IMG/VR virus record: IMGVR_UViG_3300031867_000003
Span: 128,001-192,000 of that record
Source of the DNA: a virus
Taxonomy: Duplodnaviria > Caudoviricetes
Direction: 5' to 3' (one strand)
DNA length: 64,000 nucleotides
Shown here: positions 1 through 64,000 of the stretch, piece after piece
Layout: the number at the start of each line of letters is the position of its first letter
How positions within the stretch are numbered: position 1 is the first letter of the stretch
Notes under the pieces: generated by a model
The model's database searches: none
Told to the model about the DNA's origin: nothing
Seen by the model: the letters and a program-made list of their open reading frames with translations, nothing else
Made by a program: the position numbers and the translations under genes

Positions 1-3000
1 TATTTGAGCTCATCATACGATATGCCTTTAAGGGCGTCAGCATATTCCATAACCGCATCTTTCGCGTTCTGAATTTTGGTCTTACCGGCTTCGAATGCCG
101 AAAACTCGGCGGTATTACGATCTATTCCAAATGCTTCAGCACCAAGAGGAGATTCCCACGAACCGATTTTGCCCTCAAGGTCTTTCATAGCAGATTCATA
201 AGATGCTTCATCAACCTCGAAGTCGGCATTTACTTTGATACCATAATCATCGGCTAAATCTTGTGCTTCACGGAGAAAACGATTTGCACTTGCTTCATCG
301 CCTCGCTCCATTGCATCATCATAATATGATTTAAGGTCTGCAATACTACTCTTGAGATTCTTAAGGTTGCTTACGTATTCCTATGCCTGTCCTCGCTAGA
401 AATTTTGAGTAGCTGTCTGTACGGCATTCAGCTATCCTTGATACTGATCAATGACATCCTACTGAATCGCCAAATCATCGGCGCTTGCGCCTTCACGCTT
501 CATTTCGGCATATTTAAGCTATGCATTGGTAAGTTCATTAGTCCATTTCTACGTCTGAAGTTGAGCGTCTTCAATAGAACTGACGAACGCACCCATTCCA
601 CCATATTCCTCAGCTTTGCCAAACATGTCACGGAACCATTCTTCTCCGGCTCCAAATTGATGGGCGGCTTTAGCTAAATCGGTAAAGTTCATCACCAATC
701 CTTGTGTGCCGTCTTCATATGTTTCAAGTGTCGCCATACCGGCACTCTGCAAATCCATCATGAATTTATGTACGCCCTAGATATCATCGGTCATATATTT
801 AGAGAATTTATCATAGTTCTGTTTGAATCGTGTCGGATCGGATAAACCCCATTCGTCAAAGTAAGCTGCGCGGGTCTTGTAGTCGTCGGTGCCAATCAGA
901 CCTTTATCCCACATTTCTTTAGCTTCTTTGAGATAATTCATTGCCTTATCATAATTTGCTCCTTGATTTACAGTTTGATCCGCAAGTGCAATTTGACCAT
1001 GCTGTGAGAATTGTTCCATAAGTTGCTGATAAGCGGCAAATACTTGTGATTGCTGTTGCTATAAATCCGCAAGTTCTTGCTTTAATTTGCTAATACCCGC
1101 AGTATTTATATCACCGCTGGCATTCTCCATACGGTTAAGGGCTTCGGTAGTTTGATTGATTTTTGTTGTTAAATCATTGTTAGATAATTCATATTCTTGT
1201 TGCGCGAGACGCTGTAATTCGACAACGTTCGCTTTAACGCCGTCGGTTGTATTATAGAATACACCGGATAAATCGGCAGAAGAACCTAAGTCGCTAAATG
1301 CGGTGGATATTGCTTTGATTGTATCCGGAGTAATACCGGTAGGAGTGGTCATTTCCGAGAATGCGGACTAAATAGCAGAAGAGAGGTCTTGCGCTTGAGT
1401 AAGTAATAAATTACGAGCTTGATCATCATAGCCATAGGCGTCAGCAAGTGCTTGCGCCATGGATGATTCGTTTTGGCGGATTTGGTTAAGTGTATCTTGG
1501 TATTCTTGTTTGTTGTTTCTAAGTGCAGGAAGTTGATTCCTCAATGCCCTGTTTTGGTCTGATAAATTCTTTGCTTGCTGTCTGGATAAAGTCGCAAGAT
1601 TTTTGTATTCTTTTTCGTTAGCTTTGATACCTTTTGCCTAATTTACGGTAATTTCGTCATTAATAGCAGAAGCCTAGTCCTAGATATTTGTCATCTAATT
1701 TTGTAATACATTAAGATGAGATTCTGCTTCATTATACATTGGAGAAGTGTATTTCTGGAGACCGGATATAACTTCTTCAGCATCTAATGCTTCCTAATAC
1801 ATGCTTGCTGACTACTCAAGGTCATATATATCTGATTTTGGATTCCCATATCTTTGAGCAAGATCAAGGGCCTCAGACATAATAGATTCCTAAATTCCAA
1901 TCTGTTCTTTTGCATTATTCGCCTATAACTTTGCAAGATTATGAGAAATATATTCTCCTCTGTTTTCAATATCGGTGCGTTCTTTTTGTAACTAATCTCC
2001 GTTAGCTTTGGAAGTGGCATAATCCGTTTTTAGATTATTTAAATCTGTTTGCGCATTTTCTTTTCTGGTTTCTATCATTTCTGTTTCCGTGCTTGAAATA
2101 TTTGCTATAGCCTCTCTATAATCAGCTAATGCTTTATCATATGCTACCTAATCACGTCTATCAGCCGCTTCATTCATCCTTCCAAGTGCGGTATTGGCCT
2201 TATCGTGATATGCCTAAATATCTGATTCATATAATGGCATGACACTATTATTAAGTTCTTCCTCAGTTAAACGTTCGCCTTTTGCTTGACGGTTCTCATT
2301 TCTTGCATTTATTAAGTTTCGCTTTTGTTCATTTTTCTCTAAAACAGCTTCAGCCTCACGATCTTTAATAATCAAATCCCATTCAATCTTTTTATGATTA
2401 TACTCAGCTAAAATTTGCTATAATGTTGATTCTGCCGTAATCGTACCATCAAGCGTCAGTTCCCAAAGAACATTATAATCAAGTTCTTCGCCATTCTATG
2501 AGAGAGCAGTTAATACATCATTATATTTCTATTCGTTAAGATGAGAACCTGTCTAATCTGTATATGAAAACGTTTCTTTTAAACTGTTTTTTGCTGTTTC
2601 GGCAGAAACAGTAAGGTTATCATAAGATTCAATTAAATTATCAATATACGCCTGTGATGCCCTTGTGGCTTCCGGTGTGAGTGGACCTTTGTCTGCCTAT
2701 ACTTTTTTAAACTCTTTGATATATTCAGACAACTATTTAACCGCAGCGTTATTAATGCCTTCAAATGAAAAATCGTCCATACTTGGCATAGCATCTTGCA
2801 AATTTTTCATTTCTTCTGCTGTAAGTTTACCGTTTTCACGGTAAGACTCTAGTGCATTATTCAGTGATGATAAATTAGATTCATACTGTGATGCACTTTT
2901 GGAAAAATCTTCGTCATTGAGAATATCCGCAAGAGTACCGGTTCCGGCTTCTTCTTTAATCTAGGATAACTGGTTCAAATATTCTCTGAGGGATTCAATT

Positions 3001-6000
3001 GTATTGCCAACAAAATTAAAGTTTTGATTGTTCATCGCTGTCTGGGCAATTCTTTGTTCTTTTTGCGTTAAACTCTGTATGTCATCCCAAGATATCTTGC
3101 TTTTGCCTTGTTTATAGACATTTTTACCATTAGCATCTTGAGTTACCTCGCCTCCAAGTCTTTTGAATATGGCAGCTCGAGTGTCAGTAGCGTTCCAGTG
3201 GTAATCACCATTTTCATCCTCATATTTGTATTCAAGACCAACAAGAATTGTTTGCTTTATTTTATAATTTTCAGTTCCTTCGCCACCTGGGAAAATCGTA
3301 TTTAACACACCATTAATCTGATCTCTCATTTCTTTATTGGTGGCGTCATCAAATTCAAAATTAAAAATTTTAGATAAAGCTTCTTTTGATACGTCTCCGT
3401 TGCTAACAGCTTGTTCTATCGGCGCAAGTATTCTATTTTTAATATCATCATCAAAACTTTCGCTATTAGAACCTAACTGTTCATATAATGTATCATAATC
3501 GATATTATATAACTAAGATAAAATACTATCCGTTAAATCTTCGCCGAGATGTAAAAAGTTAGGATCTGTCTTTAAAGTCGAAATTAAATTAGGAACAAAT
3601 CCAGTCGCCCAATTTGCCGACTTCTAAACATTGGCAGACTTTATAGTATCTTGTGCTCTTTCTATATAACCATTAAGAATGTTCTGGTACCCGTCCATAG
3701 AACTAGATAACTAGTTTAAATCGTCCTATGTTAACTTAAATGTTATTTTTTCACCCTAATCTCCGTGGCTATAATAACCATAATCTACCCCAAGACTGCT
3801 CAGTACATTTTCTAGCGCGGATCTGGCCCCGGAACTTGTAGGAGCATCCCACACTTTTGACCCAGTAGAATTTATCTCTGCAATCTTATTCTGTATTTCT
3901 TGTACCTATGATATCTGTTTTTCCGCACCGGCAATTTCGTCGTCATAGTTTTTGTTTCCTTCAACGATTCCTTTAACTATACCAGGCATTTGTTTTTCAA
4001 TTTCATTTGCTTTTATTTTATTCTGTGCTTCAATTAATTCATTTAATTTATCTGTTGCCTATTGAGCATTTTCCCCTAAGTCAACCAAAGACTATCCGCT
4101 ATCTGTTACTCCTGTTTTTAAGGATGGAAATGTATCCGCGAGCTATTGATTGATTGCCAAAAACTCCTCATAATCTTCTGTTGAGAGTGAGAGATTTTTA
4201 ATTTGATTTCCTCTCATATAAACACCGGAACGAAGTTCATTATAACGTTTTCTAGCGTTTTCGCCAACTTCATTAACAGCGGTCATTTCTTCTCTTGCTT
4301 TTCTAGCTTCTCCCTATGCCGCTAATCCTTTATTTATTTTGTTTTCTCTATAATGTGCTAGATAATTAATCCCTTCGATCCCTTTACCAATCGCAGCCGT
4401 AATAGCCATAGAAATTGCACCTGTTGCAAGACCGGAGATAGCAGTTAAACCAACGTCTTTAATGAATGAGGTAGCTATACCCTTAAATGTTGCTTTCTCA
4501 TTAAGTGCCTTTTTAAAATCATCAACAAGCATACCTTTGCCGCCACGTTCTGCAATGCCGGCGATTATGTCTTGCGCTTCATCCTTAGCATTTGATAAAC
4601 CGGTCTGCCTAACATCTCTTACTCCATCCCAGCCAAAAAGCTATCCGACGGTAGTAGCATTTCTATTTCCAGCTATTCTTTTATTAAGCCATTCAATTGC
4701 ATCTTCCTTTGGTTGCGTGTTAAATAATGCGTTCTTAAGACTTTTAAAAAATCCCCCATTAGTAGAATCAAATCTAGTTTTCATATCCTTAAAGATATGT
4801 CCAAATTCCCAATCCCCCATACCGTTTTTACGGAATAATCCGTTTCCGGTAAACTGAAGAAATCCGCCGATTCCGGCTCCAAGAATTCCACTAAGGCCGC
4901 CGAATGCGTCTACTAACTACGTAACTACTTCAACGGCAGAAGTGCCGAGTTCAATGATATCTTTAAGCCATTCACTGTCAATTGTTACTGTTGCCAGTTG
5001 TTGTAAACTATTTTGAAGCTGTGCCATTTTTCCTTCTACAGAATCAAGATATGTGTTAAGCTCGTTTTGTGCCGATCCTTGTGAGTTCATTAAAGAGTCT
5101 TGATAGACATCTTTTAATAGCTGTGGATTTGATAATAGGCTACTTGCTGCTGCTGCACGCGTTTTTCCTCAATTATGTTAAACATGGTTCACAACACCAT
5201 GTGATTCGTAATAAACGAATCTCTTACACTTTCATGCAAGTTCTGACCATTTCTTCACCCTCAGCATCATCTGTTAGGGGCATACCTTTTCGGCGTACCA
5301 TAAGTTTGTACCCTACGATTATTCATAATCTGGTCGATGAACGTTCGCCAATATATATATCCAAAATATACATACAGGCGCTTCGATGCAAGAACAGCCA
5401 ATCTTTATGTTATAAAACCATCATAATATATTTTCATTATTATTGTGGTATAAAGCTCTAAGGCATTACCTGCAATTAGATATGTTCTTTATATATATTT
5501 CTATATATTGTGGCAAGCCGTTTGCCACCGTTTCAAGTAATAGCGACTATCTATTAGTGCCCAGTTTCTTATCTTCCTCACCAATTTCCTTAAATACCTC
5601 AGCGATACCGAGCATACGTTCGTATGTTGTTTTGTAAGTACCGTCGTCATTCAGTATATCAAAACCTTTATATCCGTTTGATTGCACCTTTGTTGCGTCA
5701 AGAATCGTTTGTCGCAGTTTCGATTGTGTAGTAATTAAACCATCGATTTCTTCGCCGGCTTCTTGCATGTCTTCTACGGAAGTGCCGCTCAATCTCAGTG
5801 AGATTGTCTTAAGGGATTGGCCAACCGTGAGAGGATCTTGAAGGACGGCATTTGCAGCAGTAGTAAGAGCCACAGCTTCGTCAAATGAATCCGATCATGT
5901 TAAAGATAGTTCGCAACGCTATCTTAATTTATTGATAAACAATTATCAATCTTTATCTATCAATAAATTCTTTACCTTTCGGCAAAGTCCCGACTATTTC

Positions 6001-9000
6001 TTCACCCTCACCATTACGTGGAGGGGCATACCTTTTCCAATTCCATTTGCGATTGAATTGTACAATTAGTCTGTGAACGTTTATCTTCAATTAAAAAGAT
6101 ACTTCGCTGCGCGATCTACCAATTCTTATTTTTTAAGACTATCATAAACAATTGCTTGCTTATTGTAGTAATAAGACTCTAAGGTTTTACCCGCAATTAG
6201 ATATGTTCTTATAATATATTTCTATATTATCGGGCAATTGTTTTTACCCGTTACTTGTAATGTACCAGCAGATTTCTGAAGTGACTCAGCTAACTCTGAC
6301 GTACTGATTGCGTAGTTATTGCCTACGTAGTTTAACTTATCGATGATTTCCGATTTATCAAGATCTTTATACGCTTGGCTCATTGCAGTTAATGATTCAG
6401 TTGCAGCATTAATGTCTTGGAATTCCGACACATTAAGAAGTACAGTTGACAATTCCGCACTTTTTTGTGCCTACTCAAACGACTCGCCCAGTCTTAACCA
6501 ATCCGCAGTACTTTCTTGAATTTGTTTAGACGTTGTCCCGACGCGATCGGCAGCCTCAAAGCTTCCGTGTTGTGCAAAATCTTTAAGAACACTAAGTGGC
6601 TCGTCAGACACTTTTCGCATTTCCGTGAGGGCAGTGTCAAGTTCTCTGACGATATTTACTCCTTGCTTGGCAATATTGATTACTTCATACAAATCCGCGT
6701 ATGTAAGTAAATATCTCGCCATTCCCTTGAACGAACCTTTAAGAGTCTCACCAAATGATTTGCCGACATCTCCGGCTTCCGTAGCCTAGGTTTTTATCCG
6801 CTCAAATGCTGCGGCGATTTCATCAAGATTACCGGCGGACGCACCATTTATTGCGTCTTGAAGGTTTTGAATTTGTGGGAAGTATTCAGTGGCAGCGGAA
6901 TTTTTATACATCCACTCTGACATACGGCGATTGAGAGTAGCAGCATCTTTTTCGTCGGCGGGAGAGTAATACCCTCCACTAGATCGTTGAACTACGTCAT
7001 TCAATCTGCCTCTAAAAGATAATACCTAAGCCTAAATCTAGTCACGTCTATCGGGGGTGGCTTTTTCATATTCCCCAGATATTTTAACCAAATTTTCAAA
7101 CTCTTCGTTTAAATCATGCAGAACGTTTACTCCATCTTCATTCCAGTTTCCATTGCCTAATTTTTGAAGAACTTCACCCATTTCCTCAAGGCTGTCGGTA
7201 AATGCAGACGTCTGCGCCTCATTCATAGTGTCATCAAATTGTTGTCTTAATTGTTTTAACGCATCCGATGCCTCACCTTGTGCGGTGACGAAAAGTCCAG
7301 TTTTATTTATCGCATTTTCATAAAAAGTTCCATATCTGTTTAAAAACGCCTATTCAGAATAATCCAACATCTATCCGTTTCTCTGCTTTTCATTAATTTG
7401 CGCATAACGCTCTGCATACTTAATAAGTGTTTGATATCCACGCTCAACATTTTCAAATTCATAATTCTCATTATCATTAAATGCGGACATCCCTGATTTT
7501 AAAACGTCCACATCTGCCATTTTTTGTCTATAAGTATCAAGAGCCGCATTAGGAACAGTCCCATCGTTTCTCTAATTCAATTTGTCAAGCGATTCATATG
7601 CTTTTTCTGCTTCCTCGCGATACTTTTCCATTGTTTTTATCGCCTGTTGTAGCTAATTGGCGCTTATCTCTCCAAGATTAAACATATCCTATGCATTAGA
7701 GGCTCGCTTTGCGGCATCATAGTATTGCTATATTTTACCGGCCTATTCACCGACATATTTAGATTCAGTAGCCTCCCATTCCTTTGCCAATCTGGCATCA
7801 TGTGAGGCAATAGCTCTATCTAAATCATCTCTGGATTTATAAGAACCATCTTTCGAAGTTACCCATTTGTCTAAAGCAGAGTCTGTCTATTCCTATGTAA
7901 TTTTCGATGCTTCCTTAAATTCATATATTTTTTCTATCGCTTCGTCCGCAGCTTCTGCTGTATCTTCCATCATTCTGACAATAGAACTTTTTACATTGTC
8001 CGGAATCACTTGCCCTTTTGCCTCATCTGTCAACATTTTATTATACGTATCTCTAGCTTCAATTGCCCTTTTTATTATATTAATTTGCTCTTCATATTCA
8101 TCCTTATTCTTTTTATTCACTGCAGCTGTTTTTTTATCCTAGGATTGTGCGGAGCCATTTTGAGCAGCTTCCCACGCTTTTATCCCTTCTTGATATTGCT
8201 CATCTGTAATATCATCTTTTATAGCCTCTAATTCACGCTTCGCGTCAGCAGCTTCTTGATATGCTTTTGTTAATCTAGAAACGGCCTCAGCCCATTCTTG
8301 TGTTTGTTTAATTTCAGGATTAGACTCGGCTTTTGCCTCTAGCTCATTCATTTTAGTTCTAGCGTTAAATAATTCTTTAAATTTATCAGTTTGTTCTTTA
8401 TAAAAATCACTAATCGTTTTATTTCGTTTTTTATTATCATCAGCTTGTGCCTTACCCTATGCCTCATAACGCTTACGCCCCATATTATATTCAGTGTTAC
8501 GCGCTTTTTGATATTGCTATTCTTCCATAGCGATTGCCATAGCATCTGATTTTTGACCTTCATATTCAGCATTTACATCCTTAAAACGTTGTTGAATAGA
8601 TCTTAATTTATTATTAAATTCCTCTAGGTCTTTGGATTTAAGATTGGAGCCGATATTTTTTTCAAGATCACTCAATTCTTTTTCTAAATCTGAGGTATCT
8701 ACATTAGACTTCTACATCTTACGCATGGTATTATGTATATCAGTAGTTAATTTATCTTTGGCAGCTGTTATGCTATATGGATTAAACTGAGTGTTTGCCT
8801 TTTGATTTTTTATAGCCTACTGCGCCGTTATTTTATATTCATTAATCGCAGCCCCTAGCTGTTCCTTTACTGTTTTCGGCATTTCTTGCCCAGCGTATTT
8901 ATCAAAGAAATCTTCGAATATTTTATTATACAAATTAGTAAGCTTTGTATCGTCCTCACTTGAAAAAGTTACTCCCGCATTATCTATATATTTCGCTTTT

Positions 9001-12000
9001 ATATTTTTAAGATTGCCCTTTTGCCTAGCAATAAGAGCATCGGTATTTTCAATGGATTTATTTCGCTTTTCGTTTTGTCTAAATTCTATTTCTTCATTTC
9101 TCTATTGTAACTTCGCCTAAACAATATCCGCAGACTCCTTTGCCCTTCTCTCGAAATCTTTTTTCTAATCTTGTCCAGGTTTATTATCAGCGCTATCGTA
9201 ATATCCATATAATTCATCGGTCATTCTCTGAAGCATATCATAGTATAATCCAAGTTCGTTTTGCATTGCGTCGGTGTTTTTACCTTGTTTTTCGGCATTT
9301 TTAATATTATTATCCAGCGTAAGCACTTTGTTTTGCATGCTTATTACTTGTTTTTCAAGGCTTTCATAAGTATTGTCTGTTTTAACCGATTCAAACTCAT
9401 TACCATCCTCATCGCGTATAATTCTAGTGGTTGCCTTTTCTCCATAGCCTAATCGCATAGTATAGGACGTTCTTTCGCCGTTTACTTTTGTTTCCCCAAT
9501 ATACGTACCTTTTCGATTATCAGAAGTATCACCTTGCTGAGTTACCTCAGATATAGCATCTGAATTTCTCTCAGCAGCTTTACCTTCATTATCAAGGCCT
9601 TTTGTCGCTTTCTTTGTGGCGTCAGCCGTCTTTTCACCAGATTCAGCAACTTTTCGGTTAGCCTCTTCAAATTTCTTCTTTTTTATCTCCGAAACCTCGG
9701 CAGCGTCACCCTCATTTTTTATTTCCTTAGTGGCGTCCCGAAGCGGTTTAGCTCCATCAGTTGTGTTTTTCGTAATTTTTACCGAAGACTCAGATAATAA
9801 TTCATTTAAATGTTGTTGATCATCAACTGATTTTTTAATATAACTTAGAAAATCATCTTTGCTAGATGGTGGATTAGATAAATATTCGTAAAGCTATGAC
9901 AATGCACCCTATGTATTAGTAGAAGTATCAAAGATGTGTCCAAAAGACTCATTTATCTCTTCCAAAAATGATATCGCATCTGAACCTTTTTTAGTTGATA
10001 AAGTACCAATACCAATAGTTCCAAGAATGTTGTTCCAGTCATCACCAAATTCTTCTCGGTCACTTTTAGAGATTCGTATTTTATTAGATGATACAAAACT
10101 TCTAATTTGTTTCCATAAATTCATATCGCCATATGATTCAATTACTCCGCTATCCCTAGAAAGAATATCAAACAGATTATCATAAGTTGGTGTTTCACCG
10201 TTTGCGGTTTCAACCAAAAGATTTCGAACTTCATTTTTTAATTGTCCAAATATTTTAGTGGACTTCACACCGAATTCATCACGAATGGCAGACGCTACCC
10301 TAGTTGTTTCTTTTTCTAAGTTTTGTTCATCAATTATAATATCGTCTATAGGCGACTCACTGGGTATACTTTTATCCCACATATTAGATATTTCATTAAA
10401 AGTATATCCAAGTTCTTTTGCTTTAGAATTAAATTGATCTATCGCGTCTGTAAACGGAAGATTTTTTTCTGTAACCTAAAATTCCAAGTCGTCTACTATA
10501 GACTACAAACTTTTTGGAGCCAACTTGGTCATATTTTCAAATTTCTAATGCGGCAAAATATCCTCGCCATTTTGTGAAATCTTCTTCCAGGATCCAGATA
10601 TTTCATCAAAAGCATATCCAACTGACTCGGCAAATTTTCTAACGGCCTCTTCACCTTTAATAGACTCCTTGGTTATTTGATCTAAGAAAGCACCATATCC
10701 GTCCGGAAGTTCATCCTCCGCCATTCCCATAGCATCTAAAATAGGCTATGTTCCCTCTGTGAATTTCAATATTTCACCATTTACACGACCATTTCTTTCA
10801 CGTTCGGCTACAAGTTCTTCCTATCTTTGAGCTATATGAGATTTAAACTCATCCATTGCCGCATCATATTCTTTTTGCCCAGTAGCAACGTCGGCTATTA
10901 GCTGATTTACAAAATCTTGATTTGCATCAGAATATCCCTCTATGGAGCGGATATCTTTTCCAAATGTTCGACGTCTGTCGTCTGGGACGGCAACTGGTGA
11001 AACTGGAGCCCCATCAGAATCTCCAGCTTTATGATTTTCATCATCTATAGCATCGGCTGCCTCTTCAATCTTTTCTGCCGTTTCTTTCCCAGATTCAGCA
11101 ACTTTTTCTTTATTTACTTTCGCGAATTCTTCTTTATATGGGATTGCCTCTTTGGCGGACTCGCCCTCGGTTTTTATTGCGTTTGCACCTTCGCGGAGAG
11201 AAGATAAGTCAATAGAAGATATGGTAGACTGAAATGTTGTGATAGATTTATTTAACTCATCAAAATTACCGGCAATGCTTTCCCAATTAATATTTGATAA
11301 TATAGAATCGTTACCACCTAAACTAAAAGCGTTCTATATAGCCTCTCCCATTTTTTCGGCGTTCTCAGCAACTTTCTGCATTGTTTCGTTAAGTTGCTCA
11401 AGAAATGATGGCGCTTTTGCGTCTTTCGGAAGAAGCCCCTTTGACATTACATTATGCAAATTGCCTATTGCATCTGTAAATAATTGGATTTGTTGTGTGT
11501 ATTCTTTTACGGAATCGGATTGCCCAATTTCATCATCAGCTTTTATTCTGGTCTAACTCAACGTTTCAAGTAACTGGTCTTTTAACTTCTGTTTATCTTC
11601 AGGAGACTTTGTAATTTCTGCCTTTTCACGAATTCTTTTACTTATATATTTGAAATCCGTTGCCGGAAAATTTGATTCCAACATTTGATCCCAAAATGAG
11701 TTTTCCCCTTTTCCGACACTTTCAGCGGTTCTCTATATAGAAGAGATGAATGCCATTATTTGTTTAATCTGGGTCTTTGAATCTGGTAATAGTTTAATTC
11801 TATCTGGATTAAACTATTCAACGAATTCCTAAACATTAGGGAACGCTTCCAAAAACCCGGAACTTCTTGGTGACTATGCCATAATATTTGCTAAAAGCTA
11901 TATATCACTAACATCTCCACCAAGCATACCTTCATCTTTTAATGATAATTTATATTTGTTTACGACGTCTAATATATTTTTATATGCTGCCTAATATCTT

Positions 12001-13619
12001 TCAGCCTAATTTAACCATTCTGTTTCTATATTTGCCTCAATTGCTGCGTCCGCTACATCGTCTTTAACATGCACATTAAACTATTGTTCTTTTCTTGATG
12101 TGGCTCTCGAAAAATCCCACATTTCTCTATTAAGTTGCAATAATGATTTCTGATTATTTCTAGCTTTTTGGTTAGTACCTTCTCCAAATCTACCTATAGC
12201 ATCAGATACCTAATTAACCACAGATAACAAAGACTAAAACTAACTAATTAACGGTTCTATTCCAGCGTCTGTATCTATTTGACCAAATGCAGAACTAATA
12301 TTTGTTATTTCCGTATTTAAATTTTCTAGTGTATTAATCAACTATTGAATATTTTCCGTATTCCAAGACGTAGAATCACCACTTGTAGCATGAATTTCTG
12401 AAGACATTTTTTCTTTTTTTTTATTAATATTTTCTATATGTTCCTCGGTATCATTTAAAGCCTATTCCGTTTCATCTATATTTGGCATTTTTATTTTTGA
12501 AAAATCAAAATCATTAATAGCCTATTTAATATCATTAAGTGCATTTTTAAGTTCATTTAATGCGTTTGTTGCGGAAGTTATTTGTCCCTCATCAATTTTA
12601 AATGTTAGTCCATTACCATCTTCTCCGAGAGCATCTAGGGACTACGAGACTTTATCTATAATATTTTGAAATTTCTAAAACGTTCCGTCATCTTGAAATG
12701 CTTTCTTAATTTTGCCAATAGAATCGGCTACGCCGGATTCGGTCTCATCTTCAACTCTATCAGCCATCTGTTTGGATGCCTCTAACTCCCTCTCAAGTTC
12801 TGCTCGCTGCTATTTTAATGACTTAACCTAGGACTTATTTATTTCATCTGGATTTCTTCCAAGATTCTATAAATTTTTATTTCTAACATCAACCAGTCTA
12901 GCCTATATGTCTTTATAGTTTTCAAACACGCCGGAATCTTTAATTATTCTGTTATCGGGGTTTAGAGCAGTTCTTAATTTTTTAGTAATATCAAATATTA
13001 TTTGAGAAAAATCTTTATCGTCAAACCCTATTAACTAACTCAAGTCTCCGCCTTGACCCAAATATTTAAATAAATTATCAATATAACCACGCAAATCACT
13101 TGCATTTTCCTTAGAAAATAGCCCGTCCAATTGAACATTTGATGTAGCAAGCTATTGTATCTTTCTATATCCTTGACTATTAGAATCAAGTAAATCTCTT
13201 TGTATTTTCCTAAAATTATTTTTTGCCTAGTTAGCATTTTTAATTTGTTGATTTATGTTATCAATATCAAAACCGATTACTTCCTCTGGTCTAACAGTTG
13301 TTTTTCCGGCTATCTGATTAACGGTTCTTCCAACATTTTCTAAATTGCTCTATACTTCTCGAAGAGAATTGCTAAGTTCGTCCATCCCTGCAACATTTAA
13401 ACCAAATAAATCTTCGCCGTTCTATCCTTTATACATCTTTGTTACATTTTTAATCGCGGATTCAATGTCCTTAATTGAGTCTAATATTTTTGATGTATCT
13501 ATATCTGCATTAAATTTAATTGGTTTTTTAGCTCTTCTTTCCAATTCGTCTATTTTTTTAGTGCCACTATCATCAACTTCAACTTTCAACGGCACAATCA
13601 CGGTTTCAGTTTCTTTCAT
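1..13619 (-). CDS. Tape measure protein, >4300 aa in window, runs off left edge; exons 13619-6246, 5891-5524, 5169-<1; many in-frame TAG (Gln)
   Basis: The ORF fragments starting at 13619, 10730, 10382, 9458, 8351, 8120, 7226, 7004, 6722, 6452, 5873, 4532, 3329, 1352, 1019 and 761 share one frame and end in TAG where inspected. TP901-type TMP core (VRELDTALTEMRKVSDE, ESTADWLRLG, KLNYVGNNYAIST). GGGGTGA RBS before ATG 13619. Confidence 0.92.
5170..5523 (-). ncRNA. Group I intron in tape measure gene (354 nt, no ORF)
   Basis: Core motifs: AATTGCAGGTAA (P), GTTCATCGACCA (R), AAGAAATGGTCAG (S); P7 GACCA/TGGTC; terminal G. Removal joins LLETVA|GKTRAAAASS in frame. Confidence 0.85.
5892..6245 (-). 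ncRNA. Group I intron in tape measure gene (354 nt, no ORF)
   Basis: The 5' exon ends ACGGGT and pairs with IGS GCCCG (U.G at splice site). P AATTGCGGGTAA, R GTTCACAGACTAA, S AAGAAATAGTCGG; terminal G. Splicing gives AGTLQVTG|DSFDEAVALTTAAN. Confidence 0.92.
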
Positions 13620-13633
13620 TATTACTCACCCCC

Positions 13634-14071
13634 TTATAAAATTCCATTTATATATTCAACAATTAAATCACTAATAGGCGTAGATGTTGGTACATTTGCA
13701 AATGACCATCCACCAGCACCATTGGGTCTCGGTCCACCATGAACACCATAATTAACGGCTTTATCAAACGCATGTCCAGAATCACCTGGGTAAGTTGTAC
13801 CCCATGGCGCCTCCCAAGAATTTACTCCCACCGTCCCAGAAGTAAAAGTATATACCAAATCACATCCTTCTATCCCGTGCCATCTTTCTTCCGGCTCTAC
13901 TTCTGCAAAACTATCAAAACCAAAAACACGATCATAACTACCTGGACCACCAGAACCGTACCATTCTGCCACGGCACCGCCAATAGCAGCAGGGATTTCT
14001 TCTTTTATTTTGTTTACCTATTCTTCGAGCGCAAGTTTTATTATCTAATCCGGTATAATATTTTTATTCAT
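13634..14071 (-). CDS. Hypothetical tail-region protein (145 aa, 2 TAG)
   Basis: ATG 14071 with AGGTG RBS reads through two TAGs into ORF 13634..13972; ends TAA. Confidence 0.7.
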
Positions 14072-14121
14072 AAATTGCACACCTACCTTAACGGTATATA
14101 ATTATACCGCTCATGTTATTA

Positions 14122-14637
14122 TCAATTAAACGTGTTATCTAATATTGCATTCAATTTATCTAAATCTATTTTTTCAAAAATAGGATATAGTGTAGCTCCG
14201 ATTAATTCCCCAAATCTTTCAACTTGTTTATTTATATAACTATGCGGCTCATATTCATTTGTTATCATGTCATTACACTTCATATTAAGAATAATTTTGA
14301 ACTCATTTAAATCTTTTTCATCAATCATAGACACAATATCATCAAGTGCCATAGATGCATCTAATTTATTATATTCATTAAGCCCATCCTTAAAATTTAT
14401 ATCAATATCCGTATACATATCTACAATACTTAAAAATGTAAACATATGTTTTGCAGTAGAATTAACTTTAAAATTCCTATTCTCATCATAATAAGAATTA
14501 TTAATAATTATCTGAGATCGAACATCTTTTTCCTCAAGAGGGATATAAGATTTTACAATATGCTCTTTAACAAATACAATGCGCTTATCCGTTTCTTTAC
14601 AATTATCATATAATTCCATAAATTCATCAAATTTCAT
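14122..14637 (-). CDS. Hypothetical protein, possible tail assembly chaperone (171 aa)
   Basis: AAGGAG RBS before ATG 14637; function inferred only from position upstream of the TMP. Confidence 0.6.
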   Translation of the reverse strand: MKFDEFMELYDNCKETDKRIVFVKEHIVKSYIPLEEKDVRSQIIINNSYYDENRNFKVNSTAKHMFTFLSIVDMYTDIDINFKDGLNEYNKLDASMALDDIVSMIDEKDLNEFKIILNMKCNDMITNEYEPHSYINKQVERFGELIGATLYPIFEKIDLDKLNAILDNTFN

Positions 14638-15751
14638 AATATTTCTCCTTACAATCATCTACAGTAGTTACCGTAATTTCTGTGTGCGGATTTTCTTTGT
14701 CATAGCCGATTATTTGAAAAAAAGAATTAAGATTTAAGCAGTTGGATTTATCTTCGACAATATTATTATTCTTATGTTTTTTACTAAATTCCCAGTTGTC
14801 TATCCAACCGTAAATATCCTAAATGGAGTAATACAATTTTTCATCTATAATAATTAGTTTAGAATTTTCAACTGGATATTGTTTTGAAAACAATTCTAAT
14901 CTCAATTTAGATTTTTCATCCATCCATCCTTTAATTTCCAACCATAAATCATAATCGGGCAAATAAAAATCTGGCTAATAACTCGCAATACCTTTGATAT
15001 TTTCATTAAAGAAAAAACGCTTATATTCATACTTCCACTAAATATTTAAACAATTTAAAACTCTGGCAATATTAGCCTCCCAAGAACTTCTAAAATATTG
15101 ATTTAAGTCCTCACGTTTTCCACCTCTACATCTTGAATACGCATTTTCCGTTGTTCCATAACCTCTAGACTTTGCTCTTGTCTATACAGCCTTCATAGCT
15201 ATGTTATGTTTCTCTTCATACGACATATTCGCAAATAATTGCTAATGAGTTTCGGACATCTTCTTTTTTGTTTCTTTATTATGATGTTTTCCAAGCATAC
15301 CTCTAGAATGTCCGTTTTCTTTTTGATAATTCTAAGTAGCTAGTGACAATTTTTGTCTTACCTCATTTTGAAATCTCTCAGATTTGTGATATAAATCAAC
15401 ACCATTTTTCACTTTTTCAATAAACTCATCGGTTGCCTTTCTATTGCCATCTGTTAACCCAGCCTCTCTAGCAACACGTTGTATAGATATAATTGGTCTA
15501 TTTATTTTTCTTGATAGAGTCTCAAGATTTAAATATTCGCCAGTATGGTCATTATAATAATCAATTATAATCTGTTTCTCGTTTTCCGTTATTGGTTTGG
15601 GAGCAAGCCAGTTTAATCCTAGTTTGGTTTTCATCCCTCTAATACTACCAGATGACCTATTTAAAACTTCACTAATCTCCTAAACAGTTTTCCCCTAACT
15701 ATATAATTTTACTAGTTTATCCTTTTCCTCATCTGTCCACTTTTTATCCAT
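14627..15751 (-). CDS. Free-standing endonuclease: HTH repeats + NUMOD3-like segment + PD-(D/E)XK domain (374 aa, several TAG)
   Basis: Read-through translation gives GMLGKHHNKETKKKMSE, YFRSSWEANIAR and Y(Q)PDFYLPDYDLWLEIKGWMD; GAGGAG RBS; ends TGA. Confidence 0.8.
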
Positions 15752-15770
15752 AAAAAACTCCTCTTAAAAA

Positions 15771-16208
15771 TTATATTTCTTTAATATAAAATTCGGTTCT
15801 TGGATTATCTTTGTCATATCCACCAGTTATTGTAAGTTTTGTAAGATTAAGATAATTATCATCAATAATCATTTTGGATTCAGTAAACGCATCCATAAGC
15901 AGTTTAACCCCTCCAACGCAATTGTCTAAATCAAATCTTCTTCTCGTTGGCATATAAACTTTTACCTCAAGCTCGAACATATCTAAGCATAAATTTTCAT
16001 ATTCATAACGGTTTACTAACCACATTCCAAATTCTTTATATTTAGCTTTTAACGCGGCAATTTGAACCCTTTGTAAAATCAAAATCTGATTAAGAGTTGG
16101 CATTATAGGTCTATCAATAGGATTTTTTTTCGCCCTAGGATGGCATTTGAAATAATACTTGTTATATTCGTCAACCAACTATTGGTCTATTATTATTTTG
16201 TATTCCAT
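15771..16208 (-). CDS. rusA: RusA-like Holliday junction resolvase (145 aa, TAG at codon 10)
   Basis: RRRFDLDNCVGGVKLLMDAFTESKMIIDDN and YDKDNPRTE motifs; GGAG RBS before ATG 16208. Confidence 0.8.
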
Positions 16209-16222
16209 TCAGTTTTCTCCTA

Positions 16223-16438
16223 TCAAACGGTCATAGAAAGCATTATATTGGCAATATCTCGCACACAATCTTTGCGACCAATATCTTTAACTATAGCTAT
16301 GGCTAAATATGTTTCCCAATAATCAACAAAATGTTCGTCATCTTCAGTAACATCATCGCATCCCCAACGTCGCACTACTTCATTAAACTTTTCACAAAAT
16401 TCCAATATATTTTTACATTCTTCCATAAACCGCCTCAT
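16223..16438 (-). CDS. Hypothetical protein (71 aa)
   Basis: ORF packed between the recombinase and RusA, overlapping the upstream stop (ATGA). Confidence 0.5.
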   Translation of the reverse strand: MRRFMEECKNILEFCEKFNEVVRRWGCDDVTEDDEHFVDYWETYLAIAIVKDIGRKDCVRDIANIMLSMTV

Positions 16439-17439
16439 TGTATTCCAAACATCTCATTTATTTTATCTTCGGTTTCATCCTTAAAATAGCCGGAAGTGGT
16501 AGTCAAATCAGAATGATGAGCAAATGCCTGGATTTGATCTAACTCAAATACCTTATTATTGCCATTTTCATCTTTAAGCCGGTCATCCCAACCTTTTTTC
16601 AACGCTTGGAGTCGGGAATGGCGACAACTATGAGGAAAAATATTTACTTCCTCTCCGCGAACTTCAGATAATATTTTACTAATACTAACAATCCTGTCAT
16701 AAAGAGCTCCACAGTCAACTTCAGAAGCCGTTTCCCCATGTCCCTTAATCCACAAGGAATCTATTCCGTCATCTCCGCGCCATTCCAAATATTGCCTAAT
16801 TAATTCCCTGGTGTCATTTAAATAAATAAGAGGAAACTGCTTTCCTCGCTTTCCTCTGACTATATTGGTTTTATTGCCTTCAAGAAGACCGTCTTTTTTA
16901 ACTTGATAAACCTCATTGCGTCTCGCTCCAGAATCATACATCAATGACCACAACACAGCATCTTGCAGTCTACCACGTTCAAGAAGAATATCTCGTGTTT
17001 TTACAAACTCTTCATATGTAAAGAAGAAATCATCATCATTGGTTTTGACCTTTTCATTCGGAACTCCGCGAACCTTTTTACTATAATTGATTTCATAATC
17101 ATAATCGTCATCTTCTTCGCAAAAAGTCAACATTGAGTTAATAGAAGAGTGGAGACGATTGCATCTTGCCGGCGACATTCCGGAATCGTCAAACCATATA
17201 TTTAAACGTCTAAAATCTTTCTTTGTCATCTCAAGCACTGATTTATTATCAAAGTCCTCTAATATTTTAATAAATATTAATTTCAAATCATATCTGTAAG
17301 CATTAATGGTGTTAGGACTTTTTTTCTGCTGGCGAAGTTCCGTAAGGAAGTCTTCCATAATGGCTTTATTTTCTGGATTAACCTTGGCCCATTTTTCATC
17401 GGTATATATTCTATTATAAACTCCTCGGCTTCTAGCCAT
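16435..17439 (-). CDS. Tyrosine recombinase (XerD/phage integrase family, SPbeta YomM-like position)
   Basis: Catalytic motifs SGARRNE, GKRGK, FPHSCRHSR, HHSDLTTTSGY; GGAGGTG RBS. Confidence 0.9.
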   Translation of the reverse strand: MARSRGVYNRIYTDEKWAKVNPENKAIMEDFLTELRQQKKSPNTINAYRYDLKLIFIKILEDFDNKSVLEMTKKDFRRLNIWFDDSGMSPARCNRLHSSINSMLTFCEEDDDYDYEINYSKKVRGVPNEKVKTNDDDFFFTYEEFVKTRDILLERGRLQDAVLWSLMYDSGARRNEVYQVKKDGLLEGNKTNIVRGKRGKQFPLIYLNDTRELIRQYLEWRGDDGIDSLWIKGHGETASEVDCGALYDRIVSISKILSEVRGEEVNIFPHSCRHSRLQALKKGWDDRLKDENGNNKVFELDQIQAFAHHSDLTTTSGYFKDETEDKINEMFGIQ

Positions 17440-18621
17440 TTAATTATCACCTCCATAATTAGAATACATAATTACATTCCTACCATATTTAATTTCTGTA
17501 CTGTATTCTAATTCTCCATTTTTTAATACTAAATCCCAGTCAATATTATTTTTCCTAAACTGTTCAATCTTAATTCTTAGGTCAATACTAGGATTATCAA
17601 GAATCTAATCCACATTGTTTTTTGTCAAATCACAAGGAAACAGAATATAATATATTAGTCCTCCACTACTTAATAAATGTTCTTTATATTTCAATTTCAA
17701 TCTATACTTTTCTCTAGAATCGCTTTTATCAATAGGTTTATCCATATAATAATAATCTTTATATGCTTCTATTATTCCGGGAATTTCAATATAAATCGTT
17801 TTCCCATGATATTTAATAACATAATCACAATTCATATTCCCGCTATAGCTATCTATAAAATCAGAATATTTTACATCTCTAAAGTAATCTATTCCAAAAA
17901 CTAATCCGCGAGACCTTAAGTACATAGATAATAAATATTCAAACTAACTTGTAGTTATCTCTCCATCATCAAACGAATATAATGTCCCTCTCCCTGCTAT
18001 TCCAATTTCAAATCCATTATTTTTAATATATTCACCAAGTGTCTGATTATAATATTTTCTGCATGAATTTTGTAAACATGCTATAGACGGAATGTTATCC
18101 AAAGAAGAAATAAATTTATCCGTAATATAAGGAATATTTTTCTACATAGCAACACTAAAAACATACTACATCGCTTTATTAAAACCTTCTATGTCCAAAG
18201 CCTTGGACATCATATCTTCTTGTATGATTTCCAATCCAATTTCTTCCTTCATTTTATTAAGAGAACCCCATACTTTATTTATATATCTTATTGATGGGAC
18301 TAATGCCCCTAGATCCCTAAAGTCATCATAATACAAAGGTCTGCCTAATTCTTTTCTGTATTTTTTTATTCTTTCAATTGCTTCCTCTTTTGGCATTTTC
18401 ATTGTAAACAATCCAGACCAATTTACAAAATCAGACCAACTTTTTACATTTGAATCCGGGCAATGCTTTACGAACCATCTAGCATCAGGCAAATCATAAA
18501 ATCTAAGTTTAGCATGTGAGATGTGTCTACGATTATTAATACTTTTTAATATAAAATCGTTCACATATAAATCATATTTGTTTAAATCAAATTTACGTGG
18601 AGACATTTTTTTCTTTTCCAT
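17440..18621 (-). CDS. Putative homing-endonuclease-like protein (393 aa, TAG read-through)
   Basis: Fragments 18166..18642 and 17605..17925 are in one frame joined by TAGs; C-terminal CDYVIKYHGKTIYIEIPG is PD-(D/E)XK-like; TAA abuts the recombinase ATG. Confidence 0.7.
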
Positions 18622-18665
18622 ATTTATCATTCCTTTCAACAATGATTATCCTTTCACAAATAAAA

Positions 18666-18727
18666 GCGCAGAAGAGCAGTGAAAGGTTCTGCTCCCACTA
18701 GGTTAATTACTCCTAATGTTTCTGCGC
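18666..18727 (-). promoter_or_regulatory. Three-way-junction RNA motif, copy 1 (loop complementary to downstream RBS)
   Basis: P1 GCGCAGA/TCTGCGC; P2 CATTAGG-AGTAATTAA-CCTAGTG; P3 GGAGCAG-AACCTTTCA-CTGCTCT. Two TGAAAGG targets lie downstream. Confidence 0.7.
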
Positions 18728-19008
18728 AGATAATAAAAAATACCTATGACAGTATTATTTATTCAGTGGGAAGAATCTGTTTGATTAATTCCGGCGTTGT
18801 TATATTGTTATATACTGTTTTACGTCCTATAACAGATCACTCCCTTCTCATAAAATTTAACTTTCATCAACCAAATAATATTCTATGGTTAATGGTATTA
18901 CCACAAATTCCGTATTAGTTTGGAAATCTTCCATATAATGCGTTTTGCGCCGCCCAGTGGCCACCAGTGCGTTTGCTAGTGGCCACCCGGCGTTGCCAGT
19001 GGCCGGGG

Positions 19009-19755
19009 TTAATCAGCCACTTTTCGTTCAATCATAACGATGTAGTGTTTCGTCACCCGCTTGAGCAACGAGTTGGATGATACCTCATCCTCCATCAGCA
19101 TGGAGGGCCATGCCTTTGGCTCGCGCTGCGAGCAGATAATACAGCTCCTTGACAATTCATTCCGTTTTTCCAGGATGTCATACAGAGCCTTGACTTCATC
19201 ATCCTCTGTGATTGGGTGCAGAAGAAAGTCGTCCAGGATCACAAGATCAAGGTTAATGATCGCCTTTACCTTCTTCTGATACTGCTTGAATTCGATTTTT
19301 CTGGCCGCGGCAAGCTCACTTACGAGTTCATCGCAATGATAGTAACCTACACGATATTCCCGGCATGCTTCGGCACCAAGCGCTCTCGCAAGATAGGTCT
19401 TTCCGCTATCAGAAGCCCCGAAGATACAAAGGTTCATGCCTTCCCGTACAAAATCCAACGACGAAAGCGTATGGACGATATCCAACGGTTGGTACTGGCG
19501 CTCTTTGGAATCAACACACTGGTCAAGACAGCTGTCACTTCCTTTCAGTTTTGCCTTCTTCAGACGCGATGTATAGCGGTTTGTAATCGTTACGATATAT
19601 TCGGCGTGAATGATAGTACTGATCAACTCCAGACGTCCTGTATTAACAAAGGCCGGCTGCTTATAAAGTGTTTCAAGCTCTGCGGCCATATGCGGCAGTT
19701 TCAGTTCATCCAGCTCCTCCAGGATTGACTTCAGCTCCTTTGCTCCTGTATTCAT
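19009..19755 (-). CDS. istB: IS21 helper ATPase IstB
   Basis: Walker A GASDSGKT, Walker B LVILDD; overlaps istA stop. Confidence 0.95.
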   Translation of the reverse strand: MNTGAKELKSILEELDELKLPHMAAELETLYKQPAFVNTGRLELISTIIHAEYIVTITNRYTSRLKKAKLKGSDSCLDQCVDSKERQYQPLDIVHTLSSLDFVREGMNLCIFGASDSGKTYLARALGAEACREYRVGYYHCDELVSELAAARKIEFKQYQKKVKAIINLDLVILDDFLLHPITEDDEVKALYDILEKRNELSRSCIICSQREPKAWPSMLMEDEVSSNSLLKRVTKHYIVMIERKVAD

Positions 19756-21368
19756 TGCTGCGCCTCCTTTCCGGACTGATCCGCGAGGGTACGGCTGCGA
19801 TTCAGCAGTTTTTCCATGTCGGAGTAACTGCTGTCCATGATGTAGGAGCCTTCGTTCCGCTTTTTATTCTTATCGGTGTTGTAACCTTCAGAGCCAAGTT
19901 CTTCGGCTACCGCGCCAATGGTGGTTTTGATATAGGTGTAGGTCGTCCTCTCAGCAGCGAGAGCGCGCCTGCAACATTCCTCCAGGGCAGAGCGGCTGTA
20001 CTTCTTTGTGAAGCCAAGAACGCCCACACAGAGCCTGTAGGTCTGAACTTCCAGCTTCCGGCTCTTCAGGATCCGCTTAATTACTTCCGTAGTGTTGCTG
20101 CCAACTGTGGATGCTTTCCGGATAAAGTAGGTGCTGTTCCATTCCGAAAAATCCTCGTAGTTTTTCGGCAGACGGCTGGAGTCTGTTTTCCATTCGCCTC
20201 TGTAGGTTGCCCGTGGCCATTCGATAATCAGTTCGCCTTCGAGACTGAAGATCTTGACAACGGAGGCAGTTGCACGAATGATGACTTTTTTGTGCAGATA
20301 CGCTTTGTCTACGCTATAATAAGCATTGTCAAAGCGGATGTGGAAGTCGCTTGACACCTTTGCCGTGGCCCTCTCCATGTAATGGTACTGCGTGGAGGGG
20401 AGCGGCATCAGCTCTTCCTTTTCTTCTGCCCAATAGTAGGAGCGGCAATGCTCCTTCTTCTTAAACGGAGCGTCATTCAGCTCATCCAGCTTCTCCCAGA
20501 GGTCTTCATTGAACTGCTCAAGCGAGAAATATCTGCGTTCTTCCAGTTCATGGAAGAACCCTTTCTCGAGAATGCCAACCGCGTTTTCCACAGAAGATTT
20601 GAAACGGGGTTTCCGGACCTTGGCGGGAAGAATCACGGTGTGGTTGTGCTCCGCCCATTCTGCGTAGTCCTGATTCAGTTCCGGCTGTATCCAGTCCTTG
20701 TTTGCGATCACGGCCTGTTTGCAGTTATCGCAAACGACGATAGCGGGAACGCCGCCAAAAGCCTTCAACGCGTTGTTATTGACCTCGATCCACTGCATCT
20801 CCTTTGTGGATTCCATACCCTCAGCGTAGATGTACTGGGAATACGGAAGGATAGCAACAAATACGACGATCGGTGTGATCTCGCCGGTAAGACGGTTGAT
20901 CAGATCAAATGTCTTGCCTGCAAAGTCGACTTCCATCGTCTGGGCGATCACGGCTGTAAAGTGTGCTGTTTCGTAGTTTTCCTCGCACCACTTGCCGAAG
21001 AGCTCACAGAACTGCCGGTACTGGTATGGTTTCTTCTCCTCGGCATTGCAGCGCTTGACATACCGGTCCCAGCACACCTGAAGCGTCATGTTCTTTCTTT
21101 CGTTCATGAGCTTCAGAACCTTCGGGTAGTCGGGGTACTCGTAGCTTTCATCTCGACCGCCTTCGCCCGGCACTTTGCCATACACCTTCATGGCAATTCC
21201 GGCGTTTGTGATCCCGGGCGGGAGTGGGAAGTCCAGATCTTCGCACTTTTCGAATGCGTGGATAAACTTCTGTATCCCGGATTTGCTCATACCGGTTTGC
21301 CGGCTGATTTCTCTCACCGACAACTTGATCACGAAGTATTTGTTGAGAATGTCTCTGTAGTCTAGCAT
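19752..21368 (-). CDS. istA: IS21 transposase IstA
   Basis: N-terminal HTH; DDE motifs MEVDFAG, VCDNCK, KPRFKSSVEN. Confidence 0.95.
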   Translation of the reverse strand: MLDYRDILNKYFVIKLSVREISRQTGMSKSGIQKFIHAFEKCEDLDFPLPPGITNAGIAMKVYGKVPGEGGRDESYEYPDYPKVLKLMNERKNMTLQVCWDRYVKRCNAEEKKPYQYRQFCELFGKWCEENYETAHFTAVIAQTMEVDFAGKTFDLINRLTGEITPIVVFVAILPYSQYIYAEGMESTKEMQWIEVNNNALKAFGGVPAIVVCDNCKQAVIANKDWIQPELNQDYAEWAEHNHTVILPAKVRKPRFKSSVENAVGILEKGFFHELEERRYFSLEQFNEDLWEKLDELNDAPFKKKEHCRSYYWAEEKEELMPLPSTQYHYMERATAKVSSDFHIRFDNAYYSVDKAYLHKKVIIRATASVVKIFSLEGELIIEWPRATYRGEWKTDSSRLPKNYEDFSEWNSTYFIRKASTVGSNTTEVIKRILKSRKLEVQTYRLCVGVLGFTKKYSRSALEECCRRALAAERTTYTYIKTTIGAVAEELGSEGYNTDKNKKRNEGSYIMDSSYSDMEKLLNRSRTLADQSGKEAQQ

Positions 21369-21703
21369 AGGCTACCTCCTAATAAGAATCTCCATCGCTA
21401 TAGGTGGGCGTTCTCATTATAGGAGATAACGGTATTCAAAACTCAATAAACCCGGCCACTCGCTCCGCTCCGTGGCCACTTACGGCCGCATAAGCGGCCA
21501 CTGGGATCCGCCGTATGCAATATAATTCATAAGCACTATATCTGCGATATCTTTATCATATGTTTTAGTAGCCAATTCAATATTAGTTACAATTTCCCAT
21601 TTATGGTCATGTAATGAACGTAGATATACAGTTTTTCCTTCTGCATCAATGGAGGCTATTACATATTTATTTATAGTTTTTTCCAATTGCTTTCTCATAA
21701 TAT

Positions 21704-22837
21704 TTATTTCCTTTTAATTCCTTTATTATTTATTAGTTTTAAATTATCAATAACATAGTCAATGTCTGATTGTGTCGTTTCATAATCTAGTGAAAATCGA
21801 ATAGAAGCGTTTGCATCATCATCCGATAAACCGATCGCTTTCAGCACGTATGACGGTTCATCGGAATCTGAATTACATGCGGATCCGGTAGAAACATAAA
21901 TTCCACTCATATCTAACATTCGCAGTATCTGTTCTCCTCGACATCCCTTAAAACACACATTTAAATTTCCCGGTAATCGATTATTAAAATCTCCATTAAT
22001 AACTACGTTGTCGAATTCCTCTAAAAGCTTATTAGCAAAATAATTCCTTAAATAAAGAATGTTTGCCGTATCTTTTGAATTATTTAAATTCACAATTATA
22101 TCAGCAATGCAACCAAAACCAACAATTGCCGGCACATTTTCAGTGCCAGAACGCTTGCCAAATTCTTGTCCTCCACCATAAATAAGTGGTGATATATCTA
22201 TCCCGTTTTTCACATATAGGAATCCTATTCCTTTCGGACCATGAACTTTATGAGCACTTACACTCATCATGTCAATATTAAGTTTATTTACATCAATGGG
22301 AATATGACCATATGCCTGAACCGCGTCGGTGTGGAAGATTATATTATTTTGATGAGCAATTTCTCCAATTTCTCTTATTGGCTGAATAGTACCGATTTCA
22401 TTATTGGCACTCATTATAGATATTAGTTTTGTGTTAGGAGTTATGGCATTTTCTACATCTTTAGGATTGACTATTCCACCATTATCAACCCCTATATATG
22501 TTACGTTAACACCTTTTTTCTCAAGTGCCCAGCACTTATTTAAAATAGCATGATGCTCTATTACACTAGTTATTAAATGATCGCCAGGTTCGAGAATACT
22601 CAATGCCCAGTTATCACTTTCTGTACCCCCGAACGTAAAATATATTTCTTCGGGAAAACAACTAATTGTTTTTGATAAATTCTCCCTAGAAACATTTACA
22701 AGTTCTTTAGCTGCATTTCCGACCATATGAGTAGAAGAGGGATTACCATAATATCTAGAATATACACTGTACATTTCCTCTATTACTCCTTGATATGGTT
22801 TTGTTGTAGCCGCGTTATCTAAATATACTTCTCGCAT
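21704..22837 (-). CDS. iscS: Cysteine desulfurase (IscS/NifS family)
   Basis: YLDNAATT, YGNPSS, HTDAVQ, SAHKVHGPKG (PLP lysine), STGSACNS (catalytic Cys); AAGGAG RBS before ATG 22837. Confidence 0.93.
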   Translation of the reverse strand: MREVYLDNAATTKPYQGVIEEMYSVYSRYYGNPSSTHMVGNAAKELVNVSRENLSKTISCFPEEIYFTFGGTESDNWALSILEPGDHLITSVIEHHAILNKCWALEKKGVNVTYIGVDNGGIVNPKDVENAITPNTKLISIMSANNEIGTIQPIREIGEIAHQNNIIFHTDAVQAYGHIPIDVNKLNIDMMSVSAHKVHGPKGIGFLYVKNGIDISPLIYGGGQEFGKRSGTENVPAIVGFGCIADIIVNLNNSKDTANILYLRNYFANKLLEEFDNVVINGDFNNRLPGNLNVCFKGCRGEQILRMLDMSGIYVSTGSACNSDSDEPSYVLKAIGLSDDDANASIRFSLDYETTQSDIDYVIDNLKLINNKGIKRK

Positions 22838-22847
22838 AGTATTCTCC

Positions 22848-23084
22848 TTACGTAAGTTCATGCTTACACCATAAATCAAAATATTTCTTGCTCTGCTCCC
22901 GATTAAAAATAAAACATAATATCGGGTCTCCTGTGTTAAAATCCACGCTTATATACAAATCAAGAAGTTCACATCCATGTTTTAAATATAAAGTGGCTTG
23001 TCTTACATTAACTATGCGGACGCCGTCCTATGGATAATAATCTTTTCCCGTTATATCTGAATGAATATCATTAATGTCTCTCAT
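22848..23084 (-). CDS. Small hypothetical protein (78 aa, 1 TAG; absent from ORF track)
   Basis: MRDINDIHSDITGKDYYP(Q)DGVRIVNVRQATLYLKHG...FDLWCKHELT-TAA; fills the gap exactly. Confidence 0.75.
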
Positions 23085-23114
23085 ACCTTTTATTCCTTCC
23101 TTAAAAAATCGTAA

Positions 23115-23155
23115 AAAAAGGGGACAACCACAAAACGAATGTGTAGTCGTCCCCT
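23115..23155 (-). terminator. Rho-independent terminator
   Basis: AGGGGAC..GTCCCCT stem followed by a T-run on the - strand. Confidence 0.6.
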
Positions 23156-23211
23156 AATATGTGATCCGGTCATGCCGGTTCACTCCGTATCTTATAATCA
23201 CATTCACTAAT

Positions 23212-23715
23212 TTATTTTGCCGCAAATTTTGGCTTAATCTTCTTATTCTGATAACTCTTATTTTGGTTATCATTCAGAGGTTTATTATCTTCAATAGTCT
23301 TATCGCCATCCGAAGATATCTCAGCTTCTTCATGTTTCACATCTGAGACTTCGGGATTAACTTCCGGTGTCTCATTTTTTAACGCTGACATAATTGCCTT
23401 GGCATTAGTAGTATCAATCTGCTGAAGCTGATTAATCGCGTCTTTCACCCAATCCGGAAGCTTCTCAACATACTCTTTATCAAGCGTAAGTTCGCTAAGT
23501 CTAGCAGCTTCAATTTCCGGCTTAAGCCAATGATTTAAAAATCCAGCAGTAATATTGTAAATCTCTTTACATCTTTCAGAACAATATGCGTCCATCCAAC
23601 GCGGTAATCTATCAAAGTCTGAGCAATTAGGGCAATACTGATATGTCGAAGAGCAAATAGTACACTGCCTTTCAAATTTCTTTTTTGCCATTGTCGTTTC
23701 CTCCTTAGTAATCAT
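23212..23715 (-). CDS. Cys-rich (zinc-binding) hypothetical protein
   Basis: CTIC..YCPNC..YCSERC motifs. Confidence 0.7.
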   Translation of the reverse strand: MITKEETTMAKKKFERQCTICSSTYQYCPNCSDFDRLPRWMDAYCSERCKEIYNITAGFLNHWLKPEIEAARLSELTLDKEYVEKLPDWVKDAINQLQQIDTTNAKAIMSALKNETPEVNPEVSDVKHEEAEISSDGDKTIEDNKPLNDNQNKSYQNKKIKPKFAAK

Positions 23716-23879
23716 AATTTTTCACTATATATAAAACGGATTATAAATACCGTATTCTTTTCAATATTAAATAAAATAACGAATGTATGATTTAGTGCTT
23801 GATAATTAATTTAAAATGTTTTTTGAATAGAGCCGCCGGATTTGACCCCGGCGACCCCAGATTATTTATAAATAATAAA

Positions 23880-25098
23880 TTATTCGTCTTCCTCGTCATC
23901 TTCAACAACATAGATGCTATAAAGTCTCTTATCAGCGTCGCAGTAAGAAACCTGAAGCTGTCCATTAAAGTCGATAGTTTGGTTGTCGGAACTCAGTGAC
24001 ACTTCGCTTTCCGGCGATACCTGGAAGGACGGAATGTCGATATATGCTGCACGAAGTGTATCTGCGGAGCAAGGATCGACACAAAGAACCTTGAGAATAA
24101 GACGGATAGTTCCCGGGAACTTATCAGCTTTATTAATCATCTCAACAGCACCAGCTGTTGCGGCTGTGCCGTCAAGTTCACGATCATAACGAATCATGTA
24201 CTGAGTATAATCGTTGCTAAGCGGAAGAGTAAGAACTCCCGTCCCATCATCATAAGTAAACGTAGAAGCTGTAGCACTACCACCAGTCTGGAATGCAGTA
24301 CCAAGAGTACCGTTGTTCTCCATGCCATATACCTTCGGAGTGCCGGTTACATATTTAAGAGTAACTGTCGGACCATTAGATGCCTTAGCAATTGTGATAC
24401 CAGGTGCGGTAATTTTATGATTTGCAGTAGCCTCAATTTTACCGGAACCCGCTTCAGAACCAAGAATATTAAGATTAATGAAAGCGTTAGTTGCGGTAAA
24501 CTCACCAGTTTTTGCTCTCCAGAAACGTTTCACGAGGTTGCCGTCTTTATCGGTAACATCATTAGATTCTGCGGTAATATTAAGAGTAGCTTCCTAAAGC
24601 TAGGTGAGTGTATAGAGAACGTTGCCGTCAAAGTCTTCAGCAGTTGCGACCTGGATACGGTCAATAATCAAATCCTAGTTTTCTTAAAAAGAAAAATGTT
24701 CACATGGGGTCGCTAGTCCCATGTAGTTCTCAAATGAACTTCTTATTGTTTCCAATAAGTACAGACTATATCTTATTCTACAGCATTACCTGTTTAGACC
24801 TAACCATTTCGAGAGTCAATAGCTTACTCCCTACTTTCTCTTATGAGAAATAGTCGTTGAACCTTACCTTACGGTCTTGGCTGCTGATTGCCCATTGTTA
24901 ACGGTACTTAGGATTTAACCATATACCATATAGTAATTTTTTTCTACTTTCGTAGCTCTCACGTATATATCTATTAGATATTGCGTTGTAGCTTCACTAT
25001 CTTTAGGGGTTCCCAGCAATTAGATTAGTTATTATAATTATGACATATACATATTTCTATATATGCTGACTAGATTATTAATCAAGCTTGAATGCCAT
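23880..25098 (-). CDS. Major tail (tube) protein, 270 aa; exon 1 25098-25081, exon 2 24674-23880; 2 TAG
   Basis: AAAGGAG RBS. The spliced product reads MAFKLD|DLIIDRIQVATAEDFDGNVLYTLT(Q)L(Q)EATLNITAES and continues into ORF 23880..24533. Function is inferred from position and composition. Confidence 0.8.
24675..25080 (-). ncRNA. Group I intron in major tail gene (406 nt)
   Basis: P1 CTTGAT/GTCAG with U.G; P AATTGCTGGGAA, Q GGCAATCAGCAGC, R GTTCAACGACTA, S AAGATATAGTCT; terminal G; P10 AATC/GATT. Confidence 0.93.
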
Positions 25099-25169
25099 AA
25101 TACATTTCTCCTTTCATAATATTTTTTATCATTTTATTGTATTAACCGATTATTTCGGGTTATACCAAG

Positions 25170-25973
25170 TTATTTATTATCACTATTTAAATCTCTCATA
25201 AAATTAAATGATTCCTTTGGAACTTTAGACATGTCCGCAAATCCACTCATACTACCGGCTAACAGCGCCCGTGTATTTTCATAGATTTGTAAACGCTGCA
25301 CAGAATCCATAAACACAACATAGTTAATATCCTTAAGCTACTCAAGATTGTACTTAAACCCGGGATGATTAATGCATGCAGAAACTAACGGCAACAATGC
25401 GGAAGTAGGAGCATCCCCATCTTTTTTTTGACGAGCCAAATTCTGCTCATCCTCCCAAATAATTGCCTCCTTCGTCGCTTTACCTTTGGCTTTTTCAACC
25501 TTAGGATGAATGTTGAAAGCAGTGCGATAATACTCTGAAATTGTAGTATAATCCTCTTCGCTAATTTCTATATCATCTGCGGCATCATAAAGAGTTACTA
25601 CCTATGAATCAACCAGATTACCATCTTCATCCTCTTGCTAAACATTTTTGGCATATAAGTCGAATTTCTCCCAGTCTATGTCTCCAAATAATAATTTTGT
25701 AACCTCAGGAGTTTGACCTTTATACAACATAAGGAATAACTGATAATCTGTTATTTTATTCCAATCAACGCCAGCATTCCAAAGTTGAAGCCGATATGTC
25801 GTTGGATTACTGACCCATATATTTAGCGAACTGTAAAATGAAATGTCCGCATCAGGCAAATAAAGGATGTCACCAATTGTCGGAATATATAGTGTCATAC
25901 CATTGCCGACTTCATACGGTAGTCCAAAATACATTTTTAATGGGTTGAATTTAAACTCGCCCATATTAACCAC
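25170..25973 (-). CDS. Tail-region hypothetical structural protein (~267 aa, TAG read-through)
   Basis: ORF 25638..25973 continues past TAGs to TAA 25170 (...PLVSACINHPGFKYNLE(Q)LKDI...). Confidence 0.75.
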
Positions 25974-26532
25974 CTATTTTATTTACTACACGCGAAACAT
26001 TGTCTTTGGTTTTAACAATGTCTTTGCCCATAACCATTTCGAACGTTATAGTGCGAGTAGCATAGTCATTATCCGTAACAGACGGCAAATCCGACAGCAC
26101 ATGACATTGTGTTCCAAATTTATTTGTCCAATTAAATAAATGTTTTATTCTGGCAGCAATTAAATCGTGACGAGCAATACCGGTAAGTTTTTCAATACCG
26201 TTCTTTTCTTCACAAAGTATATAGAAAATAATATCTACATACATAAGACTGTCATTGTATCGAGGGGTTTCTTTAAATTGCACCTCATAACAAATAAAAT
26301 TCTACACATTGTGCTGAGTAGGATGAATCATGTAGTACGGAAGTATATTAACATCTAAATAATCGCTTGGGTCTGCATTCTCATCCTCAAGTTCCTTGTT
26401 GTTTAATAAATAAATAATCAAAGGATCATCTATGAGAGTTTTTTTAATAATTTCTTTAAAACGAATATTATTATCATCCATTGTAATCTTATAGGCACGA
26501 AGTTCCTGAAGTTGTTCAGTTGTTAATTCCAT
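25966..26532 (-). CDS. Putative tail completion/neck protein (188 aa, 1 TAG)
   Basis: ORFs 26302..26532 and 25966..26283 are in frame, joined by one TAG; GGAGG RBS. Confidence 0.7.
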
Positions 26533-26545
26533 AACTCATACCTCC

Positions 26546-29282
26546 TTACAACGCAATGATTTCAATTGGCAACGAAGCAATTATATCTTCGCCGTCAACT
26601 TTATATGTTACAGTAAGTATTTTGCCGATATACGAATCGTCTCCCAAGAACTTAACCTTAACATGATTATCTATTACAGATAACGTCAGCAATTCTTGTG
26701 GAACAGAATTCCCGTCTATAGAAAATTCCCAAGTACCGGGAAGTGTATCTATCGACGTACCGTCTTCGTCGGCAAATACCACGGTGAATGTTTTGGCAGA
26801 GCCGCCTATACGAATCTGCTGTTTACCTGAGCATGTAATTGTAGTAGTGGTAGTGGGAGTTGGGATAATATCATCTACCGGAACAGCCGGAGTAGGTTCT
26901 ACTTCACTAGCTTTCCAATCCGCCCACCAAGCAACTACATTGCCATCAACATCATAATCAGCTTTAAGTGTATGTTGATTAGCAAGATCTTGCGCACAAG
27001 TAAAAATCGCAATTCCTTTAGAATTTGAACGATTTATTTTACTAATCTAAAATACGCGAGGTTCTGTTAATACGTTGGCATCTATCACCAAGTAAGTGTT
27101 ATAATATAAATGTTCCGTATCACGATTTAACGGAAGACAGAACTAGGTCTAGTCTTCTGGTTGCTAAAATTTATACATATACGTTACTTTATCAAGTCGT
27201 TAATTTGATAAAGAATTATTTAATTCATTTAAAAAAGCCAAATACTTAGAATGTTTTCTTTCTAAATATCTATTCGCATCATAGTATAACCAATCCATGA
27301 TTTTTATTACATTCTTTTTGCTTAATGTTTGAAGAACGGATGTAATATCATTTTCCTCTGGATGAGCGAGTTGAAGACTTAAATTTACACCTAATTTATT
27401 TTGAAATATTTTATTAACACTATTACAAAAATCAAATGTAGATATTATCTTAAATCCACACCTTAAAAGCCCATTATCTTGAAACGTATAAAAACTTCCG
27501 TCCCCGTCAAAATAACCCCTTATAAAATGTGAATGTAAAAAATCTGGAATGTCTGGGAACGTCAACATCAAACTTTTGTTTTGAACCATTCCTTGCTCTA
27601 CTAAAGAATTTGATAAATGTTTACTTGATAGTTCTAAGCATATCTATGGTTTAACATTATCAGCTTTTATTAATCTATCTCCAATATACGAATCTCTTTT
27701 AATAATTTGTCGCAGTGGTCTATTAGATCCTATATCTTCACTAAATTTTTCTATTATTTCACGATCATCAATTTGTAAGTCTAAATGTATCGCATTCCTA
27801 GGAACATTATTACAACCATCCGCATACAATAATCCCAAGTAATATGCCTTATCTTGGGTATCTATTATATCAAAATACTCTTCATTTAATGAATATTTTC
27901 TACGACCAGGATTCTTTATTCCTAGATTAATAAATAATTCAGATATAAATCTCTAGCTAACATTATTTTCTTCAGATAATTTTTTAATAGATTTCCCAGA
28001 CTTATATTCATCGATATGGTTATCAATATTCTCCAAAAACAATTTTCTATTGTATTTTGCATCTTTATTATACATATAATTAATCCTCCTTCAAAAGATA
28101 TAATGTATGCTATAATAAAAACAGTAATTTTTATGTTGAAGGCATAAAAAAACGGTTTGCAACCCGCTGTCCTGTTTTTATTCAAAATGATTAAATAATT
28201 TTTCTTATACTTTCATATAAGATCGGACTATATCTTTAACCGCAATTGCGGTTACTTCCCACTGGACTTACTTGAGCCACTTAGTCTCTGAACTTTACCC
28301 TCATCAAGTCTTAGCTGCTGATTATCCAATATAATATATTTTTTGACTATCACGCTTAGATGTATCTCATTATTACGTTGTAGTTATACTATCTCTAAGG
28401 AAGTTCCAGCAATTCAAGAAGTTTTCATCGTATTATTACTAATACGTGCGACTATTTCTAATCGAGCCATAATCCACTCATTATGTTATCATAAGGCTTT
28501 TTATCCTTATCTCTTACTGTCGCCAGTAAGATCAGCATATGTTTTCTCCATATCATTAACTTGACTTAGGAGTCGGACACTCGTGGGAATATTATATTTA
28601 TTCAATTCCTATGCGTTACAATACTTCGCAGCCTTTCGCTATCTGCGAAGTTATCTCGGCGTTGTCTACGAGAGAGTTCCACCGATTTTGCCCGATTTTC
28701 ACTCATAAGTTTCCTTATAAGGCAACAATTTTTATTGTAAGAATTTTGGCTCCTGCTGACCCCAGGGAACTCATAATATTTCCCATCTTTAATCCAGCGG
28801 AACACTTCGTCACAACGAAGTACTTCCCAAGTCGGAAACATATTTTCATCCCGGTCAGCTGTAGCAACCACTAACCATCTACGGTATATGTCATCTTCTC
28901 CCTTTAGCCAAACATAAAGACCAACTGGATATCTAGCTCTATACCGCTTACCAAACACTTCTTCGTAATAATCAACACCGCACTCATGACCTGGTCTAAA
29001 CTAAATATGCATAGTCTATTCATCTTTTTGAAATGTCTTAGAACTATGTGCAATAAATTTCACATCTATAGGGGTTGGATTTGTATCCTCTTCCGGGTTA
29101 AATCCTTCAAGACGAAGTCTATTCTGCGGCGCGGTATGGTAGTAATCGAAGAAATATCCAACCTAATACTAAACATCCTATGCAAACGTAGCATCCATGA
29201 TTACATCACTTTGCTACTTCCTCGCCCTCCCCGGTACACTAATATTATTGTGCATTGCCTAAAAATCTCTGTAGGTAATCAT
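26546..29282 (-). CDS. Putative head-tail joining protein, 398 aa; exons 29282-28734, 28478-28461, 27175-26546; many TAG
   Basis: The spliced junctions read GVSRSQNSYN|SGLWLD|YKF(Q)QPED(Q)T(Q)FCLPLNRDTE; all three exon lengths are multiples of 3; AGGTGA RBS. Confidence 0.82.
27200..28075 (-). CDS. Intron-encoded double-motif LAGLIDADG homing endonuclease (291 aa, TAG read-through)
   Basis: AYYLGLLYADG and HFIRGYFDGDGS motifs in one frame; GAAGGAGG RBS. Confidence 0.9.
28114..28182 (-). promoter_or_regulatory. Three-way-junction RNA motif, copy 2
   Basis: P1 AATAAAAACAG/CTGTTTTTATT; P2 GCGG-GTTGCAAA-CCGT; P3 TTTTTATG-CCTTCAA-CATAAAAA. The loop is complementary to TTGAAGG at the endonuclease RBS. 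Confidence 0.7.
28479..28733 (-). ncRNA. Group I intron (255 nt, no ORF)
   Basis: P1 CAAT/GTTG with U.G; AAAATCGGTGGAA (P), CGCCGAG (Q), variant P7 GCATA/TATGC; terminal G. Confidence 0.85.
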
Positions 29283-29283
29283 A

Positions 29284-29616
29284 TCAATCACCTTCCTTTA
29301 TTTTCATAATCTCCGCACCGGCATCGAGGATAAGCTTTCGGTAATTTTTAAAATCAAAACTTTCACTTAAATATTCGGATTTTGCCGACTCAAGGATACT
29401 CATTGTAAGCACCAGTTCCGGCGGTTCACACAAAATACCATTTAAACCATTTAATTTATATTGTAAGCTATGGAATGCCTCCACAACATCAATATCTGGA
29501 TATTCTTCCTTTGTATTCGGATCTACATAAAGCAACAGGAAGAAAATTGCCTTACGCAAAGAAATTTTAGTAGAATGAATCTGGGCAGAAGAGTAGTGAC
29601 CATACCGAGTTTTCAT
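29284..29616 (-). CDS. Hypothetical protein (110 aa)
   Basis: ORF translationally coupled to its neighbours in the head-tail cluster. Confidence 0.75.
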   Translation of the reverse strand: MKTRYGHYSSAQIHSTKISLRKAIFFLLLYVDPNTKEEYPDIDVVEAFHSLQYKLNGLNGILCEPPELVLTMSILESAKSEYLSESFDFKNYRKLILDAGAEIMKIKEGD

Positions 29617-30077
29617 ACGGTATCAACTCCATTGATAACGGATAAACTATATCCATAATCTCGGATAAGCTTTCGAAGGTCTGTTTGAGCTTTGGCGTAC
29701 ATAGCATGAAGTTCGTTCATTTGAGTTGACTATGCATAAAACTTCTATTCACTGTTTGATATAAGTTGCGATGTCAACAACGTAGAATGATACCTAGGAT
29801 CAAGCCATCGTTCAACCATCCCCAAAGCTAATACTTCCTCCACAAAATCTTTATCGGAATCCTCATCCAGGGAGTTCCGCAATTCATATTCTATCTCTTC
29901 TATATCTTCATCAAGCGTTATCGACTAAAAAAGCCTACGCACCATTGGTTTGGATAGCGTAGACTTCAAATAGCCGAGTAACATTTGTTTCACTAATTTT
30001 TCTTCTAATCCCGATGTCTCGTAATCTTTTACACGTAGGTAAAAGCGAGAATATATTTCATCAAATTCAGAGGTCAT
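29613..30077 (-). CDS. Putative head-tail adaptor (154 aa, TAG read-through; absent from ORF track)
   Basis: AAGGAGG RBS; MTSEFDEIYSRFYLRVKDY...KLIRDYGYS; ends TGA overlapping the next ATG. Confidence 0.75.
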
Positions 30078-30092
30078 GGGATACCTCCTTTA

Positions 30093-30776
30093 TTAGATAA
30101 ACTCTTTAATTCCGGTACCCAGAATATTGTCAATAATGACGAGTTTCTGCAAAGACGGATAGTTTTCATTGCGAATCATATCCATTGCGGTATATTTAAT
30201 AACTTCCTTGAATGTATTAGATGCTTCACTTAGCATTTTTTCAAATTCACTGTCGGATTTATCAAAAAACTCTTCCGGATAGTTAACGCCAAGGTATCTC
30301 TGATAAATAGCACCAATATCATGTTTCCACTGTTCACAAATATCAGGGTCTTCAATCATAATCATTCCATCGGTAATAACCGGTTTCTGTCTCCATGACT
30401 GAAGATCCCTATATGTAACATATTCTAAATCGCCAAAATTAGGCCATTTGTATGTTACAATCTTATCAAGCCCAACAGTTTCAAGATACCATGGGACAAT
30501 ACTTCTACATGGAATTAAATCGTCAGGTGCAAATTTCTTTATCTCTTTATTAGGGATAATTTTTTCTCGTTTTTTCGCCGGAGCCAACTTCGTTTCTATA
30601 AGTTCTTTACCGGCGACTGTTTTTGACTGAGTAGAAAAATAAGAAGTAGATTTTTCAATCATCTCGTCAGTTACGTTTTGCATATGACTAGAAACTTTAA
30701 AACCTTGAGATTTTAAATAATCTATAACATCCTTGTTTTTTACTCCAAGTTTTTTGGACAATTCGTTAACAATCAT
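30093..30776 (-). CDS. Head-associated protein (YonA-like position) with N-terminal IF2_N-like HTH
   Basis: The N-terminus VNELSKKLGVKNKDVIDYLKSQGFKVSSHM resembles the IF-2 N-terminal domain; the gene follows the capsid gene. Confidence 0.65.
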   Translation of the reverse strand: MIVNELSKKLGVKNKDVIDYLKSQGFKVSSHMQNVTDEMIEKSTSYFSTQSKTVAGKELIETKLAPAKKREKIIPNKEIKKFAPDDLIPCRSIVPWYLETVGLDKIVTYKWPNFGDLEYVTYRDLQSWRQKPVITDGMIMIEDPDICEQWKHDIGAIYQRYLGVNYPEEFFDKSDSEFEKMLSEASNTFKEVIKYTAMDMIRNENYPSLQKLVIIDNILGTGIKEFI

Positions 30777-30809
30777 CTTTATTCTCCTTGTAATCCTATA
30801 TAGTCCTTA

Positions 30810-31916
30810 TTACTGATTATCCTCGATTACACCGAAGAGCTCATCAATAACAACACCGATGCCTTCATGATACCAGATTTCAGTATCCATAGTACGATCC
30901 TGATAAAACAAACCATCTTCACCGCGGCTTGCTACTTCTACGTCACCTTCGTTAACTCTTTTAATTGGCTTAAAAGAATCATCAATCGGAATAATAAAGA
31001 TTTTCTTATTATCATTGGCAGTAAAGATAGAAGTGCGCGTCCCCTCTTCGTTTACACGATCAAGAACAAGACATTCATAACCTTCCCACATTCCAAGCAT
31101 ACCTTTAGTATGACGTTCGGTTTTCATTTCATTTGACCACATGGAATACGGAACAGTATTCTGAAGTTTCTGCATAGCAACACGAGTACCAACGAGCATT
31201 ACATCTTTACCCGTAACAGCCTTAACTGCTTCAATTTTATCAATAATAGAATCTTTACTTGCTTCAACAATAGCAATGCTAGACTTCATATCAGCCGGAA
31301 GATAGGTATCAAGACTCATAAACGCGGTATAAAGAGCAGAGTAACGATGTTTTTCAATACTTGTATACATAAGATTAATCATCTCCGCAAAGTCAACTTT
31401 GCCAAGCATAAATAATTCATAGTCTGTATATACTTTAATTACATACGGTGATGTATCAATGCTAAATGCCTTCCCAGGAAGAACTTTCTGACGCACTACA
31501 TCATGATGATTTCCAGCCCATTTACTAACCTGAAGAAGGGCATTCGAATTCACATAAAACTGATTAATATCACCACGAGCAATATTAACATCCTCAACGA
31601 GATCCATAAAACGAGCGTTACTAGAATCCCATCCAGAAACCATTTTATCCGCAAGGGTGTTCTCAATTACCGAACAAATTTCAATACCGTGAGCTCTCCA
31701 GGCCTATCTACGCTGCATACGGGTTGCGTTTTTAAAATCGATACCTGTAATTTTATTAAACTGATTACGGATAATCTCACTTGTTTCAGATTTAGAATAC
31801 TTATTATAAATATTATTTGAAGCGTCCATCATAAGATCGTTAAAAACAAGCATATTTTCATAATTGTTATCAAAATTAGCAACAACATTTGCACTAAAAC
31901 ATGTAATATCTCTCAT
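30810..31916 (-). CDS. Major capsid protein (368 aa, TAG at codon 71)
   Basis: Fragments 31704..31916 and 30810..31643 are in frame; AGGAGGAG RBS; size and position fit. Confidence 0.8.
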
Positions 31917-31940
31917 TATTTTCTCCTCCTTTCTTCAAAA

Positions 31941-32546
31941 TTAGTTATTATCCACGTTCTGAATTACATAAATACGAACAAGGGTATAATAGTTGTTTGT
32001 ATAAATGCTATGAACACGTCCAACAAAGCCATAGTTTGCCATTGTCGGAGCAGCTGCCTGAGCAACATATTTTCCGGTTCCATCAAGAACAACATATGCG
32101 TCCTCTTGTACATTGGTCTGAGAAGCAGCAGTAAACATGTTAAGAGATACTCCAAAAATATCTCCGTCATATTTGTCACCGACAACCTCATAAACCTTAG
32201 AATCCTGCCCAGCCTTATTGTAGAAGAATCCCTCGGATGCTTCATACTGGCTTCTCGCATCTTTAATAAGTGCGGGGGAACCAACAATACCGACTTTATC
32301 CTTAACACCGGCGATTGTAGCATAACGCTCCTGGAGACCTTTATCATTATGAGTGAAGTCCCCCACTTTTACCGCAACGGCATTATCTACCTAGATAGGT
32401 GTTCTTGTGATATTTGCGCCAGTACCGGTCTCAGTTACTACAAGGCAATCCCAGAGGTGTCCGGAAATCGATGATTTTAAGAGGGAGGATTCGAAAATCC
32501 CATGAGTACCGCCGGCAAGTTCAGTTAAATTACTAAAAATAGCCAT
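31941..32546 (-). CDS. Capsid decoration/structural protein (201 aa, TAG at codon 52)
   Basis: AAAGGAG RBS; MAIFSNLTELAGGTHGIFESSLLKS...E(Q)VDNAVAV continues into ORF 31941..32366. Confidence 0.7.
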
Positions 32547-32604
32547 AACTATATTTTCTCCTTTCTTATTTTTTATATAAAAAAATAATAGGCTAAATAA
32601 CCTA

Positions 32605-34173
32605 TTACTAACAAACTAATTTTTCTTCTTCTATTTTTTGCCAAGTTAAACGAGTACCATCTGGAAGATGCCCAGATGTTTTTCTACCATTTCTAAAATA
32701 ATTAGTTATAGAAGCATGATACTTTTTATCGGCAGCGGAATATGAATCAAATATTTCTCCAGTCTCAACGCATAAAACCTTGTTTGGGATATTCCCCAAC
32801 ATCTTATATCCATGTTGGCGATTCAATTCAATTATCTCTTCTTTTGATTCTTTGATTAATCCGATTGCAGAAGCCTTATATAGCAATTCCCTCGCAGAAT
32901 AATCGCTTATTCCTAAATCCTTACAAATCTGATACAAAGACTTCTCTTCATATGAATTCCATAAATCAGATACTTTTAATAAAATACTCTTTGAGGCAAT
33001 TTTATCAATTTCGTCAAAATCAATACCAGACAAATCAAATATATTTGAAAGAATTGAATTTTTAATAGAATTTATAATATAATCCCTTTTGTTTTTACTC
33101 CCATAATTATAATCAAGCCTAATAATTGTAAACCCATGTTGTATAGCCAAATCGTCTTTAATCATATCTTTAGCTATGACATCCTTGGCAGTTTGACCAG
33201 ACATATTATTGTCGCAATAATGAAAACCACCATCTACCTCAATAATATATTTAATATTATTATGGCAAAACATGAAATCATATCTCGATAAATCCACCCA
33301 TTTAGGAATATATTGATACTCATATTTAATATTTAAACTATCAAGCATAGCCATTATAAAACGTTCCCCATAACTCGTTTTGTTACCACATAACTCACAA
33401 CTAAACCCTCTCAATGAAACATTATTAACTAATCTTTTAAATTTATGTCCACAATCTGGACATAGCCACCATATTTTAACCCCAGAATTAGGCGTATACT
33501 TAAAAGCGTCCTGTGGTGAAAGCAAAAACTCTTCAAGGTCAGGTCTTAAAGTATGTATGTCATTAACATTGGTCATAGGCCTAATTCTGACTTCAGGATT
33601 ACATAAAGGACATAAACAATTGCCTTTATATAATAATGTCTGAATTGCTCGAGAGAAAACAGTCCCGCATATATTATGTCTAATTCTCATTGTTTGATGA
33701 GCATTTTTATATTCGTCCAATGGAATATATTCATCCCCATACAAATCATAAAAACGTTTTAGAAATTCCTCGTTTGTTAATTTTTCCGAATTATAACAAA
33801 TTGGGCATCCTTTCCCAGACATCACCTTACTAGGCGTAGTTTCTTTTTCATGCCCACACTCCAAATATTTAACTAATATTGGAGTTTCATGATTTATATA
33901 TTTACCAAGTATTTCATATCTGCCCGGATATCTATTCTCAATCTTTTCAACAAATTCATCGTGGGTCACCCTATATAAATTCTGACAAATAGGACATCCA
34001 AACCCGCCTAAGAGATTCGACGGACGAACCTCATTTTCATGGCCACATTTATTATATTTAATTTTTACCTTAGTTTTTGCATTTATATAATCACCAATAA
34101 TGGTATACGTGTCTGGATATTTTTCATTTAATTCATTTTGGAATTCTTCGGTTGTTTTCGCTTTTCTTGGCAT
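32605..34173 (-). CDS. Zinc-ribbon repeat protein with Vsr/DUF559-like endonuclease domain (free-standing HEG-like)
   Basis: Repeated CGH..GCPIC units and RYDF...IIEVDGGFHY; ends TAG-TAA. Confidence 0.8.
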
Positions 34174-34207
34174 TTTAATTATCTCCTTTCAAATAAAAAA
34201 AGAATCC

Positions 34208-34420
34208 TTAATTAAACTTAGGATTCTTGGTGTTTTTTACATATTTATGATTGACTTTTGGTCTTTGATCTAAATATTTTTTTAAATTATCCGTAAACAA
34301 AAACATCCAACACTCCCTATGAGTTTCTGGATGTGTTGTTTTTGCTATATATTTCTCCCCGATATTTTTTAATTCTTTACAAAGAGTGGGAGAATAGCAA
34401 TAAAAAATATTAGTATTCAA
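34208..34420 (-). CDS. Small hypothetical protein (70 aa)
   Basis: FYCYSPTL...HPETHRECWMF; AGAGG RBS, TTG start. Confidence 0.65.
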   Translation of the reverse strand: MNTNIFYCYSPTLCKELKNIGEKYIAKTTHPETHRECWMFLFTDNLKKYLDQRPKVNHKYVKNTKNPKFN

Positions 34421-34436
34421 TTAAAATTTACCTCTT

Positions 34437-36110
34437 TCATTTTTTGCTTCTCAGTAATCCATCGAGAAAACTTGTATTATAATCAATTCTACCAAATGCA
34501 AAGAAATCTTTCTTCGGTTCTTCTTTCTTCTCGGAAGTATCCGCCGCAAAATTCAATTTTCCAGCCTTTGCATACTGAAGCAGAATTGCGTCAGCCTTAT
34601 CTTTGACCTCATCAACTGTAAGATTAAAATAATTCTCACGTTTCTTAAGATCTTCAAATTCCTGAGTACCAGCAATACTTGTATAATCTACGGAATTAAG
34701 AACTTCAACCTTCTCGGGTTCAGATTCGTATTTAGCAAGTTTATCAGAAATATCGGAATAATTACTCTTCATAGACTCAAGCTGAGCTTGTTCGTCTTTG
34801 CTTAAATACGTACAGAATACCTCTGTGCGATCTCCCTTTAAGGAATAAACATCCTTCTTTACTTGATATGACTGACGGTAATGTTTACCATTCCAATAAT
34901 CATGCATATACACGATTTTCTCATCATCCAGTGCGTCCACGTCATACCAGGCATTATCGCTTTCTCCGTAAGTGGAGTTCACAAGCTCATAAAGTGCGTT
35001 AAGTTTCTCCATTAACGTAGAAGAGAATGTCTTTACTTCACCGTTGAAAGAAACGGTTTTGTCGATACTATATTTTTTCTGCTGACCGTTATTAAGTACA
35101 CCGTCATCAGTAACTACATCTTCCGGTTCTTCTTCCTCGGAATCGTCAGTGGTATCTTCTCCATCAAATTCATCAACCACTTCGGGAGTTTCTTCGGTAA
35201 CTTCTTCTTCCACTTTTCCAGAAGCTTCTGTGTCAGTAACCTGAGTTTCCTCATCAATGGTTTCATTTAATTCGATGTTTTCTTCCTCAATAGTTTCATC
35301 TACTTTGTTTTCATCAAATTCCAAACCATGTTCCTCCTTTCTTTGGTCGTTATTTATATGATTATCAAGCTTATTCATAACAGCTTGCGTAATCTCGTCA
35401 ATTAACTCTGCTTTATTAAACATAACAGAATTATTCTCGGCACTAAAATCAGCTATATCTAATCTGGCACCTTCCATACCTTCTCCGATTTCTTCTCCGG
35501 AAACGGGATCTACTCCGAGCAATGTAGCTCCTAACACAACGACATCCTCGAGAATAAGTTCCTTCTCTTTTGAATCGTAAGACATTTTATTTACGCCCAA
35601 CTCAGCGGAAAGTTTTGTTCCACCCTTACGTTCAATAATATCGGCAGCAGCAGTGTAGTTTCTCGGAATTGCACATTTTGCAAACAGATATTTTCTGTCT
35701 TCATGCTCAGAATCCTATTCAATATATGGTTTATCTGCGGTAAAACATCCTACTTGTTTTTCATAGTATGTAATAGAACCATCATCATTAAACTCAAAAT
35801 CATGAGATGTAAAATCCAATTCTCCGTTTACATCTGTAAAATTTGCAAGAATCGGTTTATATGCAACAGTAGAAGCGCTATTCTTCAAACCTTCCTCCGT
35901 TAAATTTGACCGGTTTTTGTTGCGTCCACAATGCATGAGTTTAACTGTACCAAGCAATAAAGAATCATCTTCTGATTCTTCTTTATCAAATACCGCCGGT
36001 ACTTGTACGCTTAGCTGATACCCAGTCTATTTCGAATCAAAAGAATTGAAATTTTGCTATTCACAAAATTCAATTAAATTCTCTAATGTCAGAATTTTCT
36101 TCTTCAACAT
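34437..36110 (-). CDS. Prohead protease/scaffold-like protein (YonD-like position; 557 aa; TAG at codons 18, 28, 132)
   Basis: GGGAGG RBS; fragments join in frame; HCGRNKNRS and KLSAELGV motifs; acidic C-terminal half; lies between portal and capsid. Confidence 0.75.
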
Positions 36111-36157
36111 ACTTCCTCCCTTCTTTTTAGAATTTCTCTCCAAAGAATAGGAGAGTA

Positions 36158-36340
36158 TCAAAATGTTATTTTATTTGTAAAATTTACCTTCATACTGTCA
36201 TCAGCAGAAAACATTAAATTGGTATTATTAATAAATACCCACTGAGTGCCTTCCTTTGGAAGTTCTTCATAGCCGAGTTCTCGCAACTTCTCGGCGGTTT
36301 CTTCATCAGATGTATGAATAAAAAATTGTTTATCCTTCAT
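36158..36340 (-). CDS. Small hypothetical protein (60 aa)
   Basis: AGGTGA RBS; MKDKQFFIHTSDEETAEKL. Confidence 0.7.
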   Translation of the reverse strand: MKDKQFFIHTSDEETAEKLRELGYEELPKEGTQWVFINNTNLMFSADDSMKVNFTNKITF

Positions 36341-36344
36341 AATA

Positions 36345-36617
36345 TCACCTACAAACATCATTAATTATGTCGGCAGTTTTCGTAAGTTCTTCACGGGTCT
36401 TTTCACTAAACCCAGCGTCGGCAACTAATGCCTACGCAAGATATAGACAAAAGTTTAGAAGAAATTCATCCTCTACATCAGTAGTAGATTCATCACCATT
36501 AAATATCTTATCTGATATTTGATTATATTTTTCTATACACTCGGTTGTATTCGGGTAAAAATTTTTCATTATCCTTTTTATCTCCTTATTTATTCTTTTT
36601 TTAATTATCATAATCAC
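36345..36617 (-). CDS. Hypothetical protein (~90 aa, 1 TAG)
   Basis: ORF 36432..36617 reads through TAG to TGA 36345; start uncertain. Confidence 0.45.
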
Positions 36618-36681
36618 AGAATAGGAGAGGGGTTAGGACACCTCTCCGTATAAAGTTTGTAACTCCTTATATTATTCTGTG
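36615..36681 (-). promoter_or_regulatory. Three-way-junction RNA motif, copy 3 (directly 3' of the suppressor tRNA)
   Basis: P1 CACAGAATA/TATTCTGTG; P2 TATAAGG-AGTTACAAA-CTTTATA; P3 GGAGAGG-TGTCCTAACC-CCTCTCC. Confidence 0.7.
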
Positions 36682-36685
36682 TGAG

Positions 36686-37002
36686 CGGCGGAGTTGGGAC
36701 TTGCACCCAAACCGACGGGCTCAGAACCCTGTAGTTTTCTTACCACATTATGTTTCCATAACCGAATATTATTCGTTGTAGTCTGGGACATCTCATTACC
36801 ATATTTAATAATATATTAAACTTAGGTAGAAGCTCTATGTCCTCCACACATTTATAAGATATAATAATCTTAATTTAGCTCGGGATTGCCATATACAAAA
36901 CGTACTTAGGTGTTCCCCGAATTAGGCTTCTTTTCAATTGTATTTTTCAACACAATGCTCCAAAACATCAGAGACTACCTGTGCTGCTTACACCACTCCG
37001 CT
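36686..37002 (-). tRNA. Amber suppressor tRNA (anticodon CUA) split by a group I intron; exons 37002-36970 and 36738-36686 (86 nt mature, CCA not encoded)
   Basis: Spliced form: acceptor AGCGGAG/CTCCGCC, D arm GTGT-AAGCA-GCAC, anticodon arm GTAGT-CTCT|AAA-ACTAC, extra arm GGGTT-CTG-AGCCC, T arm TTGGG-TGCAAGT-CCCAA, G73. Confidence 0.85.
36739..36969 (-). ncRNA. Group I intron within the tRNA anticodon (231 nt)
   Basis: P1 exon CTCT / IGS GGAG with U.G at the splice site; P10 GTTTT/AAAAC; P AATTCGGGGAA, Q GGCAATCCCGAG, P7 GGACAT/ATGTCC; terminal G. Confidence 0.88.
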
Positions 37003-37060
37003 AAAACAATAAATTAAATTATTAACGCAATGCCACGTTAAATCCATCAAATAAAATAAT

Positions 37061-37084
37061 AGAGCGGGAGATTAGTCCCGCTCT
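37061..37084. terminator. Hairpin (terminator or processing site) upstream of the tRNA
   Basis: AGAGCGGGA-GATTAG-TCCCGCTCT perfect stem. Confidence 0.5.
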
Positions 37085-37094
37085 AAATTACTAA

Positions 37095-37502
37095 TTATAA
37101 ATATTTGTCATAAAATTCATCATTAACTAAATCAACAACTTTATCAAGAATATCAAGGTTTTTAATGGCATCATTTAATTCTTTATAAAGATATCTATTC
37201 GGAACAGGATTATGTGCTACGTCTCCATAGACACGAAAATCATGCTCTGCACAATCTACAAAAGATTCACATTCAGTTTCATCTATATTATAAAATACTA
37301 CGCCAACTGTCTCTTCATATTTCCCGGTAGAATCATTATATTTGCAAATCAAATAATTATCATCTGGATAATCTGTAGACTTAAACCATGATATAATTTC
37401 ATCACCTGGTTCATTATCACAACTATAAATAACATCATAATCAACACGATAAACCGCACCACATATACTTAATATATTATTTAGTTTTAGAATTTTATAC
37501 AT
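37095..37502 (-). CDS. Hypothetical protein (135 aa)
   Basis: AAGGAG RBS; open ORF. Confidence 0.65.
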   Translation of the reverse strand: MYKILKLNNILSICGAVYRVDYDVIYSCDNEPGDEIISWFKSTDYPDDNYLICKYNDSTGKYEETVGVVFYNIDETECESFVDCAEHDFRVYGDVAHNPVPNRYLYKELNDAIKNLDILDKVVDLVNDEFYDKYL

Positions 37503-37528
37503 TCACTTCTCCTTTTATATCCTTTAAT

Positions 37529-39109
37529 TTACGCAATTGTACTGCCCGTATTTCTACTTCTTTCAGCACTACCGCTTAAATCATCATCGTCCGACCTAGG
37601 TCTTCCGACCGTGTTACTGGAAGTATTATAACTTGATTTCAAAGGTTTCATCATATCTTTGATACCAATAGCATTCTCAAACCTAATCTTGTTAATTGCC
37701 TTATACGGTGTTCCTTCAATAACAGATAAATAGTCCAATGCCGGACCACCTAATGTTGCGGAATCTTTATATCTTTGGATATAATCATCCTCATTAAACC
37801 AGGTTATTCTCAATATCTCAAAGATATACCCCTTAGATATATTTTCCGCAATATAAAAATTCAGCCAAGATTCCAACCTATTTACCCAGACCCACACATT
37901 TGATTGATCCGCAAGCTGAGCAAATTTAATAGCTAGATTAGAAGTAGAATTTCCACCGGACACAACTGTTTGTGTTAATCCGCTGTTGGAAAACAGATTA
38001 TTTATAGATTTCGCTAATGCATCTGTATCCGACGCATGTGACGTATCATTAAACGTAATTTTATCAATGTCGAACGGAGCAGTAATAACACCGACCAAAT
38101 CCGGCACTGACTGTTCCTCAAGCTGTCGAAAATAATTAACCATCTCCATTGAGATAGCAAAATCATCAACATCCCCGCTGTTACCATTATCCACTAACGG
38201 TATCTTATTCACAATCAAAGCATAATTCTCAAGTTCTGTTTTAGATTGAAGAATCTGCTGCAAATCAAGTAAATCTAATAAATCCGTAAACAGCGGAAGA
38301 AAATATGGCAATGGGAACGAGAACTCATCTTCCGGACCAATCAATAAAACACAACATTTTTCAGGCGGTAATCTAAACCATTGATAATCACGTCCGCCAT
38401 CCTTATATGAACGGTATCCGTTAATAAATACCTCATCCCAAGTTGCATAACTTCCTTGCCCATCAACTCCGAGAACAAACTCACTGTTGTTAGCAGCGTC
38501 AAAAAATGCAGCATTAAAATATACGACCCATTCTCCATACTCATTTTTTCCGACTATTCTGCAATATTGAACGTCTAGCGGCATTAAAAAAGTTCTTCCT
38601 TGTTTATTCTCATAAACGTACCCAGCATAAAATCCGTCACGGATTGCAAGATATAGTGCGGTATACATATCTTTCTTCAGACTAAACTTGTCAAAAGTCT
38701 CGAGTACTTTTTGATAACCCTTGAGCGCCTTATCCACATCTATCTCTTCGGCTAAATCATTTGCTTGAGTAATTGTATAATAGAACAACGGCATCGCCGC
38801 CATATACATAATCATCTTTTGATACAACATTGAATTCCTAACTAAAAATCTCGAAATTTCTCGAAGAGTATCTTGATTGTTAGCCGGAGACTAAACATAT
38901 GTTTTTACGAGATCTTTAGTATATTGCGTGAAAGTTCTGTTTACAGACCTAGTGGCATTACGCTGAAGAATTTCTTCCATCTTGGCAAATGTCATCGTTT
39001 GCGCACGATCACGCTTATAAGAAAAATCCTCCACATCCGCGGGGATTGTAGTTATTTTAGTTTCATTATTTTTGGGGCCGCCGTCAGCGGTTTTCTTTCT
39101 TGTTGCCAT
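37529..39109 (-). CDS. Portal protein (526 aa, TAG at codon 73)
   Basis: Fragments 38891..39109 and 37529..38830 are in frame; follows terminase; C-terminal PLKSSYNT..VGRP is typical; AAGGAGGTG RBS. Confidence 0.85.
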
Positions 39110-39124
39110 ACGGCACCTCCTTCA

Positions 39125-40882
39125 TTATTTAAATCTGGTTACTTTTCTAGGTTGGCGGAATGTAAATTGAGAGAATAGAGAGTTTATATCTTGGTTTTTC
39201 GGTCTCAACTTTAACTCCAACTAACACGCACACCAATAATTATAAGCAATAGAAGAGTAACGGTCTTTACGCATACCTGACTATTCTTTAACTTTAATGT
39301 TACCATTCTTAACCTCATGATCGAGTTTAATTAATTCATACTCTGCCATAGTTGTTTGCAAATACGGCATCTTTATATATGCCTAATCAGTCGGAGAGAG
39401 TTTGGAATAGGGTTTATATAATTTTACCAATTCCTCTTCACATTCTTGTTCTGAAATAAGAAAGCTAATTCTACCATTCTATATTCCATTTCTAAGCAAT
39501 ACACATATTTCGTTATTGAAAGTTGCACCAGCTTTTACTGACCAAACAACTTTATTTGCATCTTTAACTTTACATCTAATAGCCATGTCTTCATCATTAA
39601 TGCACGTTAACGCTTTATATGTTTTTCCAGTCGAAGAATCATATTGATCCTTACAAATAAAATCGAAAATTCCAATTCCTAGTCCTCCTGTATCAACCAC
39701 TAAGTCAGTGCATTTGTATTCATAGAAATAACGCATAACAATAATCCCAAGTTCGTCAGTTGTTAACCCTTCGAAAGTTTCTCCGTAAACTACATTTGAA
39801 TGATAACTTATGTCATCCTACTGAATCGCACTATTGATATATAATGCAGCTGCGTCATTCTTCTTTTTCTTTGTTGATCCCATAAGAGCTACGTCAACAG
39901 AAAGAATTCGTTTTTCTGTTGCAGAAACATCGGGGACTTTGATTTTATCATTATAGAATTTTAGTGGTAATAAGGCGTTTTTGATTTTTCTCTATTTATT
40001 TATCTCTTCCCACTTAAAGAGATTATCACCATCATCTCCGACCCACATACATTCCATTTCCATAGTAAAAGCAAGTTCATTAAAGTCAGCTTCTGATTTT
40101 TCATCCATTACTTGATCTTTGGACAAAAGACCTTCTTTGATGCTTAATTGATATGGTAGTCCACAGCAAAAATATCTCTTAGTGTCATCGAAAAAATTAA
40201 CCACATATGCTTGTAACTTTTTCCATGCCCATGAACTTTTAAAATAAGCACTACTCATATATATTTCTTTATTTCTTTCTTGCAGATGAGAATACTCTGG
40301 CTTATTTAAATATCCCGGCTATCTAGGACTCGTTAAAAATTTACGAATAACCAAATTCAAAATAGTCTCATCAACCATACGAAACTCATCAACTACAATG
40401 ATATTCGCTCTAGCACCACGAGCATTATCTGTACTAGTTCTTGTTGTAATCCAAGAACCATTTTTAAACATAATAATTGCATCATTCTATCCTATGTTAC
40501 ATTTTTCTATTTCAGTACATAAGATAGGAGACATTTTCATTAGTTCATCCTGTATTTTTAACAATACTCCATTTGCCTATTTAAGAGTACCGGAACAAAC
40601 AACAATCTTACTACCAGGATATAATATACATCTTACAACACAAAAGAGCGCAGTAAGCCAACTTTTTGACATACCCCTTGCGGCAATAAACATAAAGTAA
40701 TTATAATGCATCATCGCCCATATTAATATCTTCTAAAAAAGCTTAAGGTGTATGCCTAATACTTCTTCAACAAACCGCTCTGGATTTGCACGATAATAAG
40801 CTGCTCTAAAAGCAACTGTCTACATTATTTTCTGTTCTTTGTCCTGAGCAATTTCACGAACAGATTTCTTTTTTTCAGCCAT
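39125..40882 (-). CDS. Terminase large subunit (585 aa, multiple TAG)
   Basis: LKLF(Q)KI, Walker A ARGMSKS, Walker B IIVVDEFR, coupling motif YMSSA, RNase-H motifs LSVDVA and KDRYSS. Confidence 0.93.
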
Positions 40883-41937
40883 CACAATTCCTCTGTGGTT
40901 CCGAATATCTGATCAAATAGAGTTTCGGAATCTGTATCTTCATCGTATTGTGGTTTATCAACTGTGTATTTTTTGATAAACTTTTCATACGTATGAGAAA
41001 ATGCATTTTTTAGTCCCATCATACGAGACATATGACCTTTAAAAAATACATCAAGATAAAGTCCTATTTTATTAACTGAACGAAATTCTTCGTCAGGCTC
41101 AGGAATAGGTTTTTCATTTTCCCATTTTTGTATCAACTGCCCAAATGTTTTAGCCTCTGTAAGTGCATTGGAATTATTTTGATTAGGTTTTAATGACATA
41201 CTCCCCATTAAATCTTGAAGCGTTTTATCTAATTCCTTTGTATCTTTACCAGCCTTTTGGGCCTTATCTATATCTAGTTCTTTAAAGCATATACGTTTAA
41301 ATAATATTTCTTGTGCCTTATTTTCACAAGCATAACGCTTTATCCAATCTTGATATTCTGTCTCTAAAAAAATTAAATCAGAATTTGTATACCCATCACC
41401 AAATCGTTTTTTGGCTTGTTTCAGAGTTCTAGAATTTTCGTTTATCTCTTCCTCATCTTTATCGAGATAATCAGGGGGAAATTCTGAGTCTCTCCAGCTT
41501 TTATTTTTATACTGAAACAGACTTTTTACCATTACGATATACTGACTCCATGCGGTTCCTCTATGTTTATCTTGTATATCCTCAGAGGTAGACGAAACAG
41601 CAGATTGATATAAAGAATCAATATAGGGCAAATCCATCATTCTAAGTACATCCATTGTTTTATCCCGATTATCAGTATATTGATTCGTTTTCTTATCATA
41701 ATCACAAGCCATTTTAATTAAACATTTTTTGCAAATTGGAAACAGCCCACTTGAGTAACTTTTATCCGAATAAAAAGCATCGGTATTGTGGAACTCATTA
41801 CATTTTGGACATAGAAATACATCCCCATTTATTATGCGATTATAATCCTTAGCTAATTTATTATATTCTTGTCTAACCTAAGCGACCCCAGTTTTTCTAA
41901 TTTCCTCCTCTGTAAGTGCTTGTTTTAATCTAATCAT
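40882..41937 (-). CDS. YonG-like protein upstream of terminase, possible small subunit (351 aa, TAG at codon 20)
   Basis: Read-through extends ORF 40882..41712 with CPKC...CKKC; TFGQLIQKWENEKPIPE motif. Confidence 0.7.
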
Positions 41938-43067
41938 AAAATACCATCCTTTTTATCATAACTCCACTTATATCCTTTATAACTATCTATAATACCCTTG
42001 CAACAATCACTTATGTTGCTCATATTAAATCCATCAACTACAACATCGGATAATCTATTATATGTTTTAATTAGTACCCCATCCAAATCCAGTTGTAATA
42101 TTTTTCCACGATATCTTTTTCTAATAGTATTACATAACTCATAACATTTTTCAGGAGTAAAATAATCTAAATCTTCCTCATAACAAAATACAAATCCCTT
42201 TACTGTATTTCTTTTCCTCTGACAACATTCCCTAACCATCCTAATATGAAAACCACTCCGTGTAACATCATGCATAGAATCATACATTTTTACAATAGCC
42301 CCATTTTCATCTAATTGAACAACCCTTTTAGCCTTCATCCTATTATGTACATTATTTATATATTCTAGATATTCATCTGTTAATATATAATAATCATCCT
42401 CATAAATATAAATATAACCATGAGACACCAAAGTCCCATTAGTCCTTGATCTTATTGGATTATATCCTAATTCTAATCTCGCTATTTTACACGTTTCCCA
42501 TTTTTTAAGAATATTCCCAGATAAATCACACTGTAGTACAGGTGCAACTTTTCTTTCATCAAAATACCACTGCAAGCTGTCAAAGCCATGATAGTCTTCT
42601 AAGAAACAAAATATATATTTGTCTACCCTCTTTATTTTTTTATGCACACATAAATATATTGCGCTAGGATCTATATTTAGTTCTCTGGCGGCCTGCGGGA
42701 CATTGTTCCATTCTTTAATTAGGTTTCCAGACAAGTCAAATTGTAATACTACATGTATACACGAAGTACCTTGCCCTCCAAGAGTATTATTGTACCCATT
42801 ACAATCAACAAATCCGTGATATGTCCTTAATCTATCTATCCAATATATTTCTTTTTCGTCTAATTCATTTTCATTACATAATTCAATAATGGAAAAATCA
42901 AATTTATTTTCACCATGCTTATTCCACGAACTCTACAGATGACTATTCCCATGTTGATTCTTATTTAACAGCCTTTTATGGTCTTTCCATCTTCTGTTAA
43001 TATCAACAGCTTGACCAACATACATTTTCCCATTATCCAAATTAGTAATTTTATAAATTCCAGTCAT
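41934..43067 (-). CDS. GIY-YIG homing endonuclease with NUMOD1-like repeats (377 aa, TAG)
   Basis: MTGIYKITNLDNGKMYVGQA..RRW..HL(Q)SSWNKHG..GYN; repeated VLQxDLxG units; AGGAGG RBS. Confidence 0.9.
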
Positions 43068-43087
43068 AACATTCCTCCTTTTCATAA

Positions 43088-43117
43088 CAAAAAAGAGAGG
43101 GAGTGATTTCCCTCTCT
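43088..43117 (-). terminator. Rho-independent terminator
   Basis: AGAGAGGGA-AATCAC-TCCCTCTCT followed by a T-run. Confidence 0.7.
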
Positions 43118-43163
43118 AAGCAGTTATTCCGTCAGAATGTAGCCAGTATCATCACTGGTAAAT

Positions 43164-43232
43164 AGAATATGTACGACTCGAACGTCTCCCCTTCGTCCCA
43201 GGCGAAGTGTGCTACCATTACACCACATACTC
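43164..43232 (-). tRNA. Divergent tRNA or pseudo-tRNA, anticodon TGG (Pro-like)
   Basis: Acceptor GAGTATG/CATATTC, D arm GTGT-AATGGTA-GCAC, anticodon arm CTTCG-CCTGGGA-CGAAG, T loop TTCGAGT; short T stem and C33. Confidence 0.6.
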
Positions 43233-43313
43233 TAAAATAATAAATTTCACCACGGGAATCGAACCCGAAGCAGAAGAGTAGTAGTTACTCTCCCGCGTAC
43301 CAACCTAAACAAA

Positions 43314-43415
43314 TCAATGTGTTATTAATTTAACAACATTGCAAAATGCAACCGTCATACTCCAGCCACCAAGAACAGCTACAAGGTTGCAAATAATTTT
43401 GTCACGTAGGCGCAT
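43314..43415 (-). CDS. Small hydrophobic peptide (33 aa)
   Basis: Perfect SD AAGGAGGTGA; MRLRDKIICNLVAVLGGWSMTVAFCNVVKLITH. Confidence 0.55.
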   Translation of the reverse strand: MRLRDKIICNLVAVLGGWSMTVAFCNVVKLITH

Positions 43416-43590
43416 AAACTCACCTCCTTAAAAATCAGCTTTCCAAAAGTTGACCTATAAGTCAAAAATTGGAATCAGATATAACATCTGGAAATTATAT
43501 CAAAAAGCAGACGACATTTCTGATTCCAGAAATTATTTATATTTAAATATATACTTTAATAAAACGACAAAATCGCCATAAGATAACTCT

Positions 43591-44148
43591 TTATCTTTTT
43601 TGTTTTATTTCTTGAAACTGAATCTTTGCCCATATGGAGTCTTCATAAAACTTTATAATCCAAGGCTCAAATTCAATACCTCTACACAATATAAACGGAT
43701 TTACAGTAATCCATTTTTGCCCGCCACGTACATGAAATCCAATAACATCCTTATCTTTTAAAGAATTCATTATTTTCCTCAATGTATCATACTTCATATT
43801 TCTTATTTCGGCTAAGTCCTTAATCGACAAAGCTTTACCACGAGCATCTCCGTTTTTTCTTAAGACGCAATCACCATAGCAAACAAAATGTATAAGAAAT
43901 ATTAAAGTAGCGACTTCTGGATTTGTAAGTCTTTTATCCAATTCTAATTCAACCCCTCTGAACAATTTAGAGAAAGTATATTCTGTCATAAACGGAATGC
44001 GTTCATCTTCCTCGGCATTATCCGGTACGGATTCTTCAATAATTATCCTATAATTCTTATTTTCTTCCGGCTCAATTATTTCACCAGTCTAGTCATTAAA
44101 TACTTTTCCCAAATTATTTAATACGGTTCTCTTAGTTTTATTTTTCAT
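43591..44148 (-). CDS. RepL-like/winged-helix DNA-binding protein (185 aa, TAG at codon 20)
   Basis: FND(Q)TGEII, LSIKDLAE..YDTLRKIMNSLKDKDVIG, TVNPF; paralogous to 58968..59555. Confidence 0.65.
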
Positions 44149-44184
44149 AATCCTCATCCCTTCTCCATCCGATTATTAAAATCA

Positions 44185-44249
44185 GCGGAATAGGACACTC
44201 GGATGATAAATGTCCCCATAAGGCTCATGACTTCCTCATGTTTATCCGC
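44185..44249 (-). promoter_or_regulatory. Three-way-junction RNA motif, copy 4 (directly 3' of tRNA-CAT)
   Basis: P1 GCGGATA/TATTCCGC; P2 CATGAGG-AAGTCATGAG-CCTTATG; P3 GGACATT-TATCATCCG-AGTGTCC; targets TCGGATGG and GGGATGA lie before ATG 44148. Confidence 0.7.
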
Positions 44250-44253
44250 AAAG

Positions 44254-44327
44254 TAGCGAGGGTTGGCTCTGCCCCAACGATCTCCAGAACATGACTCTGG
44301 CGAGATGACTGACTTCTCTACCTCGCA
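44254..44327 (-). tRNA. Divergent tRNA, anticodon CAT (Met/fMet-like)
   Basis: Acceptor TGCGAGG/CCTCGCT (1:72 mismatch), D stem GAG/CTC, anticodon arm CCAGA-GTCATGT-TCTGG, T arm GTTGG-GGCAGAG-CCAAC, A73. Confidence 0.7.
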
Positions 44328-44413
44328 TTAATAGTAGCGTATAACCATTACTTAGCTACTACCGTGGTGCGCATCCACAAGTTTTAGGAATAACGGCTTT
44401 GTCAGCCAAAAAA

Positions 44414-45002
44414 TTACCAACCCAAAAAGTCAGTATTGATAATATCTCCAATCATACCTCTATCAAGGAATTTAGTCCCCTTATATCTAAATTGATGGCG
44501 ACCGGTTTCATCCTAAAAGCAGAAGCAAAATCCGTGATTATCCTCGTCTATACACAGAGAATGATGTGGACCATGCTCATCACTCTGAATAAGCCTATTA
44601 CCTTCCTCATCAAACTCCGGCTCACCGATAATCATTGGGAATACATCGCCCTCAACGTGAGGATAATCCTCAATATAATCATAAGCGTACTCGGCAGCAA
44701 TAAAATAATAGTCCGCCTCACAGTATACGAGCATCTTATCTCCCACATATTTCTCGGGGTCTGTAAACGCCGGCTGTACCAAAATAGTACGTTCGTCAAT
44801 GCTAATAATATACGGCCCATTATCTTCTTCGGTAAACTCGGAACAATCGCTAAGTTCGCAGCCGAAGCGGATTCCAATATTGATGAAATCCCTAGCATCG
44901 TCGTAATCGGCGATAATCGGCGATAATTGCAAATCTCAGTTCATCGTCCCAATAATCATTAAAGAAACAATCAACGTCTCTAATAATTTCAACATTTCTC
45001 AT
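44414..45002 (-). pseudogene. Acidic hypothetical protein frameshifted by a 10-bp tandem duplication; 1 TAG
   Basis: ATG 45002 with AAAGGA RBS; ATTATCGCCG is duplicated at ~44904-44927; removing one copy fuses FAIIADYDDAR and the frame reads to TAA 44414. Confidence 0.65.
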
Positions 45003-45047
45003 AATAATCCATCCTTTTAATCATAGCGGTCAAGTTAGGCAAATTCA

Positions 45048-46265
45048 TCATTGCTTAAACTTAACATCATATATACAATCAAGGCCTTCATTCTCATCGA
45101 TAACAAGAACAGTCTGCTCGGGGTAGTTATTTAGTCGCTTACTTATTGCAAACGAATCAGTACCGGACAAACAGCCGGTTTGCACAACTTTAACGTTGCT
45201 CCTGGTCATATAAGCATTGGTGTGTCGATGACCGAGGAGAATTAAATCCCACTTAATTCCTGTCAACTGATTAAGGTTATCAATGACATTATCCGGGGTA
45301 TCTTTGTCGCCATGGACAAATGCCACATTCATACCGCGAACGGCAAACATCGCAATACCTTGTTCAATGTCATTAGTATGGAAAGTAACATTCTTAAAAT
45401 TCTGAAGTTTAGCACTCAAGAACGGAATCACCAAATTATCAAAATTCTCATGATCGAGACTTTCTTTAATGTTTGGAGTAATTCGTGAGTGATTCCCGGG
45501 CGCCACATATACATTTACTTCATTAAATCGGTAACTAAGTGCCGCAATAAAATCTGCAACATAATCCATCACCATAAGAAACTGGTCAATCAAATCTTGA
45601 TTATTCTCGATACGGAGAGTGGAATGAATAATTCCCGATAGCATCTCAGATAGTAGTACGTAGGCGTTCTGACAACCATGAATAAGTTGTATCTCAAATA
45701 TACGGTCAAGGTAATGGTTAAGTCGTCTTTTTAACACATCCTCGTTGTACTCATTCCAAAAATTCTTAATCTCGAGACCGGCATGGACATCGGATAACGG
45801 AATAATCATATCTTTATCAGAAGTAATAGTGCCATGAAAACGAGCATTGTCCTCGTACTCCAGAGCGCGAGAATCCGCAGCATCAGTAATAGAACGAACA
45901 AACTGCTCCATATAGGATTCCTTCCGCGCTTGTTCGCGGAGTAATCGCCTATACTCATTACGCTCATCGCGCACCTTGACACGTTCTTTCTCCAGTTCTC
46001 GGCGAAGTTCGCGCAGCTCCTCGGCGTCCGCCGATTGAGTAGCGTCACCGAAATCCTCGCGGAATTTACGAACCAGTGCATACTTCTTCCTAAAAACTGA
46101 ATCCGTAACATACTCGTCCGGGTTATCATTGAGTTCTTTATTAATACACTCGGCCAACTCGGGCCAAGTCATATCAATAAGTCCTTCATATTTTTTATCC
46201 CCCAGTCGGGTAATATACTGGAGTTCTGTTTCTCCGGGTAAACGTTTGGTAATTTGTTCAATCAT
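45048..46265 (-). CDS. Calcineurin-like metallophosphoesterase (YonJ-like)
   Basis: LSDVHAG, PGNHSR, FVHGD, LGHRH motifs. Confidence 0.88.
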   Translation of the reverse strand: MIEQITKRLPGETELQYITRLGDKKYEGLIDMTWPELAECINKELNDNPDEYVTDSVFRKKYALVRKFREDFGDATQSADAEELRELRRELEKERVKVRDERNEYRRLLREQARKESYMEQFVRSITDAADSRALEYEDNARFHGTITSDKDMIIPLSDVHAGLEIKNFWNEYNEDVLKRRLNHYLDRIFEIQLIHGCQNAYVLLSEMLSGIIHSTLRIENNQDLIDQFLMVMDYVADFIAALSYRFNEVNVYVAPGNHSRITPNIKESLDHENFDNLVIPFLSAKLQNFKNVTFHTNDIEQGIAMFAVRGMNVAFVHGDKDTPDNVIDNLNQLTGIKWDLILLGHRHTNAYMTRSNVKVVQTGCLSGTDSFAISKRLNNYPEQTVLVIDENEGLDCIYDVKFKQ

Positions 46266-46282
46266 TAATTACCTCCCGATAA

Positions 46283-46504
46283 TCATTCCTCATCTTCAAA
46301 GGAATCCGTCAAATCCATCTCGTCCTTAGTAGAAATACTCACATCAATAGCCTCGCCACGGAACGGCTTAAAACAATCTAGAATAGAAATTGTCTTAGAT
46401 TCAGCGTCACCATTAATATACTCAAGAGTGGTACCATCTGCGGAAAGAGTACCTTTAATATTGAACTTAGAATTGACAAGTTTCTTGTATTTATAATTCT
46501 GCAT
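46283..46504 (-). CDS. YonK-like small protein
   Basis: Size, acidic tail and position immediately upstream of the phosphoesterase. Confidence 0.6.
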   Translation of the reverse strand: MQNYKYKKLVNSKFNIKGTLSADGTTLEYINGDAESKTISILDCFKPFRGEAIDVSISTKDEMDLTDSFEDEE

Positions 46505-46531
46505 AATTTATTTCTCCTTTTAATCCATCAA

Positions 46532-46834
46532 TTATTTCTTCACAGATACGCCGGAAGTTTTCGCAGCGTAATCCTTCGCACTTCTAATAGAAGCAAGCAG
46601 TATATCCATTGCCTGAGTCGGCTTAAACCCGGCCTTGGTCAACGCATCATATTTCTTCTTATAATTAGTGGCTTCAACCGCATAGTATTCATCGTTGCCG
46701 ACCAAGTCTTTATACATACCAAAGAGTTCTCCGGCAGCGGAATAAATAATCGGTTTTGCCGCTTTGATAACCCCGGTAACCACGGAGTTAATTTCATCCG
46801 GGTTGGTCATCAATGCTTGTAATAATTCTTCCAT
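46532..46834 (-). CDS. Hypothetical protein (100 aa)
   Basis: AAGGA RBS; open ORF. Confidence 0.7.
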   Translation of the reverse strand: MEELLQALMTNPDEINSVVTGVIKAAKPIIYSAAGELFGMYKDLVGNDEYYAVEATNYKKKYDALTKAGFKPTQAMDILLASIRSAKDYAAKTSGVSVKK

Positions 46835-46906
46835 AATCCTTGTATCTCCTTAAAAAAATACTGCGGAAATCCCCACCCCTGAAATCTCCGCAGTTATATC
46901 AATATA

Positions 46907-47521
46907 TTAAGCAAGTACCTCATCAATTGTAATATCTTCACCAATTATCTTGTCAACGACGCCAAGTTCTTTAGCACGATCTGCGTACATATAAAGCTCA
47001 ACGTCATAATGTTCATCATAAAATTGCTCGTCCATGTTAGTACGGTTAAGAACAAATTGTTTTGCTCGGTCTTCTGCGGAGGAGAAAAAGCTCATTACTT
47101 CCTTCGCTTTTTTTGTACTGTTTGCAATACTTATGGAACCATCGTGCTGCAAAAAGATACTATTAGAGAAGGCCACGCGCTCATGACAAGCCAAGAATAT
47201 ATGATAGCAAGCAGACGCAACCAAAGATAACCCAATGCCGATAACCGGCGTCTTACTCTGGAGAATAACATCCGCAACATTCTGTGAGACGAACGTATCC
47301 CCACCGACACTACTAAAGAATATTTTGATCGGTTTACGCTTATCTACCGGGATATCAACGTCATCCATATTCCATTTGAGAATATACATCACAACGTTTT
47401 CTACCATGTTATCATCAACTTCTTCATTAAAAACGAGAATTCTTTTATTTAAGAACTCTCGATATAATTCATCATATGTGTCCGACTGAGAGCCGGAAAT
47501 CGGCAGTATTAAATCATTCAT
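46907..47521 (-). CDS. clpP: ClpP-like protease
   Basis: KPIKIFFSSVGGD, LVASAC (catalytic Ser), FLQHDG (His), AKELGVVDKI. Confidence 0.85.
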   Translation of the reverse strand: MNDLILPISGSQSDTYDELYREFLNKRILVFNEEVDDNMVENVVMYILKWNMDDVDIPVDKRKPIKIFFSSVGGDTFVSQNVADVILQSKTPVIGIGLSLVASACYHIFLACHERVAFSNSIFLQHDGSISIANSTKKAKEVMSFFSSAEDRAKQFVLNRTNMDEQFYDEHYDVELYMYADRAKELGVVDKIIGEDITIDEVLA

Positions 47522-47545
47522 ATATAATCCCCCGTTAGTTATTAA

Positions 47546-47845
47546 TCATTCCTCACTCATTGCCTTGAGACGAGCCTCGACCTCACGGCGAACACGCTCT
47601 TCAAAATCGGCCTCACGGTCCTGGCGACGACGCTTCATAATTTCATCAAGGTCTTTTTCCAGTTCGGGGGTTTTCTCAAAAACAAAAACTGACCGTTTGT
47701 GGTCAGCATCATTTCTGTCAGCCTTAAGATGGGTAATTCTATGCCCCTTATCAAGAAGTTCATTAGCTATTGCAGCTTTTCTTATTATTTTACCTTCAAC
47801 TGTTTCATCATTCGTATTTTGATTAATTGTATTAATTGTTAACAT
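47546..47845 (-). CDS. Hypothetical protein (DUF5659-like)
   Basis: IANELLDKGHRITHLKADR...SVFVFEKT; similar to 49238..49408. Confidence 0.65.
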   Translation of the reverse strand: MLTINTINQNTNDETVEGKIIRKAAIANELLDKGHRITHLKADRNDADHKRSVFVFEKTPELEKDLDEIMKRRRQDREADFEERVRREVEARLKAMSEE

Positions 47846-49203
47846 TATTCCTTATTCTCCTTTTTAATTTCTTCATATGAAAAAAATGTGTTATGGTGTG
47901 TTTTTTGACGCCCGAGACAAACGTCACTCACAGCTTTATGATTATACTTACCGTTTGTCTTTCTTTCCACATCAATACAAGAGTCATAAACACCGATTAA
48001 ATTATAATCCAAATCATAAGCATAAACTTTACGTCTATTTTTTACGGACGGATTATTATTATAAACATTTCGCTTTCTTTCAGCTATAAAATCATAATCA
48101 ATTTCCCCATTTTCATATGCATCTTGCAAAAAAATTTTTACCCTTCTCTTACTTCTGTGAAGAGCTTTTGCAATTTCAACATAATCAGATTCTGGATTAT
48201 TACTTTTGTAATCCATTATTTCCTTCAATATCTTATCCTTTTCCGTTATATAAATAGACTGCGCAAATTTACGATATTTATCTTTATCCGTTTTTAATAA
48301 TCCAAGCTTATCCGCTTTAAGGATATAGTCACGAAATGTATGAAATCCAATATTTAACAATTTAGCCCCATCTTCTTGAGATATACCGCCATCAAATAGT
48401 TTAATGGCTTCTAAAAAATTAGATTTATTCGCAGCTATTTCGCATTCAGTCCAGTTAACATCAGAATCGCTAAAGTTTAATATCTATGGGAGAGAAGACT
48501 CTAATACAGATTTTTTAATATATTCTAAGTCGGAAAACGCACAGTCTAACTCTACATAATTTTCAATGCCATTTAAAATGGCTTTCTCTCTTTTTTCTTT
48601 ATCGTTTTCTTTTTGCTCTTCCAAAGACCTCATATAATTAACTTGTTCAAAATGTTGTCTCCCGTGATTTTCTATTATTAAATTATAATCTGGAATATAT
48701 TGATCATAACGTTTTGTTGGGCTCCATTCAAAAATATGTTCTGGTCTAAATTCGACATTTAATTGTGTTAACATATTCCTAATAAATTTATTAGGATAAC
48801 TTATCCCATCGGAACATATAGGGCATGAAAAACCATAAGTATGTAATTCCGAAACGACAATTTCTTTCACATGTCCGCAATTAGGGCATTTTACTTTGAT
48901 TCTTTTATTTGACTTAGGTCTTACGTTGTCTCCATCCTTAGGGTTTAATAAATATTTGGTTAAATCCGGTCTTAAAGTATTTAAATCATTGCAACCCGGA
49001 AGTACCTTCCTGCCAGAACAAACTGGACATCCATTTTTTAATCTGAGAAGTTGATCCGGTTTTCTTAAAAATTCAAAACCATCATTTAAACATCTTACTT
49101 TAATAGGCACCTTTGAATTTACATACTCCGATAACACCTAAATATTTGGATGTTTCTTTTTTAATCGTTCCACAAATTCTTCATGAGTTAATAATTTTCC
49201 CAT
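47845..49203 (-). CDS. Zinc-ribbon/Vsr-like endonuclease with NUMOD1-like tail (452 aa, 2 TAG)
   Basis: Fragments 48484..49137 and 47845..48360 are in frame; GCPVCSG, KRYDQY..LIIENHGRQH; related to 32605..34173. Confidence 0.8.
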
Positions 49204-49237
49204 CTCATCAGTCCTTTCTTTATAGTACTTTCATTAT

Positions 49238-49408
49238 TCATTTATTATGAGATAACTCCTTCAAATCATTAATAAACTTTTCAGTCACCTCAAAATAAAA
49301 AATAGTTGCACCTCTCCGATTTTTATCAGGTTGAAGGTCAACTATTTTATTACCCTTTCTAACTAATTGTTTCGCAGTATATCCATTAAATATTGGTTTT
49401 GTTTCCAT
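49238..49408 (-). CDS. Small DUF5659-like protein (56 aa)
   Basis: AAAGGA RBS; AKQLVRKGNKIVDLQPDKN..TIFYFEVT. Confidence 0.6.
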   Translation of the reverse strand: METKPIFNGYTAKQLVRKGNKIVDLQPDKNRRGATIFYFEVTEKFINDLKELSHNK

Positions 49409-49424
49409 ATATTCAAATCCTTTA

Positions 49425-50630
49425 TTATTCAAATAACTTAGCAAACAATTTACTTGTTTCACTTCGAACATCTTCCTCTAAATAAATACAAGCAAATTTA
49501 GGATTGCCTCGTAATTCCAAACTCATTTTATTAAGCGCATTATTCTTTGTCGGATTAATGACACTTTGTTTATAGTCACCATTGTAAAAAACCCGAGAAT
49601 TTTCGCCGACACGAGTACCGATTAATCGTATCTGCTTTTCTGTTAAATCCTCGGCTTCATCTACAACAATTACGCTATTGTTATAAGTGCGACCCTTAAT
49701 AAAATACGGAGTATTAGCTTCGATTACTCCGCGCTGAATTAATGATTCAAGTTCAAATTCTCCTCCGTCTAATTGATCGGCAAAGGGCAGTAAGAAGTCA
49801 TAAATTTTGTCTAGTTTCTCACCTGGTAAATAGCCGACTGCCTCACCCTCCGAAATAACCTCGCGAAGTGCAACTATCTTAGATTGCCATCCCTTTTCTT
49901 GAATAGCATAAGTAGCCATACAAGTACTTAGTCTGGATTTTCCAGAGCCGTAGCCACCTAATATTGAAGCTATAGTAATGCTTGGATTATTCAATATGTC
50001 CAATCCACATCTCTGGAGAGAATTCTTACCTTTGATATATTTTGACGGTGGCAGCTTCAACGGTACAAACATCGAACCGTCAAACCGCATTTCCTTAATT
50101 GAATCGTCATCTGTATTATTAATAATGATATACTCATTCGTATACCATTTAGAATAGTCTAAGTTATTCATATAGTTATTAATATACTCGGTATCCCCGG
50201 TAATCTTAACGTATCCCTTATAAATTTCATCCTGATGTTCAAATTCCTCAACGTCTAAACCAAACACTTGCTCGGCAATTACACGACATCCCACATCAAA
50301 AGTAATAAATTTAATAGGAGTTACATTGGTAGAATACCAAGACGCACACGCACAAATAATATTATCCGGCGTTTCGGGTATATTGTAAGAATTGATTAAT
50401 TCCCTAATGGAATTATTATAGACAATGACCTCATATCGGTCTTTGTGATCGTTTAAGAATCGGATTGCTTTACGAGCCGCCGAACGAACATCATCTGTCT
50501 TGGAACGGCTATTTTTAATTTCTTCGAGCTCAAACAATGTTTTATCAGAAATAACAAACTCAACATCTGAGAAATAATCCGGATTCTCAATCAACACATT
50601 AGTATCTAGGAATAGTTTTGCATCGCCCAT
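49425..50630 (-). CDS. phoH: PIN-domain + PhoH-family ATPase
   Basis: FLDTNVLI (PIN), GGYGSGKS, VGYLPG, IKGRTY, VVDEAEDL, GDYKQ. Confidence 0.9.
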   Translation of the reverse strand: MGDAKLFLDTNVLIENPDYFSDVEFVISDKTLFELEEIKNSRSKTDDVRSAARKAIRFLNDHKDRYEVIVYNNSIRELINSYNIPETPDNIICACASWYSTNVTPIKFITFDVGCRVIAEQVFGLDVEEFEHQDEIYKGYVKITGDTEYINNYMNNLDYSKWYTNEYIIINNTDDDSIKEMRFDGSMFVPLKLPPSKYIKGKNSLQRCGLDILNNPSITIASILGGYGSGKSRLSTCMATYAIQEKGWQSKIVALREVISEGEAVGYLPGEKLDKIYDFLLPFADQLDGGEFELESLIQRGVIEANTPYFIKGRTYNNSVIVVDEAEDLTEKQIRLIGTRVGENSRVFYNGDYKQSVINPTKNNALNKMSLELRGNPKFACIYLEEDVRSETSKLFAKLFE

Positions 50631-50660
50631 ACTATAAGCCCCCTTGCGGTAATATAATTA

Positions 50661-50846
50661 TTATCTGGTAAATGTAGTTACATTCTTGGAATTCCTATAT
50701 TCCTCAAGTAACCGTATAGACTTTGGCGATGTAGTTAAGTAATAAACCTTAGCCCGACTTTTATGAGTCGCACTGCTCATATGGATATCTTGACCACGAT
50801 TTTTACTTCTTAAAAATTTTGCCTCATCAGCAGAAATTTTAATCAA
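50661..50846 (-). CDS. Small hypothetical protein (61 aa)
   Basis: TTG start with AAGGATGTG RBS. Confidence 0.6.
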   Translation of the reverse strand: MIKISADEAKFLRSKNRGQDIHMSSATHKSRAKVYYLTTSPKSIRLLEEYRNSKNVTTFTR

Positions 50847-50937
50847 ATATTTTCACATCCTTATAATATATTTTTGATTTTACAAAAAAAATAAAGGGAG
50901 CGCAACAACACTCCCTTTAATAAATAATCAAATAAAA

Positions 50938-51213
50938 TTATGCGTTAACAGCTTCCTTTACGCTTGCACCAAATTTTACCTTCGGCGCTTCTTTAGCCGG
51001 AATAGCAAGAGGTTCGCCATTCTGCGGATTGCGTCCGGTATAAGCGTCTTTGTGAACCGTGTAGAACTTCATCCCCGTAAACGGAGTAACACCGTCCTCG
51101 GTCTTCATAGCTTCTACAATGGCCTCACCGACACCGACAAGGACTTCTTTCATATCCTTCTGAGAAAGATTACACTTTGCTGCACACAGTTTTACAAAAT
51201 CAAGTTTCTTCAT
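50938..51213 (-). CDS. hup: HU-like DNA-binding protein (YonN-like)
   Basis: GRNPQNGEPLAIPAKEAPKVKFGASVKEAV; AAGGAG RBS before ATG 51213. Confidence 0.92.
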   Translation of the reverse strand: MKKLDFVKLCAAKCNLSQKDMKEVLVGVGEAIVEAMKTEDGVTPFTGMKFYTVHKDAYTGRNPQNGEPLAIPAKEAPKVKFGASVKEAVNA

Positions 51214-51377
51214 AATATAGTTCTCCTTTTTTTTCCTTAATATAATTGTATAATTGAATTTACGCCATTCTCGGCAATATAGCGTAAATGTAGTAAACAT
51301 AAGGGTTTGCGATCCCTCATAAATGCTTGAATGGGGAAATTGCAAAATTTCACGTATTTACTGGAATTTTAAGCATT

Positions 51378-54044
51378 TCACTTTTTCTTATGTGACCCCA
51401 CATCAGGCGGTAATTCCCTTAAAAAACAAGACAAAAATAGCTTTGGATTAACTTCATACAATACCTTCAGAAGTATCGATCTGTTCTTATCCGTTTTTCT
51501 CGATAGCTTGGCAGAGTTATTTTTAACCGCCGTCGAAAGAAGGAATGCCCGGTTAATCAGATAACATACCAAATCTCTGTAATTAGTAGATAGGCGAATT
51601 TGCCTAATATCATTTATTAACTCATCAAAGTCACTTCTAATAAGAAGAAACTCCTTGTCATATTCCCCAGTATATATATATTCTTCTCTAATACTCGCAT
51701 AGTATCTAATAGAGTACCTCTCAATCCACTCCTCGACCTTGCGACTTTGTTTTCTATCACCTTTGTATTTGATATGTTCCATAAAATCCCATAAGCCGAC
51801 TGCATCTTGCCGGTAACTCATCTTGTTCAATTTTAAGTCCGCCAAATAATTCATAGGGCAGTGAAGATCGGGATTGATTTTTTCCTTATTAAAATTTTTC
51901 TTAATGTTAAGCCAAAACTTCGGATAACCATTGGTATCTATGTCCATATCTTTCTGAATACGGGCGATCTCATCCGAAATAGAAATATCAAATTGGCGCT
52001 TCGCAGAATCAATAGCCGCTTGGGCTATAACGCTAAGGATTGCCACATAGTCATCATATTTTCTATCATGGAACGTATAGGAATAAGTCTGGGCAAGCTG
52101 GGCAAGGTTTGATGACAATCCTATGTCAAGCTGCGATTTTGCCAGGGCATTATCAATCGCCGCATAATCGTCCATAGTATTGTTGTATTTATTAGTGTCT
52201 TTAGGGATATTGTTAACAATAGTGGGATAACTTCTGTAACAATACTCTGCGTGACGAACAATATCCGGTTGATTGGTTACATACATTGAGTCGCTGTCCT
52301 GATCGCTCCCATTGTTACGATCTTGACAATCTGTACCAATCATATTAATAGCAATAATCTGATCACTAAACTTGAAGTATTTTTTCATCCTATCATCATA
52401 ATGATTATGTAAATATGACATATTGAATTTCCCGTTGAACGGACTGCGAAATCCCGCCAGATATTCACCGTCATCAAATCGACTGGTATAACATTGAATG
52501 GTACCTTGTTCTTTAAGCAACGTAGTATCAAGGTCAACATCATCCGGATTTCCGGTAGCACCATATAATAGCATTGCATATGGAGAACCGACAATAACCA
52601 AGTTGTCAGCATTCTGAATTAGTTTGCCACTTTTGGCATTGTTTGCATATTCACGTATGATTCGACTTTTCCGCTCCCTAAAATATGAACATCTTACAAA
52701 CTCCGGATTCCATTCACACAACGCCAACAATACGTTATAATCATTAGCGAAGTTAATGTTATGGCGGAGATAATCGAAAAATACTTCATTATCATTTTTT
52801 AGCTGTTGAATATAATTAACTGTCTCCGCGCATACGGCTTTCATGGTTGCTTCGTCCAATGAGTTCGTCATTTGATACGACATTCGCTGCACCTTACCCA
52901 ATTTACTGGGATGAGAATACTTCACCACGCCAAATTTGCAGCCGTTAGACTCCACCCATCGACACCAATAATCATATGAAAGGTCAAACTTAATCCACTT
53001 GACAGCATTATTAGTAGTTATTAATTCTATATCTTTAACATAATGGTCATTACCCCAGATATCCTTGACGGTATACGTAGAATAATCCTCGCCGTGTTTC
53101 TCACACCAATCTCGGAAAAATTGCTTTATATTTGCATGAAACGCTGCCATTTTGGTAAAATGATGTCTCAACAATACATATCCATTCGCCCACTCCGGAA
53201 ACACTGAATCATCAATTAACGCCTGACCGTCAAACAATTCGTTACTTAGTTCGTACTCATCTAGCCATTTTGCATAACAATGCCGACGACTATCAGTTTC
53301 TATAGTGACAACATCTCGCGTAAAATACCGCTTTACATCATTAAGAACCAGTATATTTCTCGGATTGATAGTTGCGTAACCGACAATCCCACTGGCAACC
53401 AACGGAGCATAAGCAGATATCTCTACAATTGGGGCATTGGTACTCGGCAATTTAATTCCCATGTAGAGAAAGTTTCGTGCTTTATCAAACAACTCATCAC
53501 GAATAAACATACAACTACCTTTTTTAGCTTTGCCCGTGGAGCGGAAGAGCATTTTGTAGTGAATAGTTTCTTCCTTATATATAGTACCGTCTTTTTTTCG
53601 CGATACATACTTTACGTCAACACCATTGTTATAATAGTCACTACGAACCTTATCTTTTAGTCGCCGAGTATATTGATCCTTATTCTCATAGGTAGCTTCG
53701 AATAATTGATTGAGTTTGGCGATTTTATTCTTAGCCTTAGCAATCAAATATTGGTCATCTTTGGCTACGGCGCTTCGGTATTCATTGCGAGCACCCTTCA
53801 GTGTTTTATATAAGTGATCGATTTCATCCCGGTAAGATCTGGTTTTAAAGTTAAACTCCAAACCAATCACATCCCGTGTCGCTCCGCTATTACTAACATA
53901 TAGCCCGTTCTCCATTAAAAAGTCGAGGAACAAGCTATTTACCAACATTGCCCGTTTGTATTCAAAATGATCACGTAATCCTAAATTGTACTCGTAATTT
54001 GTACTAGCTTCTATATTTTTAATTTCAACTCCGTACTCGCTGAT
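51378..54044 (-). CDS. YonO-like single-subunit (two-barrel) DNA-dependent RNA polymerase; start probably ATC 54044 (first ATG 53948)
   Basis: Catalytic DxDxD (NGSDQDSD), FRSP, FDGQALID, AQAAIDSAKR; adjacent to HU as in SPbeta; no in-frame TAG. Confidence 0.85.
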   Translation of the reverse strand: MSEYGVEIKNIEASTNYEYNLGLRDHFEYKRAMLVNSLFLDFLMENGLYVSNSGATRDVIGLEFNFKTRSYRDEIDHLYKTLKGARNEYRSAVAKDDQYLIAKAKNKIAKLNQLFEATYENKDQYTRRLKDKVRSDYYNNGVDVKYVSRKKDGTIYKEETIHYKMLFRSTGKAKKGSCMFIRDELFDKARNFLYMGIKLPSTNAPIVEISAYAPLVASGIVGYATINPRNILVLNDVKRYFTRDVVTIETDSRRHCYAKWLDEYELSNELFDGQALIDDSVFPEWANGYVLLRHHFTKMAAFHANIKQFFRDWCEKHGEDYSTYTVKDIWGNDHYVKDIELITTNNAVKWIKFDLSYDYWCRWVESNGCKFGVVKYSHPSKLGKVQRMSYQMTNSLDEATMKAVCAETVNYIQQLKNDNEVFFDYLRHNINFANDYNVLLALCEWNPEFVRCSYFRERKSRIIREYANNAKSGKLIQNADNLVIVGSPYAMLLYGATGNPDDVDLDTTLLKEQGTIQCYTSRFDDGEYLAGFRSPFNGKFNMSYLHNHYDDRMKKYFKFSDQIIAINMIGTDCQDRNNGSDQDSDSMYVTNQPDIVRHAEYCYRSYPTIVNNIPKDTNKYNNTMDDYAAIDNALAKSQLDIGLSSNLAQLAQTYSYTFHDRKYDDYVAILSVIAQAAIDSAKRQFDISISDEIARIQKDMDIDTNGYPKFWLNIKKNFNKEKINPDLHCPMNYLADLKLNKMSYRQDAVGLWDFMEHIKYKGDRKQSRKVEEWIERYSIRYYASIREEYIYTGEYDKEFLLIRSDFDELINDIRQIRLSTNYRDLVCYLINRAFLLSTAVKNNSAKLSRKTDKNRSILLKVLYEVNPKLFLSCFLRELPPDVGSHKKK

Positions 54045-54377
54045 TTATACCGCCCCCTCAGTGGATAAACCAAATAAATAATCATACAGTTCTTCCGGCG
54101 ATTTCATAGAACGCTTAACACCATGCGGATCGGTATATTCCTGATTGGTTTTACCGCGCCCATAGTTTTTCTCCAGACAAAATGTGGTCACCGCATTAAA
54201 ATCGGCATCTTCCGGAATGAGTAGCTTAAGCAATCTTAACATTGCGTCGTTATTATCCGGTTCAATTAAATAACCGTCCACATTATGTTTTTTGTATAAA
54301 CTGTTTTTTGCATTTTGATAATCATCAATACGGGCCATTGACTCAATCGCCGTTACAAAATCTGATTTAGTTATCAA
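54045..54377 (-). CDS. Hypothetical protein, paralog of 54367..54720
   Basis: Shared N-terminal pattern and ELYDYL/ALYDYL tail. Confidence 0.7.
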   Translation of the reverse strand: MITKSDFVTAIESMARIDDYQNAKNSLYKKHNVDGYLIEPDNNDAMLRLLKLLIPEDADFNAVTTFCLEKNYGRGKTNQEYTDPHGVKRSMKSPEELYDYLFGLSTEGAV

Positions 54378-54720
54378 TAGTATTTCTCCCCTTATTTTTA
54401 TCCATCATCATTATCAAGTAATCATACAAAGCCCCCGCGGTGTTGAGCGGGTACTCTTCTCCGTCAACAACGTTTTTAAATTCGCCGCCATAATACTTGC
54501 CGAAATCCAACTCAAAACAAAACCAACTTATGACTTCCAGCTTATCATCAAACATTGCCTCAAGAACATCAGCCAATTTAAACACACAATTTTGCGGACA
54601 CCAATCAACATAATACCCATCGGAAAATTCCCGTCCGGCTTCATTGATAGCATCATCAAAGCGGATTGTTTGTTCCATAGCAGATATGGTCGCAAGAAAA
54701 GCTTCCTTATTTAATAGCAT
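54367..54720 (-). CDS. Hypothetical protein (117 aa)
   Basis: ISWFCFELDFGK...ALYDYL. Confidence 0.7.
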   Translation of the reverse strand: MLLNKEAFLATISAMEQTIRFDDAINEAGREFSDGYYVDWCPQNCVFKLADVLEAMFDDKLEVISWFCFELDFGKYYGGEFKNVVDGEEYPLNTAGALYDYLIMMMDKNKGRNTIDN

Positions 54721-54733
54721 GGATAATTCCCCC

Positions 54734-55498
54734 TTACTGCTTATACTTCTGAATTATATGACGGACACAACCTCTTACCAAATCCGCACCGGAAATTTGC
54801 GGAGACGGTTGTGATGGTACTTCGCCAGACATATTTTCATACACGTTGGTGACCACCTTTTTCATTTCGACGTCAGTGAAATTCCCCTTGAGCTTATTAC
54901 ACGTCGGATGAACGGCACGGAGATTGTCTATATTATTTGTACCGCCGCGAGACAGCGGTATTATATGGTCGATAGAGTATGAAAATCGACTCAACGGTTT
55001 TCCGCAAATCTCACATGTATTGTTGGACCTACGGTACACTTCTTCTCTGATAGCTTTGGGAATAAGTACTCGTTCCGATGAATTCATCCCGGAGAATTTA
55101 TCAGGGTCAGAAACGGGATTTTTAACCGTAGTGACTTTTCCCATCTGTTTTGCGTGGCGAAATTTATCATCAATAACCACTCGTAAGTCTCGGTCAATAT
55201 AATCAAGCACCGACTCCATGTGAGAATATGCTTCTTCCGGTGTGGAAAATACTCTGGCTTTCTTGATATCATTAACGGTAGTATCATCATTACTCAAAAA
55301 TTTCATTCTGGTAGTAACGACATAATCATTGCCCTTGGATGAGGTTCTGGTTCTATACCACATGTAAGAATCCGGCGAACGATTAACAGCCTTCTGGGCA
55401 TCTACCAATTTCATATGGGTCGCCCCGGACGGGGTAGGGGCAAATTGCCCGATACCTCGCAAGAATTGAATGTTATTAGCTATATAGTATTTATTCAT
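54734..55498 (-). CDS. HNH endonuclease domain protein
   Basis: CEICG..SIDHIIPLSRGGTNNIDNLRAVHPTCNKLKG. Confidence 0.88.
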   Translation of the reverse strand: MNKYYIANNIQFLRGIGQFAPTPSGATHMKLVDAQKAVNRSPDSYMWYRTRTSSKGNDYVVTTRMKFLSNDDTTVNDIKKARVFSTPEEAYSHMESVLDYIDRDLRVVIDDKFRHAKQMGKVTTVKNPVSDPDKFSGMNSSERVLIPKAIREEVYRRSNNTCEICGKPLSRFSYSIDHIIPLSRGGTNNIDNLRAVHPTCNKLKGNFTDVEMKKVVTNVYENMSGEVPSQPSPQISGADLVRGCVRHIIQKYKQ

Positions 55499-55513
55499 AA
55501 TGATTAATCCTCC

Positions 55514-56560
55514 TTACTTAGTTGCCGCAAGTTCCTGGAGTGCATTTACCAGGGTGGGGTATTTACTGACTGCGAACCATACGTTGCAACTGCCGATATT
55601 GAATTCATCATGAATCTGAGAAACAATATCTGTCTCACTCATATTGGTGGCTTGCAGAATCTGACGAAGAATTTTGTGGTACTGAACTCCGGACGGACGA
55701 GAAGCACCGGTAATCTTTTTAATCAGTGTGGAAATATCAGCAGGGCACCTGTGGGATTCCGCATAGCCCACTTTCGGCGATTTTGCCTTAATACTTTCTA
55801 CAGATTTAACATAATTCTTATAGTGAATATTATTAATACGTTTCTCCACACTAAGACGAAGAGCATCAGAGTTCGCACACATCTTGATAATATCTGCGGT
55901 AGAATCAATCTTTTTATACTGGGAGAGAAGCTCCGTCACATCATAATGATCTACCCTTTTCATGTCGGAATAAAGAATCTCATAGAATTCATCGGTAGTT
56001 TTGCAACCAGTTTCCAGACACTTTGTGCAAGCAATCCCATCAATCCTTTTGATCCACATAGTTTTATCATTCTCGTCAAAAGTGGAGTAGAATAACCCGT
56101 TAACATCTATGGGTTTATTAGCTGAAGAGAATGCCTTCTCGGTTTTGGCGGCATTTACATAAATAGCTTTGGCAATAGTGTCCGGAGCGGTTTTGTTTGA
56201 TTCAACCAGCTTATTGAGCGCTAATTCCTGATGTTTCTGAGAAAAACATAAATCCTGAATGCACTTAGCAATATCAGCATTTGATTTCGCAAAAGTACTC
56301 ATCCCGTCGGCAATTTTATTAAATGCATTAGTCTGGTGACCAAGAACAAGCATCATGTCCTGTATATTCTCCGAAAATTTTTTTAATTCAGATACTGTTG
56401 AGTTAAGAGACTTGATTGCTTCTTTTGTCTGCGTGAGTGATTCAATAACGGCATTCTTTTCCGGGACTCCCAAAATCTCACGGAATGTAGCAAGTTCATC
56501 ATGAGTAAGAGAAGAAGCAGCAGTAGTCGCCGGTGTGAAGGTGCTTTCAGTTGTGCTCAT
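55514..56560 (-). CDS. Hypothetical coiled-coil protein (348 aa)
   Basis: GGAGG RBS; long open ORF. Confidence 0.75.
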   Translation of the reverse strand: MSTTESTFTPATTAASSLTHDELATFREILGVPEKNAVIESLTQTKEAIKSLNSTVSELKKFSENIQDMMLVLGHQTNAFNKIADGMSTFAKSNADIAKCIQDLCFSQKHQELALNKLVESNKTAPDTIAKAIYVNAAKTEKAFSSANKPIDVNGLFYSTFDENDKTMWIKRIDGIACTKCLETGCKTTDEFYEILYSDMKRVDHYDVTELLSQYKKIDSTADIIKMCANSDALRLSVEKRINNIHYKNYVKSVESIKAKSPKVGYAESHRCPADISTLIKKITGASRPSGVQYHKILRQILQATNMSETDIVSQIHDEFNIGSCNVWFAVSKYPTLVNALQELAATK

Positions 56561-56607
56561 AGTATTCCTCCAAATTTAATAAATAATTAATTGCATATAG
56601 TTGTTAG

Positions 56608-57504
56608 TTACTCAACATCAATTATAGTAGGTGCTTTAAAGCGCTTAAGAACATCTTCCGCAGCGCAAATAACTTTAGTACAAGCGTCAATTATATGGGT
56701 GCCGCATAAGTTGTCTTGATTGTTAATAACCAAATCATCATACAGCATTGGCGCGAGAACGGTGTCTATATAAGTCTTGGTTGCTTGCCAGAATGTATAT
56801 GCAACGTTGGCATCGCGACCCTCGGCGGATGTGCTGCGGTTGCGTAGAATTTCAACTTCCTTTTTATAAGTAGCTAATTCGCTGCGAAGGTATTCGATTT
56901 CGGCAGATTCGCCGGGTTTATTATCATAATCTGTGATGTTGGACAATGTCTTTTCCAATGAGGATATCTTAGTCTTCAATTTATTAATCTGGGAATCTTT
57001 CTGCTGAAGTTGCTCATCCTTTTTCTTCAGTTCCTTATCATGGGCTTTGATTTGTCTCATCACATCAGATTTGGTTACAAGTTCTCCGGCTGCAAGTTTA
57101 TCCCTAACTACCTGATCAACAACTTCCGGGTTCTTAGCCATTCGCTGATAATCAGACGCTTCGTCCTTGGAGTAACCCATCTCGGCAATTGCTTCAGATT
57201 TAGTTTCAAAATTCGATGCACCTCGAAGTTTGAAATCATCGCTCCTTCTGTCACCGCCGCTGGCTTTCGGCATTTCTTTTAATATCTCGCCGATGCGCTG
57301 TTCTGCCGTAATAACGGCCACTGATAATTCTTGAGCTTCTTTGAGTGTTTGCTCATGAATAGCCTGGGCATCTGAAAATCTGTTGATAGTTCTTAGTTTC
57401 AATCGGTAGGCATTAAGCTTTGACTTATTAATAAGAAGAAACTGTGTAAGATCTACGAGAGTATCCGGAAGTTGTTGAGGAGTATAGGTGATTAATTCGG
57501 CCAT
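56608..57504 (-). CDS. Hypothetical DNA-binding protein (298 aa)
   Basis: AEQRIGEILKEMPKASGGDRRS segment, then an HTH-like region and coiled coil. Confidence 0.7.
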   Translation of the reverse strand: MAELITYTPQQLPDTLVDLTQFLLINKSKLNAYRLKLRTINRFSDAQAIHEQTLKEAQELSVAVITAEQRIGEILKEMPKASGGDRRSDDFKLRGASNFETKSEAIAEMGYSKDEASDYQRMAKNPEVVDQVVRDKLAAGELVTKSDVMRQIKAHDKELKKKDEQLQQKDSQINKLKTKISSLEKTLSNITDYDNKPGESAEIEYLRSELATYKKEVEILRNRSTSAEGRDANVAYTFWQATKTYIDTVLAPMLYDDLVINNQDNLCGTHIIDACTKVICAAEDVLKRFKAPTIIDVE

Positions 57505-57684
57505 GGCATTATATCCCTTCTGTTTAATAAATAATCAATAAGTTGTTACGCTACTAATACGGTGGCGGCAGTTGATAGCGGAAAATTCTCATAGCTGATA
57601 CCTCCTGGGTAAAATTATCTCGGTAGGTTAACTATAGCATAGTGATTTACTTATGTCAAGCGGATTTAATAAATAATTAGTAAA

Positions 57685-58533
57685 TTAATTACAATAGTAG
57701 GATTTGATTACGGCATTCACATACTTCCTAATCGCCGTAATTGCTTCATTATCCGAAATAACATCCGGTACAAAATCCACACTGAACCATTTATAGCGTA
57801 GATAATTAAATACAATCAAATCTTCTTTATTGATAGTGAAATTATGGTAGGCGAGGAATTGCTCAAGTACAGAATTAAGCGAATAATCCGGGGTGTATGT
57901 AGCTTGTGATGGATCGCCGTTAGTCAAATTAATTCTACATAAGGCGTCAGGAATCATTGTTTCATAAACCGAGTAAGAAACTCCATACACACTGAATAAT
58001 TTACGAAGTAAATAATTAAATTCGGCAACTTGGACCTTCCTAAATAACTCAAATGGTTTCGCTGGGATAACGCCGTATAATTTGTAACCAATATAGTATA
58101 AGCCGCCGCGATCGGCAAAATTCTTCTCACGACCAAATTTGCCGGAGTATGGATAATCCCAATATTCATCCGACCAGGTTAACTTATGATAGATGGCATC
58201 ATAATTACAGAACTTATTCTTCAGAAGTCCTACATCATGTGTGGAGATTTTCAGCGTTTCCACCAGATCGATGTTGCCGAGAATCCGCAGCGTATAATTC
58301 GCGAGATAATCCATATATTCACAGCCACGAGTTCTGGATTTTCTTATCATCTTACAGAATTCATTCTGAGTTAAGATTATATCACGGTATCTCTTAAAGT
58401 ACCACATCATGTGCGGAATGTCGGCGGTACGATTAGCCTGGATGAAATCCGGATAATATAGCTTGATTATCTCGGCTTCGGAGTTGTCTCGGACAAGGAT
58501 TATTGTAGGGGTAGTAGTGGTAGTATTGTTCAT
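57685..58533 (-). CDS. Hypothetical protein (282 aa)
   Basis: AAGGAG RBS; long open ORF. Confidence 0.7.
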   Translation of the reverse strand: MNNTTTTTPTIILVRDNSEAEIIKLYYPDFIQANRTADIPHMMWYFKRYRDIILTQNEFCKMIRKSRTRGCEYMDYLANYTLRILGNIDLVETLKISTHDVGLLKNKFCNYDAIYHKLTWSDEYWDYPYSGKFGREKNFADRGGLYYIGYKLYGVIPAKPFELFRKVQVAEFNYLLRKLFSVYGVSYSVYETMIPDALCRINLTNGDPSQATYTPDYSLNSVLEQFLAYHNFTINKEDLIVFNYLRYKWFSVDFVPDVISDNEAITAIRKYVNAVIKSYYCN

Positions 58534-58724
58534 ATAGTTTCCTCCTTATTAATTAGTAGCTACTAATTGGTAGTTATGTGAATGTGTGAAAAATCGGGGG
58601 TATTTTGGCACGATTTTTCACAGTGTGAAAATAACTGCACAAATTCACATAAGCAAGATACATATTGTTGTGTCCAAAAAAATCCAATTTTGTCTCAAGT
58701 GTGACTGAGAGAGCACATGGGGGT

Positions 58725-58839
58725 GCTACTGTGAGGGAACACCCCTAAATTTGGAGTTAACTCGCTAATCCATATAATCATTGGAAAAAATCAGCATGTC
58801 CAATAAATGGGACGCTACTGTGAGGGAACACCCCTAAAT
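58725..58839. repeat. Two perfect 26-bp direct repeats (iteron-like)
   Basis: GCTACTGTGAGGGAACACCCCTAAAT at 58725-58750 and 58814-58839. Confidence 0.9.
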
Positions 58840-58967
58840 CGCATTTTCCCCAATGAATTAGCCCGTTTGAAGTCGATTTTTTCGATTTAAACCCTCTATA
58901 GTCTTATCAGTAGTGACCAACTTCCGGAAGGCACTATCTTTTTTCTCGTGGTCTTAATTCTACAATA

Positions 58968-59555
58968 TCACCTATCTAAAGAATTAGCCTTTAATAATTC
59001 TTCCCAGCCGCTGTTTTGATAGAATGAATGGACGGGAGTCAATATATTGGTTCCCCTGAAATAAACATACGGATTGACGGTGTATACAATGTTTTTGCCT
59101 TCGTCGGTACCACTCAATTCCGCAAGGATATTCCCAGTCTCATGTTTACCGATTATGCCTTTGTTTTTTAATGAAGACATAATTTTTCTTACGTAGCCGT
59201 ATTTGTGGCCGTGAATTTCAGCGAGATCCTTTAGGGTAAGAATGTCTGAATTGCGGTTTTGAGTACGGCGGATTATACAGTCTTCGTATGATATGTGCGG
59301 AGTCAGACAAATCGTAAATTTGAATTCGGGCTGCGTAAGGTATTTCTCCAGGAGTGGAACTACTTCATCATATATTTTGACGAATGATTTTTCTTTATTA
59401 AAGTCAAGAACGTGGTTATTAACATAATCAAACTGCGATTTTCTGGTGATATTTACTCGGTCACCGGGAAAATATTGGTTGACGATTTCGCCGGTGGTGT
59501 TATCTACTACTGAGAATCTGGGGATAGTGTTGGTGGTTGGTTCGTTATTATTCAT
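58968..59555 (-). CDS. RepL-like replication/winged-helix protein (195 aa)
   Basis: VVDNTTGEI, FVKIY, LTLKDLAE..YVRKIMSSLKNKGII, YTVNPY. Confidence 0.7.
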   Translation of the reverse strand: MNNNEPTTNTIPRFSVVDNTTGEIVNQYFPGDRVNITRKSQFDYVNNHVLDFNKEKSFVKIYDEVVPLLEKYLTQPEFKFTICLTPHISYEDCIIRRTQNRNSDILTLKDLAEIHGHKYGYVRKIMSSLKNKGIIGKHETGNILAELSGTDEGKNIVYTVNPYVYFRGTNILTPVHSFYQNSGWEELLKANSLDR

Positions 59556-60938
59556 TGAGTCATCTCCTTATTTAATAAATAAATTATTAGGTATTATTCT
59601 TAGATTAGTTCGGTTACTACCGGGAGGTACAACTCGGAACGTTGGAACAACGTTCCTCGCCTTAATCCTATTTGTTCGCTACGCTCCTAATAGGATTAAG
59701 GGAAGCGGTAAAAATTAAAAAAAATTTTGTTCGCCATTAGTTATTTATTAAATAGAGTGTATCATACTATATTAGTTTTGTCAACGGCAGATTTTGGGGG
59801 ATATTGTTCGCATTAAGGGTTATAACTAACCATCGGACTTCCTTACGTAATTAGGTACAAGGGTTTATTAGCTGAGAAATATGGATATGAGTGTTGATTA
59901 GCTGCGGGATTTTTCGAGGCGGAAGGTATTGGGGTGGTTATCCGCTCCGGGAATTTACTTGTTTCGGTCGCAAATAGAGGTTGTGATCCGCAATAGGAGC
60001 GTAAGCGACCGAGGACTCGGCAATAGGTAATTTATCTGGAGGATTTATCTGGAGGAAGTAAATTAGGGATTATATATAAGGAAGTTGGGTATTGAAGATA
60101 TGGGGTATGGGATTGGTTATCCGCAATTAGGTTGTGAGCGGGCGCATACCGGGCTTTATCCGCACTACGGATGGTATTGGCGCCCTTTGTGGGGTAGTAA
60201 GGGTGATTTTTTTTAGGTCGGCATATTATTTGCTGTAATGGTGGGGGTGGGGAGTGGATATATTAAGTGATTGAGGTACTATCCGGATGTGGAAGGTAAT
60301 ATTGGAGATGATTGGGTGAGGATTATCAAACTCGAGGATTTATATGAGGTCAGTTATTATATGAGGAGAAAAATAAGTGAGTAAATTATTGTATTGGTAG
60401 TACTGGATTTATTTAGGGATTGTGGGGTGGGACGATATTGGGGGCGATGAAGGAGTGTGGAGTGGAGAGATAGTTCTAGATTAGGGATTTATTGGGGTCA
60501 GATTTTTTTGGTAGTGTGTTGGTGAAGCAGCGTCCCCAAAACCAAGCGGATTTGAGCGAAAAAATGCTGAAAAATGGGGCTATTTTTGCCAAAAAATAAC
60601 TATTTATTGACAAAACCACTTGGCAATTATATGATTTGACCATAGTCAACGGCGACAGTCGCCGGGGGCTTGTTTCACAAATAGGCGTACATGATACCGC
60701 GGTTTACAGTGGAAGGTGTAAAGACTTCAACGAAGGTTTACACCATATCGACGGGGGATGCAATCGCACAAACTGCCACTATAAACACCTTATACATAAA
60801 ATTGTTTCAACCGGTGGTTGAGACAATGTTTTACCTTTATTCAGTGCATCAAATCCGCCCGGTTTGGTGTACTGGAATAAGGGCAAAACAAAGCCCGGTA
60901 AAAATCAATTTTTTCTATTAAGAAGGGAGAAAAAAAAC

Positions 60939-61661
60939 ATGAATAACACAATTAGTATTACTTCTCACAACAAGGACTTTAACAAAGTAAATCGTGATTT
61001 TTTAACACCGTCCTTTGTAATTGACTCCGGTACTTTCCAAAAGGAAGTACAAAACACGGTTTATTATTTCGAGTGCGTAAAGATGATGCACCAGTTAGAC
61101 GCGGAGTCTAACAAGGATAAAGACGACCGGGACGAAGAAAAAATCCGGGAGTTAGGAGCAAGGATTAACGCTCTGTCGGATTATAACAAGGGTGATTATG
61201 TATCCGTTGTTTACGCCTTTTCAATGGGCATTGTTTCCGGCACGGTCGGTATTGCCGGATTTGATAATCTGTTTTCAGATGTCAAGACGTACGGCGAACA
61301 ATACACCGGCGTTGAGTCTTGGAGTGACGACCGGAAAAAAGCGTTTACGGCTATTAAAACAGCTTGTAATAATTTACTCGCATGGAAGTTTAATTTAAAC
61401 CAAATCGACGCCGGCCGGGGGATTTACAAAACGTTTGTTCCCGAAATGTCAAGCCGAGCCGTCGAAATGTTTATTAACGCGGTATACGGCGTTGACGGTC
61501 GGGGAAGTGCCGGAAAGAAGGACGAAAAGATTTTCGGCATTAAGCGCCGGGCGATGAAAAAAGAACGGGCGTTTATCCTTCTTTGTGCCTCCATGTTTAA
61601 AAAATACGGTTGCGAGATTGGAAGTACCTCCAGAACAAAGGTTGTTGATTTCATCATGTGA
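60939..61661 (+). CDS. Hypothetical protein (240 aa), first gene of the + strand region
   Basis: AAGGGAG RBS before ATG 60939; followed by a terminator. Confidence 0.75.
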   Translation: MNNTISITSHNKDFNKVNRDFLTPSFVIDSGTFQKEVQNTVYYFECVKMMHQLDAESNKDKDDRDEEKIRELGARINALSDYNKGDYVSVVYAFSMGIVSGTVGIAGFDNLFSDVKTYGEQYTGVESWSDDRKKAFTAIKTACNNLLAWKFNLNQIDAGRGIYKTFVPEMSSRAVEMFINAVYGVDGRGSAGKKDEKIFGIKRRAMKKERAFILLCASMFKKYGCEIGSTSRTKVVDFIM

Positions 61662-61668
61662 TACACAC

Positions 61669-61699
61669 AGCACCGGGCTAATTGCCCGGTGCTTTTTTA
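61669..61699 (+). terminator. Rho-independent terminator
   Basis: AGCACCGGGC-TAATT-GCCCGGTGCT followed by a T-run. Confidence 0.85.
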
Positions 61700-61794
61700 T
61701 TGCACGAAAAAAGGACCGGACGCCGGGCAGGCGTTTAACTCCGGTTCTTTTTTGATGCAATAAAATATTATTCAGACGATAGGAGAACAAAGCT

Positions 61795-62481
61795 ATGAAA
61801 CCATGCAATCAAACTAAAGATTTTTCGTGTACTCTTTTCGGCGAAACTCTGCCGAAATATGAATTTTACGGGCGTGTTGACGGTACTACATACCGGGCGG
61901 ATTATTTCACCGGGCGTCTTTTAATCCGCGATACAAAGCGCAACATCTGGAAGTCGTCCACACTTGAAAAGAACGCCCGTATATATAACGCTGTGAAGGC
62001 GTATATCAAAGAGCACGGGATTCTCGGCGATCACGTCGAAATTTGTCATCATCGGCAAGCCGAGAAAAAAGAAGCGTTCTACCGCACCAAGACATTTGAA
62101 CGCCGTTGCCGTGTCGAACGTGACCGTGAAATCATGGAGTCCGCGCCGGTAATGCGCAAATCGACAATCAGTGCATTTGGTGCTGCTGCGCACGATTATG
62201 ACAGCAGTCGCCGGCGTGTCGCAGTTGAGACCGACCATATTTTCGAACTTGACGGATACCGCGGTATATCCGCAGACGAGCGAGATCGGGGATATTCTCA
62301 GCCGTTCGAAATGGGACAGAGTACTTCCGGTACTGCCGGCAAATATACACGTTCCGGATTTGAAACCCGGGACGGGCTAAAGGTCGCCCAGAATAAAATC
62401 AGACCGGAGAAAAAGCCGGTCAAACGTGAGAAATTAATAATTAGGGTAAACGGCAAAATCGTTTACTCTGAGGAAAACTAA
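61795..62481 (+). CDS. Hypothetical basic protein (228 aa)
   Basis: AGGAG RBS; followed by a terminator. Confidence 0.7.
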   Translation: MKPCNQTKDFSCTLFGETLPKYEFYGRVDGTTYRADYFTGRLLIRDTKRNIWKSSTLEKNARIYNAVKAYIKEHGILGDHVEICHHRQAEKKEAFYRTKTFERRCRVERDREIMESAPVMRKSTISAFGAAAHDYDSSRRRVAVETDHIFELDGYRGISADERDRGYSQPFEMGQSTSGTAGKYTRSGFETRDGLKVAQNKIRPEKKPVKREKLIIRVNGKIVYSEEN

Positions 62482-62491
62482 TAACATAACA

Positions 62492-62526
62492 AGCGGTTAC
62501 TCATTCCGGTGAGTAGCCGTTTTTTT
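62492..62526 (+). terminator. Rho-independent terminator
   Basis: GCGGTTACTCA-TTCCGG-TGAGTAGCCGT followed by a T-run. Confidence 0.85.
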
Positions 62527-63031
62527 ATGCCCAAATAAACGAGGTGAAAAATGATAAAAAATAATTTATACGCTCTTTTTACCTAAAGCGCACACGCCAC
62601 AAGTGCGCCGCGACAAAAATAGTGTGTGGTGGGCTACGGACGTGCCAAACGTTCGACTTGTTATCACACGCAAGGATTGCGCCGGAAGATTATCCTTTCA
62701 GGCATAGTGTGTCGTGGTGGTTCCACGCAATATTAACCTGTCGGTCCGGTAAACCGATGAAACTAGCCACAAACCGGAACTACCAAATCCGGTTAATAGT
62801 GTTGGGCGGTCGCCTTGTGTAGGTATACATACACGAGGATTCCCGAAACGTGGATTAGCTACCCACGGGGCAAACGACCGTCTTTTTTCATGAAGAAAAG
62901 TGGCTTTGATTATCCGCAAGTTATCCACGCAGTAGGACTCGCGCCGGGTTCAATCCCCGGGCGTGGATTTTGTAACCCATCAACCACAGCTATCACCCGG
63001 AAGCTGACCGGGATACCAACAGCACGGCACT

Positions 63032-63274
63032 ATGAGTAACGCCACCTTTAGTAAACGTATGGATGAAGTCCGCCTTAACGAAGGACTTCTCGATTTATGG
63101 GACATTCTCGACAGCTTTGCTCCGGGGATGTATTGCTACGACCCGTGTTATGAGTGTAACGTGGTAAGTGCGGAATTTTTGGCTCGTCTGCCCGAATTCC
63201 GCAAGTGGGCAAAAGCCCGGGGATTGCGTTGGTTCCGTACATGGGAACAGCGCGAGGAGTGGCTCAATAGCTGA
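63032..63274 (+). CDS. Hypothetical protein (80 aa)
   Basis: Open ORF on the locally coding strand; weak RBS. Confidence 0.5.
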   Translation: MSNATFSKRMDEVRLNEGLLDLWDILDSFAPGMYCYDPCYECNVVSAEFLARLPEFRKWAKARGLRWFRTWEQREEWLNS

Positions 63275-63407
63275 ATTTATCTGCCTATGTGCAGATACCA
63301 GACCGTGAATACATTCGCAGTTTGGTATGTGCGCATAGTCCGTAACCGATACGGTTTATCCCATACGGTTACACTATGAAACCACGCACAGAAAGAAGGT
63401 GAGAACT

Positions 63408-63575
63408 ATGCTCACCCTTCAACAGCTTATGGACGGAACGTTCAAGTTAACCCTGGATCTCACCGTCGGCAAGAATCACGTCATTAGAACGTGGTACTTT
63501 GTCAAGGTCGAACCGTCCACCGCAGAACCCGACCCTCACGGGGAAAAGTTCCGGTGGAAAATAAAGGTTGACTAA
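63408..63575 (+). CDS. Small hypothetical protein (55 aa)
   Basis: GAAGGTGA RBS; MLTLQQLMDGTFKLTLDL...KIKVD-TAA. Confidence 0.6.
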   Translation: MLTLQQLMDGTFKLTLDLTVGKNHVIRTWYFVKVEPSTAEPDPHGEKFRWKIKVD

Positions 63576-63752
63576 CTCCGTCCAAACCGGGGAGTGTGGG
63601 AGTAATCCTATGCTCCCTTTGCTGTTGATAAAGTAACCGGATAACTGCCCTGTCCGCAACCTAGATCACCGCTCATGGATTAGCTACGTGCAATCTGTGG
63701 GTGCGTTGGGGGGTTATGCGAGGGGTTAATTACTACGAAGGGGGTTATTCCC

Positions 63753-63923
63753 ATGAAAAGAATGCGCTTAGAGGACGGTTCTGTCCTTATTGTTAAATTG
63801 CTCCATCGTGAGCAAAAGCACCTATTTACCATCACTGACCGCACTACTATGAAATGTGTGGTTAAGTCACTCACAGAATTAGAAGCCGACCAATACCGCG
63901 ATCGCGGTTACTGGGTCGAATGA
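63753..63923 (+). CDS. Small hypothetical protein (56 aa)
   Basis: AAGGGGG RBS; MKRMRLEDGSVLIVKL...GYWVE-TGA. Confidence 0.55.
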   Translation: MKRMRLEDGSVLIVKLLHREQKHLFTITDRTTMKCVVKSLTELEADQYRDRGYWVE

Positions 63924-64000
63924 TGAACTATTAAATATAATACACAAGGAGGAATCACTATGGCTATTCGTAAAACAACGGTAAAGAACACTGACACTAT

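Follow-up and report, generated by a model that had tools for sequence, protein, structure and literature searches.

A stretch of 64,000 nucleotides from a Caudoviricetes genome (positions 128,001 to 192,000 of IMG/VR record IMGVR_UViG_3300031867_000003; hereafter the window) holds late genes laden with in-frame TAG codons, an RNA polymerase gene that has none, and a tRNA(CUA) gene interrupted within its anticodon by a group I intron. The arrangement raises the question of how the late genes are decoded. In particular, it may be asked whether splicing of the tRNA gates the change of genetic code, as a preliminary description of this DNA had proposed, or whether the intron is incidental to a switch that depends on the tRNA itself.

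The window is one part of a complete SPbeta-like genome of 202,175 bp, from a phage of gut or rumen Bacillota with Lachnospiraceae as the probable host group. When ORFs were called with TAA and TGA as the sole stops, the recoded late block covered ~89 kb of the minus strand (genome 83-173 kb, from window ~44932 leftwards), with 304 in-frame TAGs among 27,764 codons and TAG present in 46 of 63 ORFs. Treating TAG as sense raises the coding density of this block from 0.575 (code 11) to 0.924; under both codes the density is 0.892 in the RNA polymerase block (window 45048-59555) and 0.77 in the early plus-strand block. TAG is the stop codon in just 4 of 115 early ORFs, and the 856 codons of the polymerase ORF include no TAG, although the frequency in the late block would predict about nine. 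Both the early genes and the block with the YonO-like polymerase can be read in the standard code of the host.

These counts confirm the earlier observation of a TAG-recoded late block downstream of a standard-code polymerase block. The accompanying statement that the polymerase, HU, PhoH and all genes to their right lack TAG stands for the genes named but fails for a homing-endonuclease-like ORF inside the polymerase block (47845-49203), which contains two. TAG does occur in the TerL, portal, YonB-like, tube-like and tape-measure genes. The gene labeled a protease is a YonD homologue and at most a putative protease. Genes of 177-179 aa occupy the position of the first recoded gene in relatives. 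Inside the late block, twelve ORFs have no TAG, among them the integrase, the IS21 element, an aminotransferase and ORF 37095-37502. At least five group I introns, besides the one in the tRNA, lie in late genes.

Table. Features of the window, in order from the polymerase block leftwards (window coordinates).
Feature	Position	Strand	Basis or remark
YonO-like single-subunit RNA polymerase, 856 aa	51378..53948	-	BLASTP to YonO, phrog_8308; no in-frame TAG
HU-type DNA-binding protein	50938..51345	-	PF00216 E 3.8e-17; SPbeta YonN position; TAG-free
PIN-PhoH ATPase	49425..50630	-	PF02562 E 1.5e-32, PF13638 E 2.3e-13; TAG-free
ClpP-type protease	46907-47521		TAG-free; upstream of late block
YonJ-like protein	45048..46265	-	Orthologues in relatives with YonJ_N/YonJ_CC; last TAG-free gene ahead of recoded block
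First TAG-containing gene, start of recoded block	44414..44932	-	172 aa only with TAG read-through
Large terminase TerL (YonF homologue)	39125..40885	-	PHROG terminase families; 11 in-frame TAGs
Portal protein	37529..39109	-	phrog_2739 E 2.8e-84, residues 39-520; 1 in-frame TAG
Terminator-like hairpin	37060..37085	-	10-bp stem and T tract; 58 nt upstream of tRNA
tRNA(CUA) 5' exon	36970..37002	-	ARAGORN -i; ends ...GTAGT-CTCT (anticodon C34, U35)
Group I intron of tRNA(CUA)	36739..36969	-	231 nt, no ORF; between anticodon positions 35 and 36
tRNA(CUA) 3' exon	36685..36738	-	A36-A37-A38, long variable arm, T arm, acceptor strand, G73
YonD-like protein	34437..36161	-	phrog_3313; relatives' orthologues with YonD_N; 3 TAGs; next gene after tRNA
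YonB-like head protein	30810..31916	-	phrog_4088 E 1.5e-54; relatives annotated YonB there; 1 TAG
Group I intron in late gene	28204..28481	-	RF00028 80.6 bits
Endonuclease ORF after intron 28204..28481	27200-28075		phrog_4645
Group I intron near start of tube-like gene	24742..25093	-	RF00028 61.2 bits
Tube-like gene	23880-24671	-	phrog_2729; 2 TAGs
IS21-type element (IstA/IstB-like)	19009..21395	-	phrog_1157 transposase, DnaC/IstB-like matches; standard code, GC-rich (0.46)
Tyrosine integrase within late block	16435..17439	-	phrog_1 E 5.8e-29; TAG-free
Tape-measure protein, upstream piece	6126..13619	-	PF10145 at ORF end; 57 TAGs
Group I intron dividing tape-measure gene	5970..6255	-	RF00028 70.1 bits
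Tape-measure piece, very long late ORF running past window edge	3..5090	-	39 TAGs in window

The standard-code block upstream of the late genes encodes the YonO-like RNA polymerase, HU, PIN-PhoH, ClpP and YonJ. The polymerase aligns with SPbeta YonO by BLASTP at E 3e-11 (24% identity over 322 aa; 856 versus 839 aa), a distant homology, and with phrog_8308 at E 1e-94; no Pfam or NCBIfam model in our local copies matches it. A DQDSD string (D-x-D-x-D) at residues ~549-553, a candidate for the catalytic aspartate triad, lies outside the reach of the pairwise alignment with YonO. Gene order follows SPbeta as RNAP-HU-...-YonJ-YonG-TerL-portal-YonD-YonB, so that a homologous polymerase precedes the head and tail genes in both phages, and TerL is 43.9% identical to YonF. 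Neither the YonD-like protein nor the head proteins match Pfam or NCBIfam (local copies for the latter). SPbeta, however, is a standard-code phage in which no tRNA separates yonE from yonD. The SPbeta late genes form one operon transcribed by YonO (PMC5467207). By analogy, the YonO-like polymerase plausibly transcribes the late block described here, and the tRNA(CUA) would probably be made by the phage polymerase along with the late mRNAs. When the minus-strand block was searched for a repeated late-promoter motif, its 28 intergenic gaps yielded nothing convincing beyond intron cores. One AT-rich 14-mer recurs at four sites among the minus-strand intergenic gaps.

The identity of the amino acid inserted at TAG was approached through protein alignments. 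Compared with relative L011, in which TerL translates by table 11, glutamine occupies 11 of 27 positions aligned with TAG, and no other residue appears more than twice. Among 120 TerL homologues, 8 of the 11 TAG columns have glutamine as their most frequent residue, and several columns are invariant for it. The codons CAA and CAG together make up 2.9% of codons in every block; TAG comes in addition in the late block, where it accounts for ~27% of glutamine codons. These alignments point to TAG being read as glutamine in the late block, and to charging of the tRNA with glutamine. A long variable arm in the tRNA might instead suggest serine or leucine, but these assignments were rejected because the aligned residues are mostly glutamine.

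The tRNA(CUA) itself was found by ARAGORN in intron mode at c36685-37002, with a 231-nt insert; default tRNA finding misses it altogether. As the preliminary description had reported, it lies on the same strand as the late genes and past the portal gene. The spliced form would fold into a cloverleaf (ARAGORN) with a 7-nt anticodon loop, CUCUAAA, together with U33, U8, D and T arms and a paired acceptor stem; the 3' exon has no encoded CCA. Its oddities are an A1.C72 mismatch, a T loop of sequence UGCAAGU with G at 55, and the type-II-like length of the variable arm, and this odd form is also kept in an intronless relative. The acceptor end resembles that of the phage tRNA-Gln. A weak A1:72 pair together with G73 characterizes all CUA tRNAs of the family as well as the phage tRNA-Gln(UUG).

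The intron scores 29.7 bits against Rfam RF00028 (E 1.4e-5 in a local 701-nt search), below the gathering score of 50 bits, and its homologue in tRNA-Leu likewise falls under that score. Direct reading identifies a P1 helix, in which the exon CUCU| pairs with intron GGAG and leaves a U.G pair at the 5' splice site, and a P10 helix between GUUUU and the 3' exon AAAAC; the intron ends in ...GUAAG|, with a terminal G. Helices P3-P8 were placed by the Rfam alignment of the CUA intron. In an RNAalifold comparison of nine family members, 20 pairs form in the 3' core and 7 of them show compensatory changes, the 5' half of the alignment being poorly aligned. The element is a putatively self-splicing, guanosine-dependent group I intron. 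Its position makes splicing obligatory for tRNA(CUA) function, because the CUA anticodon exists only once the intron is removed.

A homologous intron occupies the tRNA-Leu(UAA) of the same phage (genome 11553-11952) at the classical U34|A35 site, where exon 2 starts AAAAUCCG, and other phages have members of the same intron family in tRNA-Leu(UAA) and tRNA-Ile(UAU). The family colonizes phage tRNAs whose anticodon loops read C-U-(N)-U|A. Bacterial group I introns in tRNA genes, including tRNA-Leu(UAA) of cyanobacteria and plastids, were reportedly described by Xu (1990), Kuhsel (1990) and Reinhold-Hurek and Shub (1992). Like the tRNA-Leu(UAA) introns, the CUA intron is small, lacks an ORF, sits in the anticodon loop, pairs the 5' exon U with G in P1 and has a terminal G. 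It differs in being inserted one position later (U35|A36), in carrying a guide, GGAG, that matches CUCU, and in having as its host gene a nonsense suppressor essential to a recoded genome.

The preliminary description had suggested looking through the rest of the genome for other CUA tRNAs, RF2 or an aminoacyl-tRNA synthetase. Genome-wide, none that is credible was found: ARAGORN and Rfam detected no further credible tRNA(CUA) in all 202 kb, and release factors (PF00472, PF03462) and a GlnRS/GluRS domain (PF00749) are absent. A candidate second CUA tRNA at c43243-43315 (minus strand) was rejected, as it has no acceptor or D arm and carries A at position 33. ARAGORN detects this element only at the 85% threshold and Rfam gives no tRNA match at E<=10; it folds into an 11-bp hairpin and a T-arm-like hairpin, with CUA in a loop. 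It adjoins tRNA-Pro(UGG) (43162-43234), and in relatives L075 and L089 an intact tRNA(CUA) without an intron stands next to tRNA-Pro, so that the element looks like a remnant of the gene that these relatives keep. Two odd Rfam tRNA matches, at L001 12087-12168 and 14050-14141, lack a CUA loop. Because single ORFs hold 55-57 TAGs, almost every TAG must be suppressed, the lower figure being that of the edge ORF in full (genome 126236-133090). The genome offers neither a release-factor gene nor any other recognizable anti-RF1 function, and near-complete suppression against this background is a puzzle.

We compared the tRNA(CUA) genes of related phages. In L021 (= L033) and L032, exon 1 and exon 2 are contiguous and differ from those of the window by 1 nt. 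The intron is absent from L021 exactly at the predicted junction (BLAST breakpoints at window 36970 and 36738). The context there is the same, YonG-TerL(12 TAG)-portal-hairpin-tRNA, syntenic and TAG-recoded, and the hairpin is conserved, one G-C pair having become A-T by compensatory change. Intron-bearing tRNA(CUA) genes number three in the phage family (the window, G001 and G006), with another in the distant G002; at least six genes are intronless, in L021/L032, L075, L089, L093, L109 and the complete genome G007. Another tRNA(CUA) allele has the intron in G001 and G006 and lacks it in L075, L089 and G007, and the anticodon and variable arms are common to intron-bearing G001/G006 and intronless L075/L089. 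Three of four complete recoded genomes examined carry the intron, and this fairly high frequency in the family could reflect some benefit beyond selfish persistence. The co-occurrence of code 15 with the intron, which the preliminary description had proposed to survey, holds for some family members but is broken by the intronless genes of recoded relatives.

Together, these observations make it probable that the code switch operates through a single tRNA(CUA), and that the intron is a selfish element, mobile or lost now and then, which the phage tolerates, rather than a regulator. The early genes and the polymerase would be made in the host code, and the polymerase would then transcribe the ~89-kb block, including the pre-tRNA. 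Group I splicing would join U35 to A36, and the resulting CUA tRNA would allow TAG to be read as glutamine in virion genes, with the intron persisting as a passenger in tRNA anticodon loops. Any threshold behavior would more plausibly arise from the many TAGs per gene, since yield would follow suppression efficiency to the power n. The order from polymerase through suppressor to late genes agrees with what had been proposed beforehand, given the order of the blocks, the location of the sole tRNA in the late block and the splice-dependent anticodon; the ribozyme-timed gate attached to that order is not supported by the comparison with relatives.

The transcription unit of the tRNA is uncertain, because a terminator-like hairpin sits just upstream of it. 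The hairpin and T tract divide the tRNA from the upstream ORF and are followed by an AT-rich spacer of 58 nt, from which the host polymerase might transcribe the tRNA separately, making its supply independent of the YonO-like polymerase. We consider this unlikely. The spacer contains no sigma-70-like site, the count of promoter-like sites in the region equals the shuffled expectation, and in G001 the tRNA begins 10 nt past the T tract of a similar hairpin, leaving no room for a promoter. Moreover, the SPbeta late operon has annotated stem-loops yet is one YonO unit.

Alternatively, the intron could be a selected timing element, whose slow or conditional splicing (dependent, for example, on GTP or Mg) would act with the polymerase to gate late proteins and curb leakage in lysogens. 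Several features speak for such a role: the anticodon forms only after splicing, the split tRNA is the sole credible CUA tRNA of the genome, the 35|36 insertion is found on at least two tRNA(CUA) bodies within the family and, in a distant phage, on yet another, and the fit of the GGAG guide to the CUCU loop suggests adaptation of the intron to its exon. The intron nevertheless looks optional, because in close relatives that are also recoded the same tRNA lacks it at the same locus. With six or more tRNA(CUA) genes free of the intron, an AND gate set by splicing is difficult to maintain. Sense tRNAs, namely Leu(UAA) and Ile(UAU), also house the same intron family, and gating of the code is inconceivable there. 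In addition, late genes are rich in group I introns, as selfish spread predicts, and the 231-nt intron has no visible regulatory feature; the sequence offers no sign that splicing limits the rate. Group I introns of the Anabaena tRNA-Leu type are known as fast self-splicers, which also counts against a timing function. A timing role is therefore decidedly unlikely. It is similarly very doubtful that the intron is more than a passenger where it is carried, whether by tying the TAG-to-glutamine switch to late transcription and GTP/Mg through G-dependent splicing or by silencing the suppressor in lysogens. A milder version of this idea is more likely, namely that tRNA introns specialized for CUCU|AAA suppressor loops are widespread in recoded phages and account for some of the 'missing suppressor tRNA' problem in their annotation.

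It is barely credible that the split tRNA gene is dead and that TAG is decoded by other means, such as a suppressor of the host, a different phage factor or read-through: the sub-threshold Rfam score of the intron, the odd T loop and 1:72 mismatch, and the lack of release-factor or synthetase genes hinting at another designed mechanism would fit, but 304 sense TAGs, up to 57 per ORF, require efficient decoding, the exons match the intact intronless tRNA of a relative save for 1 nt, the intron core is conserved and covarying with P1, P10, the U.G pair and the terminal G all present, and the weak A1:72 pair with G73 recurs in the CUA tRNAs of the family and in tRNA-Gln(UUG).

Stop-codon-recoded (code 15) gut phages were reportedly described by Ivanova in 2014 and Yutin in 2021. 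A code switch in late genes, including its timing and a role in lysis-lysogeny and prophages, has already been published (Borges et al., 10.1101/2021.08.26.457843), and introns are mentioned there in protein genes only. The phage studied here resembles those phages in its standard-code early genes, TAG in structural and late genes, a phage suppressor tRNA and a TAG-free integrase. As in that set, standard-code and recoded members are closely related (32 versus ~12 of 44 TerL loci). It differs from them in being SPbeta-like, in having a YonO-type polymerase block directly upstream and in the splitting of its suppressor tRNA by an intron. Theta (HDV-like) ribozymes adjoin suppressor tRNAs of recoded gut phages, and a role in the code switch has been proposed for them (Kienbeck et al. 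2024, PMC10879173). Both systems physically couple a self-processing ribozyme to a suppressor tRNA, but Theta ribozymes cut at the tRNA 3' end, whereas the group I intron leaves the anticodon. At Rfam gathering scores, the window gave no match to a theta ribozyme. Our literature search, of limited coverage that leaves absence unproven, returned no account of a phage suppressor tRNA interrupted by a group I intron.

These data have a practical consequence for annotation, in that recoded phages may be scored as lacking a suppressor when an intron hides the tRNA. They also place TAG-to-glutamine recoding in SPbeta-like phages with YonO-type polymerases, where standard and recoded members side by side provide a tractable comparison set. 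Finally, pairs of identical tRNAs with and without the intron constitute a natural experiment on whether the ribozyme step matters for the code switch.

The late block of this phage depends on TAG being read as glutamine, and its sole credible decoder is a tRNA split by a group I intron. The phage is represented by a single record of 202,175 bp, of which the window spans bases 128001-192000; CheckV estimates the record to be 100% complete, with plus-strand genes from 1 to 83 kb and a long minus-strand block running from 187.6 kb down to 83.3 kb. Its TerL shares 43.9% identity with SPbeta YonF, and the SPbeta-named Pfam families YonJ, YonG, YonD, YonB, YomW and YomU occur in orthologues from its relatives, in the order found in SPbeta. 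The polymerase matches SPbeta YonO by BLASTP (E 3e-11, 24% identity over 322 aa; 856 versus 839 aa) and its gene is followed by one for HU, as yonO is by yonN. Given that relatives were found in bins of Lachnospiraceae and Anaerocolumna genome assemblies and that the polymerase resembles proteins of Enterocloster phages, the host is probably a clostridial species of Bacillota. A 125-kb contig encoding a standard-code TerL of this family (L069, JAZQNA010000029.1) is binned in a 'Candidatus Absconditabacterales' assembly, and is probably a mis-binned phage contig.

To count TAGs, ORFs were called with TAA and TGA as the only stops. Within the late block as counted (genome 83-173 kb, up to approximately 44932 of the window), coding density rose from 0.575 to 0.924 once TAG was not treated as a stop, and 304 in-frame TAGs fell among 27,764 codons, affecting 46 of 63 ORFs. 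The polymerase block had a density of 0.892 in both codes and two TAGs in 4,329 codons, while the early plus-strand block had a density of 0.77 in either code, with TAG as terminator in only 4 of 115 ORFs. No TAG was observed in the polymerase ORF, where approximately nine would be expected at the late-block rate. The preliminary description of a TAG-free polymerase and TAG-laden late genes was therefore borne out. Both TAGs of the polymerase block, which otherwise has none, are in one homing-endonuclease-like ORF (DUF4379, NUMOD1), a case reminiscent of the recoded intron endonuclease of an early gene in Borges et al. (10.1101/2021.08.26.457843). TAGs were likewise found in the terminase (11 in TerL), portal (1) and tape-measure genes, as well as in YonD-like (3), YonB-like (1) and tube-like (2) genes. 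The gene following the tRNA, for which protease is at most a putative label, is a YonD homologue, and a ClpP-type protease, free of TAG, is encoded upstream. The TAG load of the two giant ORFs implies that suppression is near-complete. A dozen ORFs inside the late block lack TAG, those of the integrase, the IS21 element and the aminotransferase among them. One GC-rich (0.46), TAG-free island carries an IS21-type IstA/IstB pair along with a cysteine-desulfurase-like aminotransferase of class V (PF00266 E 8e-84), and was probably gained not long ago from a genome that uses the standard code.

Across an alignment of 120 TerL homologues, glutamine was the most frequent residue in eight of the 11 columns that hold a TAG, and four columns showed no, or almost no, other residue. 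Because some of these database homologues are themselves recoded, the test was repeated against L011, a relative whose TerL can be translated by table 11; in eight proteins, Q occupied 11 of 27 aligned TAG positions and every other residue at most two. Such alignments give good support to a reading of TAG as glutamine (code 15), by which TAG would contribute 27% of late-gene glutamine codons.

Features of the phage discussed in the text (window coordinates unless marked genome)
Feature	Position	Strand	Remarks
Two giant late ORFs (tape-measure pieces)	3-13619; genome 126236-133090	-	57 and 55 in-frame TAGs
TAG-free island	19009-22879	-	in late block
tRNA(CUA) 3' exon	from 36738 down to 36685	-	starts AAA-ACTAC
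Insert in tRNA(CUA)	36969-36739	-	231 nt
tRNA(CUA) 5' exon	37002-36970	-	ends GTAGT-CTCT
Terminator-like hairpin	37060-37085	-	directly upstream of tRNA(CUA)
tRNA-like remnant	c43243-43315	-	adjoins tRNA-Pro
Polymerase block	45048-59555		
Homing-endonuclease-like ORF	47845-49203	-	2 in-frame TAGs
YonO-like polymerase	51378-53948	-	856 aa; distant homologue of SPbeta YonO
Split tRNA-Leu(UAA)	genome 11553-11952	+	314-nt group I intron at the classical site between U34 and A35

Standard ARAGORN and Rfam searches of the window returned only a tRNA-Pro and missed the tRNA(CUA), which ARAGORN in intron mode placed at c36685-37002, inside the late block and on its strand, as originally described. Its CUA anticodon is formed only once the intron is removed; ARAGORN then gives the loop CUCUAAA, a long variable arm, an A1.C72 mismatch and G73. 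A weak 1:72 pair and G73 recur in all family CUA tRNAs compared and in the phage's tRNA-Gln(UUG), and the joined exons are predicted to fold as a glutamine-accepting tRNA. The insert scores 29.7 bits, below threshold, against Rfam group I, and has P1 (CUCU/GGAG, with U.G at the splice site), P10 (GUUUU/AAAAC) and a terminal G; it would be expected to self-splice. It is clearly homologous to the intron of the phage's tRNA-Leu(UAA), a gene that ARAGORN wrongly called tRNA-Phe(gaa) and that has an orthologue with 95.6% nucleotide identity in L019. A 3' core with covarying positions is common to nine members of this intron family. U55 is near-universal in tRNA T loops; that of tRNA(CUA), UGCAAGU (36685-36738, minus strand), has G in its place. 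Since the intronless orthologue in the relative L021 has the same base, G55 is a retained feature and not damage.

No further credible CUA tRNA was found in the 202 kb, nor did searches of the genome find a release factor or GlnRS/GluRS, and no anti-RF1 gene was recognisable in it. The remnant beside tRNA-Pro, made up of a long hairpin whose loop includes CUA and a second one that resembles a T arm, was rejected as a second tRNA(CUA), being low-scoring and devoid of acceptor and D arms, and is read as decayed. The same spot holds an intact intronless tRNA(CUA) in two relatives (L075, L089); a third (L032) has UUUUUAU as the loop of the homologous hairpin.

A search for the spliced anticodon arm recovered L021 (identical in sequence to L033) and L032 from two different IMG/VR metagenomes. 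Apart from one base, their tRNA(CUA) equals exon 1 plus exon 2 of the window, with the intron absent, and their gene order is that of the window: YonG, TerL (12 TAGs), portal, hairpin, tRNA. BLAST breakpoints between the window and the intronless relative fell exactly at 36970 and 36738, which confirms, at the level of sequence, the predicted splice junction, and the L021 locus shows that a recoded relative gets by with no intron. About 12 of 44 TerL-family loci in IMG/VR have TAGs in TerL and 32 have none. Among the tRNA(CUA) genes that could be identified, those of L021/L032, L075, L089, L093, L109 and the complete genome G007 are intronless; those of the window, of the complete genomes G001 (TerL 92% identical) and G006, and of a distant phage (G002) bear an intron. 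The anticodon and variable arms of the G001 and G006 tRNAs are common to the intronless tRNAs of L075 and L089, so the intron is polymorphic on two different tRNA bodies. In another relative, an intronless tRNA(CUA) at L107:1061-1147 lies near a TerL whose matched segment (~400 aa) has no TAG, consistent with the published route whereby a phage gains its suppressor before it is recoded.

The preliminary description had also proposed a ribozyme-timed AND gate, with splicing controlling the late genes. Its observation and architecture are confirmed, but this gate is unsupported and partly contradicted, since recoded relatives have intronless tRNA and the intron also occurs in sense tRNAs. A simpler source of sharp on/off behaviour in late proteins would be the multiplicity of TAGs per gene: for the two largest ORFs, with 112 TAGs, approximately 98% read-through per codon would be required for a 10% yield. 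In G001 the intron is present in the CUA tRNA and absent from tRNA-Leu(UAA), this phage has it in both, and further hosts of the family are tRNA-Leu(UAA) and tRNA-Ile(UAU) genes elsewhere; the late genes of this phage are interrupted by at least five more group I introns. Taken together, the patchy distribution of the intron, its occurrence in sense tRNAs and the overall number of introns indicate a mobile element that is tolerated.

By analogy with SPbeta (PMC5467207), the standard-code polymerase would make long late-block transcripts, and the pre-tRNA(CUA) would be carried within them. In L021 the hairpin ahead of the tRNA is conserved and one of its base pairs shows a compensatory change; G001 and G006 have a similar hairpin upstream of the tRNA. 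The G001 tRNA begins 10 nt past the T tract of its hairpin, leaving no space for a promoter of its own, and the spacer in the window has no sigma-70-like site. One may speculate that the hairpin shields the tRNA from read-through by host polymerase while the YonO-type enzyme passes.

Group I introns have long been known from the anticodon loops of tRNAs; our literature search found none within a phage suppressor tRNA, and no recoding in SPbeta-like phages with YonO-type polymerases. Borges et al. already describe the late-gene code switch and integrases without TAG, and make the prophage argument; theta ribozymes are an earlier proposed case of a ribozyme coupled to suppressor tRNAs (PMC10879173). 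The chief value of the present case lies in annotation and in a natural intron-plus versus intron-minus experiment. At L016:5680-6150, a member of the intron family that apparently contains an ORF is followed by the exon sequence CTAAACCGT..., and the tRNA interrupted there may be another with a stop anticodon.

Follow-up and report, generated by a model that had tools for sequence, protein, structure and literature searches.

A family of three-armed phage leader RNAs with a variable loop complementary to the start region of homing-endonuclease genes

Four selfish-gene cassettes of one cattle-gut phage begin with a common three-armed RNA. The copies lie in a window of 64,000 nt (the whole stretch of DNA analysed, positions 128,001 to 192,000 of record IMGVR_UViG_3300031867_000003) and belong to a widespread phage family of 60-70-nt leader RNAs that is absent from Rfam. 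The fold, the pairing of one loop with sites in the leader of the next gene and the association with nuclease genes are established by comparative sequence analysis. From these patterns we infer translational repression and the manner in which two target sites are used. The element most likely represses translation, which would keep DNA-cutting enzymes at a low level. It is probable that the loop of hairpin 2 masks the start region of the nuclease gene at one or two sites and that low translation results. A first-pass annotation had interpreted the elements as three-way-junction RNAs of mobile nuclease genes with a loop directed against the ribosome binding site (RBS) region, and this interpretation is supported.

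The first-pass annotation had placed the four elements at the following coordinates, which hold. All four lie in the orientation of the downstream genes, whose sense strand is the minus strand.

18666 to 18727, minus strand: leader RNA copy 1, with a 7-bp closing stem (model R3, 70.3 bits)
28114 to 28182, minus strand: leader RNA copy 2, within a group I intron, 21 nt past P9
36615 to 36681, minus strand: leader RNA copy 3 (model R3, 61.2 bits)
44185 to 44249, minus strand: leader RNA copy 4 (model R3, 58 bits)

RNAfold returned the same three-way junction for each copy, composed of a closing stem, hairpin 1 and hairpin 2, as had been claimed. The minimum free energies of copies 1-4 were -27.1, -18.3, -24.5 and -24.0 kcal/mol, with z-scores against shuffled sequences of -4.8, -3.0, -3.7 and -2.9. 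The plus strand gave a poorer fold in all four cases. The intron-borne class, to which copy 2 belongs, was not detected by model R3 and was found by a descriptor search. All hairpin-1 loops are as reported before. A hairpin-2 loop complementary to the RBS region of the next gene had been described for three copies, and this holds for copies 1, 2 and 4.

Copy 1 precedes an HNH gene.

18703 to 18711, minus strand: hairpin-1 loop AGUAAUUAA, with the palindrome UAAUUA
18680 to 18688, minus strand: hairpin-2 loop AACCUUUCA, containing CCUUUCA
18650 to 18656 and 18632 to 18638, minus strand: target sites, two tandem UGAAAGG complementary to the hairpin-2 loop
18169 to 18630, minus strand: HNH-type homing endonuclease gene (Pfam HNH_repeat, PF18780, E = 7.8e-6)

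In-frame candidate starts of this gene are a UUG at 18642 and AUGs at 18630 and 18621. The second UGAAAGG lies 10 nt ahead of the AUG at 18621-18619, and the loop:leader duplex amounts to -8.4 kcal/mol. No promoter was recognised on the gene strand between 18560 and 19060.

Copy 2 is carried by a group I intron together with a LAGLIDADG gene.

28156 to 28163, minus strand: hairpin-1 loop GUUGCAAA, with the palindrome UUGCAA
28136 to 28142, minus strand: hairpin-2 loop CCUUCAA
28204 to 28481: core of the group I intron that hosts copy 2 (Rfam RF00028, 80.6 bits)
28088 to 28094, minus strand: target site UUGAAGG, complementary to the loop CCUUCAA and running into GGAGG
27200 to 28075, minus strand: intron-encoded LAGLIDADG endonuclease gene (Pfam LAGLIDADG_3, E = 4.9e-5), 291 aa with TAG read as Gln

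The target overlaps the Shine-Dalgarno sequence GAAGGAGG, 12 nt ahead of the AUG at 28075. A homologue in the same intron context (L034, 19538-19607) has both loop and target altered in a compensatory manner: its loop CCAUAA matches UUAUGG, twice. Copy 2 and L034 both sit 21 nt past P9 of an RF00028 intron and copy 3 lies near an intron-containing tRNA, so that the elements might be taken for peripheral domains (P9.x) of group I introns. This reading is hardly tenable, since the genomic contexts already contradict it. Copy 2 and L034 alone are inside an intron; no intron surrounds copies 1 and 4 or most relatives, many relatives stand directly behind promoters or tRNAs, and copy 3 is found past the 3' end of its tRNA rather than within the tRNA intron.

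The sites of copy 4 reach into the start codon itself.

44224 to 44233, minus strand: hairpin-1 loop AAGUCAUGAG, with the palindrome UCAUGA
44201 to 44207, minus strand: hairpin-2 loop AUCAUCC
44166 to 44172, minus strand: target site UCGGAUG
44154 to 44159, minus strand: target site GGAUGA
43591 to 44157, minus strand: gene for a 188-aa protein (TAG read as Gln)

The sequence CAUCCGA (44199-44205; 2 nt of the hairpin-2 stem and 5 nt of the loop) matches UCGGAUG, and UCAUCC of the loop matches GGAUGA, which overlaps the AUG at 44157-44155; the loop:site duplex amounts to -7.5 kcal/mol. Copy 4 begins 3 nt past a tRNA-like sequence (44253-44327) that is called only by the mitochondrial mode of ARAGORN and is unconfirmed by Rfam. 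The 188-aa protein had no match in Pfam, PHROGs or PDB sequences. The genes behind the three copies had been described as two endonucleases and a Rep-like protein; Pfam matches bear out the endonucleases (HNH and LAGLIDADG), and the Rep-like assignment is unsupported.

Copy 3 has no target site.

36656 to 36664, minus strand: hairpin-1 loop AGUUACAAA, an imperfect palindrome
36631 to 36640, minus strand: hairpin-2 loop UGUCCUAACC
36685 to 37002, complement strand: intron-containing tRNA with anticodon CUA (ARAGORN -i)
36345 to 36569: downstream 74-aa ORF with no detectable family

The element begins 3 nt past the 3' end of the tRNA. A complement of its hairpin-2 loop was sought nearby and none was found, in agreement with the earlier account, which gave copy 3 no such complement. 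Copy 3 is therefore an orphan or decaying copy. The fold is likewise kept without a target in L027 and in the near-identical set L021a/L131/L171. Therefore, the scaffold may have a second role, or these copies may be relics.

A covariance model was built from relatives and used to search for further members. Such a search of Rfam and phage genomes had been suggested with the first-pass annotation. The members found comprise about 45 from uncultured phages, one from the Bacillus phage vB_BanS-Thrax2 and about 20 in bacterial contigs. The phages and prophage-like contigs that carry them have been assigned to many bacterial phyla, among them hosts in which Shine-Dalgarno pairing is little used. 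The recurring fold proposed for four copies extends to this larger set: compensatory changes were present in 21 of 22 base pairs across 45 sequences and in 19 of 22 in a set of 13, with 94.7% and 96.1% of cells paired, percentages that are inflated because the alignments were fitted to the model. As a control, sliding the 3' partner in the 45 sequences gave 46-55% of cells paired. The stems include G-U pairs. The view that the element belongs to no named family also stands. Rfam families, C4 included, did not match the elements, and the C4 covariance model (RF01695) had no match in 17500-45500 of the window at E <= 1 or in the 202-kb genome at E <= 10.

The surroundings of the junction vary among members. 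The 8 nt past the closing stem contain 49% U (background 23%), and a run of at least four U is found there in 44% of members, while the intron-borne copies have no U-tract. Seven of 46 members begin 3-4 nt past a tRNA 3' end. Standard ARAGORN and the Rfam tRNA model called none of the four copies a tRNA; the mitochondrial mode of ARAGORN called copy 3, among many doubtful calls. In L141, L136, L224 and Thrax2, a promoter of the TTGACA-17-TATAAT type stands directly upstream of the whole junction.

The genes behind the element are mostly homing endonucleases, as judged by Pfam and PHROG tallies of 36 proteins, which agrees with the earlier claim that the element travels with mobile nuclease genes. 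HNH, GIY-YIG, LAGLIDADG, PD-(D/E)XK and DUF4379 zinc-finger nucleases are represented, and downstream proteins also fall into PHROG families named 'homing endonuclease'. A single scaffold is thus common to nucleases from five or more catalytic families that are unrelated to one another.

Pairing between loop and leader was evaluated over the whole family. For 40 distinct hairpin-2 loops the best Watson-Crick match to the own 60-nt leader had a mean of 6.4 nt, compared with 4.3 nt against the leaders of other members (z = 14); none of 5000 permutations reached the own-leader value. As controls, matches to the own upstream sequence (3.8 nt) and of a sense-orientation loop copy (3.4 nt) were determined. 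The hairpin-1 loop remained at background level (3.75 nt). At least two sites were present in 70% of own leaders but in only 10% of cross comparisons. An independent set from bacterial genome contigs gave z = 8.4 and two sites in 58% versus 9%, and the pairing was also seen in the held-out members L046, L057, L061, L105 and L249. The covariation of loop and target, originally noticed between copies in this phage, is thus borne out across about 60 independent members. A compensatory example is L021 with loop AUACUCGCA and sites UGCGAGU/GCGAGU, compared with L024 with loop AUUCUCGCA and sites UGCGAGAA/CGAGAA.

The second site ends 0-12 nt ahead of the predicted start codon. Leaders fold weakly by themselves (0 to -8 kcal/mol) and leave their sites largely unpaired at the local level (P(unpaired) 0.68). 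The duplexes of loop and site were calculated at -7.5 to -13 kcal/mol, the range of anti-SD:SD pairing.

Loop and site sequences do not follow the encoded protein. L108 and L127 have an identical loop and second sites one base apart, L030 and L109 have similar sites, and the downstream proteins are unrelated in both pairs. The proteins of L100 and L127 are 59% identical, yet their loops and sites differ. By these comparisons the loop/site sequence is arbitrary, independent of the encoded protein, and evolves by compensatory change. The same data bear on a reading at the DNA level, in which the one inverted and two direct copies would be binding sites through which the nuclease or another DNA-binding autoregulator controls transcription. 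Short repeated sites near a promoter are typical of operators, and I-TevI is a transcriptional autorepressor according to work cited in PMC3014915. We nevertheless regard operators as very improbable here. The same sites stand before unrelated proteins, and homologous proteins have different sites. Moreover, a DNA model leaves unexplained why the inverted copy is always in the apical loop of a covarying sense-strand hairpin; in addition, G-U pairs occur in the stems, and folding is better for the sense than for the antisense strand.

The explanation that we prefer is masking of the start region. The conserved three-way junction would display the hairpin-2 loop at the 5' end of genes of homing-endonuclease or similar cassettes. 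The loop is predicted to pair with one, usually two tandem complements in the otherwise unstructured stretch of 30-45 nt that precedes the start codon; the second of them covers the Shine-Dalgarno or start region. Pairing would hide the initiation region from the 30S subunit, and the nuclease would be made only at a low level. For an intron-borne copy, it would also keep ribosomes away from the folding intron. Among the points against this masking model, loops of 10-11 nt, as in L108 and L124, would be sterically strained when fully paired, unless the hairpin opens.

In another reading, the element would stabilise the mRNA as a 5' cap, act as a tRNA-like processing signal or terminate the upstream unit, and loop-leader pairing would activate or position ribosomes. 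A stable 5'-terminal structure can protect an mRNA. The persistence of orphan copies without targets (copy 3, L027), the adjacency of some copies to tRNAs and the U-rich tracts past many closing stems would fit. We consider this unlikely. No signal in the data is stronger than the covariation with the initiation region. Since the leaders by themselves form no inhibitory structure for pairing to relieve, pairing over the Shine-Dalgarno or start region can only mask it. A tRNA-like nature is indicated by a single call in mitochondrial mode (copy 3), shared by neither standard ARAGORN nor the Rfam tRNA model.

Among the selfish genes of phages, those for homing endonucleases are the most common. 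To our knowledge, restraint of their expression has been described for no more than a few hairpins of the T4 type. RBS-sequestering structures restrain I-TevI, I-TevII, I-TevIII and mobE of phage Aeh1, T4 segB has been implicated, and repression of I-TevI aids intron splicing (PMC3014915). As in these T-even hairpins, the present element is a leader RNA structure, here putatively RBS-hiding, that would lower translation of homing-endonuclease genes, and it occurs with both intron-encoded and free-standing genes. In the T-even hairpins, however, the Shine-Dalgarno sequence or AUG itself makes up one side of a local stem, and the RBS becomes free through a late promoter located within the structure. 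Here, the leader is locally unstructured, recognisable promoters precede the whole element, and the site, usually doubled, pairs with the apical loop of a junction 25-60 nt upstream. In addition, one homologous scaffold is common to nuclease families and host phyla. Loop and targets that vary freely and yet match, orphan copies aside, would make the element a naturally occurring 'programmable' control of translation, one that synthetic riboregulators could adopt as it stands. Experiments are feasible, since one member comes from a cultured Bacillus phage.

Both sites covary with a single loop and one loop can fill only one site at a time, so a simple cis pseudoknot is an insufficient explanation. 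The hairpin-1 loops hold 6-nt palindromes of the form U-N1-N2-N2'-N1'-A (UAAUUA, UCAUGA, UAGCUA, UUGCAA, UUCGAA), flanked by purines in most copies, for example AG-UAAUUA-A and AAG-UCAUGA-G. Five of six distinct hairpin-1 loops found without any palindrome criterion contained perfect palindromes. The two central bases are adjacent and therefore do not pair within one loop. This suggests that the RNA dimerises by loop-loop kissing. In a possible, though less probable, variant of the masking model, the leader would be a modular, programmable homodimeric RNA repressor, held together by kissing hairpin-1 loops, whose two identical hairpin-2 loops clamp the two sites of one mRNA.

It is possible, though we would not favour it, that the junction acts mainly as a separate small RNA in trans, a palindrome-held homodimer resembling P1 C4/P4 CI, released by termination at the U-rich tract or by tRNA-type processing, with its two hairpin-2 loops on two tandem sites of one mRNA. 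Such a trans-acting RNA would be a version of the masking model and need not contradict it. Covariation of both sites with one loop requires at least two loops per mRNA, and the self-complementary hexamers are exposed. The U-richness past the closing stem is in line with release; the 7/46 members behind tRNAs are only suggestive as regards RNase P. In many members, however, the U-tract is absent and the closing stems are AU-rich, which makes termination doubtful for those. Where a promoter lies directly ahead of the junction, as in L141, L136, L224 and Thrax2, the junction is simply the 5' end of the mRNA.

The C4 RNA of P1/P7 (RF01695) is a close parallel. It is about 77 nt long, has three stems and is encoded immediately ahead of its target, within one transcript; specificity is set by its variable loops, which bind two neighbouring sites, including one at the RBS, and RNase P excises the RNA (PMC5320573). 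Both RNAs are phage three-stem RNAs upstream of their targets with a variable loop that pairs at the RBS. C4 differs in using two different loops (a' and b') for two different sites, whereas here a single loop corresponds to two similar sites, and the second loop, a conserved palindrome, lacks any downstream complement. The contexts also differ, an immunity/antirepressor operon for C4 and homing endonucleases here.

If the leader is dimeric, it would parallel, at the RNA level, a dimeric repressor protein bound to an operator with two sites. The doubling of the target, together with a second loop that is self-complementary, raises the possibility of a naturally occurring regulatory dimer of RNA; such dimers are rare. 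RNA dimerisation through palindromic loops is reportedly covered by one review. The HIV-1 dimerisation site (SL1/DIS) has a hairpin loop with a 6-nt palindrome. The likeness is in form only, a loop of 8-10 nt holding the palindrome; AU-rich hexamers and an unrelated biological context set the present element apart, and its dimer is predicted. The hexamer differs in each of the four copies of this genome, which fits each copy pairing solely with its own kind. In the dimeric case, distinct palindromes and loop/site pairs would prevent cross-talk among the copies of one genome.

The four leader RNA elements were found where the first-pass annotation had placed them, and all of them lie on the minus strand:

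18666-18727 (-), copy 1, ahead of an HNH-type gene
28114-28182 (-), copy 2, ahead of an intron-encoded LAGLIDADG gene
36615-36681 (-), copy 3, ahead of a gene for a small protein without match to any known family
44185-44249 (-), copy 4, ahead of a gene for a small protein, likewise without match to any known family

The fold they had been proposed to share was recovered in each copy. A closing stem surrounds hairpin 1, with a palindromic loop (imperfectly so in copy 3), and hairpin 2, with a variable loop, and almost no junction nucleotides are left between them. Folding z-scores of the four copies lay between -2.9 and -4.8, and in 4/4 folding was better on the sense than on the antisense strand. 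Copies 1, 2 and 4 each carry a hairpin-2 loop with a perfect 6-7-nt complement within 45 nt upstream of the start codon; there are two identical target sites at copy 1 and two sites of an overlapping type at copy 4. A search for a target complement of the copy 3 loop found none. The 188-aa protein behind copy 4 had been called Rep-like, a label for which searches of Pfam, PHROGs and PDB sequences gave no support.

Alignments made with MAFFT disagreed with the structure and were set aside. Therefore, a covariance model was seeded with two gap-free relatives and iterated twice (R1 to R3). Clear relatives were obtained with a structure descriptor, written in Python, that was run over 44 loci near genes homologous to the neighbouring terminase gene. 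R3 did not detect one class, the intron-borne one (copy 2 and the relative L034), which rests on this descriptor. Pattern scans keyed on hairpin 1 only, followed by R3, yielded 45 members from IMG/VR. Whole records of ten related phages contained 0-2 junction copies each. BLAST revealed one member in Bacillus phage vB_BanS-Thrax2 (leader at 18479-18573 of ON548418), directly downstream of a TTGACA-17-TATACT promoter and directly upstream of an annotated HNH endonuclease gene. A match in Escherichia phage Gostya9 extended over no more than a hairpin-1-like fragment (10 bits) and was rejected as probably due to chance. In bacterial genomes an 18-base pattern matched about as often as expected by chance, and only the 21-23 matches that folded as a junction were kept as further members. 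These come from MAGs and isolates that carry the labels Firmicutes, Bacteroidales, Spirochaetota, Planctomycetes, Deltaproteobacteria and Elusimicrobia.

In the alignment of 45 sequences, 94.7% of cells were paired, compared with 46-55% when the 3' partner was slid; the former value is optimistic, as the sequences had been aligned to the model itself. This fitting has less influence on how many compensatory pair types are counted, and two-sided changes were observed in 21 of the 22 base pairs. Rfam gave zero matches for the four copies even at E <= 1 and no family for 17 member loci, in agreement with the earlier failure to assign a named family. Searches of the literature on the motif sequences and on leader RNAs of homing endonucleases found no published description. 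The junction element is a real and widespread RNA family that is absent from Rfam. Two junctions, copy 3 and L027:10-75, keep the fold (R3 scores of 61 and 68 bits) and are orphans, with neither a complementary site nor a recognisable nuclease gene found downstream.

No criterion used to retrieve members touched hairpin 2 or the leader, the stretch between junction and start codon. In almost every member the leader nevertheless contained a sequence complementary to that member's hairpin-2 loop, usually in two copies 8-21 nt apart.

Table. Hairpin-2 loops and leader sites in Thrax2 and in loci of relatives (L-numbers).
Member; loop; sites
L094; UUUCUAUCCU; AGGAUAGA, twice
L147; AACCUCAUUC; GAAUGAGG, twice
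L039; UCUACCUAC; GUAGGUA, twice
L141; AGACCUUUC; GAAAGGUC and GAAAGGU
L104; UUUUUACAUCCGC; GCGGAUG and GGAUGUAAAA
Thrax2; UACCAACUCA; UGAGUUGG and GAGUUGGUA

With 40 distinct loops, the mean loop match was 6.4 nt in the own leader and 4.3 nt in leaders of other members (z = 14), and 0 of 5000 permutations reached the own-leader value. At least two sites were present in 70% of own leaders compared with 10% of cross comparisons. Three controls, namely the loop copied in sense orientation, the hairpin-1 loop and the sequence upstream of the same element, all remained at background. The same test on the bacterial-contig set gave z = 8.4, with at least two sites in 58% compared with 9%. Thus loop-site covariation across the family establishes that the variable loop pairs with the initiation region of the next gene, as had been proposed from the copies in the window.

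The second site ends 0-12 nt upstream of the predicted start codon, and apart from the loop pairing the leaders are nearly unstructured. Loop:site duplexes have predicted energies of -7.5 to -13 kcal/mol, similar to anti-SD pairing when the 16S tail is taken for scale. Two Bacteroidales-labelled contigs (L252 and L278) carry sites that do not resemble an SD sequence (UGUUAGC, GAUUGGC), yet these lie 0-4 nt upstream of the AUG. What all sites have in common is therefore that pairing would occlude the initiation region, and not anti-SD mimicry as such.

The sites might instead be operators bound by the encoded protein. The comparison of sites with downstream proteins argues against this. L108 and L127 have an identical loop and near-identical sites ahead of unrelated proteins, and L030 and L109 likewise combine similar sites with unrelated proteins. 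Conversely, the proteins of L100 and L127 are 59% identical, whereas their loops and sites differ. Site sequence is thus independent of the protein, which fits RNA-RNA pairing with arbitrary sequence. Among 36 downstream proteins, Pfam identified DUF4379 treble-clef fingers in nine; the other matches were GIY-YIG, several HNH families, LAGLIDADG, PD-(D/E)XK and NUMOD domains. Most downstream proteins fell into the PHROGs families 'HNH endonuclease', 'homing endonuclease' or 'intron encoded nuclease'. These assignments bear out the suggestion that the junction travels with mobile nuclease genes.

Three junctions that follow a tRNA-Asn (L011:7883-7950, L109:8765-8830 and L104:4869-4937) are almost the same in closing stem and hairpin 1. 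They differ in hairpin-2 loops, matching sites and nuclease genes. It seems that the loop/site module is swapped, or else that it diverges far more rapidly than the scaffold.

A tRNA 3' end lies 3-4 nt upstream of the junction start in 7/46 members, a count made with ARAGORN on the upstream 150 nt alone, which missed the tRNA before copy 3 and the tRNA-like sequence before copy 4, called by ARAGORN with the intron option and in mitochondrial mode, respectively. Two members (copy 2 and L034) lie inside group I introns, after P9, and in other members the first nucleotide coincides with the +1 of a consensus promoter. The T4 model, where the junction would block read-through and an internal promoter would give translatable transcripts, was set aside, since those promoters that could be recognised are located before the junction. 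In the 8 nt that follow the closing stem, U makes up 49% compared with a background of 23%, and a U-run of at least four is present in 44% of members and absent from the intron copies. An intrinsic terminator is only partly tenable, as a U-rich tract occurs in about 40% of members and in none of the intron copies; a terminator scan near copy 1 found none. Termination or processing may, in some members, release a separate small RNA.

The window covers positions 128001-192000 of a 202-kb phage record from bovine-gut metagenomes. Its genes are on the minus strand, and many of its ORF fragments merge once TAG is read as a sense codon. The following features were found in it:

5970-6255, group I intron (RF00028, Rfam)
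24742-25093, group I intron (RF00028, Rfam)
28204-28481 (-), strong group I intron (RF00028, Rfam)
28513-28744, weaker RF00028 match (Rfam, 33 bits)
36685-37002 (-), tRNA with anticodon CUA (amber reader) and a 231-nt insert (ARAGORN with intron option)
36783-36974, weaker RF00028 match inside the interval of the CUA tRNA call (Rfam, 29.7 bits)
41934-43161 (-), GIY-YIG/NUMOD homing endonuclease after tRNA-Pro (43162-43234)
44253-44463 (-), two tRNA-like sequences, anticodons CAU and UUU (ARAGORN mitochondrial mode only)

The CUA call agrees with the apparent sense reading of TAG in this phage. The strong intron at 28204-28481 is directly preceded by the weak 28513-28744 match, and the two may be tandem introns of one gene. 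Neither standard ARAGORN nor the Rfam tRNA model called the tRNA-like pair, which may represent non-canonical phage tRNAs. The leader of the GIY-YIG/NUMOD nuclease contains only a plain GC-rich hairpin with a U-run (about 43090-43118), followed by AAGGAGG. Since this nuclease has no three-way junction, the leader RNA is not used by every nuclease cassette in the window.

Taken together, fold, loop-site covariation, nuclease context and absence from Rfam confirm the first-pass observation and support its interpretation. Pairing of the hairpin-2 loop with the sites would occlude the initiation region, and translational repression of the nuclease genes is probably the function. In function, the family comes closest to the RBS-sequestering hairpins of I-TevI, I-TevII, I-TevIII, mobE and segB (PMC3014915). 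In contrast to these, the present family has neither a local SD hairpin nor an internal promoter, and membership tests were negative. The closest in architecture is the C4 RNA of P1/P7, which has three stems and, after RNase P processing, binds two sites with two loops, one site being at the RBS (PMC5320573). The present family has one variable loop instead of two; the C4 model gave no match and membership tests were again negative. The T4 tRNA region encodes two stable small RNAs of unknown role, RNAC and RNAD, and also segB (PMC3014915). A relation of these RNAs near a homing endonuclease gene to the junction leaders is conceivable.

Each class of hairpin-1 loop contains a 6-nt palindrome, U-N1-N2-N2'-N1'-A, purine-flanked in most copies. 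Hexamers include UAAUUA, UCAUGA, UAGCUA, UUGCAA and UUCGAA; that of copy 3, UUACAA, is an imperfect palindrome. One class differs from another by two changes at symmetric positions, and the four copies in the phage genome have four different hexamers. The central two bases are adjacent, so pairing inside one loop is not possible, and the complementarity must therefore either be intermolecular, as in a kissing dimer, or reflect a two-fold symmetric ligand. These differing hexamers together with the doubled target suggest that two junctions may dimerise through their hairpin-1 loops, which would hold both sites. We regard a dimer or trans mode of action as an attractive idea that is less likely than not.

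In a sub-family including L187, L208, L213, L141, L133, L190 and L249, the hairpin-1 loop AAGUCAUGAG is almost invariant, and the contigs that carry the sub-family are assigned to many phyla. The junction nucleotides are conserved as well, with AUAG ahead of hairpin 1 and GAYAAG ahead of or into hairpin 2. This conservation exceeds what a dimerisation hexamer on its own needs, so a conserved ligand or tertiary contact is possible in this sub-family.

Follow-up and report, generated by a model that had tools for sequence, protein, structure and literature searches.

A tRNA-Leu-type group I intron within the anticodon of a predicted amber suppressor tRNA of a TAG-recoded phage

Introduction

How does a phage read several hundred in-frame TAG codons in its virion and packaging genes when standard finders report no tRNA with a CUA anticodon? 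The question is raised by a locus on the minus strand of a 64,000-nt stretch of DNA, called here the window, that corresponds to positions 128001-192000 of the 202,175-bp virus record IMGVR_UViG_3300031867_000003. Phages using genetic code 15 are known to encode a CUA tRNA of their own and to carry in-frame TAG codons, read as Gln, in late genes and not in early ones (Yutin 2021 PMC7886860; bioRxiv 10.1101/2021.08.26.457843; Peters 2022 PMC9523058). The present phage resembles them in these respects. Unlike their suppressors, its gene is split and is therefore left unreported by tRNA finders. For recoded genomes without a detectable suppressor, two earlier surveys invoke incomplete records, divergent tRNAs or suppressors of the host (Yutin 2021 PMC7886860; PMC12386605).

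Group I introns are known from both phages and tRNA genes. As of 2014, all known phage group I introns lay in protein-coding genes (review PMC3984707). The number of split bacterial tRNA gene classes has been raised to 21 (Williams 2020, bioRxiv 10.1101/2020.01.27.920355). In the literature searched, no description was found of a group I intron in the anticodon of a suppressor tRNA.

TAG recoding of the late genes

Reading through TAG increased the total length of open reading frames of at least 400 aa from 35 to 84 kb, while the total was 39 kb with TGA and 48 kb with TAA read through. Reading frames on the minus strand between about 84.6 and 171 kb of the genome contain up to 57 TAG codons each. 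On the plus strand between 3 and 83 kb, 18 of the 24 reading frames of at least 250 aa are free of TAG and the remaining 6 contain one or two. The minus-strand genes at 45000-58500 of the window have no TAG, and those downstream on that strand are rich in it. The large terminase gene (39128..40882, minus strand), with 11 in-frame TAG codons, is an example of a gene that needs a suppressor. It is followed by the portal gene (37532-39121, one TAG), which lies between the terminase and the tRNA.

The identity of the inserted residue was estimated at the codon level in five related terminase genes, where the sense codons found opposite TAG were CAA or CAG in 44 of 89 cases, the commonest residues after Gln being His (8) and Met (7). 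This count was used in place of a protein alignment that gave Gln in 60% of cells, which was rejected as circular because database proteins are translated with TAG as Q. TAG therefore stands for Gln in the late genes of this phage.

The tRNA locus and the surrounding 15 kb had no blastn or megablast match among public phage records, and a Pfam search of the proteins neighbouring the tRNA returned nothing except the terminase. Four records with a terminase 85-90% identical (L036-L039) contain no tRNA(CUA) in the terminase-to-portal neighbourhood, the place of the tRNA in the window, and are uninformative on the intron. In three of them (L036-L038), neighbour genes match the Pfam families YonG, YonJ, YonD and YonB, named after the Bacillus prophage SPbeta. 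On account of these matches, the phage is assigned to an SPbeta-like structural lineage and not to the crAss-like phages.

The split tRNA gene

The first-pass annotation had recognised, from the letters, two tRNA halves separated by an insert. When the sequence was re-read between 36600 and 37100, exon halves and insert on the minus strand matched to the base. Exon 1 (37002-36970) comprises the acceptor 5' strand, the D arm, the 5' strand GUAGU of the anticodon stem and the loop bases C32 U33 C34 U35. Exon 2 (36738-36686) continues with A36 A37 A38, the 3' strand ACUAC of the stem, a variable region of 20 nt, the T arm UUGGG-UGCAAGU-CCCAA (36694-36710) and the acceptor 3' strand; the discriminator G73 is at 36686 and CCA is not encoded. 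The insert of 231 nt (36969-36739), without an open reading frame, begins and ends with G and sits between the anticodon bases U35 and A36. These are exactly the coordinates at which ARAGORN, in intron mode, called a tRNA(cta) and its 231-nt intron.

The anticodon CUA, in the loop CUCUAAA, arises only when the two halves are joined, as had been proposed. On the joined exons, ARAGORN called a cloverleaf tRNA with a CUA anticodon in a 7-nt loop, and the predicted ligated-exon junction reads GUAGUCUCU|AAAACUAC. ARAGORN labels CUA tRNAs as Pyl and some of the split genes discussed below as Phe, Glu or SeC; these labels are artefacts of naming or of a one-base shift, and the anticodons of split genes were re-read by the rule of a U at position -1 and a terminal G.

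The expectation that standard tRNA finders would miss the gene was borne out. Default ARAGORN reports only a tRNA-Pro in the window, and Rfam at its gathering thresholds reports that tRNA-Pro and three group I introns elsewhere, both being blank at the locus. In the window, tRNA and intron thus both fall under the default thresholds of standard tools. Throughout the whole record, ARAGORN (including intron mode) and Rfam detected no other tRNA(CUA). Because the genome is TAG-recoded and no second tRNA(CUA) was found, the phage's own TAG decoder requires removal of the intron as far as these finders can tell, in line with the original proposal that it exists only after splicing.

A terminator-like hairpin (37060..37085, minus strand) closes the upstream gene (37095-37502) and stands 58 nt ahead of the start of the tRNA.

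An uninterrupted copy in a sister phage

When the T arm was used as an exact pattern in a scan, the same tRNA turned up in another record, IMGVR_UViG_3300031992_000940 (L003), which was also the sole match to a pattern made from the D arm. At positions 5674-5762 of this record the gene is uninterrupted, with the junction GTAGTCTCT|AAAACTAC exactly as predicted and the same CUCUAAA loop. Exon 1 is identical in the two phages, and the uninterrupted copy scores 36.0 bits against the Rfam tRNA model (threshold 29). Against this empty-site allele, the end bases leave no ambiguity in placing the intron boundaries. An intron 3' end at 36783 (CCCAG|ACUAC), suggested by the Rfam alignment, was rejected because the intronless allele puts the junction at 36739|36738.

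The sister phage has the gene order of the window, namely an endonuclease-like gene, a YonG-like gene, the terminase (12 TAG), the portal, a similar hairpin and the tRNA. The exons are identical in 85 of 86 bases. The 200-nt flanks show identities of 0.64 and 0.60, compared with 0.59 for shuffled sequence, hence no real likeness. Because the exons have stayed nearly identical while the flanks cannot be aligned, the interrupted gene is under purifying selection. Such selection makes sense only if the intron is removed, so that removal would be implied.

The insert as a group I intron

The pairings read at first pass all stand in the sequence. The internal guide sequence GGAG (36958..36961, minus strand, as are all elements of the intron) pairs with the exon bases CUCU (36973-36970), placing a U36970.G36961 wobble at the 5' splice site; this P1 is of 4 base pairs only. 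GUUUU (36962..36966) can form P10 with AAAAC at the start of exon 2 (36738-36734). P7 is formed by GGACAU (36842-36837) and AUGUCC (36791-36786), and the terminal G is G36739, its boundary fixed by the intronless allele.

Around these elements a complete core can be drawn. P3 pairs GAAGC (36926-36930) with GCUUC (36829-36833), and P7 encloses its 3' strand together with P8 (36797-36828), so that P3 and P7 make the group I pseudoknot. P4 pairs UCGGG (36916-36920) with CCCGA (36880-36884), with P5 between its strands, and P6 is a hairpin at 36855-36872. In the 3' domain, a helix of ACUAC (36778-36782) with GUGGU (36742-36746) encloses the hairpins P9a (36763-36775) and P9b (36748-36761), the latter with a GAAA loop, and the domain closes with AAG ending in the terminal G at 36739. 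The core motifs also appear to resemble those of the Anabaena tRNA-Leu intron.

Covariation was assessed with a P2-P9 model in an alignment of five short homologues (A3). Pair cells were paired in 93.8% of cases and 30 of the 48 pairs had compensatory changes on both sides. None of 500 shuffles reached the observed level, and partners slid out of register were paired in 35-40%. Changes on both sides affected P3 (5/5), P4 (4/5), P6 (6/6), P7 (3/6) and P8 (3/4), and all cells of P3, P7 and P8 were paired; P9 covaried as well. RNAalifold independently recovered P2-P6, P8 and P9; the P7 pseudoknot is beyond what this program can draw.

In homologous introns, described below, the guide also tracks the exon, being GAG for CUU| and GGA(G) for (C)UCU|. 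The segment preceding the guide tracks the 3' exon in the same way (UUU/AAAA, UAU/AUAA, UAG/CUAA, and GUUUU/AAAAC in the window). The ending GU(A/G)GUA(A/U)G| is common to 12 homologous tRNA introns, all of which end in G.

The Rfam check that had been suggested gave a divided answer. A local 701-nt search with Intron_gpI did match the insert at 29.7 bits (E 1.4e-5), but this is below the gathering threshold of 50. The score exceeds the cut-off of 18-20 bits that was applied to split tRNA genes in Williams 2020, and no bacterial sequence is among the 12 that seed the Rfam group I model, according to that preprint (bioRxiv 10.1101/2020.01.27.920355). The low score, together with a single-sequence minimum-energy fold that differs from the group I fold, would fit some other inserted element or an assembly artefact. 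This explanation is extremely improbable and already largely refuted, given the covariation that backs the P3-P7 pseudoknot core, the U before the 5' junction and the G at the 3' end, and homologues at anticodon loops in at least 12 independent contigs. By covariation, the insert is thus best classed as a group I intron, for which guanosine-dependent self-splicing would be expected from its fold and from the selection on the exons.

One detail of the fold concerns the exons as well. The strands of the intron helix ACUAC/GUGGU recur in the anticodon stem GUAGU/ACUAC (36974-36978 and 36730-36734, minus strand). Because these strands match, and because the stems of the other split suppressors differ, mispairing between intron and exon is possible in this phage only among the split suppressors.

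The tRNA body and probable glutamine identity

The tRNA departs from consensus in several places. Its D arm has a stem GUGU/GCAC and a 5-nt loop AAGCA without GG (no G18 G19), while the T loop UGCAAGU (G55) lacks the conserved U54 U55 C56. A1 stands opposite C72 and an extra base precedes the anticodon stem. The departures in the D and T loops recur in the intronless copy of the sister phage and, because both are shared, they are taken as features of this tRNA and not as decay. For that uninterrupted copy, the minimum-energy fold fails to form a cloverleaf in the 3' half.

Two other split suppressors (L013 and L034) provided a D-arm and anticodon-stem pattern, which matched 27 loci when used in a scan. 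They are either ordinary tRNA-Gln(CUG) genes with the loop CUCUGAM or CUA suppressors with the same body and the loop CUCUAAA, most of the latter bearing an added long variable arm. Because their body is shared with phage tRNA-Gln(CUG), the CUA suppressors appear to be derivatives of tRNA-Gln. The tRNA of the window shares the D arm of these suppressors (UGGUGUAA...AGCACAG), with a shorter loop. Charging with Gln and activity at UAG would follow the same line.

The variable arm may add to this identity. In the window it contains a hairpin GGG-UUCUGAG-CCC (36717..36729, minus strand) with a 3-bp stem and a 7-nt loop that holds CUG, the Gln anticodon, at 36722-36724 in the register of an anticodon loop. 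In the sister phage the loop of this hairpin (5716-5728) is UUUUGAG; the change of C to U is the only exon difference between the two phages and UUG is also a Gln anticodon. Similar hairpins occur in the other suppressors: UCA-UUCUGCG-UGA in L013 and L076, where an alternative fold CUGC-GUGA-GCAG is also allowed, UCC-CCCUGAA-GGA in L034, UCC-CUUUGAA-GGA in L060, GCC-CUCUGAA-GGC in L061, L066 and L072, GCC-CUCUGAC-GGC in L075 and UCC-CGCUGAA-GGA in L078. YUG is thus at the loop centre in all 8 distinct CUA suppressors with a long variable arm, while the stems covary among lineages, and the sister tRNA-Gln(CUG) genes have exactly the loop CUCUGAA at their real anticodon. It is plausible that the hairpin supplies the anticodon identity element lost through the CUA mutation and would act as a tag for Gln-charging enzymes.

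These data also bear on the possibility that the intron does not splice and the gene is dead, TAG being read by a host suppressor or by an overlooked phage tRNA. Splicing is predicted from sequence, the tRNA body is off consensus, and the genome contains two odd tRNA-like genes at other places, all of which would be compatible with a dead gene. We nevertheless hold it to be very unlikely: the exons have kept their identity to the intronless allele beside randomised flanks, their sole change preserves a Gln anticodon in the variable-arm loop, compensatory changes have maintained pairing in the intron core, and the unusual tRNA features are found in the uninterrupted copy too. Moreover, a CUA anticodon loop is absent from both odd tRNA-like genes.

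These two genes (genome 12087-12168 and 14050-14141, plus strand, on L004) score above the threshold of the Rfam tRNA model. In one of them the anticodon loop is 17 nt long and contains a small hairpin with GAAA, and A1 is mismatched with A72; in the second, the D region is longer by about 25 bases. Neither is called by default ARAGORN, and its intron mode calls the first as a tRNA-Val with a 10-nt intron.

The intron family and its other hosts

Pattern scans of phage contigs located homologues of the intron in ordinary tRNAs. In the phage's own genome, a tRNA-Leu(UAA) gene at 11553-11952 (L004, plus strand) is interrupted at the classical site, U34|A35, by a homologous intron of 314 nt (11589-11902), which is 76% identical to the window intron over 123 nt. 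The 5' part of this Leu intron repeats the AGCGGAC of its exon, and ARAGORN mislabels the gene as Phe(gaa). That the window intron is a recent copy of this Leu intron was considered and rejected, since only 69% of the 3' core is identical and, of all members of the family, the window intron has diverged furthest.

Besides this gene, tRNA-Leu(UAA) hosts with the junction CUU|AAAA are found in L012, L016, L017, L021/L035, L028 and L029/L033. The family also occurs in a Ser(UGA) tRNA (CUU|GAAA, L018), an Arg(UCU) tRNA (CUU|CUAA, L031), an Ile-like(UAU) tRNA (CUU|AUAA, L015) and two CUA suppressors (CUCU|AAA, L013 and L034). A reading of L014 and L031 as CUA suppressors split at 33|34 was abandoned, the 5' exon of L031 showing CUU|CUAA and hence Arg(UCU). 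L014 has no ARAGORN call, and its assignment to Arg(UCU) comes from the likeness of its 3' exon alone.

One bacterial match of the pattern is a tRNA-Leu(UAA) with a 210-nt intron in a Gastranaerophilales MAG, and through this match the phage introns are tied to the classical Leu.3Ug family. This family is assigned to subgroup IC3 (Williams 2020, bioRxiv 10.1101/2020.01.27.920355).

Split and uninterrupted suppressors

Among the 27 loci, 7 related CUA suppressors are uninterrupted (L059, L060, L061, L066, L072, L075 and L076) and 4 are split at CUCU|AAA, by inserts of 253 nt (L013), 224 nt (L034), 252 nt (L062) and 977 nt (L078). In the L013 and L034 records, TAG is the only in-frame stop codon of the terminases. 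The insert of L062 (2578-2829, minus strand) belongs to a different type of group I intron, one nearer to the Rfam consensus (31 bits), and L059 is its exact intronless twin. The insert of L078 (5850-6826, minus strand) encodes a 272-aa HNH endonuclease and is putatively a group I intron. The four split suppressors bear at least three different introns.

Other structured RNAs were observed near two of these genes. A ROOL RNA (299 bits) lies at 6054-6628 of L013 (minus strand), with the split suppressor of that record a few hundred bases away, and two RAGATH-1 hammerhead ribozymes lie at 9820-9897 and 10129-10203 of L078 (plus strand), about 3 kb from the suppressor of L078.

Such a distribution bears on whether the intron is an evolved gate, whose slow or conditional splicing would delay the TAG decoder and so time the TAG-laden late genes. 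No tRNA(CUA) was found besides the split gene, which stands on the late strand right after terminase and portal; on that strand, the upstream genes at 45000-58500 of the window are TAG-free while the downstream ones are full of TAG. In addition, expression of suppressor tRNAs has been proposed to time late genes in recoded phages (bioRxiv 10.1101/2021.08.26.457843). Yet in the sister phage, whose genes are ordered alike and whose terminase contains 12 TAG, the tRNA is free of the intron. Related suppressors are intronless in 7 cases and split in 4, by at least three different introns of which one contains an HNH reading frame. Members of the same intron family reside in ordinary tRNAs for Leu, Ser, Arg and Ile, which have no need of a gate, and the distribution is the pattern of a selfish mobile element. 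An adaptive switch of this kind is consequently unlikely.

Most likely, the window intron is a mobile passenger rather than an evolved switch, because introns are sporadically present or absent among related suppressor genes in several lineages and because the amber loop, CUCU|AAA, is similar to CUU|AAAA, the target in Leu(UAA). Scattered over multiple lineages in this sporadic way, the introns look like mobile elements that have invaded a favourable site again and again, and not like a conserved regulatory device. Even with a passenger, maturation of the only detectable decoder would here depend on splicing. A broader scheme would make amber (and opal) loops natural landing sites for tRNA-Leu-type introns, CUCU|AAA mimicking CUU|AAAA, let splicing kinetics time the code switch, and thereby late-gene translation, where the only suppressor is split, and join the Gln-loop identity tag to it as a two-part device; taken together, this is rather unlikely.

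Proposed maturation and relation to known systems

The locus is very probably a working amber suppressor gene of a phage that reads TAG as Gln, split between U35 and A36 by a 231-nt passenger group I intron of the tRNA-Leu(UAA) type (IC3) without a reading frame. The precursor would be transcribed on the strand of the late genes and the intron would fold into P1-P10. The guide GGAG would pair with the loop bases CUCU, the U35.G wobble marking the 5' splice site, at which free guanosine would attack. GUUUU would then align exon 2 (AAAAC) through P10, with the terminal G at 36739 setting the 3' splice site, and ligation would yield the loop CUCUAAA with the anticodon CUA. Once charged with Gln, the mature tRNA would read the in-frame TAG codons of virion and packaging genes. 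Autocatalytic splicing, Gln charging and UAG suppression are the three steps that we infer in this scheme.

The nearest known system is the bacterial and plastid tRNA-Leu(UAA) intron (Leu.3Ug, CUU/a...g/AAAA). Both introns are small, without a reading frame and located in the anticodon loop, with a U-1.G pair in a short P1, a P10 that involves the A-rich loop bases on the 3' side, a P3-P9 core and a terminal G. Unlike Leu.3Ug, which splits U34|A35 and has the guide GAG, the window intron interrupts a phage stop-codon suppressor one base further on, at U35|A36 (which would be 'Sup.4Ug' in the Williams notation), with the guide GGAG to match CUCU. A classical intron family is thus encountered in a new setting, a phage stop-codon decoder split at 35|36.

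Introns in phage tRNA genes have been observed in other recoded phages. The tRNA genes of Lak megaphages contain 'enigmatic' introns, in sense tRNAs and with no group I class assigned (Devoto 2019 PMC6784885), and a 2026 survey repeats the finding of tRNA introns for jumbo phages (PMC13037316). As in the present case, the phages are recoded, presence varies between close relatives and boundaries are set by intronless copies. These introns are found in Tyr and Thr tRNAs, some being proposed to encode another tRNA, whereas the window intron splits a suppressor anticodon and is, by covariation, a group I ribozyme. In the same way, theta (HDV-like) ribozymes beside suppressor tRNAs of recoded gut phages couple a ribozyme to the maturation of a recoding tRNA (PMC10879173). 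The theta ribozyme described there cleaves beside the tRNA, whereas that of the window would splice inside the anticodon.

Intron-split suppressors offer a concrete and checkable explanation for recoded genomes with no detectable suppressor. The finding extends classical group I introns of tRNA anticodon loops from bacteria and plastids to phage tRNAs and to a stop-codon decoder, the guide sequence being seen to adapt to its new target. It would also tie expression of an alternative code to an RNA-catalysed step. For annotation, tRNA searches that allow for introns should bring such genes to light, along with the correct code.

Other candidate mobile elements of the late block

Free-standing genes resembling homing endonucleases (HNH and GIY-YIG PHROG families) are present at 32608-34173 and 41937-43148 of the window (both minus strand), on either side of the block of terminase, portal and tRNA. 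They could provide mobility in trans to introns without a reading frame. The TAG-recoded late block houses five more group I introns that exceed the Rfam gathering threshold; their hosts are presumably virion genes. Three are within the window (5970-6255, 24742-25093 and 28204-28481, minus strand) and two outside it (genome 122864-123128 and 126014-126294, minus strand). The motif CUACAACG is common to these five introns and to the tRNA introns, at a different position in the fold.

Follow-up and report, generated by a model that had tools for sequence, protein, structure and literature searches.

A probable glutamine-inserting amber-suppressor tRNA, split by an intron and carrying a spare glutamine anticodon arm, in a TAG-recoded phage

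Host aminoacyl-tRNA synthetases normally read the anticodon of their tRNAs, and phages that reassign a stop codon depend on these enzymes. GlnRS opens the first base pair of its tRNA, and changes at positions 1, 72 and 73 of su+3 tRNA-Tyr, itself a type II tRNA, cause it to be mischarged with glutamine. Group I introns occur in the anticodon loops of bacterial tRNAs, the cyanobacterial tRNA-Leu(UAA) being an example. Among recoded phages, the closest described system is that of the published code-15 phages, in which TAG is reassigned to glutamine (Yutin et al., 2021, PMC7886860; Borges et al., 10.1101/2021.08.26.457843; Peters et al., 2022, PMC9523058). This literature notes that many recoded phages have no detectable suppressor, and the Borges et al. 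preprint raises the open question of how a tRNA that reads a stop codon stays a good synthetase substrate. The phage described here, whose DNA was analysed over a stretch of 64,000 nt (the window) within a 202,175-bp virus record rated complete by CheckV, resembles the code-15 phages in that it bears its own CUA tRNA, has in-frame TAG codons in late genes that are read as glutamine, and would grow in a standard-code host whose own synthetase is presumed to do the charging. Its tRNA differs from those of the code-15 phages in a long arm with a glutamine-type loop, an open 1:72 position and an intron, none of which is described in the accessible parts of those reports.

In the minus-strand late genes of the window TAG is a sense codon, with 39 in-frame occurrences in one open frame and 57 in another, or about 2% of codons. 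A tally of TAG positions against database proteins is partly circular, some of those proteins having been translated with TAG as Q, and the comparison was redone from DNA by tblastn under the standard code. Three terminase positions that are TAG in the window were Q in 143 of 153 relatives (position 51), 156 of 160 (position 103) and 110 of about 160 (position 555), and the roughly 2190 TAG-aligned cells as a whole contained 843 Q vs 79 S. No TAG position was mainly S, L, Y or W, except for one Tyr-rich site in p574. Because the TAGs align with true CAA/CAG codons in standard-code relatives, the alignments show that TAG means glutamine in the late genes of this phage, contrary to the original prediction that the tRNA may insert some other residue. 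The related terminases are found mostly in Lachnospiraceae and other Clostridia, many of the genomes being binned metagenome assemblies, and the isolates among them include Robinsoniella peoriensis, Eubacterium plexicaudatum and Konateibacter massiliensis. Judging from these terminases the host is probably a Firmicute, likely one of the Lachnospiraceae, and the Firmicute host assumed at the outset is thus a probable one. Neighbouring genes of relatives encode SPbeta-type YonG/YonJ/YonD domains; these neighbours, together with the mostly clostridial distribution of the relatives, led to the rejection of a crAss-like phage of Bacteroidetes, which had been considered.

The suppressor gene lies downstream of the terminase and portal genes on the minus strand. 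This tRNA(CUA) gene is interrupted: the segment at 36686-36738 forms its 3' exon, which a 231-nt insert (36739..36969) separates from a 5' exon at 36970..37002. When the exons 37002-36970 and 36738-36686 are joined, the resulting 86-nt RNA is called as tRNA(CUA) by ARAGORN at default settings, and with its intron option the same program finds the unspliced gene in place as c[36685,37002] with intron (34,231). The unspliced gene is missed by a default ARAGORN scan and by an Rfam gathering scan of the window because the intron interrupts it; all that these scans return is one tRNA-Pro (43162-43234) and, at other places, three group I introns. The window gene is accordingly a case of the hidden suppressor, masked by its intron, and an intron in the anticodon loop that hides the suppressor from default tRNA finders is one reason why surveys of recoded phages miss such genes.

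Several features mark the insert as a putative group I intron. A permissive Rfam scan matches RF00028 to 36974-36783 at 29.7 bits (E 1.5e-5), which is below the gathering score of 50. As read from the letters, an intron guide GUUUU-GGAG pairs with AAAAC of the 3' exon (P10) and with CUCU of the 5' exon (P1), the P1 helix (CUCU/GGAG) places a U.G pair at the 5' splice site, and the terminal G is present. The predicted junction, between anticodon bases U35 and A36, is confirmed at the sequence level by a natural intronless allele on contig L009 (found again as L198 and L202), which joins both exons exactly at this point. Its exons are contiguous, without the insert, and identical to those of the window at 85 of 86 bases (98.8%), including all 33 bases of the 5' exon (L009:5675-5707); the only difference falls in the triplet of the spare loop discussed below, CUG in the window vs UUG in L009, both of which are glutamine anticodons. 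Like the group I introns of bacterial tRNAs, the insert would be an intron of the self-splicing type that interrupts the anticodon loop and builds P1 and P10 with loop bases. The window gene is set apart from them by the insertion between positions 35 and 36, by a host gene that is a phage stop-codon suppressor, and by the match to the Rfam intron model that falls short of its gathering score. Inserts of 175-176 nt occur at the same anticodon site in L215 and L239, tRNAs of a second suppressor family, where they were read as introns by ARAGORN, the Rfam comparison covering the window insert only. On related loci the intron option helped little; in most cases it linked neighbouring tRNAs to each other. 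A search of the literature found no published description of an intron-split suppressor tRNA.

Within the mature RNA predicted from these exons, the 5' exon supplies the acceptor strand AGCGGAG (37002-36996), followed by U8 and G9; the D stem GUGU (36993-36990), D loop AAGCA (36989-36985) and D stem GCAC (36984-36981); A26 and an extra G (36980-36979); the 5' strand of the anticodon stem, GUAGU (36978-36974); and, at its end, the loop bases C32, U33, C34 and U35 (36973-36970). The 3' exon starts with A36, A37 and A38 (36738-36736), which complete the anticodon loop CUCUAAA and the anticodon CUA, and continues in the ARAGORN model with the stem strand ACUAC (36735-36731), a variable region of 20 nt (36730-36711), a T arm (36694..36710) with stem UUGGG/CCCAA and loop UGCAAGU (36705-36699), and the acceptor strand CUCCGCC (36693-36687) with the discriminator G73 (36686), the last two spanning 36686..36693. 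The whole forms the cloverleaf of an elongator tRNA, with a 7-bp acceptor, a D arm, an anticodon arm with a 7-nt loop and U33, and a 5-bp T arm. The tRNA body had been described as non-canonical, and all the departures listed in support are indeed in the sequence. A1 and C72 (37002/36687) are mismatched; the D loop has only 5 nt and no GG; two bases, AG, precede the anticodon stem in place of the usual one, the G being aligned as an insertion when Rfam is applied to the intronless twin; the variable region is of about the stated 20 nt; the T loop has G in place of the usual U55; position 73 is G; and CUC follows G73, so that CCA is not encoded. The further processing that had been suggested is likewise predicted from the sequence, in the form of intron splicing and CCA addition. 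A tRNA-Pyl has a 3-nt variable loop, a 6-bp anticodon stem and one base between acceptor and D stems; the tRNA-Pyl label given by ARAGORN follows from the CUA anticodon alone, and it was rejected on the 20-nt variable region, the 5-bp anticodon stem and the two bases U8 G9.

The variable region had been folded as a 5-bp stem with a 3-nt loop. Comparison of relatives supports instead a 3-bp stem, GGG/CCC, closing a 7-nt loop, UUCUGAG, in effect a spare anticodon arm in the variable-arm position (36711..36730, minus strand). It consists of A (36730), GGG (36729-36727), the loop (36726-36720) with the glutamine triplet CUG inside it (36724-36722), and CCC (36719-36717). The window's spare stem, only 3 bp long, is followed on its 3' side by a 6-nt linker, GUCGGU (36716-36711). 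In an alignment of the window-type family (A3), all three pairs of the spare stem covary among 8 relatives, the stems being GGG/CCC, GCC/GGC, CCA/UGG and AUC/GAU, and the loop is UUYUGAG in all, a constancy partly imposed by the search patterns, as the scan that retrieved most window-type relatives required the loop. One suppressor scan used the anticodon arm alone as its pattern and was unbiased toward the spare arm. A second, larger family of CUA suppressors, to which that of the closest complete relative (G007) belongs, has the loop CUCUGAA or CUUUGAA on covarying stems. In the wider alignment of 30 suppressor tRNAs (A2) MAFFT misaligns the spare arm, which was counted with a loop-anchored script instead; the spare loops were CUCUGAA in 19, CUUUGAA in 5 and UUUUGAG in 2, with UUCUGAG in the window and others besides. 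The anticodon loops of host tRNA-Gln are CUCUGAC, CUUUGAC and UUUUGAU. The glutamine-loop motif is present in 30 of 36 distinct type II tRNA(CUA); among the roughly 97 type II tRNAs of other kinds at these loci, none has it. Judged by sequence, the spare loop is a copy of the tRNA-Gln anticodon loop, and we infer that GlnRS may bind the spare arm. The variable arm of a standard type II tRNA is directed away from a class I synthetase, and the spare arm could be read only through an arm swap or an unusual mode of docking. No published description of a spare cognate-anticodon arm on a suppressor tRNA was found. The aptamer-tagged tRNAs (Mukai, 2020, PMC7590224) are alike in that a functional hairpin was added to an amber suppressor, which was translationally active; they differ in being engineered, and in the accessible part of that report the hairpin is not an anticodon mimic for identity.

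The acceptor end of these tRNAs follows a family rule. Across the 30 suppressor tRNAs of the wider alignment, position 1:72 is U-A in 9, A.C in 8, U.U in 6, A-U in 5, and G.U and U.G in 1 each, and never G-C or C-G, with G at position 73 in 29/30 and at position 10 in 30/30. Of the 8 tRNAs in the window-type family, 7 have no pair at 1:72, the exception being a relative (L450/L462) with C1-G72 and U73; another exception is the tRNA of G007, which has A73. The tRNA-Gln of the host clade has U1-A72 and G73. G2-C71 and G10 are present in the window tRNA, and its 3:70 pair is C-G, where tRNA-Gln of E. coli and of the host has G3-C70. The decoding anticodon CUA offers U35 but A36, and the full Y-U-CUG-A-R loop is on the spare arm. 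In E. coli the glutamine identity set comprises the acceptor stem, the discriminator, the 10-25 pair, U35 and G36 (PMC9976931). By analogy, A1.C72 and G73 argue for a glutamine identity and not against it, because they match what GlnRS needs of the acceptor stem and discriminator in E. coli. The identity conflict with glutamine that the original prediction had seen in them thus dissolves, the TAGs aligning with CAA/CAG and a 1:72 mismatch with G73 being the rule of the family. The GlnRS-charged amber suppressors of E. coli (supE, su+7, su+3) provide a parallel, since they too combine CUA, a weak first pair and G73 on a foreign body; the su+7 tRNA-Trp(CUA), for instance, is charged by GlnRS (Yaniv et al., 1974, cited in PMC2965240). 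However, those are laboratory mutants with partial mischarging, whereas the marks of the window tRNA are conserved in a natural family, which adds a spare glutamine anticodon hairpin that the E. coli suppressors do not have.

As for the enzyme, GlnRS (TIGR00440, 707-735 bits) is encoded in five of the five likely host-clade genomes that carry related phage sequence, and gatB was found in three of these and not found in the other two. In the complete 202-kb phage genome no gene was found for a GlnRS/GluRS-like enzyme, a SerRS or a release factor. These inventories agree neither with an obligatory GluRS/GatCAB route in a Firmicute host, which had been presupposed, nor with the proposed need for a dedicated phage synthetase.

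We therefore propose a model, which we regard as reasonably likely, in which the window gene encodes a working amber suppressor that inserts glutamine. In this model the group I intron would be spliced out and CCA added to yield the mature tRNA, which host GlnRS would most likely load with glutamine. The glutamine marks would be the open A1.C72; G73, G2-C71 and G10; C34 and U35; and the spare UUCUGAG loop, which would supply the G36 that is missing from the CUA anticodon. The CUA arm would set the codon and the spare arm the amino acid. To be read, the tRNA may have a five-arm junction that flips between two stacked forms, or it may dock the spare arm in the anticodon-binding domain. A more general form of the proposal, for which the balance is about even, holds that such tRNAs divide the two jobs of the anticodon between separate arms, a CUA or UCA arm reading the stop codon and the spare arm showing the synthetase (GlnRS or TrpRS) its cognate loop.

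This general form draws on what appears to be a natural swap of the spare loop. The tRNA(CUA) at L311, in the 146-kb phage G009, carries the spare loop GUCCAAA, a tryptophan anticodon loop (CCA). In-frame TAGs in a YonG-like protein of G009 align with W in 114 of 120 homologs at three sites, and with F, W or Y at two more, which supports a reading of TAG as tryptophan in G009, the one Trp-type phage to which the test was applied. Changing CCA to CUA in E. coli tRNA-Trp switches its identity to glutamine (PMC2965240), and therefore a CUA tRNA that inserts tryptophan needs another tryptophan mark. In addition, a tRNA(UCA) with a CCA hairpin is found in contig L366, where TGA looks like a sense codon; a 15-mer scan for Trp-type arms gave mostly chance matches. 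In the cases examined, the amino acid follows the triplet of the spare arm (CUG/UUG for glutamine, CCA for tryptophan) and the codon follows the first arm. If this is true, the amino acid placed at a stop codon could be changed by a swap of the spare loop, and nature appears to have done so; a spare hairpin, an open first pair and G73 would be a simple and general answer to the charging problem, and the spare-arm design would offer a natural template for suppressor tRNAs of chosen identity. The present analysis adds the case of a CUA tRNA with a CCA hairpin where TAG appears to mean tryptophan, the statistics of 1:72 and G73, the occurrence of GlnRS among host-clade genomes, and the coupling between D loop and T loop described below.

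An alternate scenario keeps GlnRS as the charging enzyme and leaves the spare arm unread, so that identity would come from the open 1:72 position, G73 and C34-U35 only, and the hairpin would be a structural arm or the relic of an anticodon-arm duplication. The second family would fit a duplication origin, as its spare loop CUCUGAA is one base apart from its anticodon loop CUCUAAA, and variable arms in general face away from class I enzymes. In E. coli, moreover, amber suppressors such as tRNA-Trp(CUA) are readily glutaminylated (PMC2965240), a tendency on which the Borges et al. preprint also remarks, and phage tRNA(CUA) are known substrates of E. coli GlnRS (bioRxiv 2025.10.30.685624). However, a relic would not hold a 7-nt loop constant on a covarying stem across dozens of phages, would not vary only between the glutamine anticodons CUG and UUG, and would not switch to CCA in the one tested phage where TAG appears to be tryptophan; nor does the motif occur in the roughly 97 other type II tRNAs. 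For these reasons we consider an unread arm possible but unlikely.

An indirect route to glutamine would have a non-discriminating GluRS load glutamate and GatCAB amidate it, the weak 1:72 pair then serving GatCAB. GatCAB and GluRS2 do use U1-A72 of tRNA-Gln and reject G1-C72 (PMC9976931), and gatB is present in three of the five host-clade genomes. However, all five encode GlnRS and in two gatB was not found, the G73 of the window tRNA matches the tRNA-Gln of GlnRS-bearing hosts, and the main element for the B. subtilis GluRS is a modified U34 (PMC9976931), where the window anticodon has C34. The indirect route is thus improbable for this tRNA, and direct charging by host GlnRS remains the preferred reading.

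The original prediction took the long variable arm and G73 as serine identity elements and suggested a natural orthogonal tRNA, possibly served by a synthetase of the phage, so that TAG would mean serine or another residue. A long variable arm with G73 (or U73) does belong to the SerRS elements, and allo-tRNAs that have them can insert serine (PMC5389517). Allo-tRNAs, known from Clostridia and phages, have 8/4 or 9/3 acceptor/T branches and a serine (or alanine) identity (Mukai et al., 2017, PMC5389517), and they share with the window tRNA a long variable arm, G73 and unusual anticodons, including stop-reading ones. They differ from it in that the window tRNA has a 7/5 branch, TAG aligned with glutamine, and an arm loop that is a copy of an anticodon loop. 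Other phages possess true Ser-like tRNA(CUA) genes (L264, L265, L277), but these have G1-C72, the D arms of tRNA-Ser and arm loops of 4-6 nt, unlike the window tRNA, in which only the arm length and G73 fit a SerRS substrate and 1:72 is mismatched, the arm loop is a 7-nt anticodon-like loop and the 3' linker is of 6 nt. With S far behind Q among the TAG-aligned cells, with the glutamine anticodon loop on the very arm that was taken for a serine element, and with neither a SerRS nor a GlnRS/GluRS-like gene in the phage, a serine or orthogonal identity is very improbable.

The conservation of the gene bears on whether it functions at all. The phages of the window and of L009 share 70% DNA identity in their terminase genes and, as noted, near-identical tRNA exons. 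A blastn search of the phage collection gave no match, and exact-word scans of viral and metagenome contigs for the 5' and 3' halves of the window tRNA returned one other phage only, in three samples. The intronless twin scores 36.0 bits against the Rfam tRNA model (RF00005; gathering score 29). In the window-type alignment 96.4% of cells are paired and 17 of 24 pairs have changed on both sides, a value as high as which was reached in 0 of 500 shuffles; in the wider alignment the figure is 19 of 21 pairs. All five helices are kept in 8-9 window-type relatives by compensatory changes, found in every stem. In the minimum-free-energy fold of the intronless twin the region of the spare arm pairs with the T arm and neither arm is formed; the covariation, and not this fold, was taken as the basis for both arms. 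By these comparative measures the window tRNA is under selection and not a pseudogene, and the decay that missing covariation was to have revealed is contradicted by covariation that is strong. A decaying pseudogene, or a tRNA-shaped decoy without a part in decoding, is scarcely credible, for while default ARAGORN and Rfam miss the gene and the tRNA has neither G18G19 nor U55 nor an encoded CCA, the default miss is caused by the intron, the exons are held at 98.8% identity between divergent phages with compensatory changes in every stem, and this is the sole CUA tRNA that ARAGORN finds, with or without the intron option, in a complete TAG-recoded genome.

The unusual D and T loops are coupled. 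The tRNAs of the window, L009 and L395 combine the D loop AAGCA with UGCAAGU as T loop, both of which depart from the usual elbow bases (G18-G19; T54-psi55-C56); neither departure is seen in six relatives, whose D loop has GG and whose T loop is UUCRAAU or UUCGACU. The short D loop and the T loop with G55 are probably a compensated change of the elbow contact, in which G-C of the D loop would pair with G55-C56. Other phage contigs have tRNA-Met, Arg, Gly and Lys genes with a T arm identical to that of the window tRNA.

The intron that interrupts the suppressor tRNA(CUA) gene seems to be mobile among suppressor genes with a common anticodon loop. In the second family, the larger group of CUA suppressors with a CUCUGAA or CUUUGAA spare loop, split spare-arm genes at L215:7561-7827 and L239:5539-5804 carry inserts of 175-176 nt, which ARAGORN interprets as introns, and the insertion site, CUCU|AAAA, is that of the window's intron. 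In the second-family suppressors of two further loci, L229 and L235, the 3' end of the insert is similar to that of the window's intron. Three group I introns also lie on the minus strand within the late genes of the window (5970-6255, 24742-25093 and 28204-28481), all above the Rfam gathering score, at 61-81 bits.

Directly 3' of the suppressor's G73, on the minus strand at 36615-36685, the RNA can be folded into a three-way junction whose two inner hairpins, UAUAAG...CUUUAUA and GGAGAGG...CCUCUCC, are surrounded by a 9-bp long-range helix (CACAGAAUA/UAUUCUGUG). A scan of Rfam with E up to 10 gave no match to this junction. Theta ribozymes adjoin phage tRNAs and serve their 3' end processing (PMC10879173), and by analogy the junction could have a role in processing the 3' end of the suppressor.

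In the 146-kb phage G009 (loci L311:7800-7892 and L312:463-3407) TAG is tryptophan, and the tRNA(CUA) of this phage combines a spare CCA (Trp) hairpin with G1.U72 and G73. A 12-kb viral contig, L366, holds a tRNA-like gene, not called by default ARAGORN, with both a UCA and a CCA arm, for which a common GGG/CCC stem seems to be the branch point; open frames of this contig are longer when TGA is read as sense. The tRNA(CUA) genes of three other phage contigs (L264, L265 and L277) are Ser-like, with G1-C72, G73 and the D arm of tRNA-Ser, and TAG may be serine in these phages. The window-type suppressor at L450:7645-7733 and in L462 has the spare loop UUCUGAG, yet pairs C1 with G72 and carries U73, and is an exception to the rule of an open first pair. 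Tallies of residues at TAG positions from protein databases are partly circular, because TAG = Q was used in predicting some of the public proteins of these phages (P0005, P0012), and DNA-level checks are therefore needed.

Outside the window, the complete phage record, G000, holds three long tRNA-like genes (G000:C1:12087-12168, 12891-12981 and 14050-14141) that Rfam accepts at 31-36 bits and default ARAGORN does not call. One begins with AGCGGUG, as does the suppressor, and has an irregular anticodon loop of 6 or 8 nt; one looks like a tRNA-Ser(GGA) with U1.U72 and G73; for one, no fold could be obtained by eye. The phage also encodes an ordinary tRNA-Gln(UUG) at G000:C1:15746-15822, in which the first pair is A1-U72, the discriminator is G73 and the variable loop has 9 nt.

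Follow-up and report, generated by a model that had tools for sequence, protein, structure and literature searches.

The question raised by this locus is what the TAG codons that interrupt its packaging genes mean, and how far into the genome their altered reading extends. The locus belongs to an SPbeta-related phage of the gut or rumen with a genome of approximately 202 kb, of which a window of 64,000 nucleotides was analyzed (coordinates refer to this window unless the genome is named). We consider it highly probable that this SPbeta-like phage reads TAG as glutamine in its late genes by means of its own intron-split tRNA(CUA), charged by the host, and that its early genes follow the standard code.

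The late module occupies the minus strand over genome 83-172 kb (window 1-44200) and contains the packaging, head and tail genes together with several homing endonucleases. Read 5' to 3' along the minus strand, on which all of the following features lie, the first of its genes to carry a TAG encodes a protein of 188 aa with one such codon (43591..44157). Further along are a GIY-YIG/NUMOD1 homing-type endonuclease of 383 aa (41934..43085; Pfam GIY-YIG, E=5e-12), a YonG-like protein of 351 aa with one TAG (40882..41937; 35% identity by tblastn to the SPbeta yonG region; PHROG 3314) and the large terminase, a 586-aa homolog of SPbeta YonF with 11 TAG codons (39125..40885; 44% identity to yonF), which also gives weak Pfam matches to TerL_ATPase and Terminase_6N. 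These are followed by a portal protein of 526 aa with one TAG (37529..39109; PHROG 2739, portal, E=3e-84), an HNH/DUF4379 endonuclease-like gene (32605..34173), a tape-measure-type tail protein of 2,497 aa with 57 TAG codons (6126..13619; Pfam PhageMin_Tail at residues 2356-2458; 32% identity to SPbeta yomI by tblastn) and a late protein of 2,284 aa with 55 TAG codons, 39 of them in the window (window 3..5090, genome 126236-133090). The four TAG codons that an earlier note had singled out as glutamine positions all lie where it placed them: three in the terminase (40733-40735, 40577-40579 and 40319-40321, i.e. residues 51, 103 and 189) and one at residue 51 of the GIY-YIG endonuclease (42933-42935), the only TAG of that gene.

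The late-module ORFs of at least 80 aa hold 302 TAG codons (in-frame TAA and TGA being absent by construction), and the other two frames of the same genes contain 2,174 TAA and 1,899 TGA triplets. Considering the abundance of these triplets out of frame, frames of up to ~2,500 codons that are interrupted by TAG only are not a product of chance. Coverage was measured with a greedy non-overlapping ORF call, which replaced naive stop-to-stop coverage (a misleading measure for TAA as sense, since the genome is AT-rich). By this measure, reading TAG as sense and not as a stop (code 11) raises the coverage of window 1-44200 from 0.69 to 0.87 and lengthens the longest ORF from 857 to 2,498 codons. 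The comparison of coding densities suggested in the earlier note thus favours code 15, and past TAG the open frames extend over hundreds to thousands of codons, where an early TAA or TGA had been named as the contrary outcome. Standard-code gene callers break up some 90 kb, cutting the terminase into at least five fragments and the tape measure into 58. The latter indeed share one frame, as had been claimed, but 15 of them and not sixteen are 60 aa or longer. With TAG as sense all called ORFs end in TAA or TGA by construction. The HNH/DUF4379 gene ends in TAG-TAA; the code-11 end that had been observed at 32608 is real, and read-through adds one codon. Genome-wide there are 16 ORFs, several of them early genes, in which a TAG stands at most 20 codons before the TAA or TGA end, and in these TAG could serve as a stop with a back-up or be read as sense.

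The recoding is limited to the minus-strand late module and is not genome-wide, which restricts the earlier assignment of code 15 to that module. Here TAG occurs 304 times in 27,648 codons (11.0 per 1,000) and makes up 27% of the glutamine-type codons. Upstream of the recoded module lies a virtually TAG-free block on the same strand (45048..59555, genome 172.2-187.6 kb; codon counts, Pfam) with 2 TAG in 4,431 codons (0.45 per 1,000). It encodes a YonO-like RNA polymerase of 856 aa (51378-53948, minus strand; match to SPbeta YonO with E=3e-11 and 24% identity) and, according to Pfam, HU, PhoH/PIN, ClpP and a YonJ-like protein. For the plus-strand early ORFs, a set in which some short ORFs are doubtful, the figure is 2.5 TAG per 1,000 codons, and one early ORF of 1,161 aa uses CAA or CAG 31 times and TAG not once. 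Moreover, the share of CAG among CAA, CAG and TAG is 25% in the late module versus 48% in the early genes, as expected if TAG took the place of CAG. Since the early genes and the polymerase block avoid TAG, the genome is readable under both codes, and these parts are translatable by a standard-code host.

The identity of the inserted residue was approached through homologs. In a set of 120 terminase homologs, 8 of the 11 TAG columns have Q as their most frequent residue, and at residues 51, 103 and 555 it is nearly invariant. Likewise, portal residue 73, a TAG here, is mostly Q in standard-code relatives. An alignment with cultured SPbeta has Q at only 2 of 13 TAG sites, and because that phage is too distant to be informative, closer relatives were used and the code of each was checked codon by codon. 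The check removed a circularity, as some of the translations in the protein database already took TAG to be Q. Of the 11 terminase TAG sites, 8 are CAA or CAG in a standard-code relative (L010), and a recoded relative (L009) has CAA or CAG where TAG is used here and TAG where CAA is used here. Over 48 related loci, 870 cells align to TAG sites; 320 of these are glutamine codons (197 CAA, 123 CAG) and 78 are TAG, at a Q background of 3.3%. The sister genomes G001 and G002 exchange TAG with CAA or CAG in both directions, but added fewer sites than hoped since they are only ~55% identical in protein. Standard-code relatives on Lachnospiraceae-type MAG contigs again have Q at TAG sites.

For the 611 cells from 35 standard-code loci the log-likelihood reaches -1474 with Q as the meaning of TAG, and lower values with H (-1806), E (-1922), K (-1952), S (-2062), L (-2515) and Y (-2559). 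Q is therefore ahead of every other residue by at least 332 units, in a likelihood to which the terminase and mutually non-independent relatives contribute most. Q is the majority residue at 14 of the 42 distinct sites only, the others being variable positions. Judged from these aligned codons, TAG corresponds to Gln and not to Glu, Ser, Leu, Tyr or Lys; the strong enrichment of Gln at the TAG columns is what the earlier note had staked its reading on. By homology, Gln is predicted to be the residue inserted in the protein.

A decoding tRNA was located as well. Neither plain ARAGORN nor the Rfam tRNA model detected a CUA tRNA anywhere in the genome, and the sole tRNA that plain finders report in the window is a tRNA-Pro(UGG) (43162..43234, minus strand). 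With the intron option (aragorn -i) a single tRNA(CUA) gene appears, on the minus strand at 36685-37002. Its 5' exon (36970..37002) ends with ...GUAGU-CUCU after anticodon U35, and its 3' exon (36685..36738) provides A36, a long variable arm, the T arm and an acceptor strand with G73. Between U35 and A36, hence within the anticodon, lies a group I-type intron of 231 nt (36739..36969), and it is this split that causes plain tRNA finders to miss the gene. Joining the exons in silico yields an 87-nt tRNA(cta). The 5' exon is 100% identical to positions 5675-5707 of L013, an intron-less allele that over positions 5675-5760 scores 36 bits on the Rfam tRNA model (gathering score 29). A homologous intron occupies the same anticodon position in L016, and intron-less alleles (L013; L018 and L031 for the L016 version) fix the junctions to the base. 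Removal of the intron restores the tRNA gene exactly, so that the comparison of alleles demonstrates a split tRNA gene with exact junctions. The intron has a U before the 5' junction and a terminal G. A P1 helix can form between CUCU and GGAG, in which that U is paired with a G. Against Rfam Intron_gpI (RF00028) it scores 29.7 bits (E=2.5e-5), which is under the gathering score of 50, whereas three other introns in the window exceed the group I threshold. The intron is predicted to be spliced from the precursor.

Other candidates were discarded. Searching directly for CUA anticodon loops yielded two matches, both within coding sequence and not tRNA-like, and three unusual tRNA-like genes at genome 12-14 kb are all unable to present a CUA anticodon. 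Apart from L016, the matches to the intron-core pattern were group I introns of other phages that are unrelated to this one. A promoter scan around the tRNA gene did no better than on shuffled sequence, its sole standout being a terminator upstream of the gene at 37085-37060.

In shape the tRNA(CUA) belongs to class II, its variable-arm loop resembling a Gln anticodon loop. It has an unpaired 1-72, G2-C71, G73, G10 and U35, which we take to be glutamine-type identity marks. In the phage no match was obtained to a GlnRS/GluRS-type synthetase (PF00749) or to a release factor (PF00472), and the host GlnRS is thus the likeliest enzyme to charge the tRNA with Gln. Two MAGs that hold related phage contigs carry a GlnRS (714 and 720 bits, cut-off 426), a limited hint at the host as the contigs may be mis-binned phage. 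The phage probably belongs to a lineage that infects Lachnospiraceae. A frame with 57 TAG codons needs near-complete suppression. We searched for a means of silencing RF1 and found none; that tRNA(CUA) somehow outcompetes RF1, and any timing role, we infer.

The long variable arm, as in tRNA-Ser, Leu and Tyr, suggests that TAG might stand for one of those residues, the same three that the classical amber suppressors of class II insert. Glu, put in by an unamidated Glu-tRNA, would be a further candidate, and E is in fact the second commonest residue at the TAG-aligned cells (48 of 611). Yet Q leads E by 448 units, S by 588, L by 1,040 and Y by 1,085, TAG is found at columns where the terminases of standard-code phages invariably have Q, and sister phages swap it with CAA and CAG. 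The acceptor end, moreover, combines G73 with an unpaired 1-72 and lacks the A73 that is typical of Leu and Tyr tRNAs. We therefore regard a sense codon for any of these other residues as very improbable. That the phage encodes neither a synthetase nor a release factor would be in line with its simply following the host, the latter reading TAG as Gln or supplying the suppressor. However, the phage itself carries the tRNA(CUA), and early genes almost devoid of TAG, such as the 1,161-aa ORF, make sense only if TAG is a stop at the start of infection, so the chance of a host-wide code appears slimmer still.

The least credible option in our view is that TAG has remained a stop, in genes broken by decay or assembly error or passed by rare read-through, or that it encodes pyrrolysine. 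ARAGORN labels any CUA tRNA 'Pyl', but this tRNA has a long variable arm, which pylT-type tRNAs lack, and Lys-type columns are not enriched (K -1952 versus Q -1474). Broken genes are difficult to reconcile with frames that are interrupted by TAG alone and never by TAA or TGA, with the same pattern in several complete relatives with terminal repeats, and with TAG positions that are common to relatives or swapped for CAA/CAG; nor can leaky read-through pass 57 TAG codons in one essential gene.

If the phage's own tRNA inserts Gln in the late genes, as we favour, a host with the standard code would be able to translate the early genes and the YonO-like polymerase block from the outset. TAG would then be decoded by the tRNA(CUA) encoded within the late module, from whose precursor the 231-nt intron must first be removed, and the spliced class II tRNA would be charged by the host GlnRS via its glutamine-type acceptor marks. 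One could go further and suppose that the switch of code is timed at the RNA level, with splicing and not mere transcription of the tRNA gating late translation. As the anticodon of the only TAG-reading tRNA is split, the TAG-rich packaging and virion genes would be untranslatable before splicing, and the class II body might recruit the host GlnRS through the variable-arm loop that resembles a Gln anticodon loop. We consider this extension rather unlikely. The bias of TAG toward gene starts that a 'gate' predicts is absent in the codon counts: TAG is spread evenly over the deciles, with codon 51 as the median position of the first TAG.

Group I introns occur in the anticodon loops of bacterial and plastid tRNAs, e.g. 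tRNA-Leu(UAA). The present intron resembles them in its location in the anticodon, in the U before the 5' junction and the terminal G, and in its size (~200-250 nt) and lack of an ORF. Unlike the tRNA-Leu(UAA)-type introns it resides in an amber suppressor that serves the late translation of a phage, and its Rfam score is below threshold. The amber suppressors of E. coli that are charged with Gln comprise supE and the mischarging mutants of su+3 tRNA-Tyr. GlnRS is directed to a tRNA, class II bodies included, by a CUA anticodon that contains U35 in combination with G73 and a weakened 1-72 pair. The phage tRNA shares U35, G73 and the weakened 1-72 pair with these suppressors. The latter are laboratory mutants of cellular tRNAs, whereas the phage gene is a natural one for which charging is predicted only.

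Bacillus phage SPbeta (SPBc2, NC_001884) has the terminase, YonG, the tape measure, the YonO-type polymerase, HU and YonJ in common with the present phage, the packaging and late-transcription homologs (YonF terminase, YonG, YonO RNA polymerase) being in the same order, and also has its late genes on one strand. It differs in using the standard code and lacking a tRNA(CUA), and its terminase keeps Q only at two invariant Q columns. None of 50,697 GenBank phage records contained a TerL with more than 46% identity, and the phage is thus not a close relative of any of them. Large human-gut phages of the proposed Phassvirus have been compared with the genus Spbetavirus (Int J Mol Sci 2023, PMC10607447). 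In phAss-1 the TAG codons in TerL, tape measure and portal are likewise read as Gln and tRNA-Sup-CTA genes are present, but its genome is 136 kb and its three suppressor genes are detectable by tRNAscan (PMC10607447).

The reading of TAG as Gln is thus already documented in gut phages, as the earlier note had stated: it is known from phAss-1 and from the crAss-like, Lak and 'gemstone' clades of code-15 phages (Borges et al., bioRxiv 10.1101/2021.08.26.457843). Like the latter, the present phage has in-frame TAG that aligns with Gln in terminase alignments, recoding mainly in structural and late genes with standard early genes, and a phage-encoded tRNA(CUA) without a synthetase, which is usually absent there too. 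Unlike them, it belongs to an SPbeta-like lineage (YonF terminase, YonG, YonO polymerase) without RF2, and its suppressor is of class II and split by a group I-type intron. TAG suppressor tRNAs, perhaps non-canonical in the remainder, were found in only 40% of TAG-recoded genomes (Borges et al., bioRxiv 10.1101/2021.08.26.457843); since standard tRNA finders miss the suppressor described here, this phage would have counted as recoded without a detectable one. The published model, in which recoding acts as a brake on late gene expression, fits and is left unchanged, and what is added is an SPbeta-like lineage among the phages that combine standard-code early genes with code-15 late genes.

Translated with table 11, the region flagged in the earlier note is a scatter of short ORFs, and reading through TAG turns it into abutting genes on the minus strand: a portal (37529-39109), a large terminase of 586 aa with 11 TAG codons (39125-40885), a YonG-like protein (40882-41937) and a GIY-YIG endonuclease (41934-43085). 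Further searches confirmed all four identities. Two giant frames on the same strand also carry TAG. One (6126-13619) contains 57 TAG codons and a PhageMin_Tail domain, the other (3-5090) runs past the window edge and totals 2,284 aa and 55 TAG codons. The TAG codons named in the earlier note, three in the terminase (40733-40735, 40577-40579 and 40319-40321) and one in the endonuclease (42933-42935), lie at exactly the positions it gave, and its observation of TAG within these frames is confirmed. ORFs of at least 80 aa in the late module, i.e. the minus-strand packaging and virion genes, hold 302 in-frame TAG codons, and 2,174 TAA and 1,899 TGA triplets occur in the two remaining frames of these genes. 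Such long frames, open except for TAG, cannot have arisen by chance. The coding-density comparison proposed in the earlier note, made here by greedy non-overlapping ORF calling, gave higher coverage and fewer genes with TAG as sense than with table 11: coverage rose from 0.69 to 0.87 and gene number fell from 105 to 80 over window positions 1-44200, and the whole genome went from 0.81 to 0.92 and from 374 to 277 genes.

The amino acid at TAG was compared on DNA, codon by codon, because the protein database includes relatives pre-translated with TAG as Gln (the database protein P0004 is one), with a risk of circularity. In a standard-code relative (L010), the terminase is free of in-frame TAG and carries CAA or CAG at 8 of the phage's 11 TAG sites; a recoded relative (L009) has CAA/CAG at four of these sites and TAG at three of the phage's CAA sites. 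Across 48 related loci the 870 cells aligned to TAG sites include 197 CAA, 123 CAG and 78 TAG, against a Gln background of 3.3%, counts that are dominated by the terminase and by non-independent relatives. After Q come E, K and R, residues that usually substitute for it. Counted per distinct TAG site, Q holds the majority at 14 of 42, and any other residue leads at six at most. Restricted to the 35 loci without in-frame TAG, a likelihood in the style of Codetta, whose substitution tables were derived from these alignments, likewise ranks Q (-1474) before H (-1806), E (-1922), K (-1952), S (-2062), L (-2515) and Y (-2559). Two sister genomes, both complete, and three relatives with the standard code from MAG contigs gave the same Gln picture; the alignment to SPbeta is too distant to inform at TAG sites, except in the two terminase columns where Q is invariant. 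On these alignments, TAG in the late genes very probably specifies Gln.

The use of TAG divides the genome into distinct coding zones. The minus-strand late module (genome 83.3-172.2 kb) has 304 TAG in 27,648 codons, or 27% of CAA+CAG+TAG, and the minus-strand block upstream of it, with the YonO-like polymerase, HU, PhoH/PIN and ClpP (genome 172.2-187.6 kb, window 45048-59555), has 2 in 4,431 codons. Among the early genes, on the plus strand (1-83 kb and 188-202 kb), long ORFs are TAG-free, one of 1,161 aa having 31 CAA/CAG and zero TAG. The CAG fraction of CAA+CAG+TAG is 25% in the late module versus 48% in the early genes, as expected from replacement of CAG by TAG. Along the late genes TAG is evenly spread, with no enrichment at gene starts. 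In a few early ORFs TAG lies 1-6 codons ahead of TAA or TGA, an arrangement suggestive of termination at TAG with a second stop in reserve. The earlier note's assignment of TAG to Gln is supported by the homolog columns and the likelihoods, and its 'code 15' applies to the late module, not genome-wide. Both TAG codons of the polymerase block fall in one gene, resembling a DUF4379/NUMOD1 homing endonuclease (47845-49203, minus strand), which is probably a mobile insert recoded before its arrival.

Plain tRNA finders reported only Met, Gly(UCC), Gln(UUG) and Pro(UGG) tRNAs. With introns allowed, ARAGORN located a tRNA(cta) with a 231-nt insert at window 36685-37002 (minus strand), within an ORF-free gap. 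The insert matches the Rfam group I intron model at 29.7 bits (E=2.5e-5), below the gathering score. The 5' exon ends in ...GUAGU-CUCU, the last intron base is G, and CUCU could form a predicted P1 helix, with a U-G wobble, by pairing with GGAG 8 nt further downstream. Joined in silico, the exons fold as a cloverleaf of 87 nt whose anticodon loop is CUCUAAA. The related phage fragment L013 has an insert-free copy (99% identity over 86 aligned bases; 36 bits, above the Rfam tRNA threshold), and the alignment breaks exactly at the predicted intron junctions. In the closest complete relative (G001, locus L016), a homologous intron of 196 nt interrupts a different class II tRNA(CUA) at the identical anticodon position; insert-free versions of that tRNA occur in L018 and L031. 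Homologous introns at one position in two different tRNA(CUA) give the intron the look of a mobile element with the putative target GUCUCU|AAAAC. For recoded jumbo phages, tRNA introns have already been mentioned (PMC13037316). Three further group I introns above the Rfam gathering threshold (minus strand; 28204-28481, 80.6 bits; 5970-6255, 70.1 bits; 24742-25093, 61.2 bits) are located between late ORFs; several late genes, perhaps including the tape measure at its 3' end, are thus split by introns besides carrying TAG. In two MAG-borne relatives the terminase (L089, 4582-7527; L090, 6001-8015) is broken after residue ~71-77 by probable introns, inserts about 1.2 kb and 0.27 kb long.

The tRNA(CUA) has a long variable arm and atypical D and T loops. 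Its acceptor end (A1 unpaired with C72, G2-C71, G73), together with G10 and U35, bears what we take to be marks of Gln and not of Ser, Leu or Tyr under the E. coli identity rules. The variable-arm loops of four tRNA(CUA) lineages (window 36685-36738, minus strand; L013, L016, L018, L031 and L036) are UUCUGAG, UUUUGAG, CUCUGAA and, in L036, a loop that contains UUGAA; at least the first three resemble copies of the Gln (CUG/UUG) anticodon loop. The sole difference between the window and L013 changes CUG to UUG, each a Gln anticodon, in this loop. No match to a GlnRS/GluRS catalytic domain was found in the phage genome, nor any to release factors, and a true GlnRS is encoded in two MAGs containing related phage contigs. 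We infer that the host GlnRS charges the tRNA(CUA), which would then outcompete RF1, even at 57 TAG codons in one gene.

Other unusual tRNAs were encountered. Three tRNA-like genes outside the window (genome 12087-12168, 12891-12981 and 14050-14141) pass the Rfam tRNA score and are abnormal, one having a 17-nt anticodon loop and another a 25-nt D-loop insert with a 4-nt anticodon loop; they were rejected as TAG decoders, none of the three having a CUA anticodon. Standard-code relatives have a conserved tRNA upstream of the terminase (L034, 8828-8901; L035, 2213-2286; L037, 8829-8902; L040, 820-894) with an 8-nt anticodon loop, AUAUUAAG, AUUAUCAG or AAUGUUAG, to which ARAGORN could assign no anticodon. 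Locus L050 encodes a class II tRNA(CUA) (4061-4147) although its aligned genes are without in-frame TAG; with A73, U1-A72 and no Gln-like variable-arm loop, it may be an amber suppressor of the Tyr or Leu type.

The source, an IMG/VR virus record of 202,175 bp from which the window takes bases 128001-192000, is rated 100% complete by CheckV and repeats its first 100 bases at position 201,499. The terminase shares 44% identity with YonF of Bacillus phage SPbeta, the adjacent genes match the YonG, YonJ, YonB, YonD and YomW families in relatives, and an 856-residue protein (51378-53948, minus strand) is distantly homologous to YonO, the RNA polymerase of SPbeta (E=3e-11). By this gene content the source is therefore classed as a large SPbeta-like phage. 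Contigs with related terminase genes were binned in Lachnospiraceae and Anaerocolumna MAGs, a weak hint at a host of that type. Late-gene recoding of TAG to Gln with phage suppressor tRNAs in standard-code hosts has been described for crAss-like and Lak phages and six further clades (Borges et al., 10.1101/2021.08.26.457843), and TAG-to-Gln recoding also for phAss-1, which its authors compared with Spbetavirus (PMC10607447). The late-gene recoding of the present phage is real and cleanly supported, and it resembles these systems in a phenomenon already known in phages.
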